Shown: piece after piece, positions 1-64,000 of the stretch | Layout of the letters: every line of letters begins with the position of its first letter | How positions within the stretch are numbered: the first letter of the stretch is position 1 | Origin: a virus | Lineage: Duplodnaviria > Heunggongvirae > Uroviricota > Caudoviricetes | IMG/VR virus record: IMGVR_UViG_3300022699_000502 | Location: 1-64,000 of that record | Reading direction: 5' to 3' (one strand) | DNA length: 64,000 bases | Notes under the pieces: model-generated | The model's input: only the letters and a program-made list of their open reading frames with translations | Told to the model about the DNA's origin: nothing | The model's database searches: none | Program-made: the position numbers and the translations under genes

Positions 1-1101
1 TTATCTTCCATCATTCAATAAATATTTCCTATATTTTTTCGCTATTTCATTCCAGATACCTAATTTTCTGATCTTCTTTGCAAAATCATCCGTTCTTTGT
101 TTTATCATTCTAAGTAACAATGTTCCGAATTCTGGCTGCATTCTGTTTGCTACTGTTGCTGCTACCTTCAACGATTGCTGTGTGTCTTTACCCAAATGGT
201 ATTCTGATATACCAGATGATACTGCATAACACAAGTCTGCTCTTGTCGGTAATTCTGCATCTTCTGGATTCTTTATTATGTTGTCTAAGTCTACTTGTTC
301 TTGTAGTTTTAAGAATGATACGAATTCTGATGCCCATCCACTTCCACAAGATGATGCTGCTAACTTCTTTATAAGTCGACTGTTTTCTGTGTCAATACCC
401 TTTATGTCCTGTGATACCATTGCTACCGATCTTGGTGTTGGAAATGCCTTCGTTTTATCATCTGGATTAAATTTGAACAACATTTCCTTCCTGTCATTTA
501 TGAAGGTTACTACTCTTGTATCGATGTCATGATTTACTGCCCAATTTGTCCATTTTTGTACTGACGGTGGATTTAGTTTCATATGTGAAAATCTGTTAAG
601 AAGTGGCTGTGGCATCTCAAACGTATTTGCTCTATCTTCGGCTCTGTTTCCTGCTGCTACCACACTGAATCCTTCAGGAAGCCTGTATTGTCCTAACCTT
701 CTATCCAATATAACTTGGTACGCTGCTGCCTGAACAACCGGTGGTGCTAAATTAAGTTCATCGAAAAAGATGACTCCTGATCCTTCAGTTGGAAACCAAT
801 CCGGCTTCGACCAATTTGTGCTTTCACCTTCCATCCTTGGTATACCTTTTATGTCAGCAGGATCCATCTGTGCTAATCTCTGGTCTATCACCCTGAACTT
901 ATCTTTGTCCTCAAACCTTTCAGATACTTCCATGCCCTTATTCTTCGCTATTTCATCAGAAGCTTGCCTTACAGCGTCACTTTTACCAATACCAGGTGCT
1001 CCCCATACAAACATAGGGACACCGGTTTCGTACTTTCGTATCACCATTTGCTTCATTTCGTCGTGGTCTACTTCGACCATTTTTCCTATTTTTTCATCCA
1101 T
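1..1101 (-). CDS. MoxR-like AAA+ ATPase
   Basis: 366 aa; Walker A GAPGIGKS, Walker B FFDELN, downstream AAGNRAEDRAN sensor region typical of MoxR/RavA AAA+; stop TAA at 1-3. Confidence 0.8.
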   Translation of the reverse strand: MDEKIGKMVEVDHDEMKQMVIRKYETGVPMFVWGAPGIGKSDAVRQASDEIAKNKGMEVSERFEDKDKFRVIDQRLAQMDPADIKGIPRMEGESTNWSKPDWFPTEGSGVIFFDELNLAPPVVQAAAYQVILDRRLGQYRLPEGFSVVAAGNRAEDRANTFEMPQPLLNRFSHMKLNPPSVQKWTNWAVNHDIDTRVVTFINDRKEMLFKFNPDDKTKAFPTPRSVAMVSQDIKGIDTENSRLIKKLAASSCGSGWASEFVSFLKLQEQVDLDNIIKNPEDAELPTRADLCYAVSSGISEYHLGKDTQQSLKVAATVANRMQPEFGTLLLRMIKQRTDDFAKKIRKLGIWNEIAKKYRKYLLNDGR

Positions 1102-1110
1102 TTTTTACAC

Positions 1111-1707
1111 CTACAAAACTCTAGCTACTATTTCATTCTCCCATTCTGGGGGAGTTAAACTTAAACTAACTTGTTCACCTATTTTATTTTTATCTAACGT
1201 AAATATAATATTATGATATGCATCCCAATAAACTTTTTTATTCCATCTTAAATCAATATCTTCAGTCACCTTAAATAATCTAGGTTCATTCTTCTTATTA
1301 TAATTATCATCCCAATAATAGATTTGTATTGCAACATATTGATCGTTCTTTTTAATTATCGGACATTTTCTATCTGTTCTTCTATGGTAACCACCATCAT
1401 CATCATAGAATTGTGTTGTGAATTTTTGTTGTTTTGCTTCGTTCACTATATCTTTTTTTGCCCACCACATAACGACTGCATTACTACCATCACTATTTTC
1501 ATGCACTTTATATGGTGCCATAAATGGTTTCCCGCCTAACTCTTGTACCTTCTCATAAAATGTCGATGAAAAAGGTTCATATCCCTTATTCTTTAATTCC
1601 TCTCTTTTCTTCCTTATTTCACACCTTATGCTGTTCTTATGTCTAGGATAACCATTCTTATGTATTATCCTACCACAATTAGGGCATTTAATATGGTTCC
1701 CTTTCAT
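1111..1707 (-). CDS. C2H2-like zinc-finger protein, paralog family member 1 of 3
   Basis: N-term KCPNCGRIIHKNGYPRHKNSIRC (CxxC-x9-HxH-x5-C); paralogous to 17421..18017 and 18090..18653; AAGAGG ribosome-binding site 8-13 nt upstream. Confidence 0.6.
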   Translation of the reverse strand: MKGNHIKCPNCGRIIHKNGYPRHKNSIRCEIRKKREELKNKGYEPFSSTFYEKVQELGGKPFMAPYKVHENSDGSNAVVMWWAKKDIVNEAKQQKFTTQFYDDDGGYHRRTDRKCPIIKKNDQYVAIQIYYWDDNYNKKNEPRLFKVTEDIDLRWNKKVYWDAYHNIIFTLDKNKIGEQVSLSLTPPEWENEIVARVL

Positions 1708-1732
1708 AATTTTACCTCTTATATATTATAAA

Positions 1733-1779
1733 CTTGTTCATCCTATATAAATATTATGGGAATGGATATGTATGGTTAG
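1733..1779 (-). promoter_or_regulatory. conserved viral promoter element copy 1 (TATA box plus CCATTCCCA upstream element)
   Basis: plus-strand cttgttcatcctatataaatattatgggaatggatatgtatgg; on the minus strand CCATTCCCATAATATTTATATAGG lies ~40 nt upstream of the ATG at 1707. Confidence 0.6.
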
Positions 1780-2523
1780 TTAATATTAGTTGATTCGTTT
1801 CTTGATGCTGTTTCATCCTCGATTATTACAATCCTACATACCTTATAAAAGTTCTATCACAAGTCCTTCCACCACCACTCACCATCCACAGGCTTAACTC
1901 TGTATGTTTTACATATTTCACCATCTTTGATAATTAACATACGAAATTCATCATTCCATGATACGATCATATGATGCACCATCTACCAAGTACCATTTTT
2001 TGGTTATCCACATAATCACATAGCATATCCTTACCTACTGCGGGTACAACATATACATTATCATGTTCCCTAATAATATTTAATGTTATATTTATATGGT
2101 GGGGTTCAAACTTCATCAAATCTCACTCCAAAATGCGTACCATATTGCATGTTGATATATGATATTGTGAAAACATATCCATATATAATCCTGATGGATT
2201 TTTCATCTACTACTATGTATGCTCTTTCATCCATCAATACATATTCAATTTTTACAGTATACATGTCAAATCGTTAAATGCCAATAACATTGTCCGTTTT
2301 TAAACCTTTGTATTTCATCATAGCTTATAATTTCTAATTCACCATCAATTATTGCGATTGTCTTACTAATATTCAATATTTTCCAACTTCTAATTATTAT
2401 CATAATGATATACCACAATTTTCATCATCAGATAATTCATTTCGGACGAATTGGTGTGCATAACTTATACCAAATATAACCTTTAATCCATATTCACAAT
2501 ACACTACACAAAATAAAAATGGC

Positions 2524-2715
2524 CTATCTCTTCTGAATGTACGCATCATAATCCTCCATTTCATTCATCAATAAATTGTCCCAACACACATCATCATAAA
2601 AAGTATTTTTAACGTAGTTAGATATACCACCTGGTAATTGATAAATCTTATTGCCTGTTATTACTATAGCATAATCTATTTCAAACATACGTGTAAAATT
2701 ATATATTACTTTCAT
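2524..2715 (-). CDS. hypothetical protein (63 aa)
   Basis: ORF on coding (minus) strand of polycistronic block; no motif recognised. Confidence 0.3.
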   Translation of the reverse strand: MKVIYNFTRMFEIDYAIVITGNKIYQLPGGISNYVKNTFYDDVCWDNLLMNEMEDYDAYIQKR

Positions 2716-2735
2716 AAATAAATAAAGGAAAGGGT

Positions 2736-3125
2736 TTATGGGGTTTCGTCTGTTGTTTCAACGATCCAGATGTCGTAAGTTTCATCATGTTCTAACTTAC
2801 ATTTACTATCCTCTTCACCTAACAAATCCCGGACTCTTGTAACACTTACAGTTTTGCTTTCAGTAAATTTTATTCCTGATTCATCAATTTTAAGTGCTAC
2901 CATATCTTGATCGTCGTTCCTTAATATTTTGACATGGTCCTCGCCTGGTTCTAATCCCATCCAAGCTTGAGCTCTTTGTGGAATATATAACGTACAACTG
3001 TCTTCACCAACCCTATATGCCACTTCATTCTTCTTATAGGATTGATATCCTCTTCCACCTCTGCTCGTTATCAACCATCCATCTTCAGCCATCTGTCGCT
3101 TCTTCTCTTTCTTCATGTTATCCAC
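2736..3125 (-). CDS. hypothetical protein (129 aa)
   Basis: coding-strand ORF; basic N-term, acidic C-term; no motif recognised. Confidence 0.45.
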   Translation of the reverse strand: MDNMKKEKKRQMAEDGWLITSRGGRGYQSYKKNEVAYRVGEDSCTLYIPQRAQAWMGLEPGEDHVKILRNDDQDMVALKIDESGIKFTESKTVSVTRVRDLLGEEDSKCKLEHDETYDIWIVETTDETP

Positions 3126-3313
3126 CTATTATATATAAGACCTTCATATCTTTGCCTTTGAACTTTATTTTGTTCGACTAAATCCAATACAATACTATGT
3201 ACTGTCGTCTTGTTTTCGTCTATTGCTTCAGCGATCTCAGATGCTGTCCATCCATTATCATCGTTCTCTTTCAAAAACGTCTTTACTTTGTCTTTTACAC
3301 TCATCATTTCCAC
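3113..3313 (-). CDS. small winged-helix DNA-binding protein
   Basis: 66 aa; TASEIAEAIDENKTTVHSIVLDLVEQNKV resembles MarR-like HTH plus wing. Confidence 0.45.
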   Translation of the reverse strand: MEMMSVKDKVKTFLKENDDNGWTASEIAEAIDENKTTVHSIVLDLVEQNKVQRQRYEGLIYNRWIT

Positions 3314-3558
3314 CTAATATAATTCATGTTATAATCTCCTTCTTGTTTTTGGTCAACTTCGTTTTTATCAACCAATGACCTAATTGCTTGATTTATTGAT
3401 TGTCTGCGAAATCCAGTTACTTCTTCTATTTGCTTCGATGATATCCAATCACCATCGTTAAGTTTGACTATTTCCAATATTTTACCCTGTACGTCCCTTG
3501 ATTTCACACTCTCACCTTCTCTTTCCATTTTCTCAATCGATACTGGCATATAAATCAC
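3304..3558 (-). CDS. winged-helix DNA-binding protein
   Basis: 84 aa; N-term MPVSIEKMEREGE is shared with 33493..33864 (MSPVSIEKMEEEGT); the central helices look wHTH-like. Confidence 0.5.
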   Translation of the reverse strand: MIYMPVSIEKMEREGESVKSRDVQGKILEIVKLNDGDWISSKQIEEVTGFRRQSINQAIRSLVDKNEVDQKQEGDYNMNYIRWK

Positions 3559-3823
3559 CTAACGTATTTGATTCTTTCGTAATTAGAGCCTTCAATACAT
3601 GCTCACTTTTTATAGTTTTCTTATTTTCAATGTCTGTATATGTTGCAGCAGTCTGCATAAGGTCCTTAACATATATGTCTGCGATTTGTCTAATCGTGTT
3701 CACCGCCGTATCACTTATCCACGGCTCTCTATTGATCGCCGCTTTCGCTTCCAGTTTGAAAATATCCTTTGTCGTTTGGTACCTTAATAGTTCTTTCTTT
3801 TCTATATTCACACACATCACCAC
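3533..3823 (-). CDS. histone-fold protein
   Basis: 96 aa; IRQIADIYVKDLMQTAATYTDIENKKTIKSEHVLKAL matches the archaeal histone L2/alpha3 signature (compare HMf AGRKTIKAEDIELA). Confidence 0.5.
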   Translation of the reverse strand: MVMCVNIEKKELLRYQTTKDIFKLEAKAAINREPWISDTAVNTIRQIADIYVKDLMQTAATYTDIENKKTIKSEHVLKALITKESNTLGDLYASID

Positions 3824-3995
3824 ATTGTATTATTCCTGCTAAATCTTCACACGTACACTTACATGTTGCATCCATGTCTTCTGCATTCTCCTTTATCTCA
3901 TGGAACACGCAACCGTCATCACAGTTGATGTGTCCATGTGGACCATACGGACATGCGTCCTTTCTTTTCATATACTCCTTTTTGTTGATCACCAT
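3729..3995 (-). CDS. Cys-rich small protein (88 aa)
   Basis: 11 Cys in CPYGPHGHINCDDGC...CKCTCEDLAGIIQCGDVC; overlaps the next ORF by 95 nt, so uncertain. Confidence 0.3.
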   Translation of the reverse strand: MVINKKEYMKRKDACPYGPHGHINCDDGCVFHEIKENAEDMDATCKCTCEDLAGIIQCGDVCEYRKERTIKVPNDKGYFQTGSESGDQ

Positions 3996-4249
3996 TTCAC
4001 CTCGAACACTTCACTGTATGGAATGTTTATTTTGCCACATACATTCTGAATTTTCTTTTTGACAATTCTGGATTGATCCCATTCTTCAAGTCTTTCCGGT
4101 AAATCCAGTTCGACTTTAATACCCCTCATATTTTTGGTATGGGCTACAAACGGTATCTCTAATTTCCTTGCTCTCAACTTAATATGCCCCTCTATTTCAT
4201 TTTTTGTTGCTTTTGTAACAACCACGTCTGCTTTTTCCTTTCTTACCAT
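3989..4249 (-). CDS. hypothetical protein (86 aa)
   Basis: coding-strand ORF; start overlaps the neighbouring stop. Confidence 0.4.
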   Translation of the reverse strand: MVRKEKADVVVTKATKNEIEGHIKLRARKLEIPFVAHTKNMRGIKVELDLPERLEEWDQSRIVKKKIQNVCGKINIPYSEVFEVKW

Positions 4250-4537
4250 TTAATCACCTGCTGGAAAACAATACTTTGGTTCCTCTTCAGTTACTAATAT
4301 CACATTCTGATTAATTAATGCATTTATCATATTTAATGCCGTGTTTCGTTCTATACCAAACTCATCCATAAGCCACTCTATTAGACACTCCTTCTTGACA
4401 CCATGATTTTTTCGTAAGTAGTTGAATATTTTCATCTTCTTACTCATGTCCAATTTATCACGATTTGTCCATGCTTCCCAGAAACTTGCCGTCGCTTCTT
4501 CTAATGATTTTGACCTTGTAAGATTCTCCTTCATCAA
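4250..4537 (-). CDS. hypothetical protein (95 aa)
   Basis: coding-strand ORF. Confidence 0.45.
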   Translation of the reverse strand: MMKENLTRSKSLEEATASFWEAWTNRDKLDMSKKMKIFNYLRKNHGVKKECLIEWLMDEFGIERNTALNMINALINQNVILVTEEEPKYCFPAGD

Positions 4538-4652
4538 ATATCACAACCAGTTCTCCATCAACGTCATACACATGTTTATGTTTGACATTTCCTAGTTTCT
4601 CTATGTTTGTTGTATCGAATAAAAATTGGAGTGACCTAATATGTTTTTCCAT
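4458..4652 (-). CDS. hypothetical protein (64 aa)
   Basis: ORF overlapping 4250..4537 by 80 nt in another frame; weak. Confidence 0.25.
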   Translation of the reverse strand: MEKHIRSLQFLFDTTNIEKLGNVKHKHVYDVDGELVVIFDEGESYKVKIIRRSDGKFLGSMDKS

Positions 4653-4690
4653 GATAACGAATCCACCGCAAACTATTTAAATATTGTGGA

Positions 4691-4996
4691 CTATCCGTAC
4701 AACATGTCCGGTTCGTCCTGTTTTACCTCTTTAGCTCTTTCTTCCATTTGTTCTGCCATCTGTAATAATTTCTGGGTTTGCGCCGTCATCCTAGATAATT
4801 CATAGCAAACACCTATTATTGTGTTCACACTATTTGCTTTCTCAATAGCATATTCAACTGTTTCCGATATCCTACCTTCACTCCTGGCTATTTTACCTAT
4901 ACATTCATTCACCAGTCTTTTATTTGCACCAATAGCATCCAATATATCTTCCTCGTTATGGTTAAATTCATTCACCTCTACTTCTTTTTCCATCAT
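4691..4996 (-). CDS. hypothetical protein (101 aa)
   Basis: coding-strand ORF; predicted helical and acidic. Confidence 0.45.
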   Translation of the reverse strand: MMEKEVEVNEFNHNEEDILDAIGANKRLVNECIGKIARSEGRISETVEYAIEKANSVNTIIGVCYELSRMTAQTQKLLQMAEQMEERAKEVKQDEPDMLYG

Positions 4997-5247
4997 TCTT
5001 CACCTACCGTACTAGCTAACAAACATTTTTGTTGGATTGGTATATCCATTTCTGTTATTTTTTGCAATACTTCACTTTTTTTCACATTCTTCGATGTCAT
5101 TTCGGCTATTTCTTGATTTAGTTCCTCGAATTCATCTTCGTCACTTATGTTGAAAACTTCCAACATATCTTCTTCCCCATGCTTAAATTCCCATTCAATC
5201 TTCTGCTTCATATTTTCTAACCTCGTATTTTGGTTCTCCTTTAACAT
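4993..5247 (-). CDS. hypothetical acidic protein (84 aa)
   Basis: ATGA-type overlap with the upstream gene's stop. Confidence 0.4.
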   Translation of the reverse strand: MLKENQNTRLENMKQKIEWEFKHGEEDMLEVFNISDEDEFEELNQEIAEMTSKNVKKSEVLQKITEMDIPIQQKCLLASTVGEE

Positions 5248-5575
5248 AATTATAATATCCGATGGCCTTTATGATAGGTACATACACCATAAACATAAAT
5301 ACTGGAACTATTAGTAACACTGGACAAAAGGCCGGTAATAGAAGCGACGTGTATGCCACTTCTATTTTTTTGTCTACCCAATAATCAATTCCTTCCTTAG
5401 GTAAATTATCTAGATTATCAGAATCAATAACAGATTTCGGATCTACTATATCACCTGTTTCCCTGATTGCCCAATACTCCATATCCGGTGCTTCTGGTAC
5501 ACCTTCAATGCCTTGATGCATATACATATCGTTTAGGGCATCAATGCCCGTCATATTGTCCGACCACGGACACAT
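5195..5575 (-). CDS. membrane protein (126 aa)
   Basis: hydrophobic segment LLLPAFCPVLLIVPVFMFMVYVPII. Confidence 0.45.
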   Translation of the reverse strand: MCPWSDNMTGIDALNDMYMHQGIEGVPEAPDMEYWAIRETGDIVDPKSVIDSDNLDNLPKEGIDYWVDKKIEVAYTSLLLPAFCPVLLIVPVFMFMVYVPIIKAIGYYNYVKGEPKYEVRKYEAED

Positions 5576-5845
5576 CTATAGGACCTCTGCGGTCAACCTC
5601 GCCAATATCGCTTCTGAAATTCTATCATTACCTTCTTCCAGTTCCTCGAACGTATAGTCTGGCTCGTCGTCTTCACACATCAATATTTGTCTTTGTTCAT
5701 TATTCCTTTTTGTTGCATATACTTCATTGTCGCTTGGTATCAATATTGCATACCAAATCTCCGATTCACCGTTTTCGTCCTCTATCTCCATCTCGTCTAA
5801 TACATAGACCAAATCTTCATCTAAATCTATTGCCATTTTTTTCAC
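5576..5845 (-). CDS. hypothetical acidic protein (89 aa)
   Basis: first gene downstream of promoter copy 2. Confidence 0.45.
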   Translation of the reverse strand: MKKMAIDLDEDLVYVLDEMEIEDENGESEIWYAILIPSDNEVYATKRNNEQRQILMCEDDEPDYTFEELEEGNDRISEAILARLTAEVL

Positions 5846-5860
5846 CTTATATTTTATATA

Positions 5861-5904
5861 TATTGTTCATACTATTTAAATATATTGGGAATGGATATGT
5901 ATGG
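5861..5904 (-). promoter_or_regulatory. conserved viral promoter element copy 2
   Basis: tattgttcatactatttaaatatattgggaatggatatgtatgg; 40 nt upstream of the ATG at 5845. Confidence 0.6.
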
Positions 5905-5908
5905 TGTA

Positions 5909-6205
5909 TCACATTGCTAATATTGACTCACACACATATACCGTATTCCCAATGTTTACGGGGATAGCACCTACTATCTCCCTCAACATATCATAATCGC
6001 ATTTCCTAACATCAACAATCTTATTTTCGTAAGTATTATCGATGTCTCGTTCAATAACTGCGCTGGGAATGCGATCATTAAATGTCATAATAGAGAATAT
6101 ATATTCTCTAATTCTCATCAAATACCGTCCCGACCCAATTTTCCTATATTTTCTCATTAATATACCACAGGTCTTGTATTTATAATGTCGGATGGTTCCA
6201 ACCAA
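5909..6205 (-). CDS. hypothetical protein (98 aa)
   Basis: coding-strand ORF. Confidence 0.4.
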   Translation of the reverse strand: MVGTIRHYKYKTCGILMRKYRKIGSGRYLMRIREYIFSIMTFNDRIPSAVIERDIDNTYENKIVDVRKCDYDMLREIVGAIPVNIGNTVYVCESILAM

Positions 6206-7821
6206 CCTCTTCTAGCTATACCTACTCCAAATCTTCTAACAAAATCCATCATAGTTGTTCCGTGTGCATCGCTCCCGATCTCATACATAACATCGGTATC
6301 CATTATCATCTCATCGTTCAAGTCTAAGCGTTGAGGTAAACTATTTATTTCAAATATAATTCCATAATCTTCATGGAATGTATTTATATGTTTTGGTTGT
6401 AATACCTCATTTCCTTCTCTTTCACCTATAACTCTACCAGTTGGATGAGCCAACACATCTATAGAGTTTGTGCTGAAAGCATTATGTAACCTCTCAACTA
6501 TATTTTCATCTGTTATGCTTTGATGGACTGCGCCTATAACATAATCATAGTAGTCCAACCAATCCTCTTTATATATGTCACCGTCTTTCATTATATCAAC
6601 TTCAACACCCTTCAATATCTTTATGTCATGTTTATCGTTCAAATCATCTATGAGCATATTCCTATTTATTATGTCGTTCTCGTCCATATCTCCTAACGGT
6701 CTTTGATGGTCTGCTATACCAACATATTCATAATCTAACTCTATTGCTTTACTCACAATCCCTGGTATATCTACGTTTCCATCTGAATAATCGCTATGTA
6801 TATGAATATCACCCATTATATCTGATTCTTTAACCAAATCTGGTAAGTTATTGTTGAGTGCTGCTTCATGTTCACCTCTATCATCGCGTAATTCAGGTGG
6901 TATATATTCGAATCCCAATTTTTCGTATATTTCCCGTTCCTTTTCACCTGCAATCTTTTCATCGGTTTCCATGTCTGCCATCCTATATTCGTTCAGTGTC
7001 CAACCATACTGTTGTGCTCTCTTCCTCACCTTTATGTTGTGTTCTTTGCTTCCTGTAAAATATTGGATTGCTGCACCCCAACACTCAGGCTCTATGACCC
7101 TCACATCTATTTGTAGACCGTTATCCAACATAACGGAAGTTTTGGTGTCACCGCTTACCAATACCTTCATGACATCCTCGTAATTTTTAGTGGCTTCCAT
7201 AATCGTATCGCTATCGCCTGTTGTCAATATATCTATGTCACCGACTGTTTCCTTGCGCCTTCGTAGACTGCCCACAATTTCCAATTTATTCGTCTTTTCA
7301 GATAAAAATGAGGCCAATGAATGTGCATTATTCCACGCATCATCTAACCTATATCTGTCTGAAAATTTACGTAAATATTCAATTCCTTCTAATATATTCT
7401 GTTCAGTCTTTTTACCAAACCCGCTTAAATTCCTGATTGTACCTGATTGTGCGACTTCTTCTAAATCATCTAACGACTCAACACCTAACTCGTCATATAA
7501 TTTTTTGACGGCTTTTTTACCAATACCTTGTACCTTCTTCACTTCTTTAAGCCCATCCGGTATCTCTTCCTTCAAATTTTCTAAATATTCGCAAGTACCG
7601 CTTTCAATTATTTGTTCTATTTTTGAAGCAGTACTATCACCAACACCTGGGATCTCTTTCAAATTACCTTTCTCATACAGTTCCCTTATGTCCCAATCAG
7701 TGCTACTTATATTCCTAGCTGCATTTCTATACGCCCTTATCTTATATTGGTTTTTATCCAATATCTCCATCAATTCAACTATCTCATAAAATTTATCCGC
7801 TATTTCTTTCTTATTCATCAT
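6157..7821 (-). CDS. family X DNA polymerase (Pol beta-like core with C-terminal PHP domain)
   Basis: 554 aa; helix-hairpin-helix motifs IPGVGDSTASKI and GIGKKAVKKL; nucleotidyltransferase GSLRRRKETVGDIDIL; PHP motifs HIHSDYSDG, ADHQ, LAHP, GSDAHG. Confidence 0.85.
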   Translation of the reverse strand: MMNKKEIADKFYEIVELMEILDKNQYKIRAYRNAARNISSTDWDIRELYEKGNLKEIPGVGDSTASKIEQIIESGTCEYLENLKEEIPDGLKEVKKVQGIGKKAVKKLYDELGVESLDDLEEVAQSGTIRNLSGFGKKTEQNILEGIEYLRKFSDRYRLDDAWNNAHSLASFLSEKTNKLEIVGSLRRRKETVGDIDILTTGDSDTIMEATKNYEDVMKVLVSGDTKTSVMLDNGLQIDVRVIEPECWGAAIQYFTGSKEHNIKVRKRAQQYGWTLNEYRMADMETDEKIAGEKEREIYEKLGFEYIPPELRDDRGEHEAALNNNLPDLVKESDIMGDIHIHSDYSDGNVDIPGIVSKAIELDYEYVGIADHQRPLGDMDENDIINRNMLIDDLNDKHDIKILKGVEVDIMKDGDIYKEDWLDYYDYVIGAVHQSITDENIVERLHNAFSTNSIDVLAHPTGRVIGEREGNEVLQPKHINTFHEDYGIIFEINSLPQRLDLNDEMIMDTDVMYEIGSDAHGTTMMDFVRRFGVGIARRGWLEPSDIINTRPVVY

Positions 7822-7827
7822 ATCACC

Positions 7828-8079
7828 TTATGCATAATATATTTTTAGCTCTCCATCAATTATTGACCAATTGCATATTTTTTTATTCTTCGTAACGTTT
7901 ATTGCTTCACGTCCCATCTCTCCTTGCATCATCGGATGTACAAAGATCGCAATTATATCTGTTCCATCAACACATATATGTATGGGGTCCTCATACAACG
8001 GATTACCCATAATTAGATGGTATCGTGGTTTAATCGTCATCATAATATCACGGATCCACAAATTCTTCTTTGTGTACAC
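7828..8079 (-). CDS. hypothetical protein (83 aa)
   Basis: coding-strand ORF. Confidence 0.4.
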   Translation of the reverse strand: MYTKKNLWIRDIMMTIKPRYHLIMGNPLYEDPIHICVDGTDIIAIFVHPMMQGEMGREAINVTKNKKICNWSIIDGELKIYYA

Positions 8080-8195
8080 CTTCTCGGTATGTCAGTTCGC
8101 TAGGGAACATCGAACATATTTTATCTCCGTCTATGATGATTTTTACCGGAACCTTCTCAATACTTTCATCTATCGTCGAATATCTTGCATAAACA

Positions 8196-8453
8196 CTAAT
8201 CATTAATTATCGTCTCCGCACTTATACTAATTTTAATTTTGAATCCTGGTAAGTTGTTACCTATATGTTCCCATTCACACAACGAGCGCCCTTCCCAAAA
8301 ATACTGAACGTCTTCCGCCATATTCAAATTGTATGCACACGTATATATGTCACCTTCTTCGAATACAATTGCTGCAAACGTATATGGGTGACACATCTGC
8401 TCTATCTCATACATATTATCCCAAATCATATTTCTGTTTATCAAGATACCCAT
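8196..8453 (-). CDS. hypothetical protein (85 aa)
   Basis: coding-strand ORF. Confidence 0.4.
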   Translation of the reverse strand: MGILINRNMIWDNMYEIEQMCHPYTFAAIVFEEGDIYTCAYNLNMAEDVQYFWEGRSLCEWEHIGNNLPGFKIKISISAETIIND

Positions 8454-8551
8454 CGATTATTCTTTCTTTAGTTAACGACGGTTCAGTATAATATGTAACA
8501 CCTCTTAGTTTCGTGCTATTGACCCACAAAATCAATTCCCAGCGCCCTTTA

Positions 8552-8785
8552 TCAATAGCTATCATTAATACCACTACCTATGTCTTCGGGCGATACAAGT
8601 CTATAATGCTCCATCTCACGTTCCCACAATTTTTCAGCGTCTGGTTCAGTGATATTACCACCATATAACTCGTTATCATTTATCCATATAACTACAAAAC
8701 CGTCATGTTCGAATAACCTCTTACAACTACCGAAATCATTTTCAATACGATAAACCAATAATTTCATATTACCACTTCGAACCAC
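8552..8785 (-). CDS. hypothetical protein (77 aa)
   Basis: coding-strand ORF. Confidence 0.4.
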   Translation of the reverse strand: MVRSGNMKLLVYRIENDFGSCKRLFEHDGFVVIWINDNELYGGNITEPDAEKLWEREMEHYRLVSPEDIGSGINDSY

Positions 8786-9008
8786 TTATAAGTTCAAATG
8801 CACTATTTTCACAAGTCCTATATAGATGTATACCGAAATCTACACCACCCCCATACAACATATCACCGTAACGCCATATCGTTACAGGCGCTTTCAGTTT
8901 TTGCCACGATCCATATTCTCCATTTCTTTTACTCACCAATAGTTTCATCCAGTTTCCTCCATTCCCCATCACAAGCAATCGTCCAAGATTTGAATGCATG
9001 AATACCAT
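8769..9008 (-). CDS. hypothetical protein (79 aa)
   Basis: coding-strand ORF. Confidence 0.35.
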   Translation of the reverse strand: MVFMHSNLGRLLVMGNGGNWMKLLVSKRNGEYGSWQKLKAPVTIWRYGDMLYGGGVDFGIHLYRTCENSAFELISGSKW

Positions 9009-9183
9009 GTAATCCGAATTCTCTCATCAATTTAGGAGGTACTCTATCATCGAAAGGAAATATTGATACTGTGTCCTCCCTCCTAAATATAAGACATTTT
9101 CCATAATAAATTGATGTTATCATATGTGTGTCCTCATATTTAAAGGTTGTGGATACTGTCCATCTTCGTCCAATTATCCTCAA
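8929..9183 (-). CDS. hypothetical protein (84 aa)
   Basis: overlaps 8769..9008 by 80 nt; one of the two may be spurious. Confidence 0.3.
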   Translation of the reverse strand: MRIIGRRWTVSTTFKYEDTHMITSIYYGKCLIFRREDTVSIFPFDDRVPPKLMREFGLHGIHAFKSWTIACDGEWRKLDETIGE

Positions 9184-9300
9184 TATTTCCTTTTTTAACT
9201 AATTGTTTTCCCGCATAAATATCATCAAACATCCAACTATGAACATCTCCATCATATACCCAAATAATCTTATTAAAATTATGAGAATTAAAATTTACTA

Positions 9301-9489
9301 TCATATCGTTATCTCACACCTTTCCATTAGGAGTTCGCTACTATCATAATTTCCTTTATATATGTTCATCTTAATATCCTCCTTTCTTTTTTTATTAACT
9401 GCTCCTCCCCAATAAAAGTAGAATAATGCTTCACCCACCCTATAAATCCAGATGGTCTTACTAAGATTTCTTTTGAATGCATAAATCAT
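9301..9489 (-). CDS. hypothetical protein (62 aa)
   Basis: coding-strand ORF. Confidence 0.3.
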   Translation of the reverse strand: MIYAFKRNLSKTIWIYRVGEALFYFYWGGAVNKKRKEDIKMNIYKGNYDSSELLMERCEITI

Positions 9490-9491
9490 AG

Positions 9492-9677
9492 TTATATGTA
9501 CTCAATATCAAGACATTGTTGTATCTGTTTGTCAAACCTATCCGTGTTTTTTATTGTACGGATCACACGCTCTGGTTTATGATATGCGGTTTTCCTAAAA
9601 TATGCACCATAAACAGCGTTGTTAGCATACCAATAAACAACATAATAGTTATCTGATGTGTGTCTTCTTCCAATCAT
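9492..9677 (-). CDS. hypothetical protein (61 aa)
   Basis: coding-strand ORF. Confidence 0.3.
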   Translation of the reverse strand: MIGRRHTSDNYYVVYWYANNAVYGAYFRKTAYHKPERVIRTIKNTDRFDKQIQQCLDIEYI

Positions 9678-10147
9678 ATCATCAATTCTTGTCTATCAAG
9701 TTTATCCGTATGTTTTACCGTGTTACGTATTTTTTGATTCCAATCTAAGAAGATGGCACCGTACACCTCGTTATCTACGCGCCAAACCATACAGCAACAT
9801 CCATCGTATCTTTTAGTTAACTCGCACGATATCGTAGTCATGTTAACACATATACATCATAATCATACATATCCGATTCACGAATCCTATCCTTGAGTAC
9901 TTCATTTAGTTTTCCGGTGTAAAACGTTAAATATAGCTTGTTGTATGCATACCAACACACAACTTTATCATCCTTAAGCTTTAATCGACTTTTCATGTCG
10001 ATTCACACTTGTGATAATAGATATCTTTAGAGATTGACGTCTTCACGACACGCAACGCACTCCTCCCATCATCTTCACCGAAATATGCGCCATATATGAT
10101 GTCAGATACACGCCAATACACCATCCACCCATCATGATGCTCCCTAA

Positions 10148-10333
10148 TTAATATGATGAATCACCATACACTAAATATATGTCGTCATATGCGTCAATGT
10201 GGTTCCAATCCCAATCATTGGTATTATCTATATCGATATCAAAAGTATTTGATGTTGTTTGCCCAAACACAATTGAACTACCGTCTCTAACCACATCAAC
10301 CAAGCTAATGATTCCCCTGCTCACTTTTATCAT
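10148..10333 (-). CDS. hypothetical protein (61 aa)
   Basis: coding-strand ORF. Confidence 0.3.
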   Translation of the reverse strand: MIKVSRGIISLVDVVRDGSSIVFGQTTSNTFDIDIDNTNDWDWNHIDAYDDIYLVYGDSSY

Positions 10334-10498
10334 AATAGTCTCTCCTCACTATCGAAATCTCCGTCTAATATCCTATCTTTTATTTCTTGTGTTATACCAT
10401 CATAATTGAATCCTATTCTGACCGCATTGTCCGTTACCCACATAACTAAGTGATCCGAGTAGTATGCTCCATGTGTTTTCTTCATCGCCGAAACCTCG

Positions 10499-10726
10499 TT
10501 ACTCTTCATGTATTTTAGTCATCTCATCTGTAAATTCTGAGACCTTCGATACAATATATATAGTATCCATAGTTTGGCTTTCATTAAGTTCTATTCCAAC
10601 TTTATCAAGCGATTTCTGTACTAAACTTAACGGGGTAGCATCCTGTGCTTCCGTCTCTTGTATAACCTCATATACTATATCTACGATCTCATTCCATCTT
10701 TTATCCATATTATCACCTTTGTCCAC
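10499..10726 (-). CDS. hypothetical acidic protein (75 aa)
   Basis: coding-strand ORF. Confidence 0.4.
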   Translation of the reverse strand: MDKGDNMDKRWNEIVDIVYEVIQETEAQDATPLSLVQKSLDKVGIELNESQTMDTIYIVSKVSEFTDEMTKIHEE

Positions 10727-10786
10727 AACCTTTATATAATCCTACGTATTTATTTATGTGCCAACCACACAAAAATAGTGAGGGGT

Positions 10787-11086
10787 TCACCCCTTTACTA
10801 TTTTACATGTGAGCTCGCGTAATACATCGACTGTTCTCTCATCATATTTTTCGTTAGTATCAATCACTATCTTCTTTATTTTAGATTGTCTAATCGGTAT
10901 ATAACCTTCCATCTTTTCGCCATCATAATGCCGTTCAGTCCTTAAATGCACCTCACCGGTGACTGGGTTTAACCTTAGCCCATTCCCTGGCCTCGTCCAA
11001 TGATCTGTTTGCATAGCTAACTTACCTTTATATTCAACATATTTGTTGCGTTCGCTATTACGACTCCTAACTTTTTCTTTAAACAT
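10787..11086 (-). CDS. hypothetical protein (99 aa)
   Basis: first gene after promoter copy 3; HWTRPGNGLRLNPVTGEVHL segment not assigned. Confidence 0.45.
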   Translation of the reverse strand: MFKEKVRSRNSERNKYVEYKGKLAMQTDHWTRPGNGLRLNPVTGEVHLRTERHYDGEKMEGYIPIRQSKIKKIVIDTNEKYDERTVDVLRELTCKIVKG

Positions 11087-11113
11087 TCTTTTTTCCTCCT
11101 ATTATATTATTAT

Positions 11114-11160
11114 ATATTGTTCATCCTATATAAATATTATGGGAATGTTAGGGAAGGGGA
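11114..11160 (-). promoter_or_regulatory. conserved viral promoter element copy 3
   Basis: tattgttcatcctatataaatattatgggaatgttagggaagggg, with a tandem second half-copy gggaagggg. Confidence 0.6.
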
Positions 11161-11339
11161 GGATCTAATGCGTAATCCTCGCCATTAGACGAAACAATTG
11201 TTTCACCGTCTCCATCCATTATAATTATTATCCTGTCTTTAACCATTATATACCCGCCAGTTATTTTGAGAACGAGTTTTGATTTATGCCAATGGAAAGA
11301 TTGTCCTTCCTTCCACGCGCCAACGTTAATTCTTATCAT
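11148..11339 (-). CDS. hypothetical small protein (63 aa)
   Basis: coding-strand ORF immediately downstream of the 167-aa and radical-SAM genes. Confidence 0.35.
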   Translation of the reverse strand: MIRINVGAWKEGQSFHWHKSKLVLKITGGYIMVKDRIIIIMDGDGETIVSSNGEDYALDPPLP

Positions 11340-11839
11340 ATGAAACGACCATTAACATCATATCCATTTTCATCACACCACTCCAAGAAATCACCTGTAC
11401 CGCCACCTCGTGTCTCAATCGCCGAATTAAATTCACTACATATTTTTGCGAAATCTTCATAGTCCTCTGTGTTCCATTCATTTATTTGGAACCCGACGCT
11501 GTCGTCATTTGGTAAGAAAAACCACACTCCGGTGTTCTCAACACCAACTACCGTTGTTATGAAGGCAGGTGGTACACTTATTGCCGTGTCTTTTACTTCC
11601 AATCCGTCTTTACTAAAATCGATATCTTCAATATCGATGATTTGTTTAATAGGAATATGTGACAACTTATCGACATTCATCCCAATATCTTCGAGTTTAT
11701 CGCATTTTGGCCAATACTCGACCTTTAGTTTAGCATCCAATAAGTCTAATGCTCTTTTTAATACTGCTTTTTTCGATTCCGCATCTGTATATGGGAGCCT
11801 CGTAACTATTTCACTACAATTCGGTTGATCAACCATCAT
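11336..11839 (-). CDS. hypothetical protein (167 aa), translationally coupled to the radical-SAM gene
   Basis: start overlaps the radical-SAM gene's stop by 11 nt; acidic; function not recognised. Confidence 0.5.
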   Translation of the reverse strand: MMVDQPNCSEIVTRLPYTDAESKKAVLKRALDLLDAKLKVEYWPKCDKLEDIGMNVDKLSHIPIKQIIDIEDIDFSKDGLEVKDTAISVPPAFITTVVGVENTGVWFFLPNDDSVGFQINEWNTEDYEDFAKICSEFNSAIETRGGGTGDFLEWCDENGYDVNGRFI

Positions 11840-12629
11840 ATTTCCTCCTTTTTATATATGGACAACTAAATCTTTCATCTAATTGAACGTCTTTAAGTTT
11901 AGTGATGTCGGATGGTTCATCGAGATGTACTAATATGGAGTCGGCAAAACTGCACCCTCTTACATCACCCGTTTGGTCTATACACACAGTTGATGTGCCA
12001 TAATGACATGGTGATCCCCAATGATTTCCCATATTATCTAATAGTTTTGAACTGCATTCATCTACATATACGTTTTCTAATTTCTCGAAGTATCCGAATT
12101 CCCAATACTTGTCCAAAATATCCACTGTTGGTTCGTTTTTCATCGATAATAAATATACTCTATCTGCCCGATTAGATATACTATCAACGATGTTTACTAT
12201 GTTATCAAATACGCCGTCCGTCATCAATATGTTCGCACCTATACGTGAATCGCTAAACATCCGTGCTTGCTTGATGGTTTCTAAATACTCATCCATATTC
12301 CATTTGTAGTCATCGTATGATATACTGATCATGTCGATGTTAGCACTGCATTCTATCAGTTCATCTAAATACTTACCGTTCGTCGTCAAATTCATTTGTA
12401 CTCCATTCCGCTTCCCTTTTGCTGCCATCTTATGCAATAAATCACCTTTGTTTTTTAGTACTTCACCGCCGCCCACGGCTATCTGTTTCGTGTATGGCGC
12501 CACTTCTTCTACTAACTGCATCCAAAACTCATCCGGCCGACCCTCTTTGTTTTCTGCATAACAAAACGGGCAATCTAAATTGCAATCATTTGTTATATGC
12601 ATACTTACTACTTCAAAATTCATTTCCAT
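11829..12629 (-). CDS. radical SAM enzyme with C-terminal auxiliary Cys cluster (SPASM/Twitch-like)
   Basis: 266 aa; CNLDCPFCY CxxxCxxC cluster; glycine-rich VGGGE SAM-binding motif; C-terminal GSPCHYGTSTVCIDQTGDVRGCSF extra cysteines. Confidence 0.75.
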   Translation of the reverse strand: MEMNFEVVSMHITNDCNLDCPFCYAENKEGRPDEFWMQLVEEVAPYTKQIAVGGGEVLKNKGDLLHKMAAKGKRNGVQMNLTTNGKYLDELIECSANIDMISISYDDYKWNMDEYLETIKQARMFSDSRIGANILMTDGVFDNIVNIVDSISNRADRVYLLSMKNEPTVDILDKYWEFGYFEKLENVYVDECSSKLLDNMGNHWGSPCHYGTSTVCIDQTGDVRGCSFADSILVHLDEPSDITKLKDVQLDERFSCPYIKRRKYDG

Positions 12630-12849
12630 CTTTTATCACATCATTTAATTTAATTTTGTATAACGTTGGTAATTCCCAAACTAAAAACTGGCTACCTTCC
12701 GATACATGTTCGTTTATTATCTCAACAACTGTGTCTTCTACTATATGATTGTAATCGGCAAGCCTTGCAACGAATAAAGTATCATCAATTATCATAACTG
12801 ATATTTTGTTAAGAGATAAACCCCTCATTTTATCTTCCTCAATTTCCAT
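12613..12849 (-). CDS. hypothetical protein (78 aa), tandem paralog of 13075..13317
   Basis: shared pattern ISVMIIDDTLFVARL / ISTLIIDGDIYIIRIL and C-terminal DVIKD. Confidence 0.45.
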   Translation of the reverse strand: MEIEEDKMRGLSLNKISVMIIDDTLFVARLADYNHIVEDTVVEIINEHVSEGSQFLVWELPTLYKIKLNDVIKDGNEF

Positions 12850-12863
12850 AGTCGTCCAGCCTC

Positions 12864-13085
12864 TTAACCATATTCTTTAATGCTGCTTAATTCGCATTCC
12901 CATCCTTCCGGCATCTTCCATACTCTCCATTCCGGATCGGTTTTACCGCGTACGATAGACATCGTGGCCTCATATGGAGTCATATCCATATCTCTTCTGA
13001 ACGTAGCAAAATACACTTCGCGACCAAACCTGATCACTGTATTTTTACACTCATTTATCCATTCCCTGTGCTTCCTATACTTCAT
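12864..13085 (-). CDS. hypothetical protein (73 aa)
   Basis: coding-strand ORF. Confidence 0.4.
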   Translation of the reverse strand: MKYRKHREWINECKNTVIRFGREVYFATFRRDMDMTPYEATMSIVRGKTDPEWRVWKMPEGWECELSSIKEYG

Positions 13086-13317
13086 CCTTTATCACATCTT
13101 GTAAATATGTCACGCTAAAGTCTTGGAGACGCCAAATTATAAACCCCCTCGCTTTTTCTAAGTGCTTATCCATAACTTCAACTATTGATTGCGATGTCAC
13201 ATTATTATGTGCTTGGGAAAAAGGTAAGATACGTATAATATATATGTCACCATCGATTATCAGTGTTGATATTTTTAAATCCTCGAATAGTTTTAGGTCA
13301 TGTTTCTTTATTCTCAT
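13075..13317 (-). CDS. hypothetical protein (80 aa), paralog of 12613..12849
   Basis: see 12613..12849. Confidence 0.45.
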   Translation of the reverse strand: MRIKKHDLKLFEDLKISTLIIDGDIYIIRILPFSQAHNNVTSQSIVEVMDKHLEKARGFIIWRLQDFSVTYLQDVIKDEV

Positions 13318-13538
13318 AATAGTTCAGCCACCAACACATCTTCAACTTCTTCAGGCCATTGTAATTTCCTAAATTCTTCTTCGGCTTCCTCTTCAGTATC
13401 ATAATCGATAATCACTTTAGTTTGCTTATGTGCTTCACCATCATTTAGCTCATCCAACACGTTGATCGTAACTGTATTGTGAGAGCCGTCGGCATCTAAT
13501 ATGATTTCGTATCTACCTAATGATTTAGCACTGTACAT
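13314..13538 (-). CDS. hypothetical acidic protein (74 aa)
   Basis: coding-strand ORF. Confidence 0.4.
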   Translation of the reverse strand: MYSAKSLGRYEIILDADGSHNTVTINVLDELNDGEAHKQTKVIIDYDTEEEAEEEFRKLQWPEEVEDVLVAELL

Positions 13539-13881
13539 ACTTCATATATCTCTCCCAACAATCCGGACACCTATCCGTTAGTTCCTGAAATGCCTCATCT
13601 CTATCTATTTCGCCTAAAGTTGGGTCATAAAAGTAAGGTAACGGTGAATTATGATTATACCCTCTCCTTTCCATCTCTATCACTAACTCTTCATGCCGGC
13701 TTCTTATATTATGCACTTCAACTAAACCGTTTTCTATATACTCCTTCAGTTTTCTCTCCAAATCATCATCTGCTTTCTGTATTGTCCCGACAAACATATG
13801 GAGTTCGTTATGTTCGTCTAACAAATGTTGTCTACACATAAATCTTGGGTTTACCATCCACATTCTCATAAGCATCATCAA
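13525..13881 (-). CDS. pyrimidine-dimer DNA glycosylase-like (T4 endonuclease V family)
   Basis: 118 aa; N-term VNPRFMCRQHLLDEHNELHMFVG parallels T4 DenV [24 protein letters not shown]. Confidence 0.55.
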   Translation of the reverse strand: MMMLMRMWMVNPRFMCRQHLLDEHNELHMFVGTIQKADDDLERKLKEYIENGLVEVHNIRSRHEELVIEMERRGYNHNSPLPYFYDPTLGEIDRDEAFQELTDRCPDCWERYMKYVQC

Positions 13882-13914
13882 TAATACAATTGTTATGTTA
13901 TTTAAATGTTATTG

Positions 13915-14100
13915 AATAAAGAGCAGGTGGTAGGTGTTGAACCTACATAAGACGGTGTGGCCGGGCACATATGCGTCTTACTCACTCCTTCGGGACCCAA
14001 CTCCCTTCAGCAACACCTGCAAAAAGGTTTTAGTCGAGAAGCCTGTCATGGATGTCAAACGCTATCCTATCGACTTCATGTGCTTTGGCTTCTCTCGACT
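13915..14100 (-). ncRNA. GC-rich structured element (candidate ncRNA or structured leader)
   Basis: GC island in an AT-rich gap; closing stem GCAGGTG..CACCTGC; CCTTCGGG (UUCG) tetraloop hairpin; second stem GAGAAGCC..GGCTTCTC; degenerate promoter-like tatactatttaaatgttgtgga at 14163-14185. Confidence 0.3.
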
Positions 14101-14654
14101 TCATATTCTTTATTTTATCTATTATTTTTCTTACCATTTTCTCACCATTTGAACCTAATATGTTATACTATTTAAATGTTGTGGACTATATCTTCCATAT
14201 GTCTTGAAGTCATGGTTTGCACCCCCATCCCAATAAAACACGATGTTATCATTACGATACACCGCTGATTTTAAGATCGTATCGTAGTGGTGTGCTTTAA
14301 TCACCATAAACACATCCTAATTTACCGTCATATACGTATTTTGTTGTTGTACTACCACCCATGAGGCGAGCCTCCACTATATAACAATTTGGTCCGATAT
14401 TTTGTTCGAACTCTATTTTAATTACGTCGTGTACTTTTATTGTTATCATATCGGTAACCCCTACGGTTCCTTTGAATACATAATAACTTCGTTATTGTCT
14501 ATTATTACTGAACTGATAACACATATGTAATTTTCATTTTACCAAACTACAAATGTAAAATCTGTATTATCTGTTACAAGAACTACATATATATTTTCAT
14601 AATATGCGTATTCGATTTTTTGTGGTGACTTGCATTCTGTGGTTATCATGATTA

Positions 14655-14885
14655 TTATCCTCGTATTTCTTGTAATTCCTTAAAGAATTCTTCTTCATAT
14701 ATGTCGTCTAAGTCGTATTCTCCGTTCAATTTGACCCTCTTTACAATTTTCAAATTGTTACCTTTCCAGCTACTTGATAAGTTTGTTATGCGACCAACTA
14801 ACATATATATATTGTTGTCTTTTCTGATAATTATCCTTTTGTAATGCTCGGGCACTACTATGTGATGTGGACGATATGACAACAT
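14655..14885 (-). CDS. hypothetical protein (76 aa)
   Basis: coding-strand ORF. Confidence 0.4.
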   Translation of the reverse strand: MLSYRPHHIVVPEHYKRIIIRKDNNIYMLVGRITNLSSSWKGNNLKIVKRVKLNGEYDLDDIYEEEFFKELQEIRG

Positions 14886-15379
14886 CAGAATACCCTTTCT
14901 TCAAGGTTCTTGTTATATTTGAAACCTATTCTTTCTATTAACATCTTTAAGTGGTCTTTATCCTTTATTTCGAAGTCCGGTTCATAATGACACGGTGATG
15001 TTTCTGTTATATCTTGTGGCATAATCTCTTTCATCGCCTCATACCACTTACCTGATGTTGCTATCTTACATTGTTGTTGGTCATATGGTCGTTTTGCTGC
15101 AAATATAATTTCGTTCGTGTTTTTTAATCCGAAATAAAAGTCTTCGGGATTCACTTTAATTGTAATTTCTGGTAGGTCTTCATGTGCTTGTTCTACCATA
15201 TCATCTAGTTTACCATCATATAGTTGTTCCCCAAAATATCCGTCATCTTCTAGGCGTCCGATCCCTTCCATCACATCATTTAATGATAAACCTGTCATAT
15301 CCCTTATTTCTTTTGCTGATAGTTCGGCATCCTCCTCGTATTTTTCCAAACATTCTTTAACAATATTCTTTTTATTCAT
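14885..15379 (-). CDS. putative wHTH regulator (164 aa)
   Basis: first gene after promoter copy 4; N-term SAKEIRDMTGLSLNDVMEGIGRLEDDGYF looks HTH-like. Confidence 0.5.
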   Translation of the reverse strand: MNKKNIVKECLEKYEEDAELSAKEIRDMTGLSLNDVMEGIGRLEDDGYFGEQLYDGKLDDMVEQAHEDLPEITIKVNPEDFYFGLKNTNEIIFAAKRPYDQQQCKIATSGKWYEAMKEIMPQDITETSPCHYEPDFEIKDKDHLKMLIERIGFKYNKNLEERVF

Positions 15380-15402
15380 ATTTTTCCTCTTATATTATTA
15401 TA

Positions 15403-15447
15403 TATTGTTCATCCTATTTAAATATATTGGGAATGGTTTTGGATGGT
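15403..15447 (-). promoter_or_regulatory. conserved viral promoter element copy 4
   Basis: tattgttcatcctatttaaatatattgggaatggttttggatgg. Confidence 0.6.
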
Positions 15448-15777
15448 GTGGATAGCTTCAACTATGTCATCAGTTACACTATCTACCGTATGAATAGTTA
15501 TTTCGCGTGCTATTACGTCAGTTGTTTCGTAGTTTTGATATATACATTTGTCTCCGTAGTGTCCGTAATCCCATCCAACAACACCATCTTCACAGAATGT
15601 TACGCCGCCATGCACATTTCCTTCTAGTATGCCGTCCAAATTTTCATCGCCCGAAATTATGTATGCATTGAAGTGGCTGTAGTCATAATCTTTACCTGCT
15701 AATGTGTTGAATGTGATGAGTCCGACATAATTTCCTATTCTAATCGCTTTTATCGGATCCGTATATATGATCGCCAT
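15418..15777 (-). CDS. hypothetical protein (119 aa)
   Basis: coding-strand ORF; last gene of the upstream unit. Confidence 0.45.
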   Translation of the reverse strand: MAIIYTDPIKAIRIGNYVGLITFNTLAGKDYDYSHFNAYIISGDENLDGILEGNVHGGVTFCEDGVVGWDYGHYGDKCIYQNYETTDVIAREITIHTVDSVTDDIVEAIHTIQNHSQYI

Positions 15778-16027
15778 ACAACCCCCTCCTTTGTTTCATT
15801 ATTAGAGTTATGTCAGGTGGTACGTAGTTGTCCCAACGGTTGCTTCCTATTCTTATTTGGTTCAATTCGTACGTTGAACTATTTGGGTCTCCACGAGCTC
15901 TGAACTCATCATCAACCAAATACACGTTTCTGTTTTCGACATAAAATAGCCAATTACTGCGCTCTAAAAAACACTTCGACCATATATATTCCATTCTGTC
16001 AAACGCTAACATATTTTTTTTCCTCAA
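15740..16027 (-). CDS. hypothetical protein (95 aa)
   Basis: coding-strand ORF. Confidence 0.35.
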   Translation of the reverse strand: MRKKNMLAFDRMEYIWSKCFLERSNWLFYVENRNVYLVDDEFRARGDPNSSTYELNQIRIGSNRWDNYVPPDITLIMKQRRGLYGDHIYGSDKSD

Positions 16028-16152
16028 TTTAGTTTTATGTAGAACGTTAGTGCTTCATTCAACAATTCTTGCATACATGGTAGTTCGCCTATCGCGTTTA
16101 TCTCTCTATTTGGTCTTGGTCTATCTTCCATTTTTGGTTCCATAATATCATC

Positions 16153-16338
16153 TCAATATATTATTCTGAACGCACCATAAAATACTAGTGCGAGAAGCGG
16201 AAACAATACTTCAACTGATGTTAAACCTAATATTATCAGAATTCCTAATATGACACATATGAATGTTTCAACTACCATCGCTTCTGCGTGTGCTGTCATA
16301 TACCCGTTTTGGAATATATGCTCGTATTTCTTTTCCAT
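16153..16338 (-). CDS. small membrane protein (61 aa)
   Basis: two hydrophobic segments. Confidence 0.3.
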   Translation of the reverse strand: MEKKYEHIFQNGYMTAHAEAMVVETFICVILGILIILGLTSVEVLFPLLALVFYGAFRIIY

Positions 16339-16342
16339 TTTA

Positions 16343-16543
16343 TCATAACCTTTTTAATGCGTTTAGTTGGTCTTCCGTGAACTCATCCGTATTTAACGTT
16401 AATATGTTTTTGTCATGTAGTGCAAAAAAGACCAATATGTCATTTACATCAACTTCAGTAAACACATATGCTTTTTCTTTACCTATTTTTTGTAACCCAT
16501 GAAAGTCTTCACCTTCAATTATTCTCCATCTCATCATTTCCAC
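16343..16543 (-). CDS. hypothetical protein (66 aa)
   Basis: coding-strand ORF. Confidence 0.35.
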   Translation of the reverse strand: MEMMRWRIIEGEDFHGLQKIGKEKAYVFTEVDVNDILVFFALHDKNILTLNTDEFTEDQLNALKRL

Positions 16544-16827
16544 CTATCAAGTTCTATTTTTATACATTTAAATATATTACCGTCATACGCTATTTGATGA
16601 GTGGTACCACTCATACTTTCCATAATACGTCCCATCATTCCATCAGGATGCATTATCACATAATCCATAAATATATAGTCCTTGTACCGAACAACTTCAT
16701 TGTTGAGGAATTGAAATCCCATTCCCCTGTATGACCCTCTAAACGTGTACATGTCAGTAACCTGGCGGATATATCTCTTCGATGATGGTGTCTTGTACGT
16801 GAACCTGTAAGTGTCCTTCACCATCAC
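16534..16827 (-). CDS. hypothetical protein (97 aa)
   Basis: coding-strand ORF. Confidence 0.4.
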   Translation of the reverse strand: MMVKDTYRFTYKTPSSKRYIRQVTDMYTFRGSYRGMGFQFLNNEVVRYKDYIFMDYVIMHPDGMMGRIMESMSGTTHQIAYDGNIFKCIKIELDRWK

Positions 16828-16990
16828 ACAACCTACAAACGGCTTTGTATTGGATACTACCTACTTTCATATCGATTGTTCCTGTACCTTCACATAATGG
16901 ACATCGTGCGTTCAACTCATTATCTATATCTACTTCGATTTCTCCCATATTATCAATCCTCATATATTTTGGTGTTATGGTATATACCAA
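16754..16990 (-). CDS. DnaJ-type CxxCxGxG zinc-finger mini-protein
   Basis: 78 aa; CPLCEGTGTI and CRLCDGEGHL repeats. Confidence 0.45.
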   Translation of the reverse strand: MVYTITPKYMRIDNMGEIEVDIDNELNARCPLCEGTGTIDMKVGSIQYKAVCRLCDGEGHLQVHVQDTIIEEIYPPGY

Positions 16991-17190
16991 TCACTTGCAT
17001 CTAAATACTCGCCTCTATATATTATACAATTTCCAACTTGCTCATCAAATAGTGAGTAGTTACCATAATCCCCATTCATATCTGCCCTTATTATTTTATC
17101 CTTTAACCAATTACCTTCTTCTTGAACATCAATTATGCAATATAAGTTTTTATATTCGAGTGTTATCGCTATGTTCCCTGATGGCCACAC
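16975..17190 (-). CDS. hypothetical protein (71 aa)
   Basis: coding-strand ORF. Confidence 0.35.
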   Translation of the reverse strand: MWPSGNIAITLEYKNLYCIIDVQEEGNWLKDKIIRADMNGDYGNYSLFDEQVGNCIIYRGEYLDASDWYIP

Positions 17191-17198
17191 CTCGAATG

Positions 17199-17393
17199 TT
17201 ATGATTGTATCAACTCCAATATTTCATCCTTGCGATCATCGTTTTTGCTTAGGAATTCGATCGGCACATAGTTAGGTCCTATCAAATACATTTCATTGCG
17301 ATCGTTGTAGACGAATTGCTCGACTACCCTGAACTCGCCCCTGTATATTATAAACGTCTGTTTCATCCTACCTATGTCATATTTAAGCACCAT
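17199..17393 (-). CDS. hypothetical protein (64 aa)
   Basis: coding-strand ORF. Confidence 0.35.
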   Translation of the reverse strand: MVLKYDIGRMKQTFIIYRGEFRVVEQFVYNDRNEMYLIGPNYVPIEFLSKNDDRKDEILELIQS

Positions 17394-17420
17394 ACCACCT
17401 TCCTATGTTTCTTTATGTTG

Positions 17421-18017
17421 TTATATGCGGAGGGCCACCAACATGTCAAATAATAGTTCTCTTTCTTCATCATCCTCAACATCTTGTATGGTTTGTTCTG
17501 GGCCTAAATACGTGCCTTGTGCAATCTTATGACCTCGTATATCATAAACTTCATTATCATATATCTTTACATATTTTCGTCTTTGATAGTGATCCGGCTC
17601 CCTCTTCTCATACAGCTCATCATCTACAAACATGTAGTTAGTTGTATGAAATTGGATTTCGCGGTTTTTGTACCGGTCTGTATGTGGTAACACTTCATTC
17701 ATAGCTTCCTTCATGTTTTTGCGTGGTGCCCAATATACGGCAACAAGCTGTTCTCCCCACAACTTGTATGTCCACGGACACTTACTGTTCTGAAATAAGT
17801 TCGTGTATTCTCTCTCCATTTCCATATCGTTTCGTTTCAAATACTCATAATATTTTCTGTGTTTTACCCGCATCCACCCTGCACCTTTCATCTTTTTTTG
17901 CATCTTAGTTGCATAACATCTATTGCTATTAATGTGGTTATGGAAGCCTCTCTTATCGATAGCTCTACCACATTCCGGGCATATTTTCATGTTGTCTTTT
18001 TTGCTCATAAATCTCAA
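17421..18017 (-). CDS. C2H2-like zinc-finger protein, paralog family member 2 of 3
   Basis: KICPECGRAIDKRGFHNHINSNRC; shared downstream W-containing block YWAPRKNMKEAMNE. Confidence 0.6.
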   Translation of the reverse strand: MRFMSKKDNMKICPECGRAIDKRGFHNHINSNRCYATKMQKKMKGAGWMRVKHRKYYEYLKRNDMEMEREYTNLFQNSKCPWTYKLWGEQLVAVYWAPRKNMKEAMNEVLPHTDRYKNREIQFHTTNYMFVDDELYEKREPDHYQRRKYVKIYDNEVYDIRGHKIAQGTYLGPEQTIQDVEDDEERELLFDMLVALRI

Positions 18018-18089
18018 AACTCCTATATTAATGGTATAATATATTGAAAAGGTTTTATGCGCTTTAAAGCGCCTTTATGCCTGTTATAC

Positions 18090-18653
18090 TCAAAGTTTAT
18101 GCGCCACTTTAATCTGTTCTAATTCTTGTTTCAATTTGCAATCTTTGATCGAACTCACCGGTGTTATTTTTCCTAATAACCTGCCATTTACGTCGTATAT
18201 TTTGATCGGCCAGCCGCTCTTCACCTTCACCTTTCTGTTTTTACATGATGGGTCGATTAACCTATATATCTTGATTTCATCATTTATTTCGATAAATACG
18301 TACTCGTTATGTCTATCGATTATTTTGCGCGATTTTATGGTTGTAAATCCTCTCAGTATGCGTTTTTCTGCCTCATGTTTAGCTTCACTGGATATCCAAT
18401 GCCCCACCCTAAGGTTATTGTATCTTCTATAGTTGTTGTAGTCAACATAATCCCTTTCAATGTGTTCTGGCATATTTTCCCGAACCCAATTTATTATCGC
18501 TTTATTTGATTCTATTGTCCACCCCATGCTTTCATACATCTTACGCGTCCTGTTCCACTTACATTGTTTGCTGTTGCGATGTTGTTTGATGCCTCGCGAC
18601 TCAAACGCTTCCCCGCACTTATCACATATTTTTATGTTGTCAGGATGACTCAT
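18090..18653 (-). CDS. C2H2-like zinc-finger protein, paralog family member 3 of 3
   Basis: KICDKCGEAFESRGIKQHRNSKQC; HWISSEAKHEAEKRI block. Confidence 0.6.
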   Translation of the reverse strand: MSHPDNIKICDKCGEAFESRGIKQHRNSKQCKWNRTRKMYESMGWTIESNKAIINWVRENMPEHIERDYVDYNNYRRYNNLRVGHWISSEAKHEAEKRILRGFTTIKSRKIIDRHNEYVFIEINDEIKIYRLIDPSCKNRKVKVKSGWPIKIYDVNGRLLGKITPVSSIKDCKLKQELEQIKVAHKL

Positions 18654-18654
18654 A

Positions 18655-18900
18655 TTATTCCCCCGGTGTTATTATCCACAATGCCAACCCAATTAGTAGT
18701 CTCGTCCAGACATTTGTGTAGTACGGTGCATCAAACAACATATGTGTTAGGTAGGTTGCTGCCCAACCAGATATGTATATCGCCAATACTAATATGCCGA
18801 TGATTAAACCGCCCATCAATACACTACTTATTAGCGATCCATCTTCCGTCGCTTCCTTCATCCTTCCTATTACTTTTGATATTCCTAACATATTTTTCAC
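18655..18900 (-). CDS. membrane protein (81 aa)
   Basis: two transmembrane-like segments; stop/start abuts 18653. Confidence 0.4.
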   Translation of the reverse strand: MKNMLGISKVIGRMKEATEDGSLISSVLMGGLIIGILVLAIYISGWAATYLTHMLFDAPYYTNVWTRLLIGLALWIITPGE

Positions 18901-18952
18901 CTATTCCTGGGATAGTAATGACGACCCGTCCCGTCCGAAGATTTAGCCACTA

Positions 18953-19207
18953 CTACCCTTTCAGGAGGTCAATATCGTCTTTTAGTTTTGGTGCATAAAG
19001 ATTATATGGTTCATCTTCAAGTCTTGTCACCAATATTTGGTATAAGAAATCCGATAACCTTACATGAAAATTGTCATCTTCATCATACATTAATGATTTT
19101 CCCGTCTCAATATCTATGACACGGATATTTAATGTACCATCAATTATTGCTAATCCCTTTCCTTCAAACCATAATATGATCGGGTGGTCATCAGTTTCAA
19201 TCTTCAT
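18953..19207 (-). CDS. hypothetical protein (84 aa)
   Basis: coding-strand ORF. Confidence 0.4.
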   Translation of the reverse strand: MKIETDDHPIILWFEGKGLAIIDGTLNIRVIDIETGKSLMYDEDDNFHVRLSDFLYQILVTRLEDEPYNLYAPKLKDDIDLLKG

Positions 19208-19212
19208 GTTAT

Positions 19213-19413
19213 CTACCTACAATTATTTTTAACGTATTCATCCAACAATTTATTGTGGTTGCGATACACACACTTACTGTATTGGTTTTTCACACACAAT
19301 ATGTCGGATCCGTGGTCAGAGAGCATCACAAAAACATCATCATTTATTGCCAATACATCTGATACATAACCATATAGTTGGCGGTCTACCTCATACATAA
19401 TTTTACCTATCAA
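19213..19413 (-). CDS. hypothetical protein (66 aa)
   Basis: coding-strand ORF. Confidence 0.35.
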   Translation of the reverse strand: MIGKIMYEVDRQLYGYVSDVLAINDDVFVMLSDHGSDILCVKNQYSKCVYRNHNKLLDEYVKNNCR

Positions 19414-19609
19414 ACCTATTAGCCAATGTTTCGTTTAGTTCACGCGTACTAGTATGTGCATACACGAAATCGCCTGATGAACCGTCTACAACATACAACC
19501 TGTTATCCACATCCACATCAGTAAATACATAATAGAGTGAATCCAAATCTATTATTGCAAGTAATCCACCGAGAGTTTCACTACCATGTTCTCTTTGTAC
19601 ACTTATCAT
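19403..19609 (-). CDS. hypothetical protein (68 aa)
   Basis: coding-strand ORF. Confidence 0.35.
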   Translation of the reverse strand: MISVQREHGSETLGGLLAIIDLDSLYYVFTDVDVDNRLYVVDGSSGDFVYAHTSTRELNETLANRFDR

Positions 19610-20124
19610 CTATATAACTCCAATATAGCGTCTGTCGTTTTTCCGCTATGTTTTGGTAACTTATCATACTCTTTTATTATGTGGTGTTTAAAATCTTCAA
19701 TGTTTACGAATGGTTCAACTATATCTTCAAATACTTCTCTGAGTCCATCTGGGTCATTAAGCGGGTCCTTTATATACTTCCACTTTAAGTCGTCTACGTA
19801 TTTGAACTCGAAACTGTTCGGGTATGAAGGTACAACAGGCCCATTAAATACGTCTAAGTATGTATGCGATGCCACTAATGTTTCGATCGCACACCTATGT
19901 TTTTCAGAGTATGGTGCATATCCTGTAACCTTTCCTTGTTCAATACATGTTGGGATGTTAGGCATCCCGTGTAACGACCACCTGTGTAATAAGAGCCACG
20001 TATAATGGTCATCACTAAAGTACTTCATGTCCGGAATCGCACACCAATCCTTATATCTTTCTGGTATGTTGAAATGTTCGCAAACTACATCTGCAAACAC
20101 ATAATGTCCTTCATTCATCCTCAA
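19606..20124 (-). CDS. hypothetical protein (172 aa)
   Basis: His/Cys-containing segment HRCAIETLVASHTYLDVF; function not recognised. Confidence 0.5.
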   Translation of the reverse strand: MRMNEGHYVFADVVCEHFNIPERYKDWCAIPDMKYFSDDHYTWLLLHRWSLHGMPNIPTCIEQGKVTGYAPYSEKHRCAIETLVASHTYLDVFNGPVVPSYPNSFEFKYVDDLKWKYIKDPLNDPDGLREVFEDIVEPFVNIEDFKHHIIKEYDKLPKHSGKTTDAILELYR

Positions 20125-20390
20125 GCACCCATTGTAATATCAGTATTTGAGTTCCGTAGAATTCCCTGAATTGACTATCACCGCTTAACCTATTCGCCTT
20201 CTTTTTGTATTCCTCCAACTTATCTCTTATTTCTTCTTCACTCCTCATCGCTATCGACCTCAGATTTTCCTAATTCTTCTATTCTTTTTTCAAGTCTGCC
20301 CATCCTCAATGCTTGATATGTATGTGTTACCAAATATATGACCGACAAAATAAATACAACTGTTTCTATTGACATGTTATCCAGTCCCCA

Positions 20391-20759
20391 TCACCACGTC
20401 CTGTGTTTTTCTCTGATGGTCTCTTTACCATCATATTCATCTATGTACCAATCCACACTGTCAGGTACCTCCACTACTTCTAAGGAGGCGTGTGGTCCAT
20501 TCGCTTCTTCACCTAACTCTTCAACAACCTGTATTAGTGCTTCATCATCTCTATCAACGTGTCTCATTCCCCAATAATATTCTTGTTGTTCATCTTCACT
20601 TAATTCCGTAAATTCCTCATATGGTATCGTGATATAATATGCGAAACCCCTATGGTCGACCTTATGTAGTTCGATATCTTTGATGTTTGCATATCTATCT
20701 ATTCCTTTTTTGCTTAATTCAAATCCGCCAAAACATCTGTTTACTACTACTTTTGTCAT
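20391..20759 (-). CDS. hypothetical acidic protein (122 aa)
   Basis: coding-strand ORF. Confidence 0.45.
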   Translation of the reverse strand: MTKVVVNRCFGGFELSKKGIDRYANIKDIELHKVDHRGFAYYITIPYEEFTELSEDEQQEYYWGMRHVDRDDEALIQVVEELGEEANGPHASLEVVEVPDSVDWYIDEYDGKETIREKHRTW

Positions 20760-20767
20760 CGTATCGC

Positions 20768-20983
20768 CTAATCTTCATCTTTGCCAGGTTTGTGGTCTAA
20801 CGATATGACGCCACTCATCCCACATTCTTCACAATAAAAGTCAACTTCGTAGAACTGCTCACTTTCGAGTTCCTGGATATCCTCCAATGTTTCACCGCAT
20901 ACTGGACACACCAACTCTATGTCCATATCTTCATCTATTTTGAGTCCGTTCTTAGCATATTTCATCTGATTCACCTTTTTCAA
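20768..20983 (-). CDS. zinc-ribbon mini-protein (71 aa)
   Basis: CPVCGE ... CEECG. Confidence 0.4.
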   Translation of the reverse strand: MKKVNQMKYAKNGLKIDEDMDIELVCPVCGETLEDIQELESEQFYEVDFYCEECGMSGVISLDHKPGKDED

Positions 20984-21251
20984 CTATTTTTTCTATCGCA
21001 TCTTTAAAAGCTAATGCGACTTCCATTTTCTGTTCTTCAGTAGCATCAGGATTATCTTCCATGGTGGACGCCGCTTCCTCAAAATCATTCCTTATTTTTT
21101 TCTCCGTTTCATCATACATCTCTTGTTTTTCTTCTTCACTGCTTGCCAACTCCTCAAATTCTTCTTCTGATTTAACATGGTTTACTAGATTTTCAAACTG
21201 CTCCTTCAATTTTTGTACATCTTCATCATCCATATTACCACTCGCCAACAT
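20952..21251 (-). CDS. highly acidic helical protein (99 aa)
   Basis: E/D-rich; EEEFEELASSEEEKQEMYDETEKK. Confidence 0.4.
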   Translation of the reverse strand: MLASGNMDDEDVQKLKEQFENLVNHVKSEEEFEELASSEEEKQEMYDETEKKIRNDFEEAASTMEDNPDATEEQKMEVALAFKDAIEKIVEKGESDEIC

Positions 21252-21385
21252 CCACTATATCAATACCATTCTCAGTCAACTTATGTACTCTCTCCCTCGC
21301 TTCCTCTTCACTGCCTGCATCTACAGTCAATGTTTGCTCTAATCCTTTACCTTCTTCCCTATAATATACTGCATATCTCATCATA

Positions 21386-21580
21386 TCACTCTTCAAACAT
21401 TCCATTCATTATCGTTTTTCTCACAGCCTCATTCAACGTTTCGTTTGGAAGTCCAAACTCACATACCGCTTCATAATATGTATAACCAAATGTGTTATGC
21501 ACCAATTCATCAAGCAATTGCTCATCATCTATTTCATCTAAGATACCTTTTATTCTTTTCTTTACCTTTTCCCTTTTCAT
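21386..21580 (-). CDS. hypothetical protein (64 aa)
   Basis: first gene after promoter copy 5. Confidence 0.4.
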   Translation of the reverse strand: MKREKVKKRIKGILDEIDDEQLLDELVHNTFGYTYYEAVCEFGLPNETLNEAVRKTIMNGMFEE

Positions 21581-21602
21581 CTTTTCACCTTATTAATATT
21601 AT

Positions 21603-21640
21603 ATATTGTGCATCATATATAAAAGTTTTGGGAAGGGTAT
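21603..21640 (-). promoter_or_regulatory. conserved viral promoter element copy 5 (variant)
   Basis: tattgtgcatcatatataaaagttttgggaagggtat. Confidence 0.5.
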
Positions 21641-21646
21641 TGTAGT

Positions 21647-21835
21647 TTAGTTTTTTTCGTTAATATCGTAGATATGCTCGAATTGTTCACGTAGCATATC
21701 CTCATCTATAGGTGTGTCAGTCGTATGTGCTTTCCTATACCCTCTCTTAAACCACTCAAATGCCATCTTTTTTTCTAACCCTTTACCTTCTAACCTATCT
21801 GCGACCTTCTCTACAATCTCTTCTAATTCCGTCAT
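21647..21835 (-). CDS. hypothetical protein (62 aa)
   Basis: coding-strand ORF. Confidence 0.35.
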   Translation of the reverse strand: MTELEEIVEKVADRLEGKGLEKKMAFEWFKRGYRKAHTTDTPIDEDMLREQFEHIYDINEKN

Positions 21836-22067
21836 ATTTCCACCTAAATATTAATTTTTTGTCTAAAATTCCGTGGAAGTGCACGCACCCCGTCCATGCT
21901 TTATAACCATCTTCATATGCGTCGTCATAATCGATGATGCATAAACTGCCACATATCGGGCATCGTGCTCTATTCCTCTTAGTACCTGAATAACAGAAAT
22001 ATTTTCTGTTATATTTAGCCTTTAATACGAAATATAAGTCACCATCAACCACATCTACCCTAATCAT
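21795..22067 (-). CDS. zinc-binding protein (90 aa)
   Basis: CPICGSLC ... CVHFHG. Confidence 0.4.
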   Translation of the reverse strand: MIRVDVVDGDLYFVLKAKYNRKYFCYSGTKRNRARCPICGSLCIIDYDDAYEDGYKAWTGCVHFHGILDKKLIFRWKYDGIRRDCREGRR

Positions 22068-22245
22068 CTTCTAATTGTTCATATACATATATGTATATGA
22101 ATATGCCACCAATTATACTAAATGTTAATATGGTCAACGCTTCAACCATATCGCTAAATCCTTTCTCTTTAAGCATTATGTCGAATGCAGCGAGACCAAA
22201 CCCGATGTAGGCAACAATACCTACTAACAACACAGTTCCTATCAT
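22060..22245 (-). CDS. small membrane protein (61 aa)
   Basis: two hydrophobic helices. Confidence 0.35.
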   Translation of the reverse strand: MIGTVLLVGIVAYIGFGLAAFDIMLKEKGFSDMVEALTILTFSIIGGIFIYIYVYEQLEDD

Positions 22246-22255
22246 TATTACGCCC

Positions 22256-22513
22256 CTATTCTATTTCGTGAATACATTCTAACCAGACCCATGTTTTCCA
22301 TAATATAAATATCAACAGTAATGGAAAAAGCATCAATGTTTTTATACCGATATATGAGTCTAACAATGATACAATTATTATATGGTGTAGGAATACTGTC
22401 GTAATATCGAGAGCTGCGATGTACATAAACATAATTTCTATTATGTCGTCTTTACCTATATTGTTGACCCATTTTGGTATAAGCTTTACCATATTATCTA
22501 TCTCCAAACACAT
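22256..22513 (-). CDS. membrane protein (85 aa)
   Basis: hydrophobic. Confidence 0.35.
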   Translation of the reverse strand: MCLEIDNMVKLIPKWVNNIGKDDIIEIMFMYIAALDITTVFLHHIIIVSLLDSYIGIKTLMLFPLLLIFILWKTWVWLECIHEIE

Positions 22514-22730
22514 CTATTATTGATTCGTCGTTCTCTAATACTTCCAATATTTTTTCCAATCGTTGTTTTAAACAGTCTTTACAATATTCTTTATCACTAT
22601 CGACAATCCATGATTCCTTAAACTCGTTCCAAATTTCCATTTTTTGGAGGACTATCCTATATAGTGGTTTACCATCCAATTCATTTATTTCTTCGCCGCA
22701 TTCATCACATATCCAAACTTCTTTATACAT
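22494..22730 (-). CDS. zinc-ribbon protein (78 aa)
   Basis: WICDECGEE ... CKDC. Confidence 0.4.
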   Translation of the reverse strand: MYKEVWICDECGEEINELDGKPLYRIVLQKMEIWNEFKESWIVDSDKEYCKDCLKQRLEKILEVLENDESIIDVFGDR

Positions 22731-22927
22731 TCTATCACCTATTTATATAATACTTCGTCGAAATACCCATCTGATATCTCACATTCTGTCCCACAATCTT
22801 CACATTTGACAGTGTACCATCTACGAATATATCCGTTTGCTTCGTTCTCTTTATATGATTTTATGTTTGAACTCCCACATTCCGGACAATATTTCACATC
22901 AATATCCATATTTATCCGTCCTTATTT

Positions 22928-23131
22928 TTATTTACTTTTGAACACACATTTTTTGTTTTCCCACATGGTACACTCATCTTCTATGCAGTAATCTCTGAGT
23001 TGGTCAGTTCTAAATGGACAAATGCCCTTCTCTTCCCTTTTCTTTCTAAGCTCTTCAATGTTTTTGTCTATTTGCTCGAACATCTCTTTTTCTTGTTTAT
23101 TTTCCATACAATTTTTTAGTTTTTCTAACAT
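22928..23131 (-). CDS. hypothetical Cys-containing protein (67 aa)
   Basis: CPFRTDQLRDYCIEDEC. Confidence 0.35.
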   Translation of the reverse strand: MLEKLKNCMENKQEKEMFEQIDKNIEELRKKREEKGICPFRTDQLRDYCIEDECTMWENKKCVFKSK

Positions 23132-23216
23132 AATCTTTTTTCCTCCATAACATTTTTACAATCCCAACACATCTTTTTCATATACCAACCACCCTCTTTA
23201 AATACCCTATATTTTA

Positions 23217-23381
23217 TTATTTTACGCATTCCGGGCATACTCTGTTTGTTTCCTTGTATATTTCCCATGCTGTTTTACCATTCTCAAACTCAGTACATGG
23301 TTCGCCCGGGGATGATAAACATCCTATATCTGCGCATACCTTGAAAGCCGGACACTCAACACTACATATACGTTTATCCAT
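23217..23381 (-). CDS. Cys-rich mini-protein (54 aa; hand-translated, below the ORF-track cutoff)
   Basis: MDKRICSVECPAFKVCADIGCLSSPGEPCTEFENGKTAWEIYKETNRVCPECVK; start overlaps the upstream ORF. Confidence 0.35.
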   Translation of the reverse strand: MDKRICSVECPAFKVCADIGCLSSPGEPCTEFENGKTAWEIYKETNRVCPECVK

Positions 23382-23553
23382 CATCTTCCTCCAAATCTGT
23401 CATTGTTACACTTTTTATGTTCCTCATGGGATAATATATTAGTCCATCATCAAAGTATATTTCTAGGTTTTGCTCCGACATATGTACGATTTCTTCTGTT
23501 GTTATCTCTTCCATATCTCCATTCATAAAATGGATTGTTACTTTTGTTTTCAT
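23374..23553 (-). CDS. hypothetical mini-protein (59 aa; hand-translated)
   Basis: MKTKVTIHFMNGDMEE...; ATG overlaps the ligase gene's stop as ATGA. Confidence 0.35.
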   Translation of the reverse strand: MKTKVTIHFMNGDMEEITTEEIVHMSEQNLEIYFDDGLIYYPMRNIKSVTMTDLEEDDG

Positions 23554-24437
23554 TTAAATGCCTCCCTATTTATAACTTGTCTTAATACTTCTTCGCACCT
23601 AGTCCCCACCATATTCCTTATTTCTTTGAAGTTTAGTTCCCAATTATTCCATATTATTTCGTCCCACTCTTCACTCCATATGTCTTTGTATACCGTATCC
23701 ATGAGTTGCGGCATTATCTCCATCTGTATGTTTCTGTTGTATTCGTCTCTTATCTTATATATGTTTTTTTCTATGCGGTGGTTAGTTACGTATTTGCTTA
23801 CGAATTTTTCGTTGTCGTCTGCTGCCCTGCCTTTTGGTTTCCCGTAAACTTTATCCCTTTTCTCAAAAAATTCTTCAGCTCGTTTTTTACTGAAGAACTG
23901 CGTACCATAACACTTTAATACCACTCCTTCTGCCTTACCATCTCTATATTCACTGTCTGGAACCTCTATGTCCTTTGGTGATACATGTCCTACAATAGTT
24001 ATTAAGGGCACCATATCAAAATTTAAGTCTTCAAATACTAACTGTTTTTTTGCATAACTTACAAATTGTTCATTTTCCTCGTCATATATGTCGAACCACA
24101 ACACATCAGGCATATTTTCCCAATCATACTCTAATGCATGCGGTACCATCTGTTCACCAAATAATGTTAAGTTATTATGTCCAAAATGTTCACATAATAT
24201 TTGTGACATCTCTTCAGGTGTTGTTTTGTTGTTAACATAATCTATTGTTTGCTGGAACTGTTCGCGATTACCGTTTAATCCAACAACGTTTCTACTCCTA
24301 AACAAAAAGCCATCGTTATTCAGTTTAACACCAACATTAGCACCATCCAACTTTTCTTCGATTATAACATCTCCAGAACCCTGTAAATTACTTATGTCTT
24401 CGCTCCCAAACTCACTTATTTTTGGATACTTCTTCAT
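23550..24437 (-). CDS. ATP-dependent polynucleotide ligase (nucleotidyltransferase superfamily; RNA-ligase-like)
   Basis: 295 aa; motif I EEKLDGANVG (KxDG); motif IV AEGVVLK (EGxVxK); small size and KLDGxN favour an Rnl2/Rnl3-like RNA ligase over a replicative DNA ligase. Confidence 0.7.
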   Translation of the reverse strand: MKKYPKISEFGSEDISNLQGSGDVIIEEKLDGANVGVKLNNDGFLFRSRNVVGLNGNREQFQQTIDYVNNKTTPEEMSQILCEHFGHNNLTLFGEQMVPHALEYDWENMPDVLWFDIYDEENEQFVSYAKKQLVFEDLNFDMVPLITIVGHVSPKDIEVPDSEYRDGKAEGVVLKCYGTQFFSKKRAEEFFEKRDKVYGKPKGRAADDNEKFVSKYVTNHRIEKNIYKIRDEYNRNIQMEIMPQLMDTVYKDIWSEEWDEIIWNNWELNFKEIRNMVGTRCEEVLRQVINREAFK

Positions 24438-24676
24438 AATTCCACCTCATTATCCATCCATTGGATTTCTATCCAAAATATCCATATCAACATAAATATT
24501 GTTAGTGGAAACAAATATATGCTGATCGTTAGTAGTAGTAACCCAATTGCAGTAACCGACCAAATGCCTGTTAGGAATCCTAACAAGACTTTCCTTTTTA
24601 TAATATTGTCATAAATGACTTTTATTAGTTTTATCGGTGAATACTGTATGTCACCCATAATATCACATGTGCTCAT
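24434..24676 (-). CDS. membrane protein (80 aa)
   Basis: two transmembrane segments. Confidence 0.4.
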   Translation of the reverse strand: MSTCDIMGDIQYSPIKLIKVIYDNIIKRKVLLGFLTGIWSVTAIGLLLLTISIYLFPLTIFMLIWIFWIEIQWMDNEVEL

Positions 24677-25067
24677 TTATCTTGTTTAGTAAGTGTTCGG
24701 CGTCACCGTATCGTTGCTCGACATCACCATTCATGTATTCTTGTACTACCATCCTAGATTTCTCTAATTCTTTTTTCGATAATTGTTCGATATCTTCACT
24801 CCATATGTCTGCATCCAACACACAATCCTCATATATGGTTTGTATGAGGTCAGTACCAAAGAACTCATCGAATGTGAACTCACGGTATTCACCATCTATT
24901 GCATTTTCATCCCATAACATCTGGATATCGTTATTTGTTCTCTCCGTCACCAACACCTGATCATCCCCAGGAGACATCACTACATAATGTTCGTTTCCGC
25001 CTATCTCTACATCAAACACATACGCAAATTCTTCTTCCATAAATTCTCTTATAAATTCTTCCATCAT
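24663..25067 (-). CDS. hypothetical acidic protein (134 aa)
   Basis: coding-strand ORF. Confidence 0.45.
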   Translation of the reverse strand: MMEEFIREFMEEEFAYVFDVEIGGNEHYVVMSPGDDQVLVTERTNNDIQMLWDENAIDGEYREFTFDEFFGTDLIQTIYEDCVLDADIWSEDIEQLSKKELEKSRMVVQEYMNGDVEQRYGDAEHLLNKINEHM

Positions 25068-25621
25068 AGTTCCTCCATTATCTCTTCTATTGAATCGTAT
25101 TCAATGAATCCACCATCAACAAGTAATTCATACCCATCATCATTCATAACTATGATATTGTCTGTGTTTAGTCGCTCATGCCTCATGAGTCTACTACCTA
25201 AGGGACCAACATCGTCTATTATGTCAACATATTGTTCAGTTGTTGGTTTTGCTTCCACACCTCTGTTCGGTAACACTACAGTCGTGTATGGTGCTCCATC
25301 TCTTATCTGTCGGATTTTTTCGTTCTGTTCATTCTGTTCTTCTTTGGCCTGCTCCACCCAATCAAATATTTTTAGTGCATGCCCTTTTGCTTTTTCAAAG
25401 TTCTCTTCATTTATTGGACTTTCGTCATTTACTGGGCTCTTGCTTTGTTGTATTTCCTTGCGGTGTTCCTCTAACGACATATCTCGTTTCAATATCTTTT
25501 CAACTTGGATATAAATGACATATCTTTCGTACCCATCTATGTCGTGCCAATGATTGCCGCGTGCAGCTCTCGCTAACACACCTACCAAATAATTCCTTTC
25601 CCAATCTGTTAACCCACTCAT
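25064..25621 (-). CDS. hypothetical protein (185 aa)
   Basis: coding-strand ORF. Confidence 0.5.
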   Translation of the reverse strand: MSGLTDWERNYLVGVLARAARGNHWHDIDGYERYVIYIQVEKILKRDMSLEEHRKEIQQSKSPVNDESPINEENFEKAKGHALKIFDWVEQAKEEQNEQNEKIRQIRDGAPYTTVVLPNRGVEAKPTTEQYVDIIDDVGPLGSRLMRHERLNTDNIIVMNDDGYELLVDGGFIEYDSIEEIMEEL

Positions 25622-25863
25622 AATACCATCTCCTTTACAACATCAACTAAATTATATATTGTGAGGCTCATCAATATTATACATAGTAGTTTCCACCAAT
25701 GAGATACGTGTAGTGCGGCATATCCCAATATGATTGTTGATGTTATATGTAAGTTCACGTTTGCTATATTTTTCCAATCCATCTCATTCACTCTCCATAT
25801 ATAGGTCGCCCGTTCCTGGATAACCACCTGCTCTAAAACTACAACCACCGTTAGTATCCTCAT
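25618..25863 (-). CDS. membrane protein (81 aa)
   Basis: hydrophobic. Confidence 0.35.
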   Translation of the reverse strand: MRILTVVVVLEQVVIQERATYIWRVNEMDWKNIANVNLHITSTIILGYAALHVSHWWKLLCIILMSLTIYNLVDVVKEMVL

Positions 25864-26365
25864 ACAGTTGTATCATCGCTGCTTCATAATTATCATGAGT
25901 CATAGGTTCTTTTGTTTGTGCCTCAATCTCCGTAACATGATACAATACCGATGTTTTATAATCTGGATATACTTTGATTGTAATATCCATACATTTCTCT
26001 TTCAACCATTTATAGAAATCCAAAGGAAAAGTTTTTGCGTTAGCACCGATGTTTGCTCCACACATCGTATCCATATGTTGTAAGTATGGTATCGGTGCAT
26101 TCAATATCCTTTTAGTAATAATACCTTCTGAGTTTTCCACTTCGATATCCATTATTCCTTTGCCTAAATCTAATGTTTCAACCATATCTTCTCCTTCAAG
26201 ATTCTCTACTATACTCTTCATCGCGTTCTTTATAAATAGCCCATCACGCGTTAATTTTTCATTATCTTCCATATAGTATTCATTATATAGGAATATGAAA
26301 TCTTCAAGTACAGATTGTGTTTGAACTCCCAATTGTTCATAATTCTCTATATTTTTAACATTCAT
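25784..26365 (-). CDS. hypothetical protein (193 aa)
   Basis: first gene after promoter copy 6. Confidence 0.5.
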   Translation of the reverse strand: MNVKNIENYEQLGVQTQSVLEDFIFLYNEYYMEDNEKLTRDGLFIKNAMKSIVENLEGEDMVETLDLGKGIMDIEVENSEGIITKRILNAPIPYLQHMDTMCGANIGANAKTFPLDFYKWLKEKCMDITIKVYPDYKTSVLYHVTEIEAQTKEPMTHDNYEAAMIQLYEDTNGGCSFRAGGYPGTGDLYMESE

Positions 26366-26389
26366 ATTCTCAACTCTTATATTATTATA

Positions 26390-26425
26390 ACTCTTTTCTC
26401 TTATATAAAAGTTTTGGGAATGGTG
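26390..26425 (-). promoter_or_regulatory. conserved viral promoter element copy 6
   Basis: ctcttttctcttatataaaagttttgggaatggtgt. Confidence 0.55.
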
Positions 26426-26589
26426 TTTAAAGTACTTTTTCTATGCGTATTATAGCGTTAGGTGGATAATAAACGCAAGGAAGTCCTGTGTCGCTCATCT
26501 TCACCCACCCATTTGGCAATATCTGCATTTCATCATAATGCTTACCTTTCTCCTCATGTGTATATATACGATATCCCATCATATCACCA

Positions 26590-26916
26590 TTATTTATAAT
26601 CCAATGCTCCTTTTTTGTATGTTGATATTCGTTCAGATAACTCAGGATCCGTCATAGGGTACACGACATATTCTATATCTGCTTTTTTGAACTCTTCAAT
26701 TTCCTGCTCATTCATCTTCCTCATCGGTTTGTTCCTATACTTAAATATGTCGTCCTCATCCGTACTCCTCCATCTGGTTTTTGCGAGTGGTCTAAGACCA
26801 CCACACCGAAATGCTTGTCCGTCATTTATGTCAACTGCATACAACGTTTCTACATTTTTATCGTCACAAACCAATACAGGTATTCCATCCTTCACATAAC
26901 CGCCAATTATTTCCAT
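26590..26916 (-). CDS. hypothetical protein (108 aa)
   Basis: coding-strand ORF. Confidence 0.45.
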   Translation of the reverse strand: MEIIGGYVKDGIPVLVCDDKNVETLYAVDINDGQAFRCGGLRPLAKTRWRSTDEDDIFKYRNKPMRKMNEQEIEEFKKADIEYVVYPMTDPELSERISTYKKGALDYK

Positions 26917-26938
26917 ATTTTCACCATTGTTTATATTA

Positions 26939-27388
26939 TCAATTATGTATTGTTATGTAGTCATACTTTGATAAGTCCACAAAATCATCAACATTCTCTT
27001 TGTGGTCTTTCCAATCTATGTCTTCCCATCCTGGACTTTTCATCATCCTTGGCTCATTTTCTAACTTAACTATGTCGTCTCCTTCTTTCAAATATACGTA
27101 CCAACTATTAGTCAGTAAGTTAGTCATATTTTTTCTGTCATTATATACTTCTGCTTCATCTTCTATATATATTTCACCGTATGACAACCAATATGGACAA
27201 TGATGTAGAATTGTTGCTGGACCTTCTATTGTGCCAACCTGCTCAAATTTATCCCATAACTTGTTTCTACCGTTGTTTTGTACCTGTCCTTTTGTTAGAA
27301 GGTGTACGCTCTCCGCCATCTCCAGACAGAAAATAGCATCCGTATCCGGCTCTTCTACTCCATCTTCCGTTATTTTTTTAATATACAT
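26939..27388 (-). CDS. hypothetical acidic protein (149 aa)
   Basis: coding-strand ORF ending 16 nt before the tRNA. Confidence 0.45.
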   Translation of the reverse strand: MYIKKITEDGVEEPDTDAIFCLEMAESVHLLTKGQVQNNGRNKLWDKFEQVGTIEGPATILHHCPYWLSYGEIYIEDEAEVYNDRKNMTNLLTNSWYVYLKEGDDIVKLENEPRMMKSPGWEDIDWKDHKENVDDFVDLSKYDYITIHN

Positions 27389-27403
27389 AAAATTCCTCCA
27401 TGA

Positions 27404-27475
27404 TTGCGGGTGGAGGAATCGAACCTCCGACTACCGGGTTATGAGCCCGGTGCCCTACCACTAGACCAACCCGCA
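27404..27475 (-). tRNA. tRNA-Met (anticodon CAU), initiator-like
   Basis: folds by hand as a 72-nt cloverleaf; 7-bp acceptor stem (U1:A72), U8, A14, D-loop GG, anticodon stem CCGGG/CCCGG, loop CUCAUAA with U33 and A37, 5-nt variable loop, T-arm GGAGG-TTCGATT-CCTCC; three G:C pairs next to the anticodon loop; no encoded CCA. Confidence 0.85.
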
Positions 27476-27477
27476 CA

Positions 27478-27771
27478 TTATCCTATAACATTTTTTATGG
27501 TGAATTCCCATCCACCCTTTCCGTACGTCCCTTCAACACTTACTTCCATCACATCATCTAAAGGCACCACAACTATGTCCGCCGTTATACCCTCATCATA
27601 GATGTCACCTCGTCCATCATTCTTAAAGTCATCAGCAACCATTGAACCACTATTGAACGTACTCGCATCGATATGTAGTTTGTTTATTGCATCTAATCTG
27701 TTTTTTGCCTCGATTGTACCTAAAATTTCGACTCTACCAAATTTTTTGATTCCAACCATATATTCCATCAT
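27478..27771 (-). CDS. hypothetical protein (97 aa)
   Basis: coding-strand ORF between the tRNA and aRF1. Confidence 0.4.
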   Translation of the reverse strand: MMEYMVGIKKFGRVEILGTIEAKNRLDAINKLHIDASTFNSGSMVADDFKNDGRGDIYDEGITADIVVVPLDDVMEVSVEGTYGKGGWEFTIKNVIG

Positions 27772-28754
27772 TTCACCTCATACCTCAATATTAGGCCGTG
27801 TTCGAATGTATCCTTGAAGTTTTTCCCATAATCCGTTGATGTATCTATATCTATTATGTTCGTTCCATATTTTTCAGCTAACTCTTTATGTTCGTCGTTC
27901 GTAGTTAGTAGTGTGTCGCCGGCTCCCATCCGTAATACCCTCTGTACGTCCTGCCCGTACGTCGCCATATCTTGTGTTATCTTCTTTTTGAACTCCTCTA
28001 TTTTTTCTTTCTGTTTACCTTTGTGTTTCTCTTCTATTGTTTTATGTGCCTTGTCCGTTAGTTCATTTAGGCCGTTTATGTTAGTGTACTCCACTGTATA
28101 TGTGTCTTGTGCTCCTATGTCGCAGTTTTTTAGGAAGTTTGTGGGGGTTAGGCCGGTCCCTCCCACAAACACGTAGTCGTGTGAGCCTATCAAATGCTTT
28201 GCTTTCTCACATACTTTCTTGTAGTATTGTTTTGCGCGCTCCTCTATGTCTCTTTCGAACCTTTGCGCCGATTGTCCACCCTGGCTATGTTTACTTGGTA
28301 CTAATGAATTTATGTGTTCTAATTCCATCGTACTATTATTAACGTGTTCACCTATGACGGCTTCTTTCCGGTCTAACACTATAAGACCTATCGATATTTT
28401 GTCTTTGTTGAGTACATCTAGTAGGGGTTGTACATAAAATGTGTTATCACAATAATACTTGTTTGGTACCTCACCTTCCACTTCGTATACCTCACATACT
28501 TCTTGTTTATCGACATCTCCTGAGAATACTACCAAAGATGTATCTAAATTGTTTATTCCTTTTAAAACGCGAATAATACGCTTTAGAGCAGCTTTAACGT
28601 TTCCCCTCGTCTCCTTACTCTTGATGTTATCGGATTTTGCGAGCTGTTGTTGTAATTTACTCTTCATCGCATTAATGTTATGGTCTTTATTTATGTATAC
28701 ACTTATCAGTTCCGTGTTGTTACCCCTCATGTCTTTTAGGTCCTCTACATCCAT
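27768..28754 (-). CDS. class-I peptide chain release factor, aRF1/eRF1 family
   Basis: 328 aa; N-term LKDMRGNNTELISVYI (compare eRF1 LEAARGNGTSMISLII); NIKS motif; YYCDNTFYVQPL (eRF1 YxCxxxF YLCDNKFH); GGQ motif HSQGGQSAQRFER. Confidence 0.8.
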   Translation of the reverse strand: MDVEDLKDMRGNNTELISVYINKDHNINAMKSKLQQQLAKSDNIKSKETRGNVKAALKRIIRVLKGINNLDTSLVVFSGDVDKQEVCEVYEVEGEVPNKYYCDNTFYVQPLLDVLNKDKISIGLIVLDRKEAVIGEHVNNSTMELEHINSLVPSKHSQGGQSAQRFERDIEERAKQYYKKVCEKAKHLIGSHDYVFVGGTGLTPTNFLKNCDIGAQDTYTVEYTNINGLNELTDKAHKTIEEKHKGKQKEKIEEFKKKITQDMATYGQDVQRVLRMGAGDTLLTTNDEHKELAEKYGTNIIDIDTSTDYGKNFKDTFEHGLILRYEVK

Positions 28755-28763
28755 AGTGTTTCC

Positions 28764-28988
28764 TCATTCGACATAGTAGTACCCGATCGTATCCTTGTCA
28801 CTTTCTTTGATATCGTTTACAAATTCGTTTAATGTTGCAACATACTCGATGTCTATTCTATATCTGTCCGATATTTTTAGGTCTGCTGCCTCTTTAGACT
28901 CTGCTTTCACAAATATGAGACCTCCGCTATACGGTCTCATTAGTTCATACACATATATATTCATTATTTCACCTTTGTTTTCGTCCAT
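28764..28988 (-). CDS. hypothetical protein (74 aa)
   Basis: coding-strand ORF. Confidence 0.4.
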   Translation of the reverse strand: MDENKGEIMNIYVYELMRPYSGGLIFVKAESKEAADLKISDRYRIDIEYVATLNEFVNDIKESDKDTIGYYYVE

Positions 28989-29185
28989 TCTTTAAATTTG
29001 TCGTAAGGAGGTTGTGTGTTGAACGTCCTACACACCCTACCATGTTCTTTGTTGGTGCGTACCACCCCGAAAAACCAATATTCAATGTGGTTTTTATTAA
29101 ATCCTCTTGTTAGCTCCAGTTTCCTCACACATCCATCATATATGTCTATGGACATATATAGTGGCTGATATTGGAAGGTAATCAT
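28964..29185 (-). CDS. hypothetical protein (73 aa)
   Basis: coding-strand ORF. Confidence 0.35.
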   Translation of the reverse strand: MITFQYQPLYMSIDIYDGCVRKLELTRGFNKNHIEYWFFGVVRTNKEHGRVCRTFNTQPPYDKFKEWTKTKVK

Positions 29186-29442
29186 ATTTTCCGTCTACTC
29201 TTTATTTTCGTTTTGTAACTGTTACAGTTCGGACACCTAATAGGTGTGTCTATTAGGCCGAACAACTTATCGCCCTTCTTGACGGCATACCCACCAATTA
29301 TACCAGTATGCCTTATGTCTGTCCCTTCTTCGTGTTTTTTAGTGAATTTGTGCGTACAATTCTTACATTTATATTTTACTTCAAAAACTTTCATTATCAT
29401 CAACTCCGTTGTTATGATGGTATGAGGGAATTGCACCCCCAC
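29182..29442 (-). CDS. zinc-ribbon protein (86 aa), paralog of 32169..32405
   Basis: KCKNCTHKFTKK ... CPNCNSYKTKIKSRRKI versus KCRNCNHVFTKE ... CPNCGVEKCEIKKRIPV. Confidence 0.45.
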   Translation of the reverse strand: MGVQFPHTIITTELMIMKVFEVKYKCKNCTHKFTKKHEEGTDIRHTGIIGGYAVKKGDKLFGLIDTPIRCPNCNSYKTKIKSRRKI

Positions 29443-29474
29443 AAACGTCTACGTACCACCGAACTTTAAAGGGT

Positions 29475-30422
29475 TTACTGGTCGGCCTCGTCGAGTGCAC
29501 CACTATCTTGTGATGTCGTTGGATCATACGTGTTGTTCGTATCGGTTTGTTCGTTTGGTATGGTTCCGTTTCCTATATCTAATATCAGACTTTGTCCACC
29601 TTCAGTTATGACCCACCTAACGTTACTTTCAGGATCCCTTAGTGCTTGTATATACCTAAGTGCCTTTATGTATTCCATCGTCTCTTGTGTCATATTTTCG
29701 GATTGATATGACAATATTTCTATCGCTTCGGCTTGACCTTCTGCTAACTGAACTGTTGCGTTAGCTTCACTGGCGGCTCTCACTCTAATCTTTTGCGCTC
29801 TTGCTTCTTCCGCATCCAACTCGTATTGTGCTGCCTTAACATCTATTCGAGCAGCTTCACGTTTTTCTGCAGCTGCCAACACGGCATTCGGCATATCAAC
29901 ATTCCTTATACGTACACTTTGTACATATAAATTCTCTATGTTCAATGCTTCTTTAACTGCAATCTGTACATTCTCATTGAATTTGGCTCTATTCTGGTTC
30001 AGTTCTAATCCCGTTAAGTTCATTTTGTTTGCCACCAATGTTATTTGTGATTCCAATTCCATCTTTATCTTTTCCTTGTATTGTGGGTTATTTACCCTTA
30101 AATCACCGACACTCTTCTCATCAATATTGTATTGTATCTGGTATGTGACCGGTACATTATAACCGTCATCCGTTATAACTTGTGTATCAACTTTTATGTA
30201 TTGTGTGTTATACCTGACCATTTCCGTCTCCAAAAATGGATTCTTAAAGTTGAATCCTTCATCGTATTGTGAACCGATTCCGCCGAACCCACTGACTCCT
30301 ACAGCTTTGTGTCCAGCTGGCACTATCACTACACTCATCGACAGTAGTACTATTAGTGCTACTACTATTATTCCTATTCCGACCATCAGGCCTTTTCTAA
30401 ATCCTTCATCTTTGCTTACCAT
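29475..30422 (-). CDS. SPFH/band-7 (stomatin/prohibitin/HflKC-like) membrane protein
   Basis: 315 aa; N-terminal transmembrane segment GLMVGIGIIVVALIVLLSMSVVIV then a band-7 core, then a long coiled-coil with AAEKREAARIDVKAAQYELDAEEARAQ. Confidence 0.7.
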   Translation of the reverse strand: MVSKDEGFRKGLMVGIGIIVVALIVLLSMSVVIVPAGHKAVGVSGFGGIGSQYDEGFNFKNPFLETEMVRYNTQYIKVDTQVITDDGYNVPVTYQIQYNIDEKSVGDLRVNNPQYKEKIKMELESQITLVANKMNLTGLELNQNRAKFNENVQIAVKEALNIENLYVQSVRIRNVDMPNAVLAAAEKREAARIDVKAAQYELDAEEARAQKIRVRAASEANATVQLAEGQAEAIEILSYQSENMTQETMEYIKALRYIQALRDPESNVRWVITEGGQSLILDIGNGTIPNEQTDTNNTYDPTTSQDSGALDEADQ

Positions 30423-30424
30423 AT

Positions 30425-30460
30425 AGGGACTATGGGGATCGAACCCACATCATCCCTCAT
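30425..30460 (-). other. tRNA 3'-half-like minihelix (T-arm plus acceptor-like)
   Basis: minus strand AGGGAT-GAT-GTGGG-TTCGATC-CCCAT-AGTCCCT-A; not a complete tRNA. Confidence 0.3.
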
Positions 30461-30794
30461 TTAGTTTCTTCCATGCTCTTCCGGTTGCTATAACTCTACC
30501 TAATTGTTTGTTGAACTGATCCCCTTTGCTACATACTGCATACCCTTTCGTTATCACTGGTGGTCCATCCAACTCTTCGTCCCAACTCTCTGGTATTATT
30601 TTTACACACGTTACTGCAATCGTATCTTCATACTGTTCATTATTGACTTCAACCATCGTAGGATCATCGTACCTATCATGATATATTTTTCGTTGTAAAT
30701 GTTTTTTATGCAGTTTCCTCTCTAACCTTTCTTCATCATCTTCTAAACACATGTTGAACCTCCACGAGTGGACAGGGAATTGAACCCCTACCAC
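30450..30794 (-). CDS. hypothetical protein (114 aa)
   Basis: coding-strand ORF flanked on both sides by tRNA-like T-arm fragments. Confidence 0.45.
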   Translation of the reverse strand: MVGVQFPVHSWRFNMCLEDDEERLERKLHKKHLQRKIYHDRYDDPTMVEVNNEQYEDTIAVTCVKIIPESWDEELDGPPVITKGYAVCSKGDQFNKQLGRVIATGRAWKKLNEG

Positions 30795-30812
30795 CCACTA
30801 CGAACGTTATTT
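30772..30812 (-). other. second tRNA T-arm-like fragment
   Basis: minus strand GGTAGGGGTTCAATTCCCTGTCCACTCG; imperfect. Confidence 0.25.
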
Positions 30813-31362
30813 ATTGGGTGTTCCGACCAGTTCCTACCGTCACATCCGAGTGGTTCGGTCTCGTTTTAACCGGGTCCTTCATACCCTTCACTTTATATAT
30901 TGTCGATGGCTTCGGATACTCCTTATGGTCTTTCTTTAGTATGACTCCTGACCCTTTCCAAACATGGCTATATTTTTCGGAAGGTAGCCACCTAACAGAC
31001 TTATGTGTACCTTTCAACATCTTCGCAAGTTTACGACCAAATGCATATGAGGCACTGCTAGCATTCTCTCCTTTGAATACGAGGTAGTGCGTCGTAGCTT
31101 TACGTGCCACCATGACAATCTGCACATTCCTATATTCCTCTTCGAGGTGCTTCCATTCAGCTTTATTGACGTCTAACCTTTTCCTATAGTGCTGGTCTAA
31201 ATTAACGAACTGTTTCCAACCATCATATTGTAAGTCTTCGATGCTCTTTTTATCGAGATAATCCTGTCCCTTTACCTGGACGATGGAATATCCCATATTG
31301 TCACCTTTCCTTTTTTCTAAAATCCATTTGTTCATCCATGTTTTTCGCCTCCTCAGTCGCAA
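30811..31362 (-). CDS. basic protein (183 aa), unusual in an otherwise acidic proteome
   Basis: K/R-rich; GYSIVQVKGQDYLDKK N-terminal segment; function not recognised. Confidence 0.45.
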   Translation of the reverse strand: MRLRRRKTWMNKWILEKRKGDNMGYSIVQVKGQDYLDKKSIEDLQYDGWKQFVNLDQHYRKRLDVNKAEWKHLEEEYRNVQIVMVARKATTHYLVFKGENASSASYAFGRKLAKMLKGTHKSVRWLPSEKYSHVWKGSGVILKKDHKEYPKPSTIYKVKGMKDPVKTRPNHSDVTVGTGRNTQ

Positions 31363-31513
31363 CCTGCAACTTTTCTTCTATATTTCGCTCTATCTTTTCC
31401 ATATATTCATCTACCTCCTTATGAAGTTCTTCTTTTAAACATGATAAATGATAAGGTTCCTTTTTATGTATGATTGCATTTTTAACCTTTTTTCCACATC
31501 TACAACAATTCAT
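31301..31513 (-). CDS. hypothetical protein (70 aa)
   Basis: first gene after promoter copy 7; CxxC...C. Confidence 0.4.
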   Translation of the reverse strand: MNCCRCGKKVKNAIIHKKEPYHLSCLKEELHKEVDEYMEKIERNIEEKLQVATEEAKNMDEQMDFRKKER

Positions 31514-31540
31514 ATTTTTCCTCTTATATTATTATAACTA

Positions 31541-31585
31541 CTTCCTATTATATAAATATATTGGGAATGGTGTTTAGGTTATGGG
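31541..31585 (-). promoter_or_regulatory. conserved viral promoter element copy 7
   Basis: cttcctattatataaatatattgggaatggtgtttaggttatggg. Confidence 0.6.
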
Positions 31586-31803
31586 ATGAGTTTGTAATAT
31601 TCACGAATTTTGGATTCTTCAATGTGTTCCTGATTATGTTCTTCAAATCTGGTCACGTTTGTTGTTTCTTTTGCAATCGTCACTTCATCCTGTTCGTTCT
31701 TCACAATCATTATCTTTGTGTTTCCGAGATTTATTGCCATCCAATCGCTTTTCCTTAAGCGTCTCTTTTTTGCTTCGTCCGGCGATATCTTCTCTAGTTT
31801 CAT
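31579..31803 (-). CDS. hypothetical protein (74 aa)
   Basis: coding-strand ORF. Confidence 0.4.
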   Translation of the reverse strand: MKLEKISPDEAKKRRLRKSDWMAINLGNTKIMIVKNEQDEVTIAKETTNVTRFEEHNQEHIEESKIREYYKLIP

Positions 31804-31957
31804 CCTATCACATCTTCATCAAATTCATCCGGGTTGTTCTGTTTATACTCTGCTTTACACTCATCACACAAACTCTTATTACCATATTTCTCTTTTACTG
31901 GTTTAGGTTGACTCGGTATTGTTTTCCCACACTCTTCACATTCTGTTGGTCCTACCA

Positions 31958-32176
31958 TTATTCTTCCTCCGGTTTATATATTTTAACATTGTCGTAGAAT
32001 TTACCCATCAATTCGTATGCTTTTATGATTTCGATGAGGTCCTCCACTGTTAAGTCATACCCCATCCTTTTTAGTGTCCTTCTTAAATGTTCAATTCCAG
32101 TTTCTTCATCGTCAATTATGCCATCCGCTTCCTCCTTAAATATTTCCCATATTTCCTTTTCATCCATATTAATCAC
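31958..32176 (-). CDS. hypothetical acidic protein (72 aa)
   Basis: coding-strand ORF. Confidence 0.4.
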   Translation of the reverse strand: MINMDEKEIWEIFKEEADGIIDDEETGIEHLRRTLKRMGYDLTVEDLIEIIKAYELMGKFYDNVKIYKPEEE

Positions 32177-32405
32177 CTACTGGTATCCTTTTCTTTATCT
32201 CACATTTTTCGACACCACAATTTGGACATTCCACATACCTTCGTCGATATTTCAACACTTCTAATATACCTTCTTTGAGATTCTTTTTTGTGTATGCGGC
32301 ACCATCAATTATCCCTTCACTGTCGACAATTATGTTTTTATCGTACTCTTTTGTGAATACGTGATTACAATTCCTGCACTTAAATCTCACCTTTGTTGTT
32401 TTCAT
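32169..32405 (-). CDS. zinc-ribbon protein (78 aa), paralog of 29182..29442
   Basis: see 29182..29442. Confidence 0.45.
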   Translation of the reverse strand: MKTTKVRFKCRNCNHVFTKEYDKNIIVDSEGIIDGAAYTKKNLKEGILEVLKYRRRYVECPNCGVEKCEIKKRIPVGD

Positions 32406-32620
32406 ACGCTCACCACCACATGTCCATATGTATCCACGTCTATCGTAGCATGTTCAGTTATTATTTGAACACTTCCCGGTAGCATCTCTATTTCACAGAA
32501 ATCCTTTATTTTGAACGATATTGTTGAGTTGTCTGAATATAGACGTATCCTTTGTGCATTCTCTTCGACTTCGATGTTGTTTGGCAGTTCTCTATCCAAC
32601 CTATCTCTTAATTTACCCAT
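32402..32620 (-). CDS. hypothetical protein (72 aa)
   Basis: coding-strand ORF. Confidence 0.35.
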   Translation of the reverse strand: MGKLRDRLDRELPNNIEVEENAQRIRLYSDNSTISFKIKDFCEIEMLPGSVQIITEHATIDVDTYGHVVVSV

Positions 32621-32846
32621 GTTTTATCACCATATAATTCTTATGTATCGTTAATGTCGTGCTAAACGTCTCTATTTTCACCGTGGAATTCTTATGTGTC
32701 ACTTGTAATATTTCATCCATCGGGACTTCATATCCTGCTTTTGGAGTAGTGAACCGAACAACTCCATCTTTAAACGTAGCCTTCACTTTAGTGTTTATGT
32801 CATCCATCCCCATCTTTATTTCGTCCTCAAACATCATAAGTTTCAC
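32613..32846 (-). CDS. hypothetical protein (77 aa)
   Basis: coding-strand ORF. Confidence 0.35.
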   Translation of the reverse strand: MKLMMFEDEIKMGMDDINTKVKATFKDGVVRFTTPKAGYEVPMDEILQVTHKNSTVKIETFSTTLTIHKNYMVIKHG

Positions 32847-33192
32847 CTACCATAAATTTAGTATGGTCTCCCACTAACACATATACCGGGTTATCCGTAA
32901 ACGATACCTTATCGACTTCTACTAAATCACTGTGAACATCCATCTTATCATCGTCTATCATCAGTGCCTTTATGTCGTCGCCTGTAGTTAGCGTACCCTT
33001 CCTAACGAGCACTTCTAGCGTGACACCGATACCAATCTCGTCGCGTTTTCCTCTAACATATATTTTCGTCATATCAACACCGCTCCCGGGTCGGACAACG
33101 AGTCGGAAGGGGAGAGGATTTCTTCCTTGAACCGTGATATTACTTATCCAGGCGAGGTACACATTTTGTGTACATTTGTTTTCCCGCCCCAC
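32827..33192 (-). CDS. hypothetical protein (121 aa; the true start may be Met41 at 33072)
   Basis: the N-terminal 40 codons lie in a GC-rich hairpin-dense region that may be RNA structure rather than coding. Confidence 0.4.
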   Translation of the reverse strand: MGRENKCTQNVYLAWISNITVQGRNPLPFRLVVRPGSGVDMTKIYVRGKRDEIGIGVTLEVLVRKGTLTTGDDIKALMIDDDKMDVHSDLVEVDKVSFTDNPVYVLVGDHTKFMVGETYDV

Positions 33193-33194
33193 GT

Positions 33195-33460
33195 TCTCAC
33201 TGTCCGTCCTATCGGGGGTGTGGGATTTTTAGGTGTCCCACAAACACCATCCTTTGGAGGAAGGATGTCAAGATTGGGCGACACGGTTCTTGACTGACCG
33301 TGGTTTACGATTTATTGTGAAGGGTAGTTTTACGTGATACCCAGCACGTGGATTTTTACGAGTGCTGCTCGGAGGCGAATTGGGTAAAATAACCCAGGTT
33401 TATCGTGATAATAATGAGGGTAGGGACGCTAATCCCTCTACCCTCTTTGGAGGCGATATT
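33195..33460 (-). ncRNA. GC-rich multi-hairpin structured RNA candidate (leader or ncRNA)
   Basis: at least 6 consecutive perfect inverted repeats: GTGTGGGA/TCCCACA, CATCCT/AGGATG, GTCAAGA/TCTTGAC, CAGCAC/GTGCTG, GGGT/ACCC, GAGGGTAGGGA/TCCCTCTACCCTC; sits downstream of promoter copy at 33466-33495. Confidence 0.4.
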
Positions 33461-33465
33461 ATCGT

Positions 33466-33495
33466 GATATAAATAAATAATGGGAAAGGGGTTTA
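33466..33495 (-). promoter_or_regulatory. conserved promoter element, variant copy
   Basis: tgatataaataaataatgggaaaggggttt. Confidence 0.45.
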
Positions 33496-33864
33496 TTCGG
33501 CTAAGTCGTCGAGGTCAACCTCATCCTCACTTTCGTCTGCTTCCTCTGTTCCTTCACTGTCTGTTTCCTCGTCCATCTGGAATTCTTCAGGATTGTCGAA
33601 CCAATCCTTTTTACCGTAGTGTATCAGGTTCTTGCCTTCATCGTTCTCGACTCTTCCCCTAACGAAATCGCCGTTATCACACAAACCTCTTAATTCTGTG
33701 TTTGCATGTGGACCCTTTATGTCCAACGCTTCGGCAACTTCGCCTTGGGTCATTAACGCTTCCTCTTCTTCAAAGAGGGACTTAATCCTATCTTTTACTG
33801 TTTCCTTCGATTGGTTTACTGGCGTTCCTTCTTCTTCCATCTTCTCGATAGATACAGGGCTCAT
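33493..33864 (-). CDS. wHTH-like protein with acidic tail (123 aa)
   Basis: N-term MSPVSIEKMEEEGT is paralogous to 3304..3558; C-terminal D/E tract. Confidence 0.5.
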   Translation of the reverse strand: MSPVSIEKMEEEGTPVNQSKETVKDRIKSLFEEEEALMTQGEVAEALDIKGPHANTELRGLCDNGDFVRGRVENDEGKNLIHYGKKDWFDNPEEFQMDEETDSEGTEEADESEDEVDLDDLAE

Positions 33865-33908
33865 AATATCATTCCTTCTTCTTTTTTTCTATTAACATTA
33901 TATATAAT

Positions 33909-33950
33909 ATGTTCATACTATATAAATATATTGGGAAAGGTGTTGGGGCT
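33909..33950 (-). promoter_or_regulatory. conserved viral promoter element copy
   Basis: atgttcatactatataaatatattgggaaaggtgttggggc. Confidence 0.55.
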
Positions 33951-34108
33951 TATGAATGTATTGTAACTTGAAGTGTTTTCGGTTTTCCTTCGAGCTTATG
34001 TTTTTTGACGTACAGTGTACCAACAACCGGGTCATCGCTGACTTCTTTGTATCTATATGTGCGTTTGGTCGATTTTTCAAATTCAAACTCAACTTCAATT
34101 TTGTCCAT
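33950..34108 (-). CDS. hypothetical mini-protein (52 aa; hand-translated)
   Basis: MDKIEVEFEFEKSTKRTYRYKEVSDDPVVGTLYVKKHKLEGKPKTLQVTIHS; AGGAGG 8 nt upstream; replaces the wrong-frame track ORF 33913..34098. Confidence 0.35.
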   Translation of the reverse strand: MDKIEVEFEFEKSTKRTYRYKEVSDDPVVGTLYVKKHKLEGKPKTLQVTIHS

Positions 34109-34159
34109 TTTTTTCCTCCTTTGCCATATTATATTATATTATATCATTATTACATTAGA

Positions 34160-34190
34160 TATATATAAAGGTTTTGGGAATGGATTGGTC
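34160..34190 (-). promoter_or_regulatory. conserved viral promoter element copy
   Basis: atatatataaaggttttgggaatggattggt. Confidence 0.55.
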
Positions 34191-34563
34191 ACTTCTTGTT
34201 TTGTCGTCTCATGACGAATGCCCTCGCATTCATGCTATCTGTGATCGCTTCCCACACATACATCGGTGCTGCATTATAAAAGTAACGCACGATGTATGGG
34301 AGTGCTCGTTGTATCGTATCGTCTGCTCTAGTAACACACCCAACCATGTCGTTCGCCAAGAAATTCTCGACGAAATGCCCGCCTTGACGTTCGTACATCA
34401 TACACTTATATATGTTGTGTATTATGCCGGCTACGTGGCTCACTTCCTTGTCAGTCCATTCATCTCGTTCCATGCGAGCCTCCTCACGAAGATACGCCAC
34501 GATATCTTCACGGCTCAAATCACGTTCTAACCAATTTTCCATACATATACTCTTCTTTTTCAT
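34189..34563 (-). CDS. hypothetical protein (124 aa)
   Basis: coding-strand ORF. Confidence 0.45.
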   Translation of the reverse strand: MKKKSICMENWLERDLSREDIVAYLREEARMERDEWTDKEVSHVAGIIHNIYKCMMYERQGGHFVENFLANDMVGCVTRADDTIQRALPYIVRYFYNAAPMYVWEAITDSMNARAFVMRRQNKK

Positions 34564-34588
34564 CTTATCAACTCATTATCATCTTTAC

Positions 34589-34621
34589 CCTATATAAAGG
34601 TTTTGGGAATGGATTTAGGGG
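34589..34621 (-). promoter_or_regulatory. conserved viral promoter element copy
   Basis: cctatataaaggttttgggaatggatttagggg. Confidence 0.55.
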
Positions 34622-35001
34622 GTTGGTCTGCTGTCGTCATCGTCGAATTCATATCCGGATTCTTCAAGGATTTCTTCGACAGATACCGTATCGACTTCTC
34701 CCATCGATGCTACACTAATGTTGTGTGCGTGTCTGTCTGTTCCTACTGCTTTGAACCGTGTCACAGCACATATTGGGCATCTCTGATATAATTTTCCATG
34801 TGATTCCCCGACCTTCATATCGTCTTCCTTCACTACGTGTCCGTTCTCGCATTCCCATACAACCGGCATCTCTAACCATCCGGCGAAATTCTTGCGTGCT
34901 AAATACGAACGCTTCATCGGCGTTTCATCATGTTCAATGATTACGATGTCACCTAATTCACATTCATGTACCTCATTTACCTCATCGCTCAAATCCATCA
35001 T
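34615..35001 (-). CDS. hypothetical protein with zinc-ribbon motif (128 aa)
   Basis: WECENGH ... CPICAV. Confidence 0.45.
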   Translation of the reverse strand: MMDLSDEVNEVHECELGDIVIIEHDETPMKRSYLARKNFAGWLEMPVVWECENGHVVKEDDMKVGESHGKLYQRCPICAVTRFKAVGTDRHAHNISVASMGEVDTVSVEEILEESGYEFDDDDSRPTP

Positions 35002-35234
35002 AGCAACTCCTTCAAATCGGTCGGGTCCATATCATATTTGCCTACCAACCAATTCGCTTCCTTGATTTTCTCCTTCGCATCCTCTATGTCTTCTGCATCA
35101 AATATTACGAATGGTATTCCTACATATCCCATACCGCTTGGTTCTTCCGGTTCACTGAATAAATGTCCGTTGTAGTCAAAGTACCTCCGACAATTACCAA
35201 AGTCATGGCTCCCTATGTGTGTCTGAAACTTCAT
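34998..35234 (-). CDS. hypothetical protein (78 aa)
   Basis: coding-strand ORF. Confidence 0.4.
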   Translation of the reverse strand: MKFQTHIGSHDFGNCRRYFDYNGHLFSEPEEPSGMGYVGIPFVIFDAEDIEDAKEKIKEANWLVGKYDMDPTDLKELL

Positions 35235-35437
35235 AGGGATTCCTCCATTAGCATTATGTCCTTCACTTCAGTTAAGTGCGGTGGTAACCCGTACAACTGA
35301 TGTGCTGATTGTTTTACGGCTTCACAGTCGTTGTATGTCACTTCTCGTACGAGCTCTGCGAACGATTGGTTATCATCCGTGTCGTCTTCAGTATACGTCA
35401 CCGTGTGGTCTCCTAAATCGAATTTAACCTTCAACAT
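35231..35437 (-). CDS. hypothetical protein (68 aa)
   Basis: coding-strand ORF. Confidence 0.35.
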   Translation of the reverse strand: MLKVKFDLGDHTVTYTEDDTDDNQSFAELVREVTYNDCEAVKQSAHQLYGLPPHLTEVKDIMLMEESL

Positions 35438-35702
35438 CGTCTAACACCTCATCTATGTTATTTAGGTTTTGTTCCGCTCTACCCTTTATCATTTCCCACG
35501 CTCGGATGGTTTCGTGACCCATCCTTATCGCTCGTTCATTGTCCGATTGTTCAATTCTTTCTTGTGTTCCTTTAATTTCGTCCTGTGCATCTTCAACTGC
35601 TTGTTTCACATATTTGCGTGCCTGTTTCAGTACACGTTTGGATACCTTAACATTTTTCTTCATTGTTAACACCTCATACATACGTGATTCATGTCTTGCC
35701 AC
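35424..35702 (-). CDS. hypothetical helical protein (92 aa)
   Basis: coding-strand ORF. Confidence 0.4.
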   Translation of the reverse strand: MARHESRMYEVLTMKKNVKVSKRVLKQARKYVKQAVEDAQDEIKGTQERIEQSDNERAIRMGHETIRAWEMIKGRAEQNLNNIDEVLDDVEG

Positions 35703-36061
35703 GTCATAAAACGTGTTAACAATTCGTCTCGTATAATGTCGTAGAAATTGATTTCATCTAGCCGTGATATCGATTCTATTTTCAAAACTAATTCGTTGTT
35801 TTCATTGCCATACTGATGATGCATGTCATGCCTTATTATCTTCATGGTCGTACTATTGAATACATCTTCGATGAATGTTTCGATTGATTCTTTTGTAACC
35901 GTACCTTCGAACAAAATCTTTATCATATGCTTATATTCCCTTGAACCGTCTTTCTTCTCGAACCTGAATACATTTTCATCGGAAATTGCATCACTTATTG
36001 TTTGCTCAACACTGTCGGCTTCGTCTCTTTCTACTTCTACACTGAATGATGTATACTTCAT
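35666..36061 (-). CDS. hypothetical protein (131 aa)
   Basis: coding-strand ORF. Confidence 0.45.
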   Translation of the reverse strand: MKYTSFSVEVERDEADSVEQTISDAISDENVFRFEKKDGSREYKHMIKILFEGTVTKESIETFIEDVFNSTTMKIIRHDMHHQYGNENNELVLKIESISRLDEINFYDIIRDELLTRFMTWQDMNHVCMRC

Positions 36062-36366
36062 TGTTTCACCTTCTGTGCCAAGTATTCGGTCAACAATTTT
36101 AGTTTCGTCACTTTAGTTTCGTCGTCATATTCGTATAGTTCGAGCGGTGTATAGTATTCGCTCACAAGGATATGACCGAAGCTTCCGCCCAACTCACCAC
36201 AACTGGTGCATTGATGACGTATGAAATCCTGTGCATCTTGTTTAAAGTCGAAGTCTTGTACGACCCATTCACGTTCAGTATCTATTCCGTCGTCGCCTCT
36301 CGGTAACTCTTTCGGATTCGCGTTCCTAATGGTAGGCGTGTTCGTCCGTCCTATAACTCTATACAT
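36058..36366 (-). CDS. hypothetical protein (102 aa)
   Basis: coding-strand ORF. Confidence 0.4.
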   Translation of the reverse strand: MYRVIGRTNTPTIRNANPKELPRGDDGIDTEREWVVQDFDFKQDAQDFIRHQCTSCGELGGSFGHILVSEYYTPLELYEYDDETKVTKLKLLTEYLAQKVKQ

Positions 36367-36499
36367 TTTTAATACGCTCCTTTTTCGTTTTTTGCCAATC
36401 CTTCACAGACTGTATCAGTATTTCCCAACCTTGTCGTTCCTCGTCGTCTGCTTCTTCGGCCCTTCGCTCATATTCTTCTAACTTTTTCGTCCAATCCAT
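36359..36499 (-). CDS. hypothetical mini-protein (46 aa; hand-translated)
   Basis: MDWTKKLEEYERRAEEADDEERQGWEILIQSVKDWQKTKKERIKNV; GGTGG 7 nt upstream; stop overlaps the start of 36058..36366. Confidence 0.3.
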   Translation of the reverse strand: MDWTKKLEEYERRAEEADDEERQGWEILIQSVKDWQKTKKERIKNV

Positions 36500-36570
36500 A
36501 CGTATCGCCACCTAATGTCGCCTCAGGATTTGCACCTGACTATGCCGCTATGGGACGACTACATAAGGGT

Positions 36571-36843
36571 TTATTCGATGTTATGCATACTTGCTATATC
36601 GTATGCTAATTCATCGTATTCATCAATTTTAATGAGTTCAACGAATACTTGTGGCCCTTTTCTAAAGATTACCGCATCAGGCACATTAACCTGATAGTTA
36701 TGGTTTAGCGATTCTAAGAATCTTATCGTACAATTCTCTAAATCTTCTAAACCGTTCTTTTTCATCAGAAACGAAGTACAATTATTATCGAATCCGACAC
36801 GAACAAATCCGTCGTGTTTACTTTTTCTTATCTCATATTTCAT
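36571..36843 (-). CDS. hypothetical protein (90 aa)
   Basis: coding-strand ORF. Confidence 0.4.
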   Translation of the reverse strand: MKYEIRKSKHDGFVRVGFDNNCTSFLMKKNGLEDLENCTIRFLESLNHNYQVNVPDAVIFRKGPQVFVELIKIDEYDELAYDIASMHNIE

Positions 36844-36902
36844 ATATATCGGCCTCTCATTTTTTCATTCATTTCTTCTTTATATTATAATAACACTCTA
36901 CT

Positions 36903-36932
36903 TATATATAAATATAATGGGAATGGTTTGGT
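36903..36932 (-). promoter_or_regulatory. conserved viral promoter element copy
   Basis: tatatataaatataatgggaatggtttggt. Confidence 0.55.
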
Positions 36933-36946
36933 TGTTTATGGTTTTT

Positions 36947-37231
36947 TCAGGGTAAATGTTCGAAATGTTCGACATGGTTCTTTATTATCTTATCATCTAT
37001 TCGTTCTGCCGCACAACTCGGTTTGTATGTCGCTGTCAGTTTTCCCGTAACAACTGCTTGTTCTCCTGCGTATTCGTATGTTGCTCCATACTTACACGGT
37101 CGCTTATGCAATATTTTCATGAAGTCCTTTCTGTCGACTTGTATGTATAGCTCGTCGAATTCGCTTATGTCTATCGGCCCGTTTGGTTCTATACTTATAT
37201 CTTCCGCCCCTACATCTTTTTCATTTTTCAT
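36947..37231 (-). CDS. hypothetical protein (94 aa)
   Basis: coding-strand ORF. Confidence 0.4.
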   Translation of the reverse strand: MKNEKDVGAEDISIEPNGPIDISEFDELYIQVDRKDFMKILHKRPCKYGATYEYAGEQAVVTGKLTATYKPSCAAERIDDKIIKNHVEHFEHLP

Positions 37232-37257
37232 ATTTATCTAATCTATAATACATTTAA

Positions 37258-37290
37258 TTATATATAAAGGTTTTGGGAATGGTATGGATT
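37258..37290 (-). promoter_or_regulatory. conserved viral promoter element copy (last before the strand switch)
   Basis: ttatatataaaggttttgggaatggtatggatt. Confidence 0.55.
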
Positions 37291-37363
37291 AAAAATTGAA
37301 AGTGTGGAATTTTGAAGATGTCATTATGTCATAATGCGTTATTCCGAAAACTTTAAATAGTAA

Positions 37364-37804
37364 TTGCGTATTATTTATATTATGCGATGGACTCCAGAAG
37401 ACGAAAAAGAGTTAATGGATTGGTATGAGCTGTGTGGTAGTGATATCCCGAGTTTGTTAAATAAAGGGTATACTAAGAGTCAGATTAGGAGTAAGGCGTT
37501 CAGGATGGGATTATCAGAGAAGAATAAGTGTGGTCCTGGAAAATGTGATTTGACGGAACAGCAACTACTAGATATGTACCATGGTGAATACATGACAATC
37601 GAGCAGATTGCCGAGAAGACTGGGTGGGCCGAACAAACCATCTATAGGAAGATGCACGAGTATGAAGTGCCGTTAACCGGCAAGTTTCGGTATACAAAAT
37701 GTAGTGAGTGCGGGAAACGTATTAAGGCGGAGCGCGCTGATATATTGGATGATGATGCGGTTTTATGTGATATGTGTAAGGTTATGCGTAATTTAGGTAT
37801 CTAG
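37364..37804 (+). CDS. HTH-repeat DNA-binding protein with C-terminal zinc ribbon
   Basis: 146 aa; repeated ~40-aa HTH-like units ending RMGL / HEYEV, resembling the N-terminal repeats of the adjacent LAGLIDADG protein; CSECGKR ... CDMC. Confidence 0.5.
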   Translation: MRIIYIMRWTPEDEKELMDWYELCGSDIPSLLNKGYTKSQIRSKAFRMGLSEKNKCGPGKCDLTEQQLLDMYHGEYMTIEQIAEKTGWAEQTIYRKMHEYEVPLTGKFRYTKCSECGKRIKAERADILDDDAVLCDMCKVMRNLGI

Positions 37805-38872
37805 AGACTTTTCAAATTGTCTTTTTTTACGTTCTAAATACGTTTGTGCATCATCATATAAATATTCGTAAATATTCCTTTTATCGGTTTGTTTTCCGTA
37901 ATGTACAACGTAGTTTTCCTTTGATGGGTGTTTATATATGTCGTTCTTCGAATTTATTATAGTACCAATTATTTCGTTTACGTCTTGCATAAGTTGACGT
38001 GACCCGCATATCGTGAAACTATTACCGCTAATACTGCCGTCTGCATCAAACAATCCCCTTATGAAATGTCTGTGGTATTTTTCGGGTATATCTGGCATAT
38101 ATGTCTTATGTGACTTACACGGAACGACACCATATTTTTCTAAATCCTCAACTATCTTCTTTCGGGTTATCGATAAAGCAAATCCGTCCTTACCCGATTC
38201 GTGTATGCTGTGCGACGAACTCATTGCGTTTCTTAGTTTCAAAAGATGGTCGGTATCTTTCGCGTTCAATGATACAGTTAAACTATATCCCGTACCACCT
38301 TCTCCTGTTTTACCTATGTTTCCATCACCAACTATGAACCCCAACCAATATGCCTTTTCAGAACTATCCATCTCTTCGAAATAATCTTCGTCTACTTCTT
38401 TATATGAGTACTTTGTGTTCAGCCCATACTTCTTCAGATTCCTATAGACTGTATGCGGCGAAATATTGAGTGCATCCGCAATTTCCTGTTGTGTCATATC
38501 CTTATCATGGTACATTGTGTTTAGCATATTTTCCGTCGAATCGTAATCATTCAAGCTAGTTCTACATAATCCCATATCCTTCAAATAATTCGATATTGTT
38601 GATGTTGAAACCGAGAAAACCGAAGCAATTTTTTCTCGCGACAGTCCTTCATCAATATACATCCGTTTTAACATATCCTTATCTAATTCTTCTTGTACTC
38701 TCGTTTTGTTTTCGGACCAATCAGTTCGTTCTTCTATTAACCCAAACTTGATTATATGTTCATTGATATGCGATTTATCTACGTCTAGCAGACCCGCAAT
38801 GCGCTTGTGTGAATACTTTTTGTCTACGTACAAGTTCCGCAAAATCCGCTTCAATAACTGTTCTGCATCCAT
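37793..38872 (-). CDS. free-standing LAGLIDADG homing endonuclease with three N-terminal HTH repeats
   Basis: 359 aa; two LAGLIDADG motifs LGFIVGDGNIG and GLFDADGSIS; N-terminal repeats (each ending K-F/M/Y-GL). Confidence 0.75.
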   Translation of the reverse strand: MDAEQLLKRILRNLYVDKKYSHKRIAGLLDVDKSHINEHIIKFGLIEERTDWSENKTRVQEELDKDMLKRMYIDEGLSREKIASVFSVSTSTISNYLKDMGLCRTSLNDYDSTENMLNTMYHDKDMTQQEIADALNISPHTVYRNLKKYGLNTKYSYKEVDEDYFEEMDSSEKAYWLGFIVGDGNIGKTGEGGTGYSLTVSLNAKDTDHLLKLRNAMSSSHSIHESGKDGFALSITRKKIVEDLEKYGVVPCKSHKTYMPDIPEKYHRHFIRGLFDADGSISGNSFTICGSRQLMQDVNEIIGTIINSKNDIYKHPSKENYVVHYGKQTDKRNIYEYLYDDAQTYLERKKRQFEKSLDT

Positions 38873-38879
38873 AATATAA

Positions 38880-39725
38880 CATTGTTGCCGCGCTATTTAA
38901 ACTTTTTGGAATGTTTGGCCAAATAACCACAAAATATGCTGTATTTTTGTCGTTAATCGTATAAAATACCAAAAGATTTAAATATTATATATGTGTATAT
39001 GTATATGTGCGGTCTTTCCTATTTAAATGTTGCGGTGAGTTAGCGGGGTATTTAAAGGTTGGGGTGGACAGATTTTCATATTTTTTTCATACCCCTGTCC
39101 CCACGGGGGCATTTTCCGGGAAAAGTATTTAACGTTCACCAACTAACTCTGCGAGCTACACCGGATAGTTGCTGTATAGCTGCAATTTACTCGTAGGTGA
39201 TTTTCGGTACAAAATTTGTAGATGGCGGGGGGTTTATATACCCCTTTATATACGCAAATTATATGCCAACATTTGGGCGCCCGAAACCCTATATAAACCC
39301 CCCGCAAAAAATCGCGATAAATGTATACTTTCATAGAATTAATAATATTATAGCGCATTGATATATCCCTGCCGATTTTGCGCTCTAGATGGGAGTTACT
39401 CGCAGATATAGCGCAATCCTGAGAGCTACTCGCAGAAGGTTGTTTACCCCCCCTAAAAAGCGATATATCCCTGCAAATTTTGCGCAATTTTAGCCTTCTC
39501 CTATATAAAGTTTTTGCATAAAGTTTATAAACCCCCCGGCAAAAATTCGATAATATTATAGATTTATCGCAAAACCGATATATCCCTGCTAAAAAGCGAT
39601 ATATCCCTGCAAAATCACCGCAAACTTTATATACTACTTGGGTTTTGTCGGTTTTGGGAAAAACCCAAAAACTACCCTTGGGCATCGAGTCCAGAATCTT
39701 TATATATCCCTTCAGGGATATACTA
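38880..39725. repeat. iteron- and palindrome-rich ori-like or strand-switch control region
   Basis: 4 copies of CGATATATCCCTGC (39360, 39463, 39577, 39596); inverted pair GGGGGGTTTATATA (39226) / TATATAAACCCCCC (39289), plus a TATAAACCCCCCGGCAAAAATTCGATAA repeat (39517); TATTTAAA x4 (38888-39056); TTACTCGCAGA x2. Confidence 0.6.
39702..39721. promoter_or_regulatory. perfect palindrome TATATCCCT-TC-AGGGATATA (operator-like) 6 nt before the ATG of 39727..40284
   Basis: 9-bp arms; its half-site ATATCCCT is the core of the four upstream iterons. Confidence 0.6.
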
Positions 39726-39726
39726 A

Positions 39727-40284
39727 ATGATGATACCGAACAAAAGAAAGGCGAGATTAGCTGGGAGTATCTATAGGAAGGGCGGAATATATGTGTATCC
39801 TGACCGGTATGAGTGGCGGGCACGCATGTATATGTTATCGAAGACGGACGCGGATAGGGTCGCAAACTCGTATTTGCGCAGAGTCGTCGGTAAAAAGGGC
39901 CAAGTTAAGGAAGTTGGAGAAAGATATAAGGTTGTTTTGTATGGTAAAGACCAGGTTGAACAGTTGCAAGAAATTTATGATGAATGTATGAACGCATTGC
40001 GCAATATGGAATTTGATGGAAACCCGTTTTTGGATGTCGATAAGGAAAATTTCTTGTGGGAATTTGTGAAAGGATTGTTCAAAAGCGGCATGGCAGATAA
40101 GGAAAATGGCTGTGTGTTCCACACGCACGACGAATACCTGAAGAATCTGTTGTTGAAAATCCTGATAGAACTTGGAGTTGACCACGAGATTTTGGGAAGT
40201 GGACCATGGCGCTTCAAATTTTCACAGGATACGAGGGAATATTTAGGTGGAAAAAAGATATTACCTGGAAACTTTGACTGGTGA
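39727..40284 (+). CDS. hypothetical protein with basic N-terminus (185 aa), candidate iteron/palindrome-binding factor
   Basis: first plus-strand gene after the repeat region; N-term KRKARLAGSIYRKGGIYVY; no secure family assignment. Confidence 0.45.
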   Translation: MMIPNKRKARLAGSIYRKGGIYVYPDRYEWRARMYMLSKTDADRVANSYLRRVVGKKGQVKEVGERYKVVLYGKDQVEQLQEIYDECMNALRNMEFDGNPFLDVDKENFLWEFVKGLFKSGMADKENGCVFHTHDEYLKNLLLKILIELGVDHEILGSGPWRFKFSQDTREYLGGKKILPGNFDW

Positions 40285-40599
40285 CCTTGGCGTCGATGTT
40301 CGCTTGCTCATGAAACCGAAACGCGAAGACGTCGTCTACCAGTACACCGTGTCCATAATCTTTATATAGGACCTGAAAGGTTATAATAGATGCCCAACCA
40401 ACAAGAGCCTCCCACAGGAAAAAGACGGAACGGTTCGGGTCATTATATATTAGCGCGATTCTTGGACGGATGTCGATTTGCGCTTTAGATTTTTGATGAG
40501 GTTGGGATTTTAGGGTATTTTTAGGGTTTTTGGTGACTTGTTGTGCTAGCTGGCAGGGTGGCAAACCCCGTTCGCGGTGGGAATTTTGTCGAGATGGAG

Positions 40600-40800
40600 G
40601 AGCTGTGCTCACTTACGCATGGTATGATGGAAGATACTGTGTGATAATGCCATAAAGTGCCTCACTTACGGTGGATCATAAAGGTGTGGTCACTAATGTA
40701 ATGGGTTTAGTGTAATGGGGGGTGTGGGATATGCGAAAATTCGCATATTAGAAATTGCGCGTTTTAGAAATTGCGCATTTACTAAATTGCGATTACAAAA
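40600..40800. repeat. left flank repeat block of the GC-rich module
   Basis: TCACTTACG at 40609 and 40662; palindrome ATGCGAAAATTCGCAT at 40731-40746; tandem TTAGAAATTGCGC x2 (40748, 40765). Confidence 0.5.
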
Positions 40801-40940
40801 TTTTTAAAATTCCCCCAAAATCCATAAGGTTTATATAGGTTTAAACCTATATGGTGTATTGAGTAGGTTCGTGGTGCGTAATATGTGTTATATTACGCCA
40901 GAAACCGAAAATTAAGAAAATTGTATTGGAGGCATAAAAT

Positions 40941-41246
40941 ATGGAACAAGACGAGTTTGAAGAAATGGAGTCGGTTAGTACGAGAGCAATACGCTTAGGT
41001 CGTGTACAAAAGTTAATTTTGAGGGCATCGATGGATGAAGGACCAATGCGACAGAGGACGTTAACAGAGAAAGTTAACGAATTAGGCGATAAAGAAAGAA
41101 GTGAACAAACAGTTCGACAAAGTGCGATAAAGTTGCATAAAAAAGAGGAAGTGCCATTTGAGCGCAAAGATAACGGGAATTATATATATTACGGTATAAG
41201 CAATATGAGTGCGGCAAAAAAGATGTTTGGGAAAACATACGACTAA
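40941..41246 (+). CDS. winged-helix transcription regulator-like protein (101 aa)
   Basis: RVQKLILRASMDEGPMRQRTLTEKVNEL ... wing ERKDNGNYIYYGI; visibly GC-richer codons. Confidence 0.5.
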   Translation: MEQDEFEEMESVSTRAIRLGRVQKLILRASMDEGPMRQRTLTEKVNELGDKERSEQTVRQSAIKLHKKEEVPFERKDNGNYIYYGISNMSAAKKMFGKTYD

Positions 41247-41250
41247 ATAG

Positions 41251-41682
41251 GTGGTAGACATGATAAGCGAATTTGATGAAGTAATGCATATAGTTGCGGA
41301 TACACATAAACGCGTGTTATTTAAGTATCCGGCGCATGATATTGAGAGTTTCGCGATAGCAACGCACGAGATACTGACGTGGATCGAGATGAGCGAACCA
41401 GGTGATGAATACCATTTAGTTGAGAATATGTGCGAGAATTTGGCGTACAAAATGAATACGAACGTACCGATAACGATACAGAACGAAGCACAGAAGTGGG
41501 AAGCGTTAACAGCGTATGAATACGATGATATGAGGATGGTCGGTGTTGCGTTGAATACGGAATTATGGGAAGAAGAAGTAGGAGACGTTAAAGTTGCGTT
41601 AGAACACAATGGATACGAAGTAGTCGACGTAGAATACGGTAGCGAAGTGCATAACGCGTGGAATAAGTTCATCCGCGACTAA
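41251..41682 (+). CDS. hypothetical acidic protein (143 aa)
   Basis: GC-rich module; predicted pI very low. Confidence 0.5.
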   Translation: MVDMISEFDEVMHIVADTHKRVLFKYPAHDIESFAIATHEILTWIEMSEPGDEYHLVENMCENLAYKMNTNVPITIQNEAQKWEALTAYEYDDMRMVGVALNTELWEEEVGDVKVALEHNGYEVVDVEYGSEVHNAWNKFIRD

Positions 41683-41702
41683 ATCCCTTTATTTCTTTAT
41701 TT

Positions 41703-42038
41703 ATGTTGGAGGCGAATAATATGGAAAAAAAGAATGTAGTCGAGAAGATAGTGGAAATTGGGAATCAGATGATGTGGCTCGGGATACACGTGAATAGAGG
41801 CGATTGGACGTTAGCCTCACAGAGATTAGGAGTTAGCGATGATGGCGGATTAAGTGTGGCGTACTTGGTTGATTCGTTAGAAGACGAGATGCCTGAGAGT
41901 TCGTATGGGATGCTGAATTGGTTGATAACGCAAATACAGGATGATGTGATAGATGAAGCGGATTCAGTGAAATTCGATGTGTATGCGGAAAAAATGATGG
42001 CCGTCATTAAAGAAGAAGTTATACCGGAGGTGTTGTAG
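41703..42038 (+). CDS. hypothetical acidic protein (111 aa)
   Basis: GGAGG ribosome-binding site upstream. Confidence 0.45.
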   Translation: MLEANNMEKKNVVEKIVEIGNQMMWLGIHVNRGDWTLASQRLGVSDDGGLSVAYLVDSLEDEMPESSYGMLNWLITQIQDDVIDEADSVKFDVYAEKMMAVIKEEVIPEVL

Positions 42039-42221
42039 ATGACGAATAGTTGTAGGGCAGCGGAATGCCAGTTTTATGACGGAAGTGGGCAGCCGTGTGA
42101 GGTACCCGCCGAATTTTGTCCGTTGAGTAGTGGAAGAGAAGAGTTGAGTCCGGAGCTTGAGGATATGATCGCAAAGAATGAGCCGGAGCCGTTGCCTTCG
42201 TTCGAGGAGGTGTTCGGATGA
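42039..42221 (+). CDS. Cys-containing mini-protein (60 aa)
   Basis: CRAAECQFYDGSGQPCEVPAEFC; start abuts the upstream stop. Confidence 0.35.
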   Translation: MTNSCRAAECQFYDGSGQPCEVPAEFCPLSSGREELSPELEDMIAKNEPEPLPSFEEVFG

Positions 42222-42604
42222 GTAGAGAATTGTTGGTTGAGAGGCGGAATTTTAAGTTGTATAGGGATGACGGGCAATATGAGCTATATATCGATGTTGC
42301 CGGGACTGATACGGAAGTGATGCTCAATTTCCCTGATTTCGATGATGCGGAGTATGAGGAGTCCCTTAAGGAAGCGGCGGAATTCATGGGGTACGCCGAA
42401 CTAGTTGAGTCGGGTGAGTTTGATAACCCGGTATGTCCGCGATGTAAAGTGCATATGAGGCATGTGCCGTTTGAGGAGCATAGTTTGGAAGAAGCGCTGT
42501 ATGTGTGTGATGAATGTGATGATGAGTGGCCAGCGACAACGCTGGTTGATATGCATGCGGAGCACGAAGCGGATAAAGCACAGATGGCGTCAATGGAGAG
42601 ATGA
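42218..42604 (+). CDS. acidic protein with zinc ribbon (128 aa)
   Basis: CPRCKVHMRH ... CDECDDEW; 4-nt overlap coupling on both sides. Confidence 0.45.
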   Translation: MSRELLVERRNFKLYRDDGQYELYIDVAGTDTEVMLNFPDFDDAEYEESLKEAAEFMGYAELVESGEFDNPVCPRCKVHMRHVPFEEHSLEEALYVCDECDDEWPATTLVDMHAEHEADKAQMASMER

Positions 42605-42792
42605 CGATGACAGTGTATCCAGATGAGAAGCCGGATGATTGGAAAGAACGAGCAACATGCCCCGAGTGCGGAGCACAAGGCGATGGTGATACGTATGTGT
42701 ATGATGCTGGAGCATCTACGGTGTGCGGGGAATCTACGTATAAGTGTAGGAAGTGCGGTACTAAGTGGAGTTTCCTGTATGCGAGGGATTGA
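42601..42792 (+). CDS. zinc-ribbon mini-protein (63 aa)
   Basis: CPECGAQGDG ... CRKCGTKW. Confidence 0.4.
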   Translation: MTMTVYPDEKPDDWKERATCPECGAQGDGDTYVYDAGASTVCGESTYKCRKCGTKWSFLYARD

Positions 42793-42895
42793 GATGCCGG
42801 AGCTGTATTGTAAGAGGTGCGGAATATATCAGGAGTTTGAGAAGGTACCCGGTGGATACGAGTGTAAGGAGTGCGGGTACGTCGTTGAAACGTGA
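42779..42895 (+). CDS. zinc-ribbon mini-protein (~38 aa)
   Basis: MRGIEMPELYCKRCGIYQEFEKVPGGYECKECGYVVET; preferred over the long overlapping track ORF 42623..42895. Confidence 0.35.
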   Translation: MRGIEMPELYCKRCGIYQEFEKVPGGYECKECGYVVET

Positions 42896-42924
42896 AACCC
42901 TTCCTTTTCTTTTTTTAACGTTAA

Positions 42925-43100
42925 TTGCGTCACTTACGCCATAGATTGGTTAGTGGTCGGCGCGTCACTTACGCCATAAAATTTGATGCGCATTTTCGCA
43001 ATTTAGAAATTTCGCCGTTTACGCATTTGCGCAGTTTACGAATTTTCGCATACACAAAATACTAGTTGCGAATTTTCGCAATCTGCGAATTTGCGCAGGG
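42925..43100. repeat. right flank repeat block of the GC-rich module
   Basis: TCACTTACG at 42930 and 42965 (variant TCACTAACG at 43241); palindromes ACGAATTTTCGCAT (43038), TGCGAATTTTCGCAA (43067), TGCGAATTTGCGCA (43085); TTTAGAAATTTCGCC. Confidence 0.5.
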
Positions 43101-43505
43101 TCCCGCCTAGCGCGCCGGTACATGGTCCGGTTGGTCCCGGACGCGTACCCGGTCCACAATTTGTTGAAAACGAAGCCGCGGGCTCACTTGGGCAATTTAA
43201 GGTGAACCCGGAAAAATTTGTTGAATACCGGGGGGTCCCCTCACTAACGCAATAAATTTTATTTACGGTTTTAAATATTTTATAAGATTTGTTAGAGGTA
43301 TAAAATATTTTTAATTTTAAATAATTTATTGTCCTAAATAGCACAACAGTAATTATTTAAAATTTAAATATTATAAGGATAATTTAAACTAAAATCAGTA
43401 AATATGACGATTGTATGACAAAATTAACTATTTGTCATAAAACTGTCTGACGGTGTTTAATTAATATATTTTTATTATTTAGTTATTTTTTAAATTATAC
43501 TTATC

Positions 43506-43524
43506 GTTTAGATGACATCTAAAC
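43506..43524. repeat. palindrome GTTTAGAT-GAC-ATCTAAAC (left copy)
   Basis: 8-bp perfect inverted repeat with 3-nt spacer; same arms as 46409..46429. Confidence 0.5.
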
Positions 43525-44017
43525 ATAAAATTAGTGTTTATTTTTATAAAAATAAAATTTCAATAGGTTTATATGTAAAGTCTGCGTTAATTAAAAAAAA
43601 GAAAAAAAAAAAGAGGTCGGCTGGGCATACCTCTCAAAAAGGTTTGTAGGTTAATTACCTATGAATCTTGAGATAAAAATAAGCAAAATTGTAGGTAATA
43701 ATTTAAATCCTTATCTAATTTATTAAGTAATTTCATAATAACTTTATTTGGTCGGTATTACTGACTAAATAGAAATTAAACATTAAACTATCATACAGTT
43801 ATTAACTACCCTTAAAATAGGTTTAAACAATATTCAAGAGTAAATTAATACATACTTTTAGTATGCTTAAACATTAATCCTAATAAATTAGATAATAGGT
43901 TTTTTAGAATTTTTTTGGATAAACCAAATATAAAAAATCAATAATTCTGTATGTATGAATTTAAGTAGTATATACAGAATTAAAAAACCATTAAAATATA
44001 TATGTGAGGCGAATAAA

Positions 44018-44500
44018 ATGAAAAAAGAAGATATAGATAAATGGATAGAAGAAGCGAAAATAACAACAAACAACAAACAAAATAGTCTAAATATGAATGT
44101 AAGGGCAGATAGGTTATTATACCTATTTATCGGAGATAAAGAAAATAGGAAAATCCTTTATGGGAATGGATTACAGCAAAAAAGGATAAGAGATAGTCTG
44201 GTAAAATTAGGAATAGAAGAAGATAGTATAACCAGTCAGACCATTAGGAAACAAATGAGAAAAAACGCAGTAATAGATTATAACTGTAAAGAAACTAATG
44301 GAGATAATCCAGAAAATAAAACAAACAAACCTATATGGGCTAATAAAAGAAATTTCATTTATTACAGAGTTAATCCATATTATGTTAAGGAAAATATGGA
44401 TTTAAGGAAAGTCAGTAAAGTTGAAGTCAGTAATACAGTTAAGTCTATCATTAAATTCATTAAAAACCATCGACCAAAATTATATAATCTAAAGAAATAA
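44018..44500 (+). CDS. basic K/N-rich protein P1 of the AT-rich island (160 aa from the GAGG-linked ATG)
   Basis: GAGG 8 nt upstream of the ATG at 44018; very AT-rich codons; possible HTH near RIRDSLVKLGIEEDSITSQTIRKQMRKN. Confidence 0.5.
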   Translation: MKKEDIDKWIEEAKITTNNKQNSLNMNVRADRLLYLFIGDKENRKILYGNGLQQKRIRDSLVKLGIEEDSITSQTIRKQMRKNAVIDYNCKETNGDNPENKTNKPIWANKRNFIYYRVNPYYVKENMDLRKVSKVEVSNTVKSIIKFIKNHRPKLYNLKK

Positions 44501-44514
44501 AAACCTTTTATTTT
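44499..44514 (+). terminator. intergenic oligo-T element AAAAACCTTTTATTTT
   Basis: repeated after P1, P2 and P4; followed by TTTTTATATAAA TATA-like box. Confidence 0.35.
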
Positions 44515-44540
44515 CTTTTTTTATATAAATGGTGATAAAA

Positions 44541-44930
44541 ATGAATTTAGAAGATATGTATAAATTAAACATAAAATTCAATAATAGATATAGACTTAAG
44601 AATACAATTAAGAAAATAAAAAACAATAGTGAATACAGTAATTATGAGAAAATAAAAAGAATCAGTAGGTTAAAAAAGACCACAAAATTACATAATTGGT
44701 ATAAGTTATTTTCTTATTTTATAAAAGATAAGAAAATAATAACTGATACCGATTTAATTTTTACTGCATACAGATATATAACCAAATATACAGATATAAA
44801 AATAACCACAGTAATAAATAAATTTAATGAAATAGAATCATCATTAAAAACTAAATGGATAAAAGAAAAATCATTTTGGGTTAATATACAAAATGATGAA
44901 TTTTATCTTATCAGAAGTCTATGGAAATAA
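44541..44930 (+). CDS. basic K/N-rich protein P2 (129 aa)
   Basis: GGTGATAAAAATG start context. Confidence 0.5.
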   Translation: MNLEDMYKLNIKFNNRYRLKNTIKKIKNNSEYSNYEKIKRISRLKKTTKLHNWYKLFSYFIKDKKIITDTDLIFTAYRYITKYTDIKITTVINKFNEIESSLKTKWIKEKSFWVNIQNDEFYLIRSLWK

Positions 44931-44935
44931 AATAA

Positions 44936-44950
44936 AAACCTTTTATTTTT
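44936..44950 (+). terminator. intergenic oligo-T element AAAAACCTTTTATTTT
   Basis: second copy. Confidence 0.35.
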
Positions 44951-44994
44951 TATTTTTATATAAACTAAAAAACCTTTAATTTAGATGTGATAAA

Positions 44995-45423
44995 ATGATA
45001 TATGAATTTAATAGACCAGAAGAAATAAATTTAAAACCCTTTAAGGTTATTTTCAATAAAATAACCCTATCTGAAAATAGAAATCATTTAAAGATAAAAC
45101 TATCCTATTGGGATAATTGCCAAAGGTTAAGAGAAATAAATAAAAGGAAAAAAGAAACTGACTTATATATAAAAATACCAAAGAAATTAACTGATGATAT
45201 TAAGGTAAATATCAATAAAACAATAAACCTAAATTTAGAATTGGAATTAATCCATACAGTAATTAAAAATATAAAATATTTAATTTTACATAAAAATAGA
45301 AATTACAGTAAATATCATTATACAAAAATACAGAAAATTATAAGATTTTTAGAAGATATAGAAAATAAAATTTCCAGAAGGATAGATGTTAAACCATTAA
45401 ATGACTTATTTGGTGGTGAATAA
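44995..45423 (+). CDS. basic K/N-rich protein P3 (142 aa)
   Basis: GATGTGATAAAATG start context. Confidence 0.5.
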   Translation: MIYEFNRPEEINLKPFKVIFNKITLSENRNHLKIKLSYWDNCQRLREINKRKKETDLYIKIPKKLTDDIKVNINKTINLNLELELIHTVIKNIKYLILHKNRNYSKYHYTKIQKIIRFLEDIENKISRRIDVKPLNDLFGGE

Positions 45424-45424
45424 A

Positions 45425-45790
45425 ATGATAAAAAATACTTCTCTTATTGGATTAGGGAAAATAGTACATTTAAGAATAAACCAAATAGTAACAGATATAT
45501 CAGAAAATACAATTTATTTAGAATTTAATAAACATAATAGTGATAAAAACCATACTGATACAATAAGAATAATTGAAATAGATAAAAATAACATTAAAAC
45601 CAATAAATATAATGACCCAATTACTGAAATAACAATAAATGATGATACATTTATTAAAATAACATTTAATCAGTTATATAGTTGGATAGATACAATAATA
45701 TCATTTATTACGATAAATAATCAGATAGAGTTAAAAAGAAAATTAGAGAAAATACAGTTATTCTTAAATGAATATATAGATTATATCTAA
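45425..45790 (+). CDS. K/N/I-rich protein P4 (121 aa from the GGTGA-linked ATG)
   Basis: GGTGGTGAATAAAATG start context; abuts the P3 stop. Confidence 0.5.
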   Translation: MIKNTSLIGLGKIVHLRINQIVTDISENTIYLEFNKHNSDKNHTDTIRIIEIDKNNIKTNKYNDPITEITINDDTFIKITFNQLYSWIDTIISFITINNQIELKRKLEKIQLFLNEYIDYI

Positions 45791-45804
45791 AAACCTATTT
45801 TTTT
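45789..45804 (+). terminator. intergenic oligo-T element AAAACCTATTTTTTTT
   Basis: third copy (variant). Confidence 0.3.
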
Positions 45805-46057
45805 TATTATATTTTTTTGAGAATTTTTATTGGAATTTTTATATATAAATTAATTAATCCTTAATATCTATTATCCTATTTTCTATCTTAACATATAGGT
45901 TATAGATTTATCAAAATTAGGTTATTAGAAGTCTTATAGTGGGGTATATTACCGATTGAATTAATTGATTAAGGGTTAATAACATTTAGACTTTTTAGAT
46001 ACAATATAAAAATTATGATAATAGAAAATATAAATCTAATTTTGTGTGTTTTATCAT

Positions 46058-46222
46058 ATTTCTATTTACTCAATTCTTATAAATTAGTTAATTGTTAAAT
46101 TTTTATTTCTATAAACCTTAATCCTATAATTAACCTATATTTTATTTCTATAAACCTTAATCTTATAATAAGATATTTCTTATTTCTATTTACTTAATTC
46201 TTATATTAATTAGTTATTTCTT
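46058..46222. repeat. nested direct repeats R1-R2-R2-R1
   Basis: R1 ~36 bp TATTTCTATTTACT(C/T)AATTCTTATA..TTAGTTA at 46058 and 46180; R2 ~29 bp TTTATTTCTATAAACCTTAATC(C/T)TATAAT at 46097 and 46140. Confidence 0.5.
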
Positions 46223-46408
46223 AATTGATAGGTTAATATATATTTTATATCTATAAATTAAAAAATTCTGTAATTTTTTTTTTATAAGATTAATCCTAAT
46301 ATTAATTAAAATTTAATTTTTTTTAGATTGAGTTAATAAAAATATTTTCTATATTGAGATATTTTTATAAAATATTTTTAGCCGAATCTCAAATAAAAAT
46401 CATCTAAT

Positions 46409-46429
46409 CGTTTAGATATTATCTAAACG
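46409..46429. repeat. palindrome CGTTTAGATA-T-TATCTAAACG (right copy)
   Basis: 10-bp arms; core GTTTAGAT..ATCTAAAC is identical to 43506..43524; preceded by a partial CATCTAAT. Confidence 0.5.
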
Positions 46430-46784
46430 GAGAGATGAATTTTTTATATTCTTATAAAACAATTAAGGTAAATTAATTAATTAGTAGGTTTATTAAAATA
46501 TCTCTATATATGTGTGTATGACATATCGTCAGACATATTTATATTGAGATTTTAAATATTATACGGTATTAAATTGAGAATTTAAAATAATTTTATTTGA
46601 GAAAAATTTTCATTAATTATTTAAAATTTTAAATAATTAACAAATCTGTAAAATAATTTTTAATTATTAAAATCACAAAATAAATTTCATTTGTCACTGG
46701 TTATTTAAATTATATACAAATTTAAAATTTTTTTACCCTCCAATTATTCCAAAACATTTATATAGTACCCCATTTATATAATAT

Positions 46785-47318
46785 ATGATGGGTTGCCCAA
46801 TATGTGACCATGAGAACAGGGATGATATCGAAGCGGAAGTCGCGAACGGTTTCCCTAAAAAGATAATCGCGCAAGATATTGGATGCAGTATCGAGGACAT
46901 ATTAGACCACATGGAAAACCACTCAAAATACGGCCAGCCCGGTGGTGAGGACGCTACCATGGAGGACCAAATTGGGGGCCACTACAAAAATATGTACCCT
47001 CCCAGGGACTCATACGAAAAATACGACGTGCTGAACACGAATATGGAGCGCCTTACAGACCGGTTCGACAGCTTGATGGAGAAAGACCATCTCGACAAAG
47101 ACGACACAAAACAGATAGTTAGTATGGCGCGCGAACTCAGGCAAACAGTGATGAATTTGGCCGAATTAGAAGGCGAATTACACAAGGAGCTTGCCCTAAC
47201 AAGGGCGCAATTTGAAGCGCTCAAAGAAGCCGTTCTACGCGAACTTGACCCCGACACGCAAGAGGTCATAATCAACGCGATCGATGAGTCCCAAATAGAA
47301 GTAGAAGCTGACCAATAG
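46785..47318 (+). CDS. terminase small subunit candidate
   Basis: 177 aa directly upstream of TerL; N-terminal CPICDH and HTH-like AQDIGCSIEDILDH; C-terminal coiled-coil, the usual TerS architecture. Confidence 0.55.
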   Translation: MMGCPICDHENRDDIEAEVANGFPKKIIAQDIGCSIEDILDHMENHSKYGQPGGEDATMEDQIGGHYKNMYPPRDSYEKYDVLNTNMERLTDRFDSLMEKDHLDKDDTKQIVSMARELRQTVMNLAELEGELHKELALTRAQFEALKEAVLRELDPDTQEVIINAIDESQIEVEADQ

Positions 47319-47327
47319 GCGAATATT

Positions 47328-47546
47328 ATGTCGACAACAATGACGTTTGAAGCGAACGGATATTCCTTTAAAAGACCATCTGGGATAAAAATAGCCCACG
47401 AGGTACAAGATGTGACCGGCAGGATGCCCGACGGTATATCTGATAACGGTGACCGTATAACATTCATATGGAATAAGAGCTTGCCGTACGAACTCAAGTG
47501 TGCGGTGCGTGACCTGATGGATAGATATAGGTATGAAGAATTATGA
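47328..47546 (+). CDS. hypothetical protein (72 aa)
   Basis: between TerS and TerL; start overlaps the TerL start region (ATGA). Confidence 0.4.
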   Translation: MSTTMTFEANGYSFKRPSGIKIAHEVQDVTGRMPDGISDNGDRITFIWNKSLPYELKCAVRDLMDRYRYEEL

Positions 47547-48967
47547 CGAGCGAACTCCAAAAACAAATGGCCATCGAGATGAAGGCCTTTAGAGATCCGC
47601 GCATCTTCGTAGAAGATATTCTAGGTATAGATTGGTTGTGGCCAGTCCAAGAAGAACTAATTTACGACTTCTATGACGGTAATTACCAACAGCTAGTTGC
47701 GGTCCTAGGTCAACGTAGCGGAAAGACAACTGCGGCATCAATAATAGCTACCTATGAACTATTTAAACTATTAGCCATCGGTAAACCATGTTCATATTAC
47801 GATTTGCCAGCAGGCCAGGACCTATATATTATATGCACCGCGTCAAGCGCGCAACAGGCAAAGGATACGATATATTCTCAGGTGGAAGCCCGTATTGAAA
47901 ATTGCGAATGGTTTAAAAATTACGGATATACAAAACATTCACGCGAATTCATATTTGAAACAGATGAAAACGAAATATATTTAAGATCAGAACATTCAAA
48001 TTCGTCGTCACTTGCAGGGCATACGTGTAAAGCCGTTCTTCTTGATGAAATGGCACGGTTCAAAGACACAGGCGGTCATACATCAGCCGATATGGTGTAC
48101 GACACACTTAGCAGAACACTCGCTACATTCGGTCGCCAAGGAAAAATGGTAGTTATATCATCACCGCTCTTGAAGGACGACTTCCTCATGAACTTATATA
48201 GGTCGGGGAAAGAAGATCCTCGGACACTCACAAAGCATTACGCGACATGGGAAGCGAACCCGAACATAACAATGGAGGATTTGGATAGCGAATTCCAAAG
48301 GAATCCTGAAGCAGCGTGGCGTGATTTCGGTGCACAACCGTCATCTTCATTAGAAGGTTATTTCAAAGAACAGGATCGTATCGATGACGTAGTAGATACT
48401 TCCATAGAGTTGTGCCCTGATGAATATACACCACCCGACATCCCATCCATCGAACAACCATGTTACATAGCGGGCGACCCAGCTACTAAAAACGACGCGT
48501 TCGGTATAGCTATGTGCCACCAAGACCCTAAAACTGAAAAAATATTAGTAGATATTGCGCATAGGTTCGAACCAAAAGGCACTAAATCAGCAGAAGTTGA
48601 TGCACAAAAGGTCGCGGAATTCATAGTTGAGTTAGCCGAAAAACATAACGTTGTATCATTCACAACAGACGTATGGTCATTCCAAAGAGCATTACAGCGC
48701 ATAGAACAGGCCGGCATACCAGTCGAACAAAACCACGCGCTCAAAGAGGAATATGACCACCTTAAAGAATTAATTTACACAAATCAAATTAAGTTACCCG
48801 ACACTAAAGTCGTGGAAGAATTAAAATCATTAGAGATCAAAAACGCAAAGAAAGTCGACCACCCATCAAAAGGTAGCAAAGATGTATCCGATGCTGTTTG
48901 TAACGCAGTATGGGCCCTTGAACAAAAAAGTGGCGATACGGAAGAACCGATCGCGCTTGTATTTTAA
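47543..48967 (+). CDS. terminase large subunit
   Basis: 474 aa; Walker A LGQRSGKTT, Walker B VLLDEMARF, C-terminal RNaseH-like nuclease acidic residues (GDPATKNDAFGIAMCH, TTDVWSFQ). Confidence 0.85.
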   Translation: MTSELQKQMAIEMKAFRDPRIFVEDILGIDWLWPVQEELIYDFYDGNYQQLVAVLGQRSGKTTAASIIATYELFKLLAIGKPCSYYDLPAGQDLYIICTASSAQQAKDTIYSQVEARIENCEWFKNYGYTKHSREFIFETDENEIYLRSEHSNSSSLAGHTCKAVLLDEMARFKDTGGHTSADMVYDTLSRTLATFGRQGKMVVISSPLLKDDFLMNLYRSGKEDPRTLTKHYATWEANPNITMEDLDSEFQRNPEAAWRDFGAQPSSSLEGYFKEQDRIDDVVDTSIELCPDEYTPPDIPSIEQPCYIAGDPATKNDAFGIAMCHQDPKTEKILVDIAHRFEPKGTKSAEVDAQKVAEFIVELAEKHNVVSFTTDVWSFQRALQRIEQAGIPVEQNHALKEEYDHLKELIYTNQIKLPDTKVVEELKSLEIKNAKKVDHPSKGSKDVSDAVCNAVWALEQKSGDTEEPIALVF

Positions 48968-49057
48968 TGGCTCAATCCCGTTCCGTTTTCCTTTCGGTGT
49001 TTGGGCGACTAACTATATGTGTAAGGTCATATATAAAGATTATGGACAGGTGTTCAC

Positions 49058-50326
49058 ATGTTTGAAGGAATAAAGAAGATGTTTAATTTGGACTCATCGA
49101 TCGCAGAAAGCAAAATTGCTGGATTTCCTAAAAAGCGTAAATGGAGTGATGAGTGGCCAGAAGAAATGGACGATTATGGTGATGTATACGAGCAAGTAAG
49201 TGTAGTTAGACAATGTATTAGTTTGATAGCCGATTTTTCGGTATCAACAGGATATCACGTTAAAACTCCGCATGATGATCTAGAGAAACGCATCAAAAAT
49301 ATGCAAAAACGTACCAATTTCGGTGAATTTTTGAAGACAGCCGTCAAAAAGCGTGAGATATGGGGTTATGCGGCTTTTGAGATCGTCACCGATGGAAATG
49401 GACATATAACTGGATTTAATGCACTAGATTCACGTAAATTAAAGGTTAAAGTTGATGAAAATACGATGGAAATAGACCATTTTGAGTACTTAACAGGTGG
49501 TACTCAATACGTTTTGGATCCTGATGACGTCTTTTACGTCACAAAGGATTCATTAGACACATCTAGAAAGGGTGTAAGTGCATTAGAGTCTATTAAGACG
49601 ACAATTAAGAGGAAATGGCAGCTTGAGAAGGATTTAGAACAAGCCGCGATGCGTTTATGGGCTCCCTACACGTTATTCCAATTTGACACATCGTATGTAC
49701 AAGATAAGGAGAAGCAGAAGAGGGAGATGCAGAAATTCACTGAGCAAATAAAACCCGGTAAAACTATTGTGCATAATAAGAAAGTTGAGCCGAGTATAAT
49801 CGATATGAGTCCTGACATTGGTTCACTTAATGAATCTATTGATAATGCTGATCAAGAAATAATGGGTAATTGGAGCATACCAAAGGCATTATTGTCAAGA
49901 GAACAATCTAGTACTGGTGCAAGTTTGGCACCTGCTGTTAGGTCCCTTTATGAATCCACAGTTGCTTCGGTTCAACAGTATTTTAAAAGTGAGATCGAGA
50001 ATCAAATTTATGATAGGATTGCAAAAGAGATGGAGTATGAACCTAATGTAGCTGAACACGCATGGAGGCCGCCTAAATTCCATGATAGTACACTTATTAG
50101 AGCATTATCATATGCTGTACGCAACGGTGTTATATCACCCAAAGATATGGTTACTATGTTGGGTTGGGATGTTGAAGATGTCCCAGATGCAGGAGCAGAT
50201 GGGGATGCGGCACCACGTGAAAGAGCACCTCCTGGTAATCAGCCGGAAACTATGTCGATGGATGTCGTTGAAGCGATCAAGGAAGATCCGGAGATGTTAA
50301 GACAACTCAAGGAGGCGTTACAATGA
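49058..50326 (+). CDS. portal protein candidate
   Basis: 422 aa immediately after TerL (conserved synteny); the size fits; no decisive motif readable by eye. Confidence 0.55.
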   Translation: MFEGIKKMFNLDSSIAESKIAGFPKKRKWSDEWPEEMDDYGDVYEQVSVVRQCISLIADFSVSTGYHVKTPHDDLEKRIKNMQKRTNFGEFLKTAVKKREIWGYAAFEIVTDGNGHITGFNALDSRKLKVKVDENTMEIDHFEYLTGGTQYVLDPDDVFYVTKDSLDTSRKGVSALESIKTTIKRKWQLEKDLEQAAMRLWAPYTLFQFDTSYVQDKEKQKREMQKFTEQIKPGKTIVHNKKVEPSIIDMSPDIGSLNESIDNADQEIMGNWSIPKALLSREQSSTGASLAPAVRSLYESTVASVQQYFKSEIENQIYDRIAKEMEYEPNVAEHAWRPPKFHDSTLIRALSYAVRNGVISPKDMVTMLGWDVEDVPDAGADGDAAPRERAPPGNQPETMSMDVVEAIKEDPEMLRQLKEALQ

Positions 50327-50664
50327 GTGAAGCTGAATTATGGATATATAGAGGTGATGATGAGAAATTCCAATTTGAATTCGAAGATAGTGAAGGTGTA
50401 CCAATCAGTATATCTGGATGTGGTATCACTATGACTGTTAGGGAAGATTGGGATAGTCAAGATGTTGTGATGGTTGATAGTGCCTCAGCAGGTACGCATG
50501 TTGATGCGGCTGGTGGCATCACGCAACTACAATTTACGCATAGTCAGACCGCATTATTAGAACCAAAGGGATATGTATATGATGTTCAAGTTACAGATCC
50601 GGCTGGACAAATAACTACTGTATTGGCTGATGACCTGTTTGTTAAGGAGGATGCAACGAGGTAA
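50323..50664 (+). CDS. structural protein, Ig-like beta-sandwich (113 aa)
   Basis: 4-nt overlap with the portal stop; beta-rich. Confidence 0.45.
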   Translation: MSEAELWIYRGDDEKFQFEFEDSEGVPISISGCGITMTVREDWDSQDVVMVDSASAGTHVDAAGGITQLQFTHSQTALLEPKGYVYDVQVTDPAGQITTVLADDLFVKEDATR

Positions 50665-50668
50665 TTAT

Positions 50669-51073
50669 ATGGCGCATTTTAGCGAGAAAGATGATTTAGT
50701 GGTCACTGTTAGCACGGGAATATACACGAAACATGCACAAAGTCATGTTGAAGGAGGGTATGATGAGATAGATACACCTTTAAATAAGAAGGCATATCCA
50801 ACAGGTAGAGGTGATAGTTTACCTGCAGCATCAACAGATGGTGAGCTATTTTACAATAGGAGTGAAGAAGCACTATATATTGTCGATGAGGATGAATGGA
50901 AAAGAACTGGTGTTGCAGCCGGTCAAGCTGTTGGTATCAGAAAGGTTGAATTTGCAAAATATACCGGTCAAAGCATACCCAGTGGATCAACATTTGTCGT
51001 AGGCGACGTAGATGTACCGCCTGAGTATGATACAGCGTCAATAGTTGAAGTGAGCGAAGTATTCTTGGAGTGA
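50669..51073 (+). CDS. structural protein with HxxxH-GG-DE N-terminal motif (134 aa)
   Basis: TKHAQSHVEGGYDEID motif shared with 52058, 56435 and 63590 ORFs; AGGAGG upstream. Confidence 0.5.
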   Translation: MAHFSEKDDLVVTVSTGIYTKHAQSHVEGGYDEIDTPLNKKAYPTGRGDSLPAASTDGELFYNRSEEALYIVDEDEWKRTGVAAGQAVGIRKVEFAKYTGQSIPSGSTFVVGDVDVPPEYDTASIVEVSEVFLE

Positions 51074-51077
51074 TATT

Positions 51078-52058
51078 ATGGCGAATTATCAGATTGAAGT
51101 TGAAGGCGACATCAGGGAAGACGTGTCGGTTGGTGATGATATCGATATCATCAATTCTCAAGTTAATGATGGTACATATACTGTTGACGATATTACGTAT
51201 GATGGTAATACTTTTTTGATTCTGGAAGATGAAACTTTAAATCCTGATGATAATACTGGTGATGTCAGATTTAATGTGGGTGGTGAAGGAGAAGAACCTT
51301 TTGCGTCGCATCCGAACGAATACGGTGATTATACAGACGGATCGTATGAATGGACACAACCTGAAGAAGGTGACGTTGTATATAGTAAAGAAGATGATGG
51401 CATATTTGTTTATGACGGACACAGTTGGTGTCAAATTACGGATAGCAAAATTAAGAACACTATTGATATTTATCACGATTTTACGGATCCATCAGAATTA
51501 AATGGTTGGTCGAAAGGATCAAATGAATGGGGTTATGCGCCAAGGATAACTAGTAGTTTACCGATAGGTACGGGTACAGGCGGATGGATAAACGCTGAGG
51601 CTGATGCATCTGAAACCGGGGTGGATGCATACAGTTACATGAGTTTAAATGTTGAAATCCCAATGAGTAATCATTTTGTTTTTACTACGAGGTTTTTAGT
51701 AGACGGGACCACACACGACATACAAATAGGATTTTCAGACACATATTTAAGTATACATAATTTGGCGGGCGACGTTAAGTTTGGCGAAGCGGGGATTGGA
51801 TTGTCGATGAATATAAGTGAAAATGAGGTACATACATTCCAACTACAAACATTTTGGAATGAACGAACTTTAGGTATCTGGCTTGACGGTGAATTACAGG
51901 TGTCAGTTACAATACCTGATGAGTATTGGTATGCGATCGATGATCCATATGTGAGGGTCGAAACAACAAGTACAGCAGCGCAAGATCTTTATGTTGATTA
52001 TTTATATTATTATGCTGATAATAGAGGTATAGTGATAGGAGAAGGGGGTCCATCATAA
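51078..52058 (+). CDS. structural protein with C-terminal lectin/jelly-roll-like domain (326 aa)
   Basis: acidic N-terminal half; C-terminal beta-rich region (FVFTTRFLVDGTTHDIQIGF ... TFQLQTFWNERTLGIWLDGELQVSV). Confidence 0.55.
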   Translation: MANYQIEVEGDIREDVSVGDDIDIINSQVNDGTYTVDDITYDGNTFLILEDETLNPDDNTGDVRFNVGGEGEEPFASHPNEYGDYTDGSYEWTQPEEGDVVYSKEDDGIFVYDGHSWCQITDSKIKNTIDIYHDFTDPSELNGWSKGSNEWGYAPRITSSLPIGTGTGGWINAEADASETGVDAYSYMSLNVEIPMSNHFVFTTRFLVDGTTHDIQIGFSDTYLSIHNLAGDVKFGEAGIGLSMNISENEVHTFQLQTFWNERTLGIWLDGELQVSVTIPDEYWYAIDDPYVRVETTSTAAQDLYVDYLYYYADNRGIVIGEGGPS

Positions 52059-52921
52059 TGGGTAGTGTAAAGGAGAAAAATAAGATTGTTATTCAAACTA
52101 ACAGAAATGCATTTGATAAACATGCATCTTCGCATAATAAAGACGGATTTGATCCCGTATCAGTAGCCGATTTACAATCCGATGGTTCAGATAATGAAGT
52201 TTTGACGGCGGATGGTTCTGGTGGACTTTATTGGGCTGAAAGAGGCACCGTTGGTGGTGTTGAATCGTTGAGTGGTTTAATTATTGATACTGATAAAGAT
52301 TGGAATGGATATAATATAACTAATTTTGGTAGCGGAAACTATGATATTGAAGATGAATTAGGTAATATTGTAACAACCATCAACAATATGGGCGGTATTA
52401 CTAATATAAGCGCAATGAAGTTAGGCGAGAGTTTTCCAGCGGGTCATACAACAAATAGGTTATTTTTTAAACCAGATAGTGGCATCTTGTATGATGATGG
52501 GAGTGACTGGAATAATATTTCATTTGTAGATCATAATGATATGGAGTTAACGTCATATGATCATCATCATCCGGAAAGGGACAGTGGAACGGATATACAG
52601 ATGACGCCATTTATTGAGTATGCAGGTGATTTAGATGCACAACCGATAATGGCGATATCGTTAGAACCAGATGAGAGGTTACAGGTATGGCGACTAGGAT
52701 ACGAAAAAACTGATGGTACTCATGGTAATGTTACGATCGATGTTTATGATGATACGAACGATGAGGTCATATATAGTACAACTGATAATGATAGTTCAAT
52801 AGGCGAGTTACCGGCATTAGCATATTCAGAATATGGGGTTGATATTAAGGTGAGATTGCATACATCAACGGGTACACCTGTTACACTGTCGGTTAATTAT
52901 GGATTTAAATTAAATGGATGA
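52058..52921 (+). CDS. structural protein with HxxxH-GG-D motif (287 aa)
   Basis: DKHASSHNKDGFDPVSVADL; ATGA overlap with upstream gene. Confidence 0.55.
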   Translation: MGSVKEKNKIVIQTNRNAFDKHASSHNKDGFDPVSVADLQSDGSDNEVLTADGSGGLYWAERGTVGGVESLSGLIIDTDKDWNGYNITNFGSGNYDIEDELGNIVTTINNMGGITNISAMKLGESFPAGHTTNRLFFKPDSGILYDDGSDWNNISFVDHNDMELTSYDHHHPERDSGTDIQMTPFIEYAGDLDAQPIMAISLEPDERLQVWRLGYEKTDGTHGNVTIDVYDDTNDEVIYSTTDNDSSIGELPALAYSEYGVDIKVRLHTSTGTPVTLSVNYGFKLNG

Positions 52922-53372
52922 TATTATGGATAAGATTATTGGTGATTCTAGGATCAAGATTACAAAGATTGGTGATGATGGAGTGGTTACCGAAGAATAT
53001 GAAGGTAATACTTTCTTGGATGAAGGTATAAAGCACATATGGTCGTTAGTATGTGGCGAAACGGCTAATGCATTAACTACAGATAATGCACAAGTTGGAG
53101 TTGGAAATAGTGGTGTTAGTACTTCATCCGATCAATTAAGCTTACAAGGAACATCAACGTATTTTTCACCAGTCGGGTCCGAATATCCTGTGTATGGCAG
53201 CACTACTCACATAACACTAAGAGGTACGTTTGGTGTAAATGATGCAAATTTCCATTGGAAAGAGATAGGTGTGAGTGCGGGTGACATCCTTATTAATAGG
53301 ATGGTAAATGATATGGGAACTAAAACAGATGAAGAGGCATGGATAGTTGATGTTAAATTATTGTTGGAGTGA
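52914..53372 (+). CDS. structural protein (152 aa), tandem paralog of 53369..53821
   Basis: shared pattern QVGVGNSGVSTSSDQLSLQG / MAIGSDTTSESVSDSQLGLQT and a C-terminal G-rich block. Confidence 0.5.
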   Translation: MDDIMDKIIGDSRIKITKIGDDGVVTEEYEGNTFLDEGIKHIWSLVCGETANALTTDNAQVGVGNSGVSTSSDQLSLQGTSTYFSPVGSEYPVYGSTTHITLRGTFGVNDANFHWKEIGVSAGDILINRMVNDMGTKTDEEAWIVDVKLLLE

Positions 53373-53821
53373 TATTTATGAAACTAAAAGGTAAAGTTAC
53401 AGTAGTTGAAATAAATGGTGATGAAAAAGTTAATGAGGTTGAATCTTGTAACGTTGTCGTTGAGAACGGAAAACAGAGAGTAGCACAATATATAAATGGT
53501 AATAGTGCTAATTCCTTCGAATATATGGCTATAGGTAGTGATACAACTTCGGAATCAGTATCTGATTCCCAGTTAGGTTTACAAACTGATATAGTGGGTC
53601 CAGTTCCCCATAGTGTTGTTGCTTTATCTGGTACGAATTATGGCGTTGAATACAATTATACTTATAGTGCCGGTGCAGGAGGTACGCAAGTTACTGAGAT
53701 GGGTATATTTGACGGTGATTCAGGGAGCGGTATCGATACGATGCTGAACAGGGTTACATTTGAGGCGATGAATAATCAAGACTATGAGTTAGATGTTAAT
53801 TATGTGGTTGAAATAGTATGA
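53369..53821 (+). CDS. structural protein (150 aa), paralog of 52914..53372
   Basis: see 52914..53372. Confidence 0.5.
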   Translation: MIFMKLKGKVTVVEINGDEKVNEVESCNVVVENGKQRVAQYINGNSANSFEYMAIGSDTTSESVSDSQLGLQTDIVGPVPHSVVALSGTNYGVEYNYTYSAGAGGTQVTEMGIFDGDSGSGIDTMLNRVTFEAMNNQDYELDVNYVVEIV

Positions 53822-54453
53822 ATACGATAGACGATTTTAATGGACAATCTAACGGTACATCGCCCGATGGTTGGACGATCGTAAATACGGGTGATGCGTT
53901 CGAGATCGACACTACCACTGTATATGAAGGTGACGCTTGTTTATATGTTGAGGGTAGCGGTAGCAGTACGAGAGCAGAAGGATATAAAACGTTTAGCACA
54001 TTAGCTCCAATGGAACTTAAGTTCATATTTAGGATGAATTATGAGAGTAGATCAAATGATGATGGAAGACAAGTTTATTTTGAGATGGATGATACGTCAT
54101 TAATAACAGTTCAATTGGATACGAATGGTGGAGACAACGATATTGATTTCGCTGTTGGGAATTCAGCTACATATAGTTTTGGTTCAACGCAAACGTGGTA
54201 TGAAGTATATATAAAAAATGTTGATTATACTGATTATTCGTTCGATTGTGTTATTTCTAAAATGGATGGAACTGAAGTATTTTCAATTTCAAATGTTCAA
54301 TTTAATAATAATGGTTCACAAATAAATAGTATTAGAGTTAGAGCAAAAGGTTGGGGTGCATGTGGGATGAGAGTTGATAATTTTGAGTATTATGCGTGTA
54401 CACCTCCCACCGTTTCTGCAGATGGAGTAACTAACATGGAAGTAGTGAGATGA
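53818..54453 (+). CDS. structural protein (211 aa)
   Basis: beta-rich; overlap-coupled. Confidence 0.5.
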   Translation: MNTIDDFNGQSNGTSPDGWTIVNTGDAFEIDTTTVYEGDACLYVEGSGSSTRAEGYKTFSTLAPMELKFIFRMNYESRSNDDGRQVYFEMDDTSLITVQLDTNGGDNDIDFAVGNSATYSFGSTQTWYEVYIKNVDYTDYSFDCVISKMDGTEVFSISNVQFNNNGSQINSIRVRAKGWGACGMRVDNFEYYACTPPTVSADGVTNMEVVR

Positions 54454-54457
54454 TAAT

Positions 54458-54970
54458 ATGGCATGGGATGATGAAAAACAAGTAGGCGATGAGTTAACTG
54501 CGCCAGAATGGAATAGCATGGTAGATGATCAAAAACCTAAATTAGGTGCATATTTTGATGCGTACGCGTCATCATCGCAAGCATTTGGTGACGGTAATAC
54601 AATAACTGTTAATACAGATACTATTGAATTTAATACGGATTTTAGCTTAAGTAGCGGAGAGATCACTTTTAATACTGATGGTATATATTTAATTATTGCG
54701 AGAGTATCGTCTGATTGGAATGATACAACGAATAGGGCTACATCGGAGGCTTGGATCGAAATAGACGGTGTAGAGGTTGCCGGTTCAAAAGGTCTTATGT
54801 ACAATAGGACAGACCCAGAAAGCGATAATAGTACTACAATACAATTATTACAGAATATTAGCTCCGGTGAAACATTAAGAGTCAGAGCGTCTGGTCGCAA
54901 TATGGTTGATTATAATAGAGTTAAGACTGTTCCAGATGGGTGTAGAACAACAATTATTAGGATAGCATAA
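54458..54970 (+). CDS. structural protein (170 aa)
   Basis: beta-rich. Confidence 0.5.
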   Translation: MAWDDEKQVGDELTAPEWNSMVDDQKPKLGAYFDAYASSSQAFGDGNTITVNTDTIEFNTDFSLSSGEITFNTDGIYLIIARVSSDWNDTTNRATSEAWIEIDGVEVAGSKGLMYNRTDPESDNSTTIQLLQNISSGETLRVRASGRNMVDYNRVKTVPDGCRTTIIRIA

Positions 54971-54971
54971 G

Positions 54972-56306
54972 ATGCCTTTTCCATACACATATCCGATACC
55001 GTTGACTGGTGTACGTGCAACACTGACAGGTAGTTATAATACTCAAGATTGTGAGGTTACAAGTGTCGGATTCGTGTGGGGTACATCTTCATATGAAGAT
55101 CCAGGTGATGTGCAACCTGAAGATACTAACTATGATAATTATGTGGAGACATCCGTTCAAGATAATTTCGAGGAAATTATACAATTATTACCAAATACAA
55201 CATATTATTATAGAGCGTTTGCAGAAAATGCTGGGGGTATCACGTATAGTGATGAAATACAATTCACAACTCCATGGTTAGATACTGGACAAGTATCTAT
55301 AAATGAAACCATGACAATCGATGGTGTTTATTCTAATGCAGTTGAAGAACAACCAGCTGATCCAGTATCGATAGATGATTCTATAAATGTTAGTGGTGAA
55401 GATGCGGATATTCCATCATATGATGATACGGCTGTAAGCATTCAAGATATTTTTATATATGAAGAAGGCAATAAATATCATTTAGCGATTGAAGTGTATT
55501 CATTATACCATTATAATTCGTATTCGGTTATGCTACCAACAAATAAAATCGAACAATTAATAGATATGGATATAATTACGAGTCTTTATGATTTAAATGG
55601 GATTAATTGTAATGTATGGTTTGATGATGAACATTACAGTTCGGATTATCCTGTATGGATAGAAATGCCGATAACACAAGGATCAAATGTTGCTGTAGTT
55701 GAAGTAGGCGAACCAGATCCAAGTGATACAAGGAATGACGCGTTTGCGTATCATAGTCCTGGTTATGATGCGGAATACAGTTTAAGTTGGGAAACAAATA
55801 AGTACGGGGAAGTCAATATTGATGGTCCAGTGTTAATCTATTGTTTAAGGGGTACTACGCATGAATCATCAACTGTTTATAGATATGCAAATTATAGAAT
55901 TCAGTTGAAGGTAGATGGTGATTGGATAACCGTATTACAAGAAACGCAGCCTTTCACCAATGGACCGATCAATATTAATACCGATAATTATGAAACATAT
56001 TCTGATTATTGGGGGTCCGATAACCGGGTTATTATGGGTCCAAACAGCAGAAATTACTATAGGATAGATTATGATAATATTGAGGCAATTAGAGGACAGA
56101 CATATACGGACGATCCGGATGGATGGCATACATATGCATTGTATTTAGCGGATTTACGTATATTTCCGATAATAAATGAAAAGGAAAATTACGATGTTTC
56201 GTGTATGTATCCTGGTAATGTTGTTAGAGCCAAATTCGATGGATACAAATTACAATCAAATGGTTACGGTACGTTATTAACTAAGCAAGATGGGAATAAG
56301 AAATGA
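54972..56306 (+). CDS. structural protein with N-terminal fibronectin-III/Ig-like domain (444 aa)
   Basis: TTYYYRAFAENAGGITYSDEIQFTTPW is an FN3-type signature. Confidence 0.55.
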   Translation: MPFPYTYPIPLTGVRATLTGSYNTQDCEVTSVGFVWGTSSYEDPGDVQPEDTNYDNYVETSVQDNFEEIIQLLPNTTYYYRAFAENAGGITYSDEIQFTTPWLDTGQVSINETMTIDGVYSNAVEEQPADPVSIDDSINVSGEDADIPSYDDTAVSIQDIFIYEEGNKYHLAIEVYSLYHYNSYSVMLPTNKIEQLIDMDIITSLYDLNGINCNVWFDDEHYSSDYPVWIEMPITQGSNVAVVEVGEPDPSDTRNDAFAYHSPGYDAEYSLSWETNKYGEVNIDGPVLIYCLRGTTHESSTVYRYANYRIQLKVDGDWITVLQETQPFTNGPININTDNYETYSDYWGSDNRVIMGPNSRNYYRIDYDNIEAIRGQTYTDDPDGWHTYALYLADLRIFPIINEKENYDVSCMYPGNVVRAKFDGYKLQSNGYGTLLTKQDGNKK

Positions 56307-56428
56307 TGTCAGAAGATGAAGTAGATGAGAAGTTCCGTGAAATGATAGATAGGTTAGACAAAACCGATCAAAGATATGAGATCTTATTGAAGAAACTGGA
56401 TAAAATTATTGATGATCTAGGAGAGTAA
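56303..56428 (+). CDS. small coiled-coil protein (41 aa; hand-translated), possible fibre assembly factor
   Basis: MMSEDEVDEKFREMIDRLDKTDQRYEILLKKLDKIIDDLGE; ATGA overlap with the upstream stop. Confidence 0.3.
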   Translation: MMSEDEVDEKFREMIDRLDKTDQRYEILLKKLDKIIDDLGE

Positions 56429-56434
56429 TAGACA

Positions 56435-59400
56435 GTGCATGATAAGATACATGGTGTTTCCCACGAATATGGTGGGGAAGACGAAATCAGCGTCGATAGT
56501 CTCAGTGGGCTATTAGTAGATCCGCAATATACACGCGTACTTGATAGTGGTGCGTATGAAGGTACTTCATATACTCTTGATTTTGATACTGGTTTGAGGG
56601 CTCAACTAGATGTTGATGATGTAGTTGTTACGCTTGATGCGATATTATCTGATTTAGATGATGTGTCAGGCATTTCATACGATACCGGGAAGGTTTTAGT
56701 AGGTGATGGATCCGAATTTCATGCTGACTACCTAAGTCATAGTGCATTATTAGGACTAACAGATGATGATCATTTAGAATATTTGCCAAGAGATGGCCAA
56801 AGAGCCATGTATGGCGACCTCGATATGGGTAGCCAAGAAATAACGAACGTAACATATGTGGATGGTATAGATATATCGGAGCATGATCATGATGGAGATG
56901 CACCAAATGTTCCGATGGAAGGATTGTTGGATATCAATGGGTTTTCAAAATTAGATTTAGGTAAATATGTTGATAGACCAATACCGGGTATCCAGGATAG
57001 AGTTTATACTGCTTATGATAGTCAAGTTGGTTTTTGGTATGACGATGGTAGTAGTTGGAGAGCATTAACTACTAAAAATCATCAAAGTTTAACTGGAATT
57101 AAATCTGATGATCATCATAGTAGGTATACTGATGGTGAAGCTATAACAGCTATAAATACTGACGGAGACCATGGAAGTACAGCTCAACACGACTACTATA
57201 CGGATAGTGACGCAATAACCGCTATAAATAACGATACTGATCATGGTAGTACAGCACAACATAACTACTTCAGTGGATCACACGACGACTTAACAGATGT
57301 GAGTGTGAATGACCATATAAGTAACATAACGGATATACCAAACAGAGATCATAATGATTTAAACAACATAGGAACTTCGGATCATCATGTAAAGACCGGT
57401 GATGATGAAGTATATGCACTTACTAGGTATCAAAGTGCGCAGCCGGGCACGCCTAGTGCTGGTATGACATATATGGATAGCGACAACGACATCATATATG
57501 TTTATGATGGTACATCATGGCAAGGAGCCAAGGCAGAGGCTGCAGTAGGAATATTATCCGATTTAGGCGATGTTACCAACGTAGATTATACTGATGGGTA
57601 TGTGTTGAGAGCGGATGGGTCAAAATACGTATCAACGACGCTTAATCATGATGATTTAACTAATGTAAATAGTGATGATCATCATAGTAGATATACAAAT
57701 AGTGAAGCAGTAACAGCGATAAACGACGACAGTGATCACGGAAGCACAGCGCAACATGACTATTTTAGCGGTTCTCATGATGATTTAACTGATGTAAGTG
57801 CAACAGATCACATTCAAAATTTAAACCAAATACCTACTAGAAGTCACGATGATTTACAGAATATCGATAGTAGTGATCATCATGTCAAAACGGGTGATGA
57901 TGAAGTATATGGTTTAATTCATTATGATGATAGTTCACCCGGTGATTCGCAACTTGGATTAGCATATGTAGATACGTATGACAACATATTATATGTTAAT
58001 GACGGAACTTCGTTTGTTGGTGTAAAAGGAGCATCACCGAGTATATTTTTGGAAGATATTCAAGATGTTAGTGATGTTAGTTATAATGCAGGGTATGTGT
58101 TGAGAGCGGATGGTTCACAGTACGCTACTTCAACATTAAGACATACTGATCTTACTAACGTACAGCCCGAGCAACATCATGTTGCATTTGTAGGGCTTGA
58201 AGATAATCAAGGTGTTGTGGTACAACCTGCACCTGATGATAGGGTTCAGTTTACTGATGATGAAATTGTTAATGCGGATGCTGTTGATAGTACAGTAGCA
58301 TTTTCAATAGATCAATCTAAAATTTCACATGATAGTATATCAGGAGTGTCACCTGATGATCACCATAATGCATTTATAGGATTAGAAGATGAAGACGGTG
58401 CTGTTGTTGATCCTGCAATTGATAACAGAATACAAATACTTGGTGATGATACCATCAGCATCGTTGGTAGCGCTAGCGTACTTAACCTATCTGCGTCTGT
58501 AGGAAACATACATCATGATAGTTTATTAGGTCTAACAGCGCATAATCATCATTACAAGACAGTAGATGATGAGGTATATGGGTTAACGAGAAGGCAATCC
58601 AATGCACCGGGTTCACCTAGTGCTGGTATGACATATATGGACGCAGAGAATGATGTGATCTATGTATATGATGGTACAAGTTGGTCCGGCGCGAGAGCAG
58701 AAGCAGCTGTAGGCCAACTTTCTGACCTTTCTGATGTACAAAATATCGGATATACTGATGGATATGTACTAAGAGCATCAGGATCATATTATGAGACTTC
58801 ACAGTTGAGTCACACTGATTTGGGTGACATCGGTTCTAGTGCTCATCACACAAGATATAGTGATGAAGAGGCACAAGATGCCGTAGGACCTATAGTAACA
58901 GGCGGTACAAACATCGATGTGACTTATAATGATGGTGTTCCATCTATTGTTGTTGATAATACACAAAGCAAGTATACTGATGAAGAGGCACAAGATGCCG
59001 TCGGCAACATAATGGTCGGAACCGGAGCTACTACGGTTGACTATGATGATAGTACTGACACAATAACAATAGATAGTACGCAACTGAATGAAGAAACAGT
59101 ACAAGATTATGCTTGGGACGTATTAGATGGCACTCAGACGCTCATAAACGTTACTTATGATGATCAAAATGATAATGTAGACTTTGTAGTCAGAGAATCT
59201 GAGATCAATCATAATAACTTAATAAACGGCAGTCAAATTGATGCGCATCATACTAGATATACAGATATGGAAGCAATTAATGCTGTTGAATCATACGGAG
59301 CACTTGATATATCTGTTACAAACTCTGATATGGTGGATAGTTACCATGCAAGTGCTTTCGTGTTAGAGTCCGGAGACAGTATGAGTGGTAACCTAAAGGT

Positions 59401-62400
59401 ACCATCACTAAAATTCAGTGATACTGTTGAAAGTGATGATCATGCGGGTGTGATATTATCAAGTGAGACGACTAACGATAAGCACACATATATACATAAT
59501 TATGACAATTCACTATTATTTATTGATGACAGAGAAACTGTAAATACATCACCGGTACCTGACATAAATAATACATCCGATATATTTAATGATACGAAAA
59601 GCCAATCTGCGCAATGGACGGATTGGGATGCAGCAAAACCAGTAACGATCACAATTGATTCAAATAATCATGATAGTTCGTCGATTGATTATATTTACTT
59701 TGATTTTGAGAATGGAAGATATTGTTCCGATATAAAAGCAGAGTATTATGATGGTTCATGGCATACATTTTATAATACAACAAATAATGATGATGAATTA
59801 CCATTTATACACAAAAGCGAATTTAGCGAGCAGGTTAGCGGCTGGATACAACTTAAGTTCACGTTTGACGGTACGTTAGCATACACGGATGATCTGCGTA
59901 TTGATGAAATAGGTGTATTTAGTCCGGATGAAGATGAAGGGTTTGTGATGAAACGTAGCGGTGGGAATATATATGATACCATCGATATGAACCAAAATAG
60001 TATCATTAATGCAAGCGCATATAATGGTGTGGACATAAATACACATATAACTGATGCAGATGCGCATCACTGGCATGATGATCATTATGGCCTCATCAGA
60101 TATCAGAGTGTACCGCCCGGAACTACCAAATTTGAGCAAGTATATATAGATACCGATGATGATACCTTACAAGTTTATGATGGCGGTGCATGGGTAACGA
60201 TAGCTGGCGGCGGTACAGCGCCACAAAACTTATCCGACTTGAACGACGTTACAGATGTATCATATTCGGCAGGCTATACATTAAGAGCAAACGGATCGCA
60301 ATATGTTACGGCCCAATTAGATCATAGCGATTTGGCAGGACTAAGTCCTGATAACCACCACACAGCGTTCACACCGACTGATCATGATTCTAGAGATCAT
60401 AGTCCTGTTGCATCTACAATGGACTTGAATGAGTTAGCAGCACCTTCCTCCCAACTCGACATCAATTATCAAGACCTCGATAATGTAGGCGTAATAGATT
60501 TCGATACAACTCCTTCAACAACATCACATCAAGAGGGTAGAGTAAGGTGGAATAATACTGATAAAACTCTACAAGCGGATACTGAAATAACTGATGTTTC
60601 ATTACAAGTCGGTCAAGAAATGTATGTAAGAGTCCAAAATAATACTGGAAGCACTATTAATAATGGCGATGTAGTATATATTAATGATGGTTCTTCTGAT
60701 AATCCTACTATCGGGTTAGCACAAGCAAATGATAAAAATAAAGCCCATAGAACCATAGGTATGGCAACACACGATATATCCGACGGCTCAATTGGATATG
60801 TAACAACGTACGGTAGAATTAGAGGATTAGATACTTCATCCTACACATTAGGCGACGAATTGTGGTTAAGCCCAGATACTGCTGGCGGTGTTACAGATAC
60901 AGAACCGGTCGGATTGGATAACAGGATAAAAGTAGGGGTAGTAATAAGAAGTGATGCAAGTGATGGTATCATATTCTTCAATAAAACTCAATTCTTTAAT
61001 GCATCAGATATAAAGCTCAATAATGCTGCTAATGCATCATATACTAACTTACAGCAAAAATTAGACCATACCGCTGCAACCGGCATATATGAAGGCGGGG
61101 CGATAACTGATAATGGTGACGGAACTATCGATATATCTGGTGGTAGTGCCCAAATTAAAACAAGTAGTAGTTGGACTGCTGAAGTATTAGAAATAGATTT
61201 TAGTAGTGCAACAAATTTAACACCAACAGACGATGATAGTACATATTATTATTTGGATTATAACGGTGGTAGTCCAACAATCTCGTCAACTACATCTAGA
61301 GATAGTATAAATTTCCAAGACGAATTATATATCGGTAAGGTATATAGGAACGGTACGGACATAACCATAATAAATACTTCACAACAAGTGGCTGGAATAA
61401 CAACTAAAGGTCTATATTCAACATATTATAAAGACGAAGTAAAAAGAGTAACTGGATTAACATTGAGTGAAACTGGAAACAGGTATTTACAAATAACGGC
61501 TGGGTTATTATTTTATGGATATACAAGGATAGACATAAGCGCTAAAGATACATCAGGAACAGACACATTCACATATTGGTATAGAGATGGTAGTGGTGGT
61601 TGGACGACGACTACTGGTAATACGCAAGTATCCAACCAGCAGTACGACGATGGTACTGGAACCCTAGCAAATATCGAAAATAACGACTACGGTGTATTTT
61701 GGGTTTATATGGGACACGACGGGAAATTACATGTACAATATGGACAAAATTCTTATAATAAATATGCAGATGCTTTGAATGCAACTATACCAGATGCGCC
61801 CGATTTATTGGGTACCTTCTGTACATTCATCGCTAAAATCATAATTGAAGAAGACGGAACTAACTTTGATGATGTACTGATACCATGGATGAACGGTGGT
61901 GTTGGTGGTGCTACCGTTACAGACCACGGTAATCTAAGTGGATTGGGCGACGATGACCACCTACAATACCTGTTACATGACGGTAGTAGAGCTATGAGTG
62001 GAAATTTAGATATGGGTACAAACAACATCACTAATGTAGGCAATGTAGATGGTGTAGATGTATCTGACCATAGCACGAGACATGAAGATGGTGGTGCAGA
62101 CGAATTGAATGTGGGTGGGTTATCAGGAGAATTAGCCGACCCACAAACGCCTAAAACACATGCTAGCACACATTATGATGGTGGAACCGATGAGTTGGAT
62201 GCTGCAGATTTAGCAGGAGCATCAGGAACATCCGGACAATATTTGAAGACGGATGGATCAACAGCAACTTGGGCAGATATAGAAGCTGTATCGGATCATG
62301 GAAACCTTACGGGGCTTGATGATGATGATCATACCCAATATTTGCTGGTTGATGGTACCAGGACTATGAGTGGAAACTTAAATATGGACGGAAACAATAT

Positions 62401-62644
62401 AAATAGTGTTGGGGCTTTAACAACTAACACAATAACAGTTAATAATTCGATGAGTGCAGATTCGATCACAGCAAACACAACGTTGGATTGGTCTGCAGGA
62501 GAAGCATTTCCAAATATTATTGAGCAGAATAGCGAACCAAGCTTGTCCTCTGGAGCTTGGGGAGTTTGGTATGATAATGATGACGACCAAATGTGGCTTA
62601 TCATTAACCACGGAGGAGATCAAAGAAAAGTAGAGATTGCGTAA
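56435..62644 (+). CDS. giant repetitive D/H-rich fibre-like (receptor-binding) protein, 2069 aa, GTG start
   Basis: internal repeats (TDxxAITAINxDxDHGSTAQHDY x4, VKTGDDEVYxL x3, DGTSWxGAxAEAAVG x2, LSDLxDVxxxxYTDGYVLRAxGS x4); HxxxHxxGGxDEL motif at the N-terminus and twice near the C-terminus; extremely acidic. Confidence 0.8.
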   Translation: MHDKIHGVSHEYGGEDEISVDSLSGLLVDPQYTRVLDSGAYEGTSYTLDFDTGLRAQLDVDDVVVTLDAILSDLDDVSGISYDTGKVLVGDGSEFHADYLSHSALLGLTDDDHLEYLPRDGQRAMYGDLDMGSQEITNVTYVDGIDISEHDHDGDAPNVPMEGLLDINGFSKLDLGKYVDRPIPGIQDRVYTAYDSQVGFWYDDGSSWRALTTKNHQSLTGIKSDDHHSRYTDGEAITAINTDGDHGSTAQHDYYTDSDAITAINNDTDHGSTAQHNYFSGSHDDLTDVSVNDHISNITDIPNRDHNDLNNIGTSDHHVKTGDDEVYALTRYQSAQPGTPSAGMTYMDSDNDIIYVYDGTSWQGAKAEAAVGILSDLGDVTNVDYTDGYVLRADGSKYVSTTLNHDDLTNVNSDDHHSRYTNSEAVTAINDDSDHGSTAQHDYFSGSHDDLTDVSATDHIQNLNQIPTRSHDDLQNIDSSDHHVKTGDDEVYGLIHYDDSSPGDSQLGLAYVDTYDNILYVNDGTSFVGVKGASPSIFLEDIQDVSDVSYNAGYVLRADGSQYATSTLRHTDLTNVQPEQHHVAFVGLEDNQGVVVQPAPDDRVQFTDDEIVNADAVDSTVAFSIDQSKISHDSISGVSPDDHHNAFIGLEDEDGAVVDPAIDNRIQILGDDTISIVGSASVLNLSASVGNIHHDSLLGLTAHNHHYKTVDDEVYGLTRRQSNAPGSPSAGMTYMDAENDVIYVYDGTSWSGARAEAAVGQLSDLSDVQNIGYTDGYVLRASGSYYETSQLSHTDLGDIGSSAHHTRYSDEEAQDAVGPIVTGGTNIDVTYNDGVPSIVVDNTQSKYTDEEAQDAVGNIMVGTGATTVDYDDSTDTITIDSTQLNEETVQDYAWDVLDGTQTLINVTYDDQNDNVDFVVRESEINHNNLINGSQIDAHHTRYTDMEAINAVESYGALDISVTNSDMVDSYHASAFVLESGDSMSGNLKVPSLKFSDTVESDDHAGVILSSETTNDKHTYIHNYDNSLLFIDDRETVNTSPVPDINNTSDIFNDTKSQSAQWTDWDAAKPVTITIDSNNHDSSSIDYIYFDFENGRYCSDIKAEYYDGSWHTFYNTTNNDDELPFIHKSEFSEQVSGWIQLKFTFDGTLAYTDDLRIDEIGVFSPDEDEGFVMKRSGGNIYDTIDMNQNSIINASAYNGVDINTHITDADAHHWHDDHYGLIRYQSVPPGTTKFEQVYIDTDDDTLQVYDGGAWVTIAGGGTAPQNLSDLNDVTDVSYSAGYTLRANGSQYVTAQLDHSDLAGLSPDNHHTAFTPTDHDSRDHSPVASTMDLNELAAPSSQLDINYQDLDNVGVIDFDTTPSTTSHQEGRVRWNNTDKTLQADTEITDVSLQVGQEMYVRVQNNTGSTINNGDVVYINDGSSDNPTIGLAQANDKNKAHRTIGMATHDISDGSIGYVTTYGRIRGLDTSSYTLGDELWLSPDTAGGVTDTEPVGLDNRIKVGVVIRSDASDGIIFFNKTQFFNASDIKLNNAANASYTNLQQKLDHTAATGIYEGGAITDNGDGTIDISGGSAQIKTSSSWTAEVLEIDFSSATNLTPTDDDSTYYYLDYNGGSPTISSTTSRDSINFQDELYIGKVYRNGTDITIINTSQQVAGITTKGLYSTYYKDEVKRVTGLTLSETGNRYLQITAGLLFYGYTRIDISAKDTSGTDTFTYWYRDGSGGWTTTTGNTQVSNQQYDDGTGTLANIENNDYGVFWVYMGHDGKLHVQYGQNSYNKYADALNATIPDAPDLLGTFCTFIAKIIIEEDGTNFDDVLIPWMNGGVGGATVTDHGNLSGLGDDDHLQYLLHDGSRAMSGNLDMGTNNITNVGNVDGVDVSDHSTRHEDGGADELNVGGLSGELADPQTPKTHASTHYDGGTDELDAADLAGASGTSGQYLKTDGSTATWADIEAVSDHGNLTGLDDDDHTQYLLVDGTRTMSGNLNMDGNNINSVGALTTNTITVNNSMSADSITANTTLDWSAGEAFPNIIEQNSEPSLSSGAWGVWYDNDDDQMWLIINHGGDQRKVEIA

Positions 62645-63542
62645 CGATAATAGAGGTAAAATAATGGTAGAACAATATAAAAATAAAAAAGTATTGCAGA
62701 AGTTATATTATGATAAGGAAATGAGTATGTCAGAAATAGGTAATAAATTTAATGTTTCACAACAAACAATAATGTATTATATGGACAAATATGATATTAA
62801 AAGAAGAAGTTTATCGGAAGCACTCAAAGGTGAAAATGCTCCTATGTATGGTAAAACACATAGTGAAGAAACTAAAAAGAAAATGTCAGAATCACATAAG
62901 GGTGTAAACCATCACCAGTATGGGAAAAAACTTCCTCAGGAAGTTAAACAAAAAATATCAGAGTCTATGAAGGGAGAAAAAAATCCTATGTACGGAAAGT
63001 TAGGTAAAGATGCTCCTTGGTATAATAAAAGTCATTCCGAAGAAACTAAAAAGAAAATGTCAGAATCACATAAGGGTGTAAACCATCATTTCTACGGCAA
63101 GAATTTATCTAAAAAACATAAGAATAAGATATCAGAATCTATGAAAGGAAAAACATGTAGTGAGGAAACTAAGCAGAAAATTTCCAAAGCATTATCAGGT
63201 GAAAATGCTCCGTGGTATGGTAAATCAGGTAAAGATAATCCTCATTGGAAACCTGATAGTAATAATTATGAGATTTGGAGAGAAAGAACTTTATCAAGTA
63301 ATAAGTATCAAAAAGTTAGAAAAAAAGTACTAAAAAGAGATAATTATAAATGTCAATTGTGTGATAATAATATGAAATTAGAAGTTCATCATATTATACC
63401 AATGAGAAAACTATGGGATATAGATAATAAAAAATTGGTTACAGATATAAATAATCTTATCACGTTATGTAAGAAATGTCATCAAAGTATAAAAGGTAGG
63501 GAAAAGGAATATAAAAAGATTTTTAAGGAGATTGTAAAATAA
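62637..63542 (+). CDS. HNH homing endonuclease with NUMOD3 DNA-binding repeats
   Basis: 301 aa; repeated (T/S)HSEETKKKMSESHKG... NUMOD3-type units (5 or more); C-terminal HNH CQLCDN..EVHHIIP..N..LCKKCH; N-terminal HTH. Confidence 0.75.
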   Translation: MRNDNRGKIMVEQYKNKKVLQKLYYDKEMSMSEIGNKFNVSQQTIMYYMDKYDIKRRSLSEALKGENAPMYGKTHSEETKKKMSESHKGVNHHQYGKKLPQEVKQKISESMKGEKNPMYGKLGKDAPWYNKSHSEETKKKMSESHKGVNHHFYGKNLSKKHKNKISESMKGKTCSEETKQKISKALSGENAPWYGKSGKDNPHWKPDSNNYEIWRERTLSSNKYQKVRKKVLKRDNYKCQLCDNNMKLEVHHIIPMRKLWDIDNKKLVTDINNLITLCKKCHQSIKGREKEYKKIFKEIVK

Positions 63543-63589
63543 GGTGAGTATTATGGTAGATATTAAGATTAAAATATTAGGTGATATAT

Positions 63590-64000
63590 ATGGCAGATGG
63601 ACATACTAAATTACATTCCAACGAACATCTTAAAGGGAACGTAGACGAACTGACAGGTTTAGACGCAACACAGATCGCCGATGGTACAGTTAACAACACG
63701 GAATTCGAGTACCTAGATGGTCTTAGCGGTACTATAGCCACCGAAGACTATGTTGATAGTAAAGTACAAGGGATAGATTGGCAGGATTCTGTTATAGATA
63801 AGGATGTTTCAGACCCATCAACTTTGACACCGAGTGATGGTGACCGATATATAGTCGCTGCGGGTGGTTCTGGAGATTGGTCAGGACATGACGATGACAT
63901 AGCAGAATATAATGGAAGTAGTTGGGAATTCATTACACCAAACGAAGGATTTGCAACGTGGGTAGAAGATGAAAATATCCAATATGTATGGAATGGTTCA
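63590..64000 (+). CDS. second fibre-like protein (partial, runs off the window)
   Basis: hand-translated MADGHTKLHSNEHLKGNVDELTGLDATQIADG... carries the same HxxEHxxGxxDEL N-terminal motif as the 2069-aa protein. Confidence 0.5.
   Translation, partial: MADGHTKLHSNEHLKGNVDELTGLDATQIADGTVNNTEFEYLDGLSGTIATEDYVDSKVQGIDWQDSVIDKDVSDPSTLTPSDGDRYIVAAGGSGDWSGHDDDIAEYNGSSWEFITPNEGFATWVEDENIQYVWNGS

Follow-up and report, generated by a model that had tools for sequence, protein, structure and literature searches.

Promoter repeats comparable to the one described here are already known from other archaeal viruses, HF2 and the rudiviruses being the closest precedents: repeated promoter modules with class-specific flanks have been reported in HF2 (PMC8707807) and in rudiviruses and lipothrixviruses (PMC11065993). 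The class I repeats of HF2 and other haloferacalesviruses (Russ, Pfeiffer and Dyall-Smith 2021, PMC8707807) belong to archaeal tailed viruses, as those of the 64,000-nucleotide stretch of viral DNA analysed here (the window) appear to do. In both cases intergenic modules of roughly 58-75 bp occupy the early-middle region, with seven copies in HF2 and 12 here, and a BRE/TATA promoter is flanked by class-specific motifs upstream of the BRE and around the start site. Both also have a promoter of a different type before the first gene of a co-directional morphogenesis block, which in HF2 has been demonstrated to yield a single long transcript. Viruses related to HF2 retain its repeats, and here one copy is retained in the relative L216. 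Neither the HF2 genome nor the viral sequence examined here contains an RNA polymerase gene. The two systems share no sequence similarity, and their host lineages differ, the present host not being obviously a haloarchaeon (37% G+C). They further differ in the TTTAWATA-type TATA box found here and in the quasi-regular spacing of ~5 kb, which becomes dense at the strand switch. Moreover, activity and start sites were measured in HF2 by reporter assay and primer extension, whereas our analysis uses sequence alone.

A regulatory sequence of early and anti-defence genes in Sulfolobales viruses (Bhoobalan-Chitty et al. 2024, PMC11065993) likewise combines a strong TTTAWATA box and BRE with a virus-specific flank, and is repeated before small, fast-evolving, non-homologous genes of unknown function. 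The same arrangement of a strong BRE/TATA and a shared flank before small non-homologous genes is found here, where those genes are mostly ORFans. In contrast to the rod-shaped, filamentous and spindle-shaped crenarchaeal viruses of that study, the present virus is tailed, and seven of its copies lie inside a long co-directional array rather than before isolated genes. In part of the rudiviruses the wHTH repressor Aca8 has been tied to the motif, whereas no such protein is assigned here.

Archaeal activators typically bind directly 5′ of the BRE (PMC5512572). Upstream activator sites abutting the BRE, whose position the −14 to −9 element described below shares, are exemplified by TFB-RF1 of Pyrococcus furiosus (PMC5937170) and, in other archaea, by the EarA sites at the fla promoter of Methanococcus and the ara-box of Sulfolobus (PMC5512572). 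These systems have weak BREs and identified factors, whereas here the core looks strong and the motif is unrelated. In phage T4, middle promoters pair a MotA box at −30 with a host −10 element, sigma-70 being appropriated by MotA/AsiA. The analogy with T4 is functional only: a host core is joined to a virus-class-specific upstream box that takes the place of, or adds to, the usual upstream recognition element, and in T4 this defines a temporal class. T4 is a bacterial system, whereas the promoters here are of archaeal type, and no MotA or AsiA homologues were found among the proteins examined.

A promoter cassette is repeated along the leftward gene block

With up to two mismatches allowed, the composite CCATTCCCA-N5-TTTAWATA is found at 12 sites where 0.04 would be expected, a count that none of the shuffles attained. 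These 12 sites, referred to as class A, have their boxes at 1757, 5886, 11140, 15428, 21629, 26415, 31562, 33932, 34175, 34604, 36918 and 37274, each with at most one mismatch to CCATTCCCA. They span positions 1744 to 37282, all 12 on the minus strand and each in a short gap directly 5′ of a gene start. Exact CCATTCCCA was found 10 times against 0.53 expected, on the minus strand in all 10 cases; the exact match at 44161, which has no TATA box and lies within a gene of an AT-rich island, was excluded from the set. The class-A modules are the only repeated DNA within positions 1-38000. Pairwise matches between them extend over 24-107 bp at 76-100% identity, the majority over 50-78 bp at 78-92%, which puts the module nearer 60-75 bp than the ~45 bp first proposed. 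Like class I repeats of the HF2 type, the module contains a promoter and is present in multiple copies confined to intergenic gaps. The repetition of a near-identical promoter cassette along the early-gene block is real.

The sequence-only reading had counted 13 copies and derived a consensus that our alignment of the copies reproduces. Twelve of its positions agree with ours to within 2 nt, while the copy with its box at 33481 (33468..33489, minus strand, CCTTTCCCA-TTATT-TATTTATA) is degenerate: its box has one mismatch and only a degenerate TATA, TATTTATA, stands at the 5-nt register. On its 3′ side, ~200 nt without an ORF (33285-33467) contain hairpins and three ATCACG(A)TAA repeats.

All promoters listed in this paragraph are on the minus strand. 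Promoter 1 (1744..1765, CCATTCCCA-TAATA-TTTATATA), the one whose orthologue is kept in L216, precedes gene 1111-1707, the ATG of which lies 36 nt past the TATA box, and promoter 2 (5873..5894, CCATTCCCA-ATATA-TTTAAATA) precedes gene 5576-5836 (a JGI gene call); both carry a second CCATAC 10 nt 5′. Promoter 3 (11127..11148, ACATTCCCA-TAATA-TTTATATA) serves gene 10787-11086, behind which a hairpin and a T5 tract are found at about 10771. Promoter 4 (15415..15436, CCATTCCCA-ATATA-TTTAAATA) overlaps the final codons of ORF 15418-15777 and precedes gene 14885-15379, whose product gives a weak wHTH match (E=0.003). Next come promoter 5 (21616..21637, CCCTTCCCA-AAACT-TTTATATA; gene 21386-21580), promoter 6 (26402..26423, CCATTCCCA-AAACT-TTTATATA; gene 25784-26365) and promoter 7 (31549..31570, CCATTCCCA-ATATA-TTTATATA), which precedes gene 31301-31513 for a small Cys-rich protein. 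Promoter 8 (33919..33940, CCTTTCCCA-ATATA-TTTATATA) heads gene 33493-33864, which likewise has a weak wHTH signal (E=0.16) and is a paralogue of the MarR-like protein encoded at 3304-3549. Promoter 9 (34162..34183, CCATTCCCA-AAACC-TTTATATA) precedes gene 33950-34108, and promoter 10 (34591..34612, CCATTCCCA-AAACC-TTTATATA) precedes the nearly leaderless gene 34189-34563, with its ATG 27 nt past the TATA box. Promoter 11 (36905..36926, CCATTCCCA-TTATA-TTTATATA) lies before gene 36571-36843. At the strand switch, promoter 12 (37261..37282, CCATTCCCA-AAACC-TTTATATA; gene 36947-37231) opens the series of leftward promoters and lies back to back with a rightward promoter at 37344-37359.

Distances between neighbours among the seven left-hand copies range from 4129 to 6201 bp (mean 4968, CV 0.15), which is more regular than random with P about 1e-4 for a seven-copy subset picked after inspection. 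The final 3.8 kb of the block hold five good copies and the degenerate one. The proposed 5-kb run of coupled genes behind every copy holds only in part: non-class-A promoters (4681, 9144 and 14176) and the few T5 tracts in intergenic gaps (4621, 10771 and 14021) are located between copies; from 33.9 to 37.3 kb there is essentially one small gene per copy. Intergenic oligo-T tracts are scarce on the minus strand. The leftward block codes for small ORFans, aRF1, an RNA ligase, a radical-SAM protein and PolX. Most of the genes immediately downstream of the copies are ORFans that yield no more than weak wHTH or Zn-finger matches, and examination of these genes revealed no DNA-binding protein attributable to the box. 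Gene duplication does not account for the repeat, since the genes behind different class-A copies are not paralogous to one another.

CCATTC is the class-specific part of the module

The generic core CCA-N5-TTTAWATA occurs at 24 sites on both strands of the window against 0.28 expected, about a dozen of which are outside class A. The 3′ CCA of CCATTCCCA is part of this BRE-like CCA-N5-TATA core, so that of the element initially described as strictly conserved and class-defining, CCATTC alone, spanning −14 to −9 relative to the TATA box, is class-specific. The tract that holds it is G-free and A/C-rich. A second CCATNC farther upstream, initially described as occurring often, is present in only four of the 12 copies, at an offset of 10 nt in three and 5 nt in one. 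The 12 copies are sharply conserved from −14 to −6 and again from 0 to +7, on either side of a spacer of three discrete types. Spacer and leader together define the subfamilies WWATA (with GGATGAACA), AAACT and AAACC, across which the box is constant. Recent copying alone should have left the spacer as well conserved as the box, contrary to this conservation profile.

There are at least three promoter classes besides class A. The class-B promoter at 4674..4689 on the minus strand (GTCCACAATA-TTTAAATA), which is kept in L216, shares only the CCA-N5-TATA core with class A, and has siblings at 9137-9152(−), 14169-14184(−) and 10723-10738(+). The class-C promoter at 46749..46764 on the plus strand (ATTCCAAAACA-TTTATATA), kept in the relative L212, lies 20 nt 5′ of the leaderless ATG at 46785, which opens the first gene of the rightward morphogenesis block (46.8-64 kb). 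Its siblings are found at 38894-38909(−) and 37344-37359(+).

One class-A promoter is conserved in a relative

L216 shares about 80% nucleotide identity with the present virus over genes, and a full comparison of class-A orthologues was made for one promoter in this relative. The L216 orthologue of promoter 1 matches at 21 of 22 positions over box, spacer length and TATA box, with box and TATA box exact, and has a CCATTC unit 10 nt 5′. Its leader has diverged and bears a 10-nt insertion, and the upstream genes are unrelated. Retention of the box despite this divergence argues for a function and names no factor. No multi-copy module was seen in the stretches sampled from the more distant L213, L218 and L210; L213 has a similar CCCTTACCA-N5-TTTATATA. 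Taken together, the sequence data establish the repeat and its architecture, where its copies lie with respect to genes, and that it is conserved in one relative.

Promoter geometry and gene content suggest an archaeal host

The TATA box is TTTATATA or TTTAAATA in all 12 class-A copies, and the TTTAWATA consensus has also been cited for archaeal viruses (PMC11065993). Positions −3 and −6 are the strongest BRE determinants (PMC5512572). Both are A in 12 of 12 class-A copies, and A is found at −3 in 23 of the 24 CCA-N5-TATA sites, for which the search pattern itself requires A at −6. In genes lacking a Shine-Dalgarno sequence the ATG lies 20-22 nt past the TATA box (n=5), and in class-A genes with an AAGAGG/GGTG Shine-Dalgarno sequence it lies 35-40 nt past (n=7). 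Both distances would fit a single start site ~22-25 nt 3′ of the TATA box; at archaeal TBP/TFB-dependent promoters, transcription begins ~22-27 nt past the TATA box. Sigma-70-type −35/−10 pairs (TTGACA/TATAAT-like, 16-18 nt apart) numbered 83 compared to 73.7 ± 8.9 in shuffles, that is, they were not enriched. The virus codes for aRF1 with NIKS and GGQ motifs, for which archaeal aRF1 (4af1 and 3agk) gave the best PDB matches. Genes for Hjc and AGOG lie just beyond the window, and the closest named cellular matches of PolX are from Thermoplasmatota. The archaeal-type BRE/TATA promoters recognised by the sequence-only reading are upheld, TATA type, BRE positions, start-codon geometry, the sigma-70 null and gene content all being in agreement, and gene content (aRF1, Hjc, AGOG and PolX) supports an archaeon as the probable host. 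The CCA-N5 element was not seen in a Saliniplasma contig. The CCA, or even CCATTC, may simply be a preference of the host TFB.

Alternative explanations

We give hardly any credence to a bacterial host, in which a TATAAT located 12-14 nt past TTTATATA would act as a −10 element and the upstream boxes would be read by a phage-specific sigma factor or activator. Such TATAAT-like hexamers do occur 12-15 nt 3′ of many TATA boxes and predict the same class-A start site, a 'Petrotogales' MAG includes two related contigs, and the closest terminase relatives in binned genomes, at about 30% identity, are mostly from bacterial MAGs. Against this stand the lack of enrichment of sigma-70-type pairs, a TTTATA-to-TATAAT spacing of only about 14 nt, and an AT-rich hexamer that in leaderless genes stops 0-2 nt short of the ATG, which is too near for a −10 element. 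The virus encodes aRF1, Hjc and AGOG. Hjc is also present on the 'Petrotogales' contig, in all likelihood a misbinned virus. It is also very improbable that CCAUUCCCA...UUUAUAUA is an RNA processing or stability signal cutting long early transcripts into units. The rarity of minus-strand oligo-T tracts makes read-through into the modules likely, and structured elements resembling tRNA minihelices occur in neighbouring gaps. However, box and perfect TATA box keep an exact 5-nt register in 12 of 12 copies, the strand-switch copy at 37274 has no upstream gene on its own strand, and inspection revealed no conserved secondary structure, the box being unpaired and C-rich.

That no dedicated factor exists is unlikely yet deserves serious weight. 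The module would then be a strong constitutive promoter with an extended BRE-proximal sequence that chances to suit the host TFB/TBP/RNAP, copied around the early block by recombination and kept uniform by gene conversion, and conservation of CCATTC would reflect core-promoter strength or shared descent rather than class-specific regulation. With a TATA box and A at −3 and −6 near consensus, an activator is not obviously needed, and the spacer and leader subfamilies are as expected from copying followed by drift. In HF2, mutations of the upstream alpha motif and BRE left promoter activity unreduced, and the repeats were active without any viral gene (PMC8707807). However, equally good CCA-N5-TATA cores elsewhere in the virus have other bases at −14 to −9, so the core does not depend on CCATTC. 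The box, moreover, is invariant across subfamilies and retained in L216 despite the diverged leader.

A model for co-regulation of the leftward block

The best explanation overall, to which we assign a probability of about 0.6, is that the modules are promoters for the host polymerase with a CCATTC docking site that co-regulates the block. In this model, the 12 modules would be recognised by the archaeal RNA polymerase of the host with TBP and TFB, through three parts: TTTAWATA, a BRE-like element made up of CCA and the five bases after it, in which A is invariant at −6 and −3, and the CCATTC extension. Transcription would start ~22-25 nt past the TATA box, within the conserved ATAATATAAG, giving a predicted leader of 11-15 nt that carries an AAGAGG ribosome-binding site. 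CCATTC, at roughly −45 to −40 from the presumed start and sometimes accompanied by a second CCATNC one helical turn 5′, would be a putative docking site for a sequence-specific DNA-binding protein adjoining TFB. Because known upstream activators usually serve weak BREs, the strong-looking TATA/BRE core is no less compatible with a repressor, or with no factor at all, than with an activator. Since the minus strand has few intergenic oligo-T tracts, the copies ~5 kb apart would let transcription re-initiate along an array of genes that is largely read through. The putative factor, whether viral or host, would switch the entire leftward early/middle block on or off jointly, and class A may, as first proposed, represent one temporal class of transcripts. 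The class-A repeat thus probably marks one co-regulated set of transcripts.

A repeated minus-strand promoter module

The sequence-only reading had proposed thirteen copies of a promoter repeat across the minus-strand block, and the repeat itself proved real and largely well read. Its composite, the box CCATTCCCA separated by five nucleotides from a TATA box (TTTAWATA) and counted with up to two mismatches, occurs 12 times compared to 0.04 expected, while exact CCATTCCCA matches 10 times, always on the minus strand, compared to 0.53 expected. These twelve copies, referred to as class A, lie on the minus strand at 1757, 5886, 11140, 15428, 21629, 26415, 31562, 33932, 34175, 34604, 36918 and 37274. 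The distance between box and TATA box is exactly 5 nt in all twelve, and every copy sits in a short gap with a gene start directly downstream. An exact CCATTCCCA at 44161 has no TATA box and falls outside the set. The thirteenth proposed copy, at 33481, is degenerate: its box carries one mismatch, its TATA register holds only TATTTATA, and about 200 nt without an ORF follow. A strong hairpin, GAGGGTAGAGGGATTAGCGTCCCTACCCTC, and three ATCACG(A)TAA repeats lie in the ORF-free stretch 3′ of it (33285-33467, minus strand), which may yield a non-coding RNA or serve as an array of regulator-binding sites.

Self-comparison of positions 1-38000 returned the class-A modules as nearly the sole repeats, with pairwise matches of 24-107 bp at 76-100% identity. 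Because the majority of these matches span 50-78 bp, the unit lies closer to 60-75 bp than to the ~45 bp first assigned to it. Segmental duplication was rejected as the origin of the repeats since the genes downstream of the copies are not paralogous and the similarity ends at the module edges. The seven left-hand copies are spaced 4129-6201 bp apart (coefficient of variation 0.15), and random placement would rarely give so regular a spacing (P about 1e-4, for a subset picked after inspection). No further clustering of CCATTC, such as an autoregulatory array would show, was found outside promoters. Scans for the composite motif in IMG/VR (19 loci) and in a metagenome collection (at least 120 loci) recovered neither a relative nor the source contig; they gave one match per locus, and these look like chance matches.

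Anatomy of class A and related promoter classes

Aligned on the TATA box, from which positions are counted, the class-A copies display two sharp blocks of information, at -14 to -6 (CCATTCCCA) and at 0 to +7 (TTTAWATA). The spacer between them takes three discrete forms (WWATA, AAACT and AAACC) with an invariant A at -3. The tract from -29 to -1 is A/C-rich and nearly free of G (5 G in 348 cells, none at -20 to -1), and a weaker AT-rich block at about +20 to +32 (TATAATAATATAAG) is followed by AAGAGG or AGGTG and then by the ATG. Since the BRE is determined most strongly at positions -3 and -6 (PMC5512572), and every class-A copy has A at both, the 3′ CCA of the box together with the spacer is best read as the BRE, which would leave CCATTC (-14 to -9) as the only mark of class A. 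CCA-N5-TTTAWATA occurs at 24 sites on both strands, the 12 class-A copies included, compared to 0.28 expected; A is found at -3 in 23 of them, A at -6 being imposed by the search pattern. The box initially described as class-specific is therefore so in its CCATTC part, its 3′ CCA being generic. The second upstream unit, described as frequent, is present as CCATNC in four copies, at a distance of 10 nt in three of them and of 5 nt in the fourth, and missing from the other eight.

Other promoters of the same virus share the CCA-N5-TATA core. Class B carries GTCCACAAYN-TTTAAATA upstream (4681, 9144 and 14176, minus strand; 10731, plus strand), a related group carries GTCCAKAATC-TTTATATA (39699 and 40361, plus; 49037, minus), and class C carries ATTCCAAAAN-TTTAWATA (38901, minus; 46757, plus), with a CCG variant at 37352 (plus). 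Within ~25-60 nt of several class-B and class-C promoters lies a GC-rich hairpin followed by a T-rich stretch (..CGCCAAC..GGGAGGGTTTATCCCTCC..TTTT), which suggests short antisense or leader RNAs. Well-formed promoters oriented against the local gene direction were observed at 10723-10738 (plus) and 49030-49045 (minus), as well as at L089 15956 (minus) and, in the related contig L213, at 7512 (minus).

Probable archaeal initiation geometry and host clues

The assignment of these elements to archaeal-type BRE/TATA promoters was supported by the spacing of the ATG, the A residues at -3 and -6, a lack of enrichment of sigma-70-type sites, and gene content. Five genes without a ribosome-binding site start with an ATG 20-22 nt past the TATA box (4689-, 39691+, 46749+, 38909-, 37344+); four of these starts (39727, 46785, 38872 and 37382) are JGI gene calls, and the one behind 4689- is our own ORF call. 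In seven class-A genes preceded by a Shine-Dalgarno sequence, the ATG lies 35-40 nt past the TATA box. Both sets appear to fit one start site ~22-25 nt past the TATA box, which would correspond to archaeal geometry. That the module is instead a bacterial promoter, as the presence of related contigs in a 'Petrotogales' MAG could suggest, is extremely improbable. In the leaderless genes only 0-2 nt separate the AT-rich hexamer from the ATG, a gap too short for a bacterial -10 element; sigma-70-type sites show no enrichment (83 compared to 73.7 ± 8.9); and the gene content points the same way (aRF1, Hjc, AGOG and a PolX with Thermoplasmatota as its closest named cellular matches).

The aRF1 homologue (27768-28754, minus strand; 328 aa) is full-length, keeps the NIKS and GGQ motifs intact, and among solved structures is closest to archaeal aRF1 (4af1, 3agk). 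A viral aRF1 could manipulate host translation termination or be connected with stop-codon issues; its gene sits beside a tRNA-Met gene (27404-27475, minus strand), the sole canonical tRNA gene in the window. Hjc and AGOG are encoded immediately left of the window. Among named cellular matches of PolX (6157-7821, minus strand), Thermoplasmatota are the closest at ~48% identity. The virus carries this PolX-PHP polymerase and a NAD-dependent (LigA-type) ligase (6157-7821, minus strand, and L089 17563-19413). On a contig of Candidatus Saliniplasma (Thermoplasmatota), whose PolX is among the closest cellular relatives (48%), PolX adjoins a NAD-dependent ligase, an adjacency that hints at the origin of the genes or of the host. 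The handful of promoters examined on one Saliniplasma contig lack the CCA-N5 element. Against an archaeal host, the 'Petrotogales' MAG includes two related contigs; one encodes Hjc and is probably a virus binned there by mistake. Related-virus contigs are binned in both 'Petrotogales' and 'Promethearchaeota' MAGs, which bear related accession prefixes and apparently come from one study; these contigs are probably misbinned. Relatives of the virus were found in soda-lake and other metagenomes, some of them binned into bacterial MAGs. The best matches of the terminase in GTDB genomes (~30% identity), scattered over many bacterial and few archaeal MAGs, are uninformative as to the host.

Transcription units

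The proposal that each copy heads a coupled gene run of about 5 kb holds in part. Over 1.7-15.4 kb, class A and class B alternate (5886/4681, 11140/9144 and 15428/14176), with 1.2-2.0 kb from each class-A site down to the class-B site and ~3 kb from there to the next class-A site; the ~5-kb period thus belongs to a two-promoter unit. Copy 11140 apparently drives a single gene, ended by a hairpin and T5, and about one small gene stands behind each copy of the dense stretch at 33.9-37.3 kb. The minus strand holds 24 runs of at least five T in 39 kb, only five of which are intergenic (4621, 10771 with a hairpin, 14021, 37291 and 37404). The sole T5 run directly upstream of a class-A copy (37291-37295) is located at the strand switch, 9 nt from the box of 37274. 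Because intergenic oligo-T tracts are rare and only one precedes a class-A copy, transcription probably reads through into the copies from upstream, and each copy would serve to re-initiate it internally along a read-through array.

Five intergenic elements on the minus strand (29401-29474, 30387-30449, 30753-30810, 36512-36570 and 13921-14020) resemble tRNA minihelices, with the look of an acceptor stem and T-arm and GGTTCRAWTCC-like loops. The element at 13921-14020 adopts a cloverleaf fold whose 7-bp acceptor stem is perfect, and with its threshold relaxed ARAGORN called this element a weak intron-containing tRNA-His; Rfam returned no match for the tRNA-like elements. They could be RNase P/Z processing punctuation in long early transcripts.

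Genome context and conservation in relatives

The window comprises a minus-strand gene block (1-37.3 kb), a control region rich in repeats (37.3-43.2 kb), an island of 21% G+C (43.2-46.7 kb) and rightward morphogenesis genes from 46.8 kb. The latter include the large terminase (47543-48967, family PF27249), the portal (49058-50326) and a tape-measure-like ORF of 2069 aa (56435-62644). Contig Ga0248669_100020 (137 kb) of JGI metagenome 3300022700, or a twin of it, matches the window. Judged by coordinates, that contig (137,081 bp) stops at window position 60383, within the tape-measure gene and 3.6 kb short of the window's end, so the window must derive from another assembly of this virus, longer or permuted. 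GenBank phages gave no nucleotide match to the window and at most 27% terminase identity, and a search of IMG/VR found no relative of the portal protein. In the control region, a 14-bp palindrome (TGCGAAAATTCGCA, with variants) occurs about seven times in two clusters (40731-40790 and 42986-43097) flanking the genes at 40.9-42.9 kb, and 39225-39305 and 39360-39621 hold a perfect 16-bp inverted repeat (GCGGGGGGTTTATATA / TATATAAACCCCCCGC) and 3-4 copies of GATATATCCCTGC. The appearance of these palindromes and repeats suggests operators of dimeric HTH proteins, a replication origin, or both. Four rightward genes in the 3.5-kb island (43230-46730, ~21% G+C in a 37% G+C genome) encode proteins rich in Lys, Asn and Ile, and an oligo-T tract and TTTATATAAA stand ahead of three of them. 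The right edge of the island, including the AT-rich upstream sequence, recurs in the related contig L212, and the island may be a mobile element that inserted here or a module derived from a plasmid. This virus group commonly carries selfish elements: a gene at the strand switch (37793-38872, minus strand) joins a LAGLIDADG domain to tandem HTH domains, terminases of relatives contain inteins (P0002, P0017 and P0046), and in L216 a LAGLIDADG gene (7928-8863) is inserted between Hjc and AGOG, where our virus has none.

L216, a contig from run SRR11308167, encodes an AAA ATPase 94% identical to that of our virus and shares ~80% nucleotide identity across genes. Upstream of its orthologue of 1111-1707 stands CCATTCAATACCATTCCCAAAATATTTATATA, in which box, register and TATA box are retained. 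This orthologous class-A promoter has a CCATTC unit 10 nt upstream, and its leader has diverged and gained a 10-nt insertion. Beyond the module on its upstream side the genes are unrelated, so homology starts at the module. L216 also keeps the class-B promoter of 4681; L212, from the same run, keeps the class-C promoter of 46757 and, in the terminase/portal gap, the antisense promoter of 49037. The soda-lake contig L213, whose PolX is 57% identical, contains CCCTTACCA-N5-TTTATATA along with class-B and class-C-like promoters. As no multi-copy module was found in 20 kb of L213 or in the sampled stretches of two more distant relatives, the 12-copy expansion looks specific to this lineage.

Candidate mechanisms

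We favor, with a probability of about 0.6, a reading of the class-A modules as host-polymerase promoters in which CCATTC, abutting the BRE, would dock a sequence-specific factor that controls the leftward early/middle block as one set. By analogy, the factor could equally well be a repressor as an activator because the core appears strong, because the upstream motif of the archaeal tailed halovirus HF2 is dispensable for basal promoter activity (PMC8707807), and because rudiviruses employ shut-off of the type mediated by the wHTH repressor Aca8 (PMC11065993). The first genes behind the copies code for ORFans, small Cys-rich proteins and weak wHTH candidates, among which no DNA-binding regulator could be tied to the class-A box. 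Candidate DNA-binding proteins of the virus are those of 3304-3549 (MarR-like), 14885-15379, 33493-33864, 37382-37804 (HTH and Zn ribbon) and 37793-38872 (triple HTH and LAGLIDADG).

The repeat could also be a strong promoter that needs no factor and was spread by recombination, which we regard as doubtful. We consider unlikely a cascade of promoter classes on the host archaeal polymerase, in which the boxes CCATTC (A), GTCCACAA (B) and ATTCCAAAA (C), abutting a common BRE/TATA core, would each have a virus-encoded adaptor of its own contacting TFB. The ~5-kb spacing of class A would then re-prime transcription where intergenic oligo-T tracts are nearly absent, as an archaeal counterpart of the MotA-type promoter re-targeting of phage T4. 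That the class-A box is an RNA processing signal seems very improbable.

Precedents and significance

Two known systems come closest: the class I intergenic repeats of HF2 (PMC8707807), in which a promoter module of 58 bp recurs seven times within the early-middle part of a tailed archaeal virus genome, and the regulatory sequences conserved at early genes of Sulfolobales viruses (PMC11065993). Both share the logic of the class-A module but not its sequence. What the present case adds is a tailed virus of a probably different host lineage, a quasi-regular spacing, and four distinguishable promoter classes built on one core.

If class A is truly co-regulated, it would offer a way into an uncultured archaeal virus of 137 kb with early genes that are nearly all ORFans. 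Following the logic of PMC11065993, the genes behind the copies would be candidates for host take-over or anti-defence, and the class-A box would serve as bait for capturing the regulator. With box, BRE and TATA box in exact register, the module would be a clean substrate for studying TFB-adjacent factors in archaeal initiation, and it would also argue, independently of the host, that archaea are infected by this virus group.

Follow-up and report, generated by a model that had tools for sequence, protein, structure and literature searches.

A predicted Twitch-type radical SAM enzyme and co-encoded proteins sharing an N-terminal PNCSE tag in a divergent tailed virus: a candidate protein maturation cassette

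Introduction

Most of what is known about radical SAM enzymes with SPASM or Twitch domains concerns the maturation of short bacterial peptides or reactions on cofactors and nucleotides. MoaA uses GTP as its substrate and works with MoaC, a partner of about 160 aa, while viperin uses CTP and, to our knowledge, carries no auxiliary cluster. In the case of the anaerobic sulfatase-maturating enzyme (anSME), a single radical SAM enzyme serves several different proteins: it recognizes a short conserved Cys/Ser motif close to their N-termini and modifies the Cys or Ser itself. The full SPASM motif consists of seven cysteines (CX9-15GX4C-gap-CX2CX5CX3C-gap-C) and accommodates two auxiliary clusters, and Twitch is its truncated form, in which the CX9-15GX4C hairpin plus a further cysteine hold one auxiliary cluster (PMC6231123). 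The open iron site on the Twitch cluster of MoaA binds the substrate (PMC6231123), Aux I of CteB binds a cysteine of the peptide substrate (PMC6231123, PMC10177961), and in PapB and Tte1186 the substrate Cys/Sec contacts the cluster iron directly (PMC10177961).

Here we analysed a stretch of 64,000 nucleotides from an uncultured tailed virus (IMG/VR record IMGVR_UViG_3300022699_000502, positions 1 to 64,000), referred to below as the window, in which a compact, RRE-less Twitch enzyme is tied to protein families that share just a nine-residue N-terminal Cys tag. Cassettes of the enzyme with one to four tagged proteins are spread over contigs of large uncultured tailed viruses, Thermoplasmatota integrated elements and Planctomycetota genomes. 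Nothing relevant to the PNCSE motif or to viral Twitch radical SAM systems was found in the searchable literature, and a cassette of this kind in viruses and mobile elements appears not to have been described before.

Results

Classification of the radical SAM enzyme

An earlier note, made from the sequence of the window, had described a radical SAM enzyme with CNLDCPFCY and GGE motifs, and this gene is indeed present (Table 1). PF04055 (Radical_SAM) matches its product with 38.6 bits against a gathering threshold of 29.5, so that the radical SAM motif is no chance match. The family profile search yielded 51 cluster representatives at E<1e-30, and in an alignment of 40 family sequences C16, C20, C23, C208, C226, C256, T82, S102, S104, K164, D190, S227 and F228 are invariant. 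GenBank phage searches with the DNA of positions 10000-14000 and with the enzyme protein returned no matches.

The C-terminal region reads PC208HYGTSTVC216IDQTGDVRGC226SF ... SC256PY, and its cysteines had been likened to SPASM/Twitch auxiliary clusters. This comparison stands: the hairpin motif CX9-15GX4C occurs in 37 of the 40 family members, 36 of them with the X12 spacing, and a later cysteine follows. The second part of the full SPASM motif, CX2CX5CX3C, was found in 0 of 40 members, and PF13186 (SPASM) gave no match in the window enzyme. Since this second half is missing across the 40 members, the domain is assigned to the Twitch type. All of the C-terminal cysteines pointed out earlier are present, but C216, the second cysteine of CHYGTSTVC, is not conserved across the 40 members, and the same holds for C192. 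Only three cysteines lie beyond residue 150 in 15 of the 40 sequences, and the family has no fourth conserved C-terminal cysteine, leaving a CX12GX4C...C arrangement with C208, C226 and C256 as the only invariant ones. At the level of motifs, the enzyme is thus classified as a Twitch-type radical SAM protein with a single predicted auxiliary cluster and three invariant cysteines.

In the AF2 model (pTM 0.71), strands and helices alternate over residues 7-161, and the best fold matches are radical SAM enzymes, namely EpeE/YydG, viperin-like enzymes, MoaA and SpeY (Foldseek). The model is weak in the C-terminal domain, with pLDDT below 50 at residues 163-204 and 252-266. Identities as NrdG, PFL-activase, QueE, viperin, MoaA or SPASM protein were considered and rejected, every curated model being far under its cut-off. 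The scores for the window enzyme were 23.5 bits against 170 for N_Twi_rSAM (NF033640), 28.5 against 131.15 for NrdG2 (TIGR02495), 29.2 against 325 and 24.5 against 284 for the MoaA models TIGR02668 and TIGR02666, and 53.1 against 180 for viperin (NF038283), the last over residues 7-112 only. PADLOC pVip reached 54.7 bits, again confined to the N-terminal half (residues 7-118), to which the viperin structure 6b4c also matched at 4e-15. The PFL-activase model TIGR02493 matched relatives alone (22-28 bits against 231.75), and no QueE model was among the matches listed for the window enzyme. An RRE (PqqD-like) leader-binding domain was not detected in the enzyme with Pfam and NCBIfam; only residues 1-6 precede the radical SAM core.

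The partner protein and its tag

The 167-aa protein encoded next to the enzyme begins with MMVDQPNCSEIVTR and gave no match in Pfam, NCBIfam, PHROG, PADLOC, PDB or BFVD. Pairwise BLAST of an initial set of "non-main" tagged proteins indicated no significant similarity between their bodies; larger sampling joined the window partner, through intermediates, to a real body family, type C, in which it clusters with tagged proteins of six other loci (L001, L028, L034, L046, L047 and L048). Within this family, the lowest pairwise E-value is 2e-9, alignments extend over as many as 159 residues, and the members share the C-terminal element GG(S/T)..F.EWC..NGY. The window copy is divergent from typical members and resembles the largest body family over the first ~40 residues only. 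Its cysteines C8, C46, C134 and C155 might form a putative metal site.

The tag itself has the consensus (L)(N/Q)-P-N-C-S-E-x-V-x-(R/K), and we collected 125 unique tagged proteins of 72-281 aa, which fall into 12 body families or clusters. Pro, Ser and Glu of the tag are present in all 125; the cysteine position is occupied by Cys in 122 and by His in 3, and in 121 of the 125 this residue lies 6-12 residues from the protein start. The three histidines belong to Planctomycetota paralogues, one relative of which has a degenerate motif. A search with the 49-aa tag region returned short proteins and thereby revealed small tagged families. Within the 64-kb window, the PNCSE motif of the partner is the sole occurrence.

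A model of a main-type partner (pLDDT 91) places tag residues 8-14 in the first beta-strand of the fold, so that only the N-P-N-C stretch of the tag would be free. Main-type partners also have the conserved polar loops CAGLGDN, LNIGNNDI and RDCTCG. An intein suspected in the partner of locus L015 was rejected, because there the C-terminal half of a partner follows an unrelated large ORF in an in-frame fusion, which is a remnant or an assembly chimera.

Genomic linkage of enzyme and tag

The genomic linkage between enzyme and tag is strict and specific. All of the approximately 25 first-round loci with a tagged protein also hold a member of the enzyme family. Among IMG/VR loci, each of the five whose full-length family enzyme scores at least 229 bits has one to four tagged ORFs directly upstream, and none of the 21 whose radical SAM enzymes are of other kinds (at most 69 bits) has a tag within 5 kb on either side. 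In an independent scan of metagenomes for the tag, it stood at an ORF N-terminus in 105 of 120 stretches; the enzyme lay in the same, mostly short, stretch for 69, within 1 kb of the tag in 58 of these, and among loci flanked on each side by 2.5 kb or more, 9 of 12 had the enzyme. The enzyme precedes the tagged gene in Thermoplasmatota loci and in the window; in Planctomycetota loci, and in part of the viral contigs, the tagged gene comes first. A cassette may contain as many as four different tagged genes, which have the tag alone in common, and a third conserved gene was looked for in the cassettes with no such gene found. In one viral contig (L026), an archaeal-type SAM synthetase gene lies two genes upstream of the enzyme.

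Gene arrangement in the window

The earlier note had also read the enzyme gene as overlapping and coupled to the 167-aa gene, and had placed ORFs of 63 and 78 aa on the two sides of the pair. Both observations are borne out, the two small ORFs overlapping their neighbours and the end of the enzyme gene containing an AGGAGG that is spaced 4 nt from the first ATG of the partner and 7 nt from the second. Judged from the overlap and this embedded Shine-Dalgarno sequence, the two genes are translationally coupled. By conservation across loci, the predicted cognate of the enzyme is the 167-aa protein, through its N-terminal PNCSE tag, and not the flanking ORFs.

Table 1. Positions of the cassette and of neighbouring features in the window
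Feature	Position	Strand	Remarks
Radical SAM enzyme gene	11829..12629	(-)	266 aa, predicted Twitch-type; family of ~250-300 aa with six invariant cysteines
CX3CX2C (C16 NLD C20 PF C23 Y), predicted ligands of the SAM-binding [4Fe-4S] cluster	12561..12584	(-)	Direct reading; invariant in the family
GGGE (V-G53-G-G-E56), SAM-binding "GGE" motif	12462..12473	(-)	Near-invariant in the family alignment
C208-X12-G221-X4-C226, first half of SPASM/Twitch (beta-hairpin auxiliary-cluster motif)	11952..12008	(-)	Family motif count
C256 in conserved "CPY", last invariant C-terminal cysteine	11862..11864	(-)	Presumed third ligand of the auxiliary cluster; invariant in the family alignment
Tagged partner gene	11336..11839	(-)	167 aa; body family "type C" (11 members, 154-191 aa)
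N-terminal tag of the partner, P6-N-C8-S-E10-I-V-T-R14	11798..11824	(-)	
Overlap of enzyme end and partner start	11829..11839	(-)	11 nt; enzyme TGA 11829-11831, partner ATG 11837-11839
AGGAGG, Shine-Dalgarno sequence of the partner gene	11844..11849	(-)	Within the last codons of the radical SAM ORF
Flanking 78-aa ORF	12613..12849	(-)	Overlaps neighbour
Flanking 63-aa ORF	11148..11339	(-)	Overlaps neighbour
80-aa ORF	13075..13317		Paralogue of the 78-aa ORF
DenV-like glycosylase gene	13525..13881		DNA repair
PolX gene	6157..7821		DNA repair

Discussion

The thioether RiPP maturases (CteB, PapB, Tte1186/SCIFF maturase and SkfB) are among the closest sequence and fold relatives of the enzyme. They share with it a radical SAM core followed by a C-terminal SPASM/Twitch cluster, and they are encoded together with Cys-containing substrates, of which there are often several paralogues; here, Cys-containing proteins with a conserved sequence in common are likewise co-encoded, as one to four tagged ORFs per cassette. 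In contrast to these maturases, the enzyme has no RRE and a single Twitch cluster with three cysteines, and the presumed substrates are proteins of 72-281 aa, at least one of them confidently folded according to its model; what is conserved in these proteins is a short tag at the very N-terminus instead of a leader-plus-core peptide. Furthermore, the cassette resides on viruses and integrated elements, and the curated maturase models all score far under their cut-offs.

EpeE/YydG, the best structural match (Foldseek 1.6e-10) with a profile match of 7e-11, is a peptide-modifying epimerase of similar size that has been solved with more than one [4Fe-4S] cluster; nevertheless, the identity is only 16-18% at a TM-score of about 0.5, the type of substrate differs, and the family studied here has no conserved non-ligand cysteine as hydrogen-atom donor, which EpeE requires. 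Viperin and pVip provide the highest-scoring sequence models for the N-terminal half, but the match is limited to residues ~7-165, beyond which the enzyme has an unrelated Cys-containing C-terminal domain. With anSME, the system would share its logic of one enzyme and one short motif on several proteins. The motif there is C/S-x-P/A-x-R, whereas it is P-N-C-S-E-x-V-x-R here, the tagged proteins are not sulfatases, and anSME, of about 370 aa, carries two fully ligated clusters in a complete SPASM domain (PMC6231123), whose second half is lacking here. MoaA matches in fold and profile and has a Twitch domain like that predicted here: three cysteines hold its [4Fe-4S] cluster, and the substrate binds to the open iron (PMC6231123). 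The partner model, however, has no MoaC-like match, and no molybdopterin genes lie nearby.

We lean, with some reserve, towards the reading that the enzyme is a virus-borne protein maturase which modifies the PNCSE tag of the co-encoded proteins, and its chemistry we infer throughout. The tag would be the substrate, its invariant cysteine coordinating the auxiliary cluster at the open iron site. A 5'-deoxyadenosyl radical derived from SAM would then take a hydrogen atom from a nearby tag residue, giving a post-translational modification in or beside Cys-Ser-Glu, most plausibly a thioether cross-link or an oxidation of the cysteine. In the window, the 167-aa protein would be the single substrate. 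Support for this reading comes from the linkage seen from both the tag and the enzyme side, from tagged proteins whose only shared part is the tag, from the absence of a third conserved gene in the cassettes, from the coupling of the two genes in the window, from three invariant C-terminal cysteines lacking a conserved fourth, to be set beside the substrate contacts of MoaA, CteB, PapB and Tte1186, and from the closest solved relatives, which include the peptide-modifying EpeE/YydG, SuiB, SkfB and CteB. Counted against it are the missing RRE domain, the position of the tag partly within a folded beta-strand, unlike a flexible leader peptide, the exchange of the tag cysteine for histidine, which would suit a metal ligand no less than a substrate, and the best sequence matches of the N-terminal half, which are the nucleotide-modifying viperin and MoaA.

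Several of these points would equally suit an arrangement in which the tagged proteins are accessory subunits, their tag Cys/His serving as fourth ligand of the auxiliary cluster or for docking, the real substrate being a small molecule or nucleotide, and the bodies acting as adaptors or downstream enzymes. The viperin matches (53 bits for NF038283; 4e-15 for 6b4c) and those to MoaA, which has the same three-Cys architecture of its C-terminal cluster and a ~160-aa partner in MoaC, are consistent with it, and Cys-to-His exchanges such as those of the Planctomycetota paralogues are typical of metal ligands. The main-type partner is folded, and its polar loops could form an active site. In addition, the SAM synthetase adjoining the enzyme in L026 suggests a high demand for SAM, which is more typical of a catalytic small-molecule reaction. 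Taken as a whole, we consider this arrangement unlikely, while giving it appreciable weight. A nucleic acid or nucleotide as the target, as in QueE-like 7-deazaguanine formation or repair resembling spore-photoproduct lyase, with the neighbouring gene unrelated, would suit a viral setting in which the DenV-like glycosylase and PolX genes lie nearby. The 7-deazaguanine partners suggested for checking in the earlier note were not encountered, as QueC, QueD, FolE and DpdA are absent from the 64-kb window and from the precomputed annotation of 20.8 kb round the gene; together with the lack of QueE among the listed matches, and with the strict and specific linkage to tagged ORFs that it leaves unexplained, this makes such a target very unlikely.

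The small size of the enzyme and its weak NrdG2 and PFLA matches could also point to an activase of the NrdG/PFL-activase type, whose glycyl-radical partner would be the co-encoded protein, and the C-terminal RDCTCG(I/N) of main-type partners is loosely like RxCGY, the glycyl-radical motif of NrdD. This identity, which the earlier note had named as the result that would overturn its reading, did not emerge: the scores for NrdG2 in the window enzyme and for PFL-activase in relatives fall far short, as given above, a C-terminal motif of this kind is missing from the window partner, and what is conserved lies at the N-terminus and contains Cys instead of Gly. NrdD, PFL or another large glycyl-radical enzyme was not found in the 64-kb window, where the only ORFs above 500 aa are the PolX polymerase and a 2069-aa ORF that sits in a rightward block with the terminase and portal genes. 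We therefore regard an activase as highly improbable. Even less can be said for the suggestion that the flanking ORFs of 63 and 78 aa are the peptide substrates of a RiPP-like system, to which their small size, their tight packing on the pair and their start/stop overlaps had given rise. The 78-aa ORF and its 80-aa paralogue are members of a local family of small genes, and even the closest relative (L001, 74% identity) has a different gene directly upstream of the enzyme. Homologues of the 63-aa ORF and of a 99-aa ORF are absent from all other module-carrying loci, and the PNCSE tag is absent from the 63-, 78- and 99-aa ORFs.

Returning to the maturase reading, it might be extended to a system in viruses of anaerobic archaea and bacteria in which the enzyme covalently modifies the PNCSE tag on fast-diversifying small acidic effectors, the tag acting as a common warhead or anchor and the bodies providing target specificity in virus–host conflict. 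The modification could then consist of a reactive group such as a thioether ring or a formylglycine-like aldehyde, and the system would be a protein-level counterpart of RiPP maturation; we put this extension forward tentatively, as possible and rather doubtful. A role of the matured tagged proteins in virus–host interaction is in itself plausible, since the tagged proteins are diversifying, acidic and present in multiple copies in viral early-gene regions.

If the tag is modified, the cassette would represent a new class of post-translational modification of viral proteins, would offer a short and portable recognition motif of interest for protein engineering, and would provide a role for over one hundred viral proteins now called "hypothetical". 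Together, the three-Cys cluster and the invariant substrate cysteine would make a minimal model of what auxiliary clusters do in radical SAM maturases, which is a matter of debate, and the maturase prediction is directly testable with two small genes.

As for the virus itself, it is very divergent, the best matches to its large terminase having just 26% identity. On the halovirus setting assumed in the earlier note, the evidence points both ways. The GC content of the window is only 36%, and the closest relatives of the module are found in Thermoplasmatota and other uncultured contigs; the proteome, however, is distinctly acidic (median pI 4.8; D+E 17%, K+R 11%), which is compatible with a salt-adapted host.

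Enzyme family and auxiliary cluster

The radical SAM protein scored 38.6 bits against the Pfam Radical_SAM model (gathering threshold 29.5), and the cysteine motif, GGE motif and extra C-terminal cysteines that the earlier note had read in it are all present. Word-indexed searching returned only two close relatives (74% and 38% identity). By an exhaustive profile search the enzyme belongs to a real family, for which 51 cluster representatives scored E<1e-30; the majority are 250–300 aa long and align from end to end. Across 40 aligned sequences there are exactly six invariant cysteines (C16, C20, C23, C208, C226 and C256), together with T82, S102, S104, K164, D190, S227 and F228. The C-terminal motif C-X12-G-X4-C occurs in 36/40 members and C-X9-15-G-X4-C in 37/40, and 15 of the 40 have only three cysteines after residue 150. 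SPASM domains follow the pattern CX9-15GX4C-gap-CX2CX5CX3C-gap-C, and Twitch domains are the truncated form with one cluster (PMC6231123). Since the hairpin motif is present and the second SPASM half, CX2CX5CX3C, occurs in 0/40 members, the published definition makes the enzyme, on its motifs, a Twitch-type protein with a three-Cys auxiliary site. The SPASM/Twitch likeness proposed for the C-terminal cysteines thus stands for Twitch and falls for SPASM, and C216, like C192, is not conserved in the family.

The best NCBIfam matches of the window enzyme all lay far under their cut-offs, and membership of any curated NCBIfam family was rejected: viperin_w_prok reached 53 bits (cut-off 180, residues 7-112 only), StsB 39 (625), MoaA 29 (325), NrdG2 28.5 (131) and N_Twi_rSAM 23.5 (170), with other family members alike. 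PADLOC pVip matches were confined to the N-terminal half. A PDB profile search found viperin, SuiB, MoaA, SkfB, YydG/EpeE and CteB, and the moderately confident enzyme model (pLDDT 64.5, pTM 0.71; C-terminal domain poor) had EpeE as its best match (1.6e-10), with viperin-like enzymes, MoaA and the Twitch dehydrogenase SpeY next. Both the fold and the cluster type are of already known kinds. Two family members of about 670 aa, P0084 and P0092, carry a LAGLIDADG intein in the radical SAM domain, directly upstream of the GGE SAM-binding motif.

Partner proteins and their N-terminal tag

As described earlier, the stop of the enzyme gene (TGA 11829-11831) overlaps the start of a 167-aa gene (ATG 11839-11837, - strand). 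AGGAGG lies 4 nt upstream of this ATG within the radical SAM ORF. Each of the two close relatives keeps a partner of similar size at this position, and P-N-C-S-E stands at the N-terminus of all three proteins. A profile search from the partner recovered 61 proteins of about 170 aa (the main type), several from Thermoplasmatota MAGs, with the highly conserved motifs NPNCSEAVFRF, CAGLGDN, LNIGNNDI and RDCTCG; the window partner resembled them significantly over the first ~40 residues only (HMM 12 bits; global hhalign probability 42%).

A motif scan of all loci showed that the tag heads several different proteins within a single locus: L026, L028 and L030 have two such proteins, L032/L033 three and L034/L035 four. 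In Planctomycetota the Cys type is accompanied by a variant with His, QPNHSE. Searching with the N-terminal segment only added small tagged proteins (79-91 aa) whose bodies differ; these adjoin a 271-aa family enzyme. The 125 unique tagged proteins collected (at least 70 aa) all have the Pro, Ser and Glu of the tag; its central residue is Cys in 122 of them and His in three, and in 121 it occurs 6-12 residues from the start. The extended consensus is L-N-P-N-C-S-E-A-V-F-R-F. With the tag removed, BLAST groups the bodies into 12 clusters. The window partner belongs to the third largest, type C (11 members from at least seven viral contigs, 154-191 aa), with pairwise E-values down to 2e-9 and a common C-terminal GG(S/T)..F.EWC..NGY element; L046 and L048 have two tandem type-C paralogues upstream of the enzyme. 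At L015 (3739..6336) a large unrelated ORF continues in frame into the C-terminal half of a main-type protein, and no tag is present; this probably represents a gene remnant or assembly chimera.

Linkage of enzyme and tag

The main-type protein adjoins a family enzyme in every locus examined, in Thermoplasmatota (L002, L004 and L006-L014, of which L004, L006 and L007 have a phage-type integrase gene no more than a few kb away), in Planctomycetota MAGs with reversed gene order (L016-L019) and in IMG/VR viral contigs (L020-L022). In L028 and L030 the enzyme and tagged genes are non-adjacent, at most ~4 kb apart in the same viral/proviral stretch. When 26 IMG/VR loci were fetched as an enzyme-side control, all five with a full-length family enzyme (at least 229 bits) had one to four tagged ORFs directly upstream, and the tag was found within 5 kb either side of 0/21 other radical SAM enzymes (at most 69 bits). 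From the tag side, a back-translated DNA pattern matched at least 120 metagenomic stretches, mostly short; among the matches listed, the tag stood at an ORF N-terminus in 105 of 120, two to four tags occurred in 30, the enzyme was present in 69 (within 1 kb in 58 of these), and it was present in 9 of the 12 stretches flanked by at least 2.5 kb on either side.

None of the searchable libraries and papers contained the compact RRE-less architecture, the three-Cys Twitch site, a P-N-C-S-E tag at the N-terminus of diversifying protein families, or carriage by viruses and mobile elements that spans lineages of archaea and bacteria.

The Planctomycetota MAG CAIUPP01 has three separate cassette copies, each with a Cys-type tagged protein, a ~185-aa His paralogue (QPNHSE; degenerate ADHRD in L019) and then the radical SAM gene. 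The two-tag cassette of L026 lies on the 146-kb contig Ga0373629_0000125, where an archaeal-type S-adenosylmethionine synthetase (PF01941, 4041..5177) is encoded two genes upstream of the radical SAM gene.

Possible function of the cassette

Given the observed enzyme family, its cysteine pattern, the tag and their linkage, we infer with slightly better than even confidence that the enzyme acts on the tag and would thereby modify the co-encoded proteins. We lean this way because the tag is the sole element common to the 12 body families, because the number of tagged genes per cassette varies, recalling RiPP clusters with their several precursors, and because a three-Cys Twitch site predicts an open iron in the auxiliary cluster. 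Such an iron binds the substrate in MoaA and a cysteine of the peptide in CteB (PMC6231123), and in PapB and Tte1186 the substrate Cys/Sec touches the cluster iron directly, ahead of C-S bond formation (PMC10177961). The most plausible chemistries would be a thioether cross-link in or near C-S-E, or cysteine oxidation. Against modification of the tag, the enzyme is without an RRE domain, the partner model predicts a structural strand for half of the tag, His in place of Cys would suit a ligand role, the enzyme resembles nucleotide-modifying enzymes in its N-terminal half, and in L026 the SAM synthetase is a near neighbour of the enzyme. The main rival, in which the tagged proteins would be cluster-ligating accessory subunits of a small-molecule enzyme, could draw on the ligand-like His variants, and we consider it rather improbable.

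7-Deazaguanine synthesis or other nucleic-acid chemistry is unlikely for an enzyme so linked to a protein tag. Glycyl-radical activation is likewise unlikely; NrdG assignment, set beforehand as the outcome that would refute the proposal, was not obtained, NrdG2 being a distant match. The 78-aa and 63-aa ORFs do flank the gene pair, and their suggested role as substrates is unlikely since they lie outside the module: an 80-aa ORF at 13075..13317 is a paralogue of the 78-aa one (28% identity, E 8e-9), both have relatives in the related locus L001, where the gene immediately upstream of the enzyme differs from that in the window, and outside the window no module locus has a homologue of the 63-aa or 99-aa ORF. 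No further gene conserved across cassettes was found.

Virus and host setting

The window, at ~36% GC throughout, is a portion of the 137-kb JGI metagenome contig 3300022700|Ga0248669_100020, and includes large terminase and portal genes as well as a DNA/RNA repair set of DenV-like glycosylase, PolX and RNA ligase. Because the terminase is at best only ~26% identical to GenBank phages, and neither the region nor the enzyme matched any of these, the source is, by sequence, a very divergent tailed virus.

Selected features of the window
Feature	Coordinates	Strand	Evidence or remark
PolX polymerase with PHP domain	6157..7821	-	
Radical SAM enzyme, 266 aa	11829..12629	-	C16NLDC20PFC23Y, VGGGE, C-terminal PC208HYGTSTVC216IDQTGDVRGC226SF...SC256PY
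T4 DenV-like pyrimidine-dimer glycosylase	13525..13881	-	PF03013, 58 bits
RNA ligase	23550..24437	-	phrog_548
tRNA-Met(CAT)	27404..27475	-	~300 nt from eRF1-like gene
eRF1/aRF1 homologue, 328 aa	27768..28754	-	eRF1_1, eRF1_2 (69 bits), eRF1_3: all three domains
SPFH/Band-7 (prohibitin-like) protein	29475..30422	-	PF01145, 70.5 bits; viral early region
Homing-endonuclease-like HNH/DNA-binding endonuclease	37793..38872	-	phrog_4645
Homing-endonuclease-like gene	62637..63542	+	six NUMOD3 repeats + HNH domain

The window proteome is acidic (median pI 4.8; D+E 17.1%; K+R 10.8%), and the virus may have a salt-adapted host; 56% of window ORFs of at least 80 aa have pI <5 at only 36% GC, a GC unlike that of classical haloarchaeal viruses. 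Relatives occur in Thermoplasmatota, Planctomycetota and one WOR-3 MAG; these, the Shine-Dalgarno signal and the eRF1-like gene do not single out one host. One related contig bears the label SMTZ1, which at a guess from the name only stands for a sulfate-methane transition zone sample; such anoxic sediment would suit an oxygen-sensitive enzyme. The release-factor homologue beside a tRNA could serve translation takeover or stop-codon handling.

Back-to-back tiny ORFs of 43-84 aa run along the - strand at ~8400..10510, 12613..13317 and 14155..14449. A motif of the form W-x-x-(D/N)-x-x-(V/I)-Y-G-(A/G)-x-F recurs in many of them and is suggestive of a family of small paralogues in tandem. The GC skew switches sign at ~40 kb, where the leftward gene block ends, and the rightward block opens with the terminase and portal genes; between the two, GC drops to 21% at ~44000..46000, which could be an origin or regulatory region.

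Follow-up and report, generated by a model that had tools for sequence, protein, structure and literature searches.

The 64-kb window, that is, the whole stretch of viral DNA analysed here, contains a single tRNA gene, which ARAGORN called at positions 27404–27475 on the minus strand with a length of 72 nt and the anticodon CAT; the total across 74 kb of the viral genome is likewise one. The same interval was matched end to end by the Rfam family RF00005 (model positions 1–71) with 67.4 bits and an E value of 1.7e-12, against a gathering score of 29 for that family, and zero non-canonical pairs were flagged in the alignment. This score and E value far exceed anything expected by chance, and the gene is real. 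Its thermodynamic fold is also near the cloverleaf (z = −3.1). A sequence-only reading of this DNA had placed a canonical cloverleaf with anticodon CAU here and had made it depend on tRNA predictors calling that anticodon; ARAGORN and Rfam agree with it, the coordinates are correct, and no other anticodon was called. The strand, left unstated in that reading, is the minus strand.

Read 5' to 3' on the minus strand, the RNA comprises the acceptor strand UGCGGGU, the linker UG, the D arm (stem GUCU and GGGC around the loop AGUGGUA), a single A, the anticodon arm (stem CCGGG and CCCGG around the loop CUCAUAA), the variable region UAGUC, the T arm (stem GGAGG and CCUCC around the loop UUCGAUU), the acceptor strand ACCCGCA and a terminal A. 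All seven acceptor pairs are Watson–Crick (U1:A72, G2:C71, C3:G70, G4:C69, G5:C68, G6:C67 and U7:A66). The D stem is formed by G10:C25, U11:G24, C12:G23 and U13:G22, two of which are G·U pairs, and the base of the anticodon stem by G29:C41, G30:C40 and G31:C39, so that the three consecutive G:C pairs described previously are indeed read in the sequence. The anticodon C34-A35-U36 (27441–27443, minus strand) is placed within the loop CUCAUAA by ARAGORN (anticodon at gene position 33), by the Rfam alignment and by the sequence itself. The discriminator is A73, and the nucleotides of the tertiary interactions are all intact (U8, A14, G18–G19, G15:C48, G53:C61, U54-U55-C56 and the T-loop). No CCA is encoded 3' of the tRNA, where the next bases are UCAUGG.

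The tRNA gene sits in a dense block of minus-strand ORFs and, as had been proposed, is flanked by small genes. Upstream, a 328-aa homologue of the aRF1/eRF1 family of class-I release factors (27768–28754, minus strand; Pfam eRF1_1, eRF1_2 and eRF1_3) ends 293 nt from the tRNA, close to the 300 bp of the first estimate. Between the two, the ORF list contains a 97-aa ORF (27478–27771, minus strand) which has a 4-nt overlap between its start and the aRF1 stop and whose stop codon lies 2 nt before position 1 of the tRNA. This ORF has no match in Pfam, PHROG or PADLOC and is an orphan when searched against 1.84 billion representative proteins, and its AlphaFold2 model is poor and unreliable (pLDDT 51). 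Directly downstream of the tRNA, the list gives a 149-aa ORF (26939–27388, minus strand), with no family match in Pfam, PHROG or PADLOC, which begins 15 nt after the tRNA; the 15-nt tRNA trailer carries a GGAGG Shine–Dalgarno-like motif (27395–27399, minus strand) 6 nt before the ATG of this ORF. On the same strand, 3 kb downstream of the tRNA, lies a gene for an ATP-dependent RNA ligase with a KxDG motif (23550–24437, minus strand; Pfam RNA_ligase, E 9e-19; phrog_548 RNA ligase, E 2.7e-34), which may belong to a set of genes for tRNA repair or translation rescue; this is taken here as a lead only.

A promoter of its own is disfavoured for the tRNA: a sigma-70 promoter scan returned 18 sites versus 15.4 in shuffled sequences, with no enrichment, and the A/T-rich box upstream of the gene, judged by eye, is too near to be an archaeal TATA box serving it. 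Given that neither the scan nor the position of the box supports an own promoter, co-transcription with the neighbouring genes is preferred.

The window derives from a tailed virus, since its rightward block encodes a large terminase subunit (TerL), a portal protein and a 2,069-aa ORF of tail-length type, and the tRNA, being an intact gene between viral ORFs in a viral genome, is virus-encoded. The G+C content of the window is 36%. The matching JGI contig, Ga0248669_100020, is 137,081 bp long; position 1 of the window corresponds to its position 76,699, and as the end of the window would overrun the end of the contig, the window must stem from a second contig or from a permuted copy relative to Ga0248669_100020. 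No integrase was found among the ~50 window ORFs scanned.

The viral aRF1 retains its motifs, namely NIKS (residues 43–46), YxCxxxF (as YYCDNTF) and GGQ, with invariant columns in the alignment, and lacks the domain-3 insertion present in cellular proteins of 412–415 aa. Its best homologues are archaeal aRF1 proteins from Methanomassiliicoccales and DPANN, at 35–37% identity, so that the archaeal type ascribed earlier to this gene stands, both on the Pfam eRF1 domains and on these homologues. A tblastn search of 50,697 records from cultured phages and archaeal viruses gave no match to it, and in IMG/VR just four weak relatives were found. A short aRF1 (349 aa) was also observed on a cellular contig of 56% G+C labelled 'Halobacteria archaeon' (L124, GCA_034190545.1), in ordinary metabolic surroundings; 70% of the Ile codons of this contig are ATA despite its high G+C.

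The PolX-PHP polymerase of the virus shares 48% identity with proteins from Ca. Saliniplasma, Ca. Natronoplasma and further Thermoplasmatota. Genes for Hjc and AGOG, presumably archaeal-type protein families, lie immediately to the left of the window on the same contig. The closest relatives of the viral proteins (aRF1, 52% identity; PolX, 57%) come from sample SL_8KL_010_SED, which we take to be Kulunda soda-lake sediment. An archaeal host is indicated by the archaeal-type aRF1, the affinity of PolX to Thermoplasmatota, the presence of Hjc and AGOG and the soda-lake origin of the relatives, and with moderate confidence we place the probable host among the halo(alkali)philic Thermoplasmatota. 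A bacterial host is rejected on the same aRF1, Hjc, AGOG and PolX affinities.

Several other features of this genome were observed. DNA repair is well represented among its genes, by PolX-PHP at 6157–7821 and a pyrimidine-dimer glycosylase at 13525–13881 of the window, and by Hjc, AGOG, RNase H and an NAD-dependent DNA ligase just outside it (L201, 13318–18807). A radical-SAM protein (11829–12629, minus strand) gave weak matches to the prokaryotic viperins of PADLOC, with E about 1e-15 and in the N-terminal half only. Two genes resemble homing endonucleases, one with HTH and LAGLIDADG (37793–38872, minus strand) and one with a PHROG HNH/homing-endonuclease match (62637–63542, plus strand), the latter directly after the 2,069-aa ORF. 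Where the leftward gene block gives way to the rightward one (42992–43050 and 44001–46209), the DNA contains a stretch of 21% G+C at 44–46 kb and two tandem repeats, of 17 nt × 3.5 (42992–43050) and 38 nt × 2.9 (46099–46209); this may mark an origin of replication or a site of regulation. Stop codons in the window are TGA (56), TAA (54) and TAG (16), and GTG or TTG starts amount to ~30% of the crude window ORFs, an upper bound, as the caller takes the first ATG, GTG or TTG after a stop.

Judged by its sequence, the viral tRNA belongs to the initiator class. The G29-31:C39-41 pairs stand beside the loop CUCAUAA, and the acceptor stem follows the initiator pattern xGCGGGG/CCCCGCx with A73, having GCGGG at positions 2–6, CCCGC at 67–71 and A73, with U:A rather than G:C at 7:66. 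The acceptor pairs GCGGG/CCCGC at 2–6/67–71 are common to E. coli tRNAfMet and to the consensus of 170 archaeal initiators (PMC5393177). An archaeal-type initiator-like gene from a Bathyarchaeota MAG (L129) shares the identical 17-nt anticodon arm, CCGGGCUCAUAACCCGG, and is 82% identical to the viral tRNA overall, with mismatches mostly in the D arm. The build of an elongator, with a strong 1:72 pair, usually G:C, and without GGG/CCC, is not that of the viral tRNA, in which U1:A72 and GGG/CCC were found.

Comparison of CAU tRNAs that occur together separates the classes further. In the 26 loci examined that have at least two CAU tRNAs called by ARAGORN, the type with xGCGGG and GGG/CCC is always accompanied by CAU tRNAs of another design; in viral arrays these others begin with GGTCC, GGGCC and other sequences. 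Two loci (L028 and L185) hold three CAU tRNAs each, in three distinct classes, and L002, a fragment of a related virus, combines a U1:A72 CAU tRNA with three G:C pairs and an elongator-type CAU tRNA with G1:C72 and A31:U39.

The weak terminal pair had been counted among the initiator features in the sequence-only reading, and this claim stands in part. The pair is present, and in bacteria U1-A72 is found in 1.4% of initiators versus 0.05% of elongators (PMC5143459), which makes it a rare, initiator-specific variant (PMC5143459, PMC1635315); it is not a standard hallmark, and it breaks the archaeal A1:U72 rule. Because of its specificity to initiators in bacteria, U1:A72 argues for the initiator class, though in violation of that rule. 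The viral tRNA is not a formylatable initiator of the bacterial type, because it has U11:G24 instead of A11:U24, a pair that is conserved in 100% of bacterial tRNAfMet and required for formylation (PMC1635315). From the bacterial tRNAfMet design, in which a mismatch or rarely a weak pair at 1:72 accompanies A11:U24, it thus has the weak U1:A72 and differs at 11:24, which is U:G. Considering these features together, it is reasonably probable that the gene functions as an initiator-class tRNA-Met in an archaeal tailed virus.

Archaeal and eukaryotic initiators 'systematically' carry A1:U72, the sole named exception being the Psi1:A72 of S. pombe, and for e/aIF2 it is reportedly important which bases form this pair, beyond the pair being weak (PMC5393177). 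The viral tRNA has U1:A72 in place of this pair, and a tRNA of this kind may bind aIF2 poorly. Its D stem is also distinctive, with U11:G24 versus G11:C24 in archaeal-type tRNAs (L129, L144 and L176). Initiator-like genes with U1:A72 and a base other than A11 numbered 8 in 185,579 species genomes, 2 of them archaeal, one in Salinibaculum rarum and the other in the Bathyarchaeota MAG (L129). Because no Thermoplasmatota genome in that scan gave a match, the viral gene is probably not a copy of the host initiator at 1:72, within the bounds of a pattern that demanded consensus acceptor and anticodon arms. The Ca. Saliniplasma fragment that was examined holds tRNA-Lys and tRNA-Pro as its only tRNAs.

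On the Salinibaculum rarum chromosome (L127, 4937–5082), the U1:A72 initiator-like tRNA abuts a tRNA-Val and lies ~4 kb from RtcB-like and RNA-ligase genes. These neighbours hint at a virus-derived island in which this tRNA could lie. The region had no match to known viruses, which leaves a provirus origin of the tRNA unsupported.

In IMG/VR, U1:A72 initiator-like genes were found on at least 119 contigs, versus 49 for the A1:U72 form. Among the matches listed, most of the U1:A72 tRNAs are bacterial in type (A11:U24), many encode CCA, and the best match to the viral tRNA reaches 83% identity. When the tRNA was compared by blastn with 50,697 records of phages and archaeal viruses, full-length matches did not exceed about 79% identity. 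Exact and degenerate pattern scans of IMG/VR for relatives of the tRNA returned at most one unrelated bacterial-type tRNA, and a metagenome scan returned five tRNAs, all within tRNA arrays and none related. In the U1:A72 CAU tRNA of L002 (3093–3165), the loop is UUCAUUC (U37, C38), the second pair is G2·U71 and the T stem contains one mismatch. At L193 (6146–6222) and L194 (88–163), in large metagenomic tRNA arrays with 10 and 22 tRNAs, respectively, in the stretches examined, initiator-like tRNAs were observed that are mismatched at U1×U72 and encode their CCA; these two loci show position 1:72 to be highly variable in putative virus-borne initiators.

The tRNA and the adjacent aRF1 gene had been interpreted together as a small translation module of initiation plus termination. 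What stands of this proposal is the co-location, which is real and recurs in L002 (SL_8KL_010_SEDDRAFT_10011313), a soda-lake contig in which 15 tRNA genes (962–3377) stop 14 nt short of the start codon of aRF1. Conservation does not extend to the small ORFs. Gene order around aRF1 and the tRNAs differs between L002 and the window, and the ORFs flanking the tRNA have no similarity to those at the equivalent positions in L002; the idea of a conserved aRF1-partner gene next to the tRNA was dropped on this account. The association of tRNA and aRF1 is one of co-location only, with no mechanistic link that would couple initiation to termination. Segments resembling eRF1_2 were also observed within arrays of 13 tRNAs in a giant-virus MAG (L136) and 17 tRNAs in a 125-kb viral contig (L138), and ARAGORN called two of the L136 tRNAs with four-base anticodons.

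The strongest rival to the initiator reading is a tRNA-Ile2, in which host TiaS would convert C34 to agmatidine and IleRS would charge the tRNA, which would then read AUA and compensate for codon usage. The sequence-only reading had entered this alternative as a caveat, which proved justified and stronger than foreseen, as in 126 crude window ORFs isoleucine is encoded by ATA 852 times out of 1,452 (59%), which amounts to 4.74% of the total codon count. The tRNA is alone in 74 kb of genome, agmatidine can turn a CAU tRNA into a reader of AUA (PMC8450103), and a CAU gene is not separable from Ile2 by its anticodon alone (PMC8450103, PMC5143459). However, the candidate host lineage already uses AUA often: in the Ca. 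Saliniplasma fragment it encodes 44% of the isoleucines and makes up 3.45% of the codon total, which reduces the viral enrichment to ~1.4-fold. The structure of the tRNA also speaks against Ile2: both its acceptor and anticodon stems are initiator-type, U1-A72 is nearly absent from elongators (PMC5143459), and in viral arrays the class with xGCGGG and three G:C pairs differs from the adjoining CAU tRNAs of the GGNCC type. The relative L002, moreover, has a separate elongator-type CAU tRNA able to fill the Ile2 or Met role. On this evidence we consider an Ile2 function unlikely.

An elongator or dual-purpose tRNA-Met, which aEF1A could accept because U1:A72 is a full Watson–Crick pair and which would supply Met to AUG codons inside genes, whether or not some initiator activity were retained, also appears improbable. 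The 1:72 pair of the viral tRNA is fully Watson–Crick, and its D stem has the Y11:R24 form that is usual for elongators. Seong and RajBhandary reportedly showed in 1987 that a single base change lets E. coli tRNAfMet elongate in vitro (work cited in PMC9976931). The change was reportedly from C1 to U1, and the importance reported for the identity of A1:U72 in e/aIF2 recognition is consistent with such a role (PMC5393177). Yet a dedicated elongator would not be expected to have the three G:C pairs and the initiator acceptor stem, there is no codon synonymous with AUG to compensate for, Met usage is ordinary at 2.48% in the virus versus 2.61% in the Saliniplasma fragment, and the Psi1:A72 initiator of S. 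pombe shows that a U:A top pair is compatible with initiation (PMC5393177). A gene with no decoding role, be it a decaying copy, a decoy or sponge for a nuclease or factor, processing punctuation or an attachment-site remnant, is very unlikely, for although the tRNA lies 2 nt after a stop and 15 nt before a start, such that its excision would free an mRNA with a short leader bearing the Shine–Dalgarno motif, and although the related L002 tRNA looks partly degenerate (UUCAUUC, G2·U71 and the T-stem mismatch), the helices of the viral tRNA are fully paired, its tertiary nucleotides are intact, its Rfam score is high, the gene is complete, unlike the partial copies typical of att sites, and the ~50 window ORFs scanned include no integrase.

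Under the initiator-class reading, which we favour, the tRNA would be transcribed in the tightly packed leftward operon that it appears to share with the viral aRF1. Host RNase P and RNase Z would then excise it, the host CCA-adding enzyme would complete its 3' end, and host MetRS would charge it through the CAU anticodon and A73. Delivery to the small-subunit P site would be carried out by aIF2-GTP, with the three G:C pairs acting as they do in all initiators. The likely role would be to keep initiator tRNA available, or make more of it available, while the cell is infected, for instance if the host's own pool came under attack or were switched off. The reversed pair U1:A72 may shift the partition of the tRNA between aIF2 and aEF1A, or its recognition by host enzymes that read the acceptor end. 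A more far-reaching version, in which U1:A72 would make the viral initiator functionally distinct from the A1:U72 initiator of the host and in which it would act with aRF1 and the RNA ligase to keep the start and stop of translation running under host shutdown, is decidedly doubtful; the viral tRNA could, for instance, be unseen by a host enzyme or toxin that targets the acceptor end of the host initiator, or could have an altered partition between aIF2 and aEF1A.

Virus-encoded tRNAs are common, and codon usage explains most of them. An initiator tRNA in a virus is a different matter, since codon usage cannot account for it. An intact-looking initiator-class gene with U1:A72 in an archaeal virus represents a natural test of how strict A1:U72 is in archaeal initiation, and also of whether viruses exploit position 1:72. 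Its location beside a viral aRF1, recurring in a lineage that seemingly infects poorly known halophilic Thermoplasmatota, extends the short list of translation components in archaeal viruses. If the tRNA were an ordinary Ile2 or elongator, the finding would be routine.

Among cultured archaeal viruses, HGTV-1 has the most tRNAs. Its sole annotated tRNA-Met in the region 40,000–100,000 is not initiator-like, with a length of 86 nt and an anticodon stem of GGCAGG/CCUGUU. HGTV-1 encodes 36 tRNAs, RtcB, RNA ligases and a CCA-adding enzyme, and resembles the virus described here in being an archaeal member of Caudoviricetes with tRNA gene(s) alongside RNA-ligase or repair genes (PMC8651126). Bacterial PrfH/RFH-RtcB pairs are likewise similar in that a release-factor-family gene lies near an RNA ligase gene, as aRF1, the tRNA and the Rnl-type ligase lie within 5 kb in the window, and the RFH-RtcB pairing has been read as a means to mend RNA and rescue ribosomes once toxins have done damage (PMC6514570). 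In contrast to these pairs, the window encodes an aRF1 with the full stop-codon-reading motifs and not a bacterial RFH, its ligase is of the Rnl type and not RtcB, and the genes are not adjacent, so that the likeness is one of gene content alone.

Among cellular tRNAs, the S. pombe initiator is alike in having a U-derived base 1 paired with A72 (PMC5393177); that tRNA is eukaryotic and cellular and carries a pseudouridine, whereas the viral U1 is known from the gene alone. The bacterial tRNAfMet and phage-contig tRNAs with U1:A72 share with the viral tRNA this pair, G2:C71, C3:G70, the three G:C pairs and A73, and the viral tRNA differs from them in having U11:G24 and no CCA and in belonging to an archaeal virus. 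Its likeness to cellular archaeal tRNAiMet extends over CAU within CUCAUAA, G29-31:C39-41, the GCGGG/CCCGC pairs 2–6, A73 and the lack of formylation elements (PMC5393177). Unlike them, it has U:A instead of A:U at 1:72, U:A instead of G:C at 7:66 and a D stem of GUCU/GGGC (U11:G24) where the archaeal form is GGGR/YCCC, and its gene lies inside a protein-coding operon of a virus. The viral gene is therefore of a known kind, a virus-encoded tRNA, and what is new, as far as the gene sequence goes, is the reversed 1:72 pair in an initiator-class tRNA of an archaeal virus.
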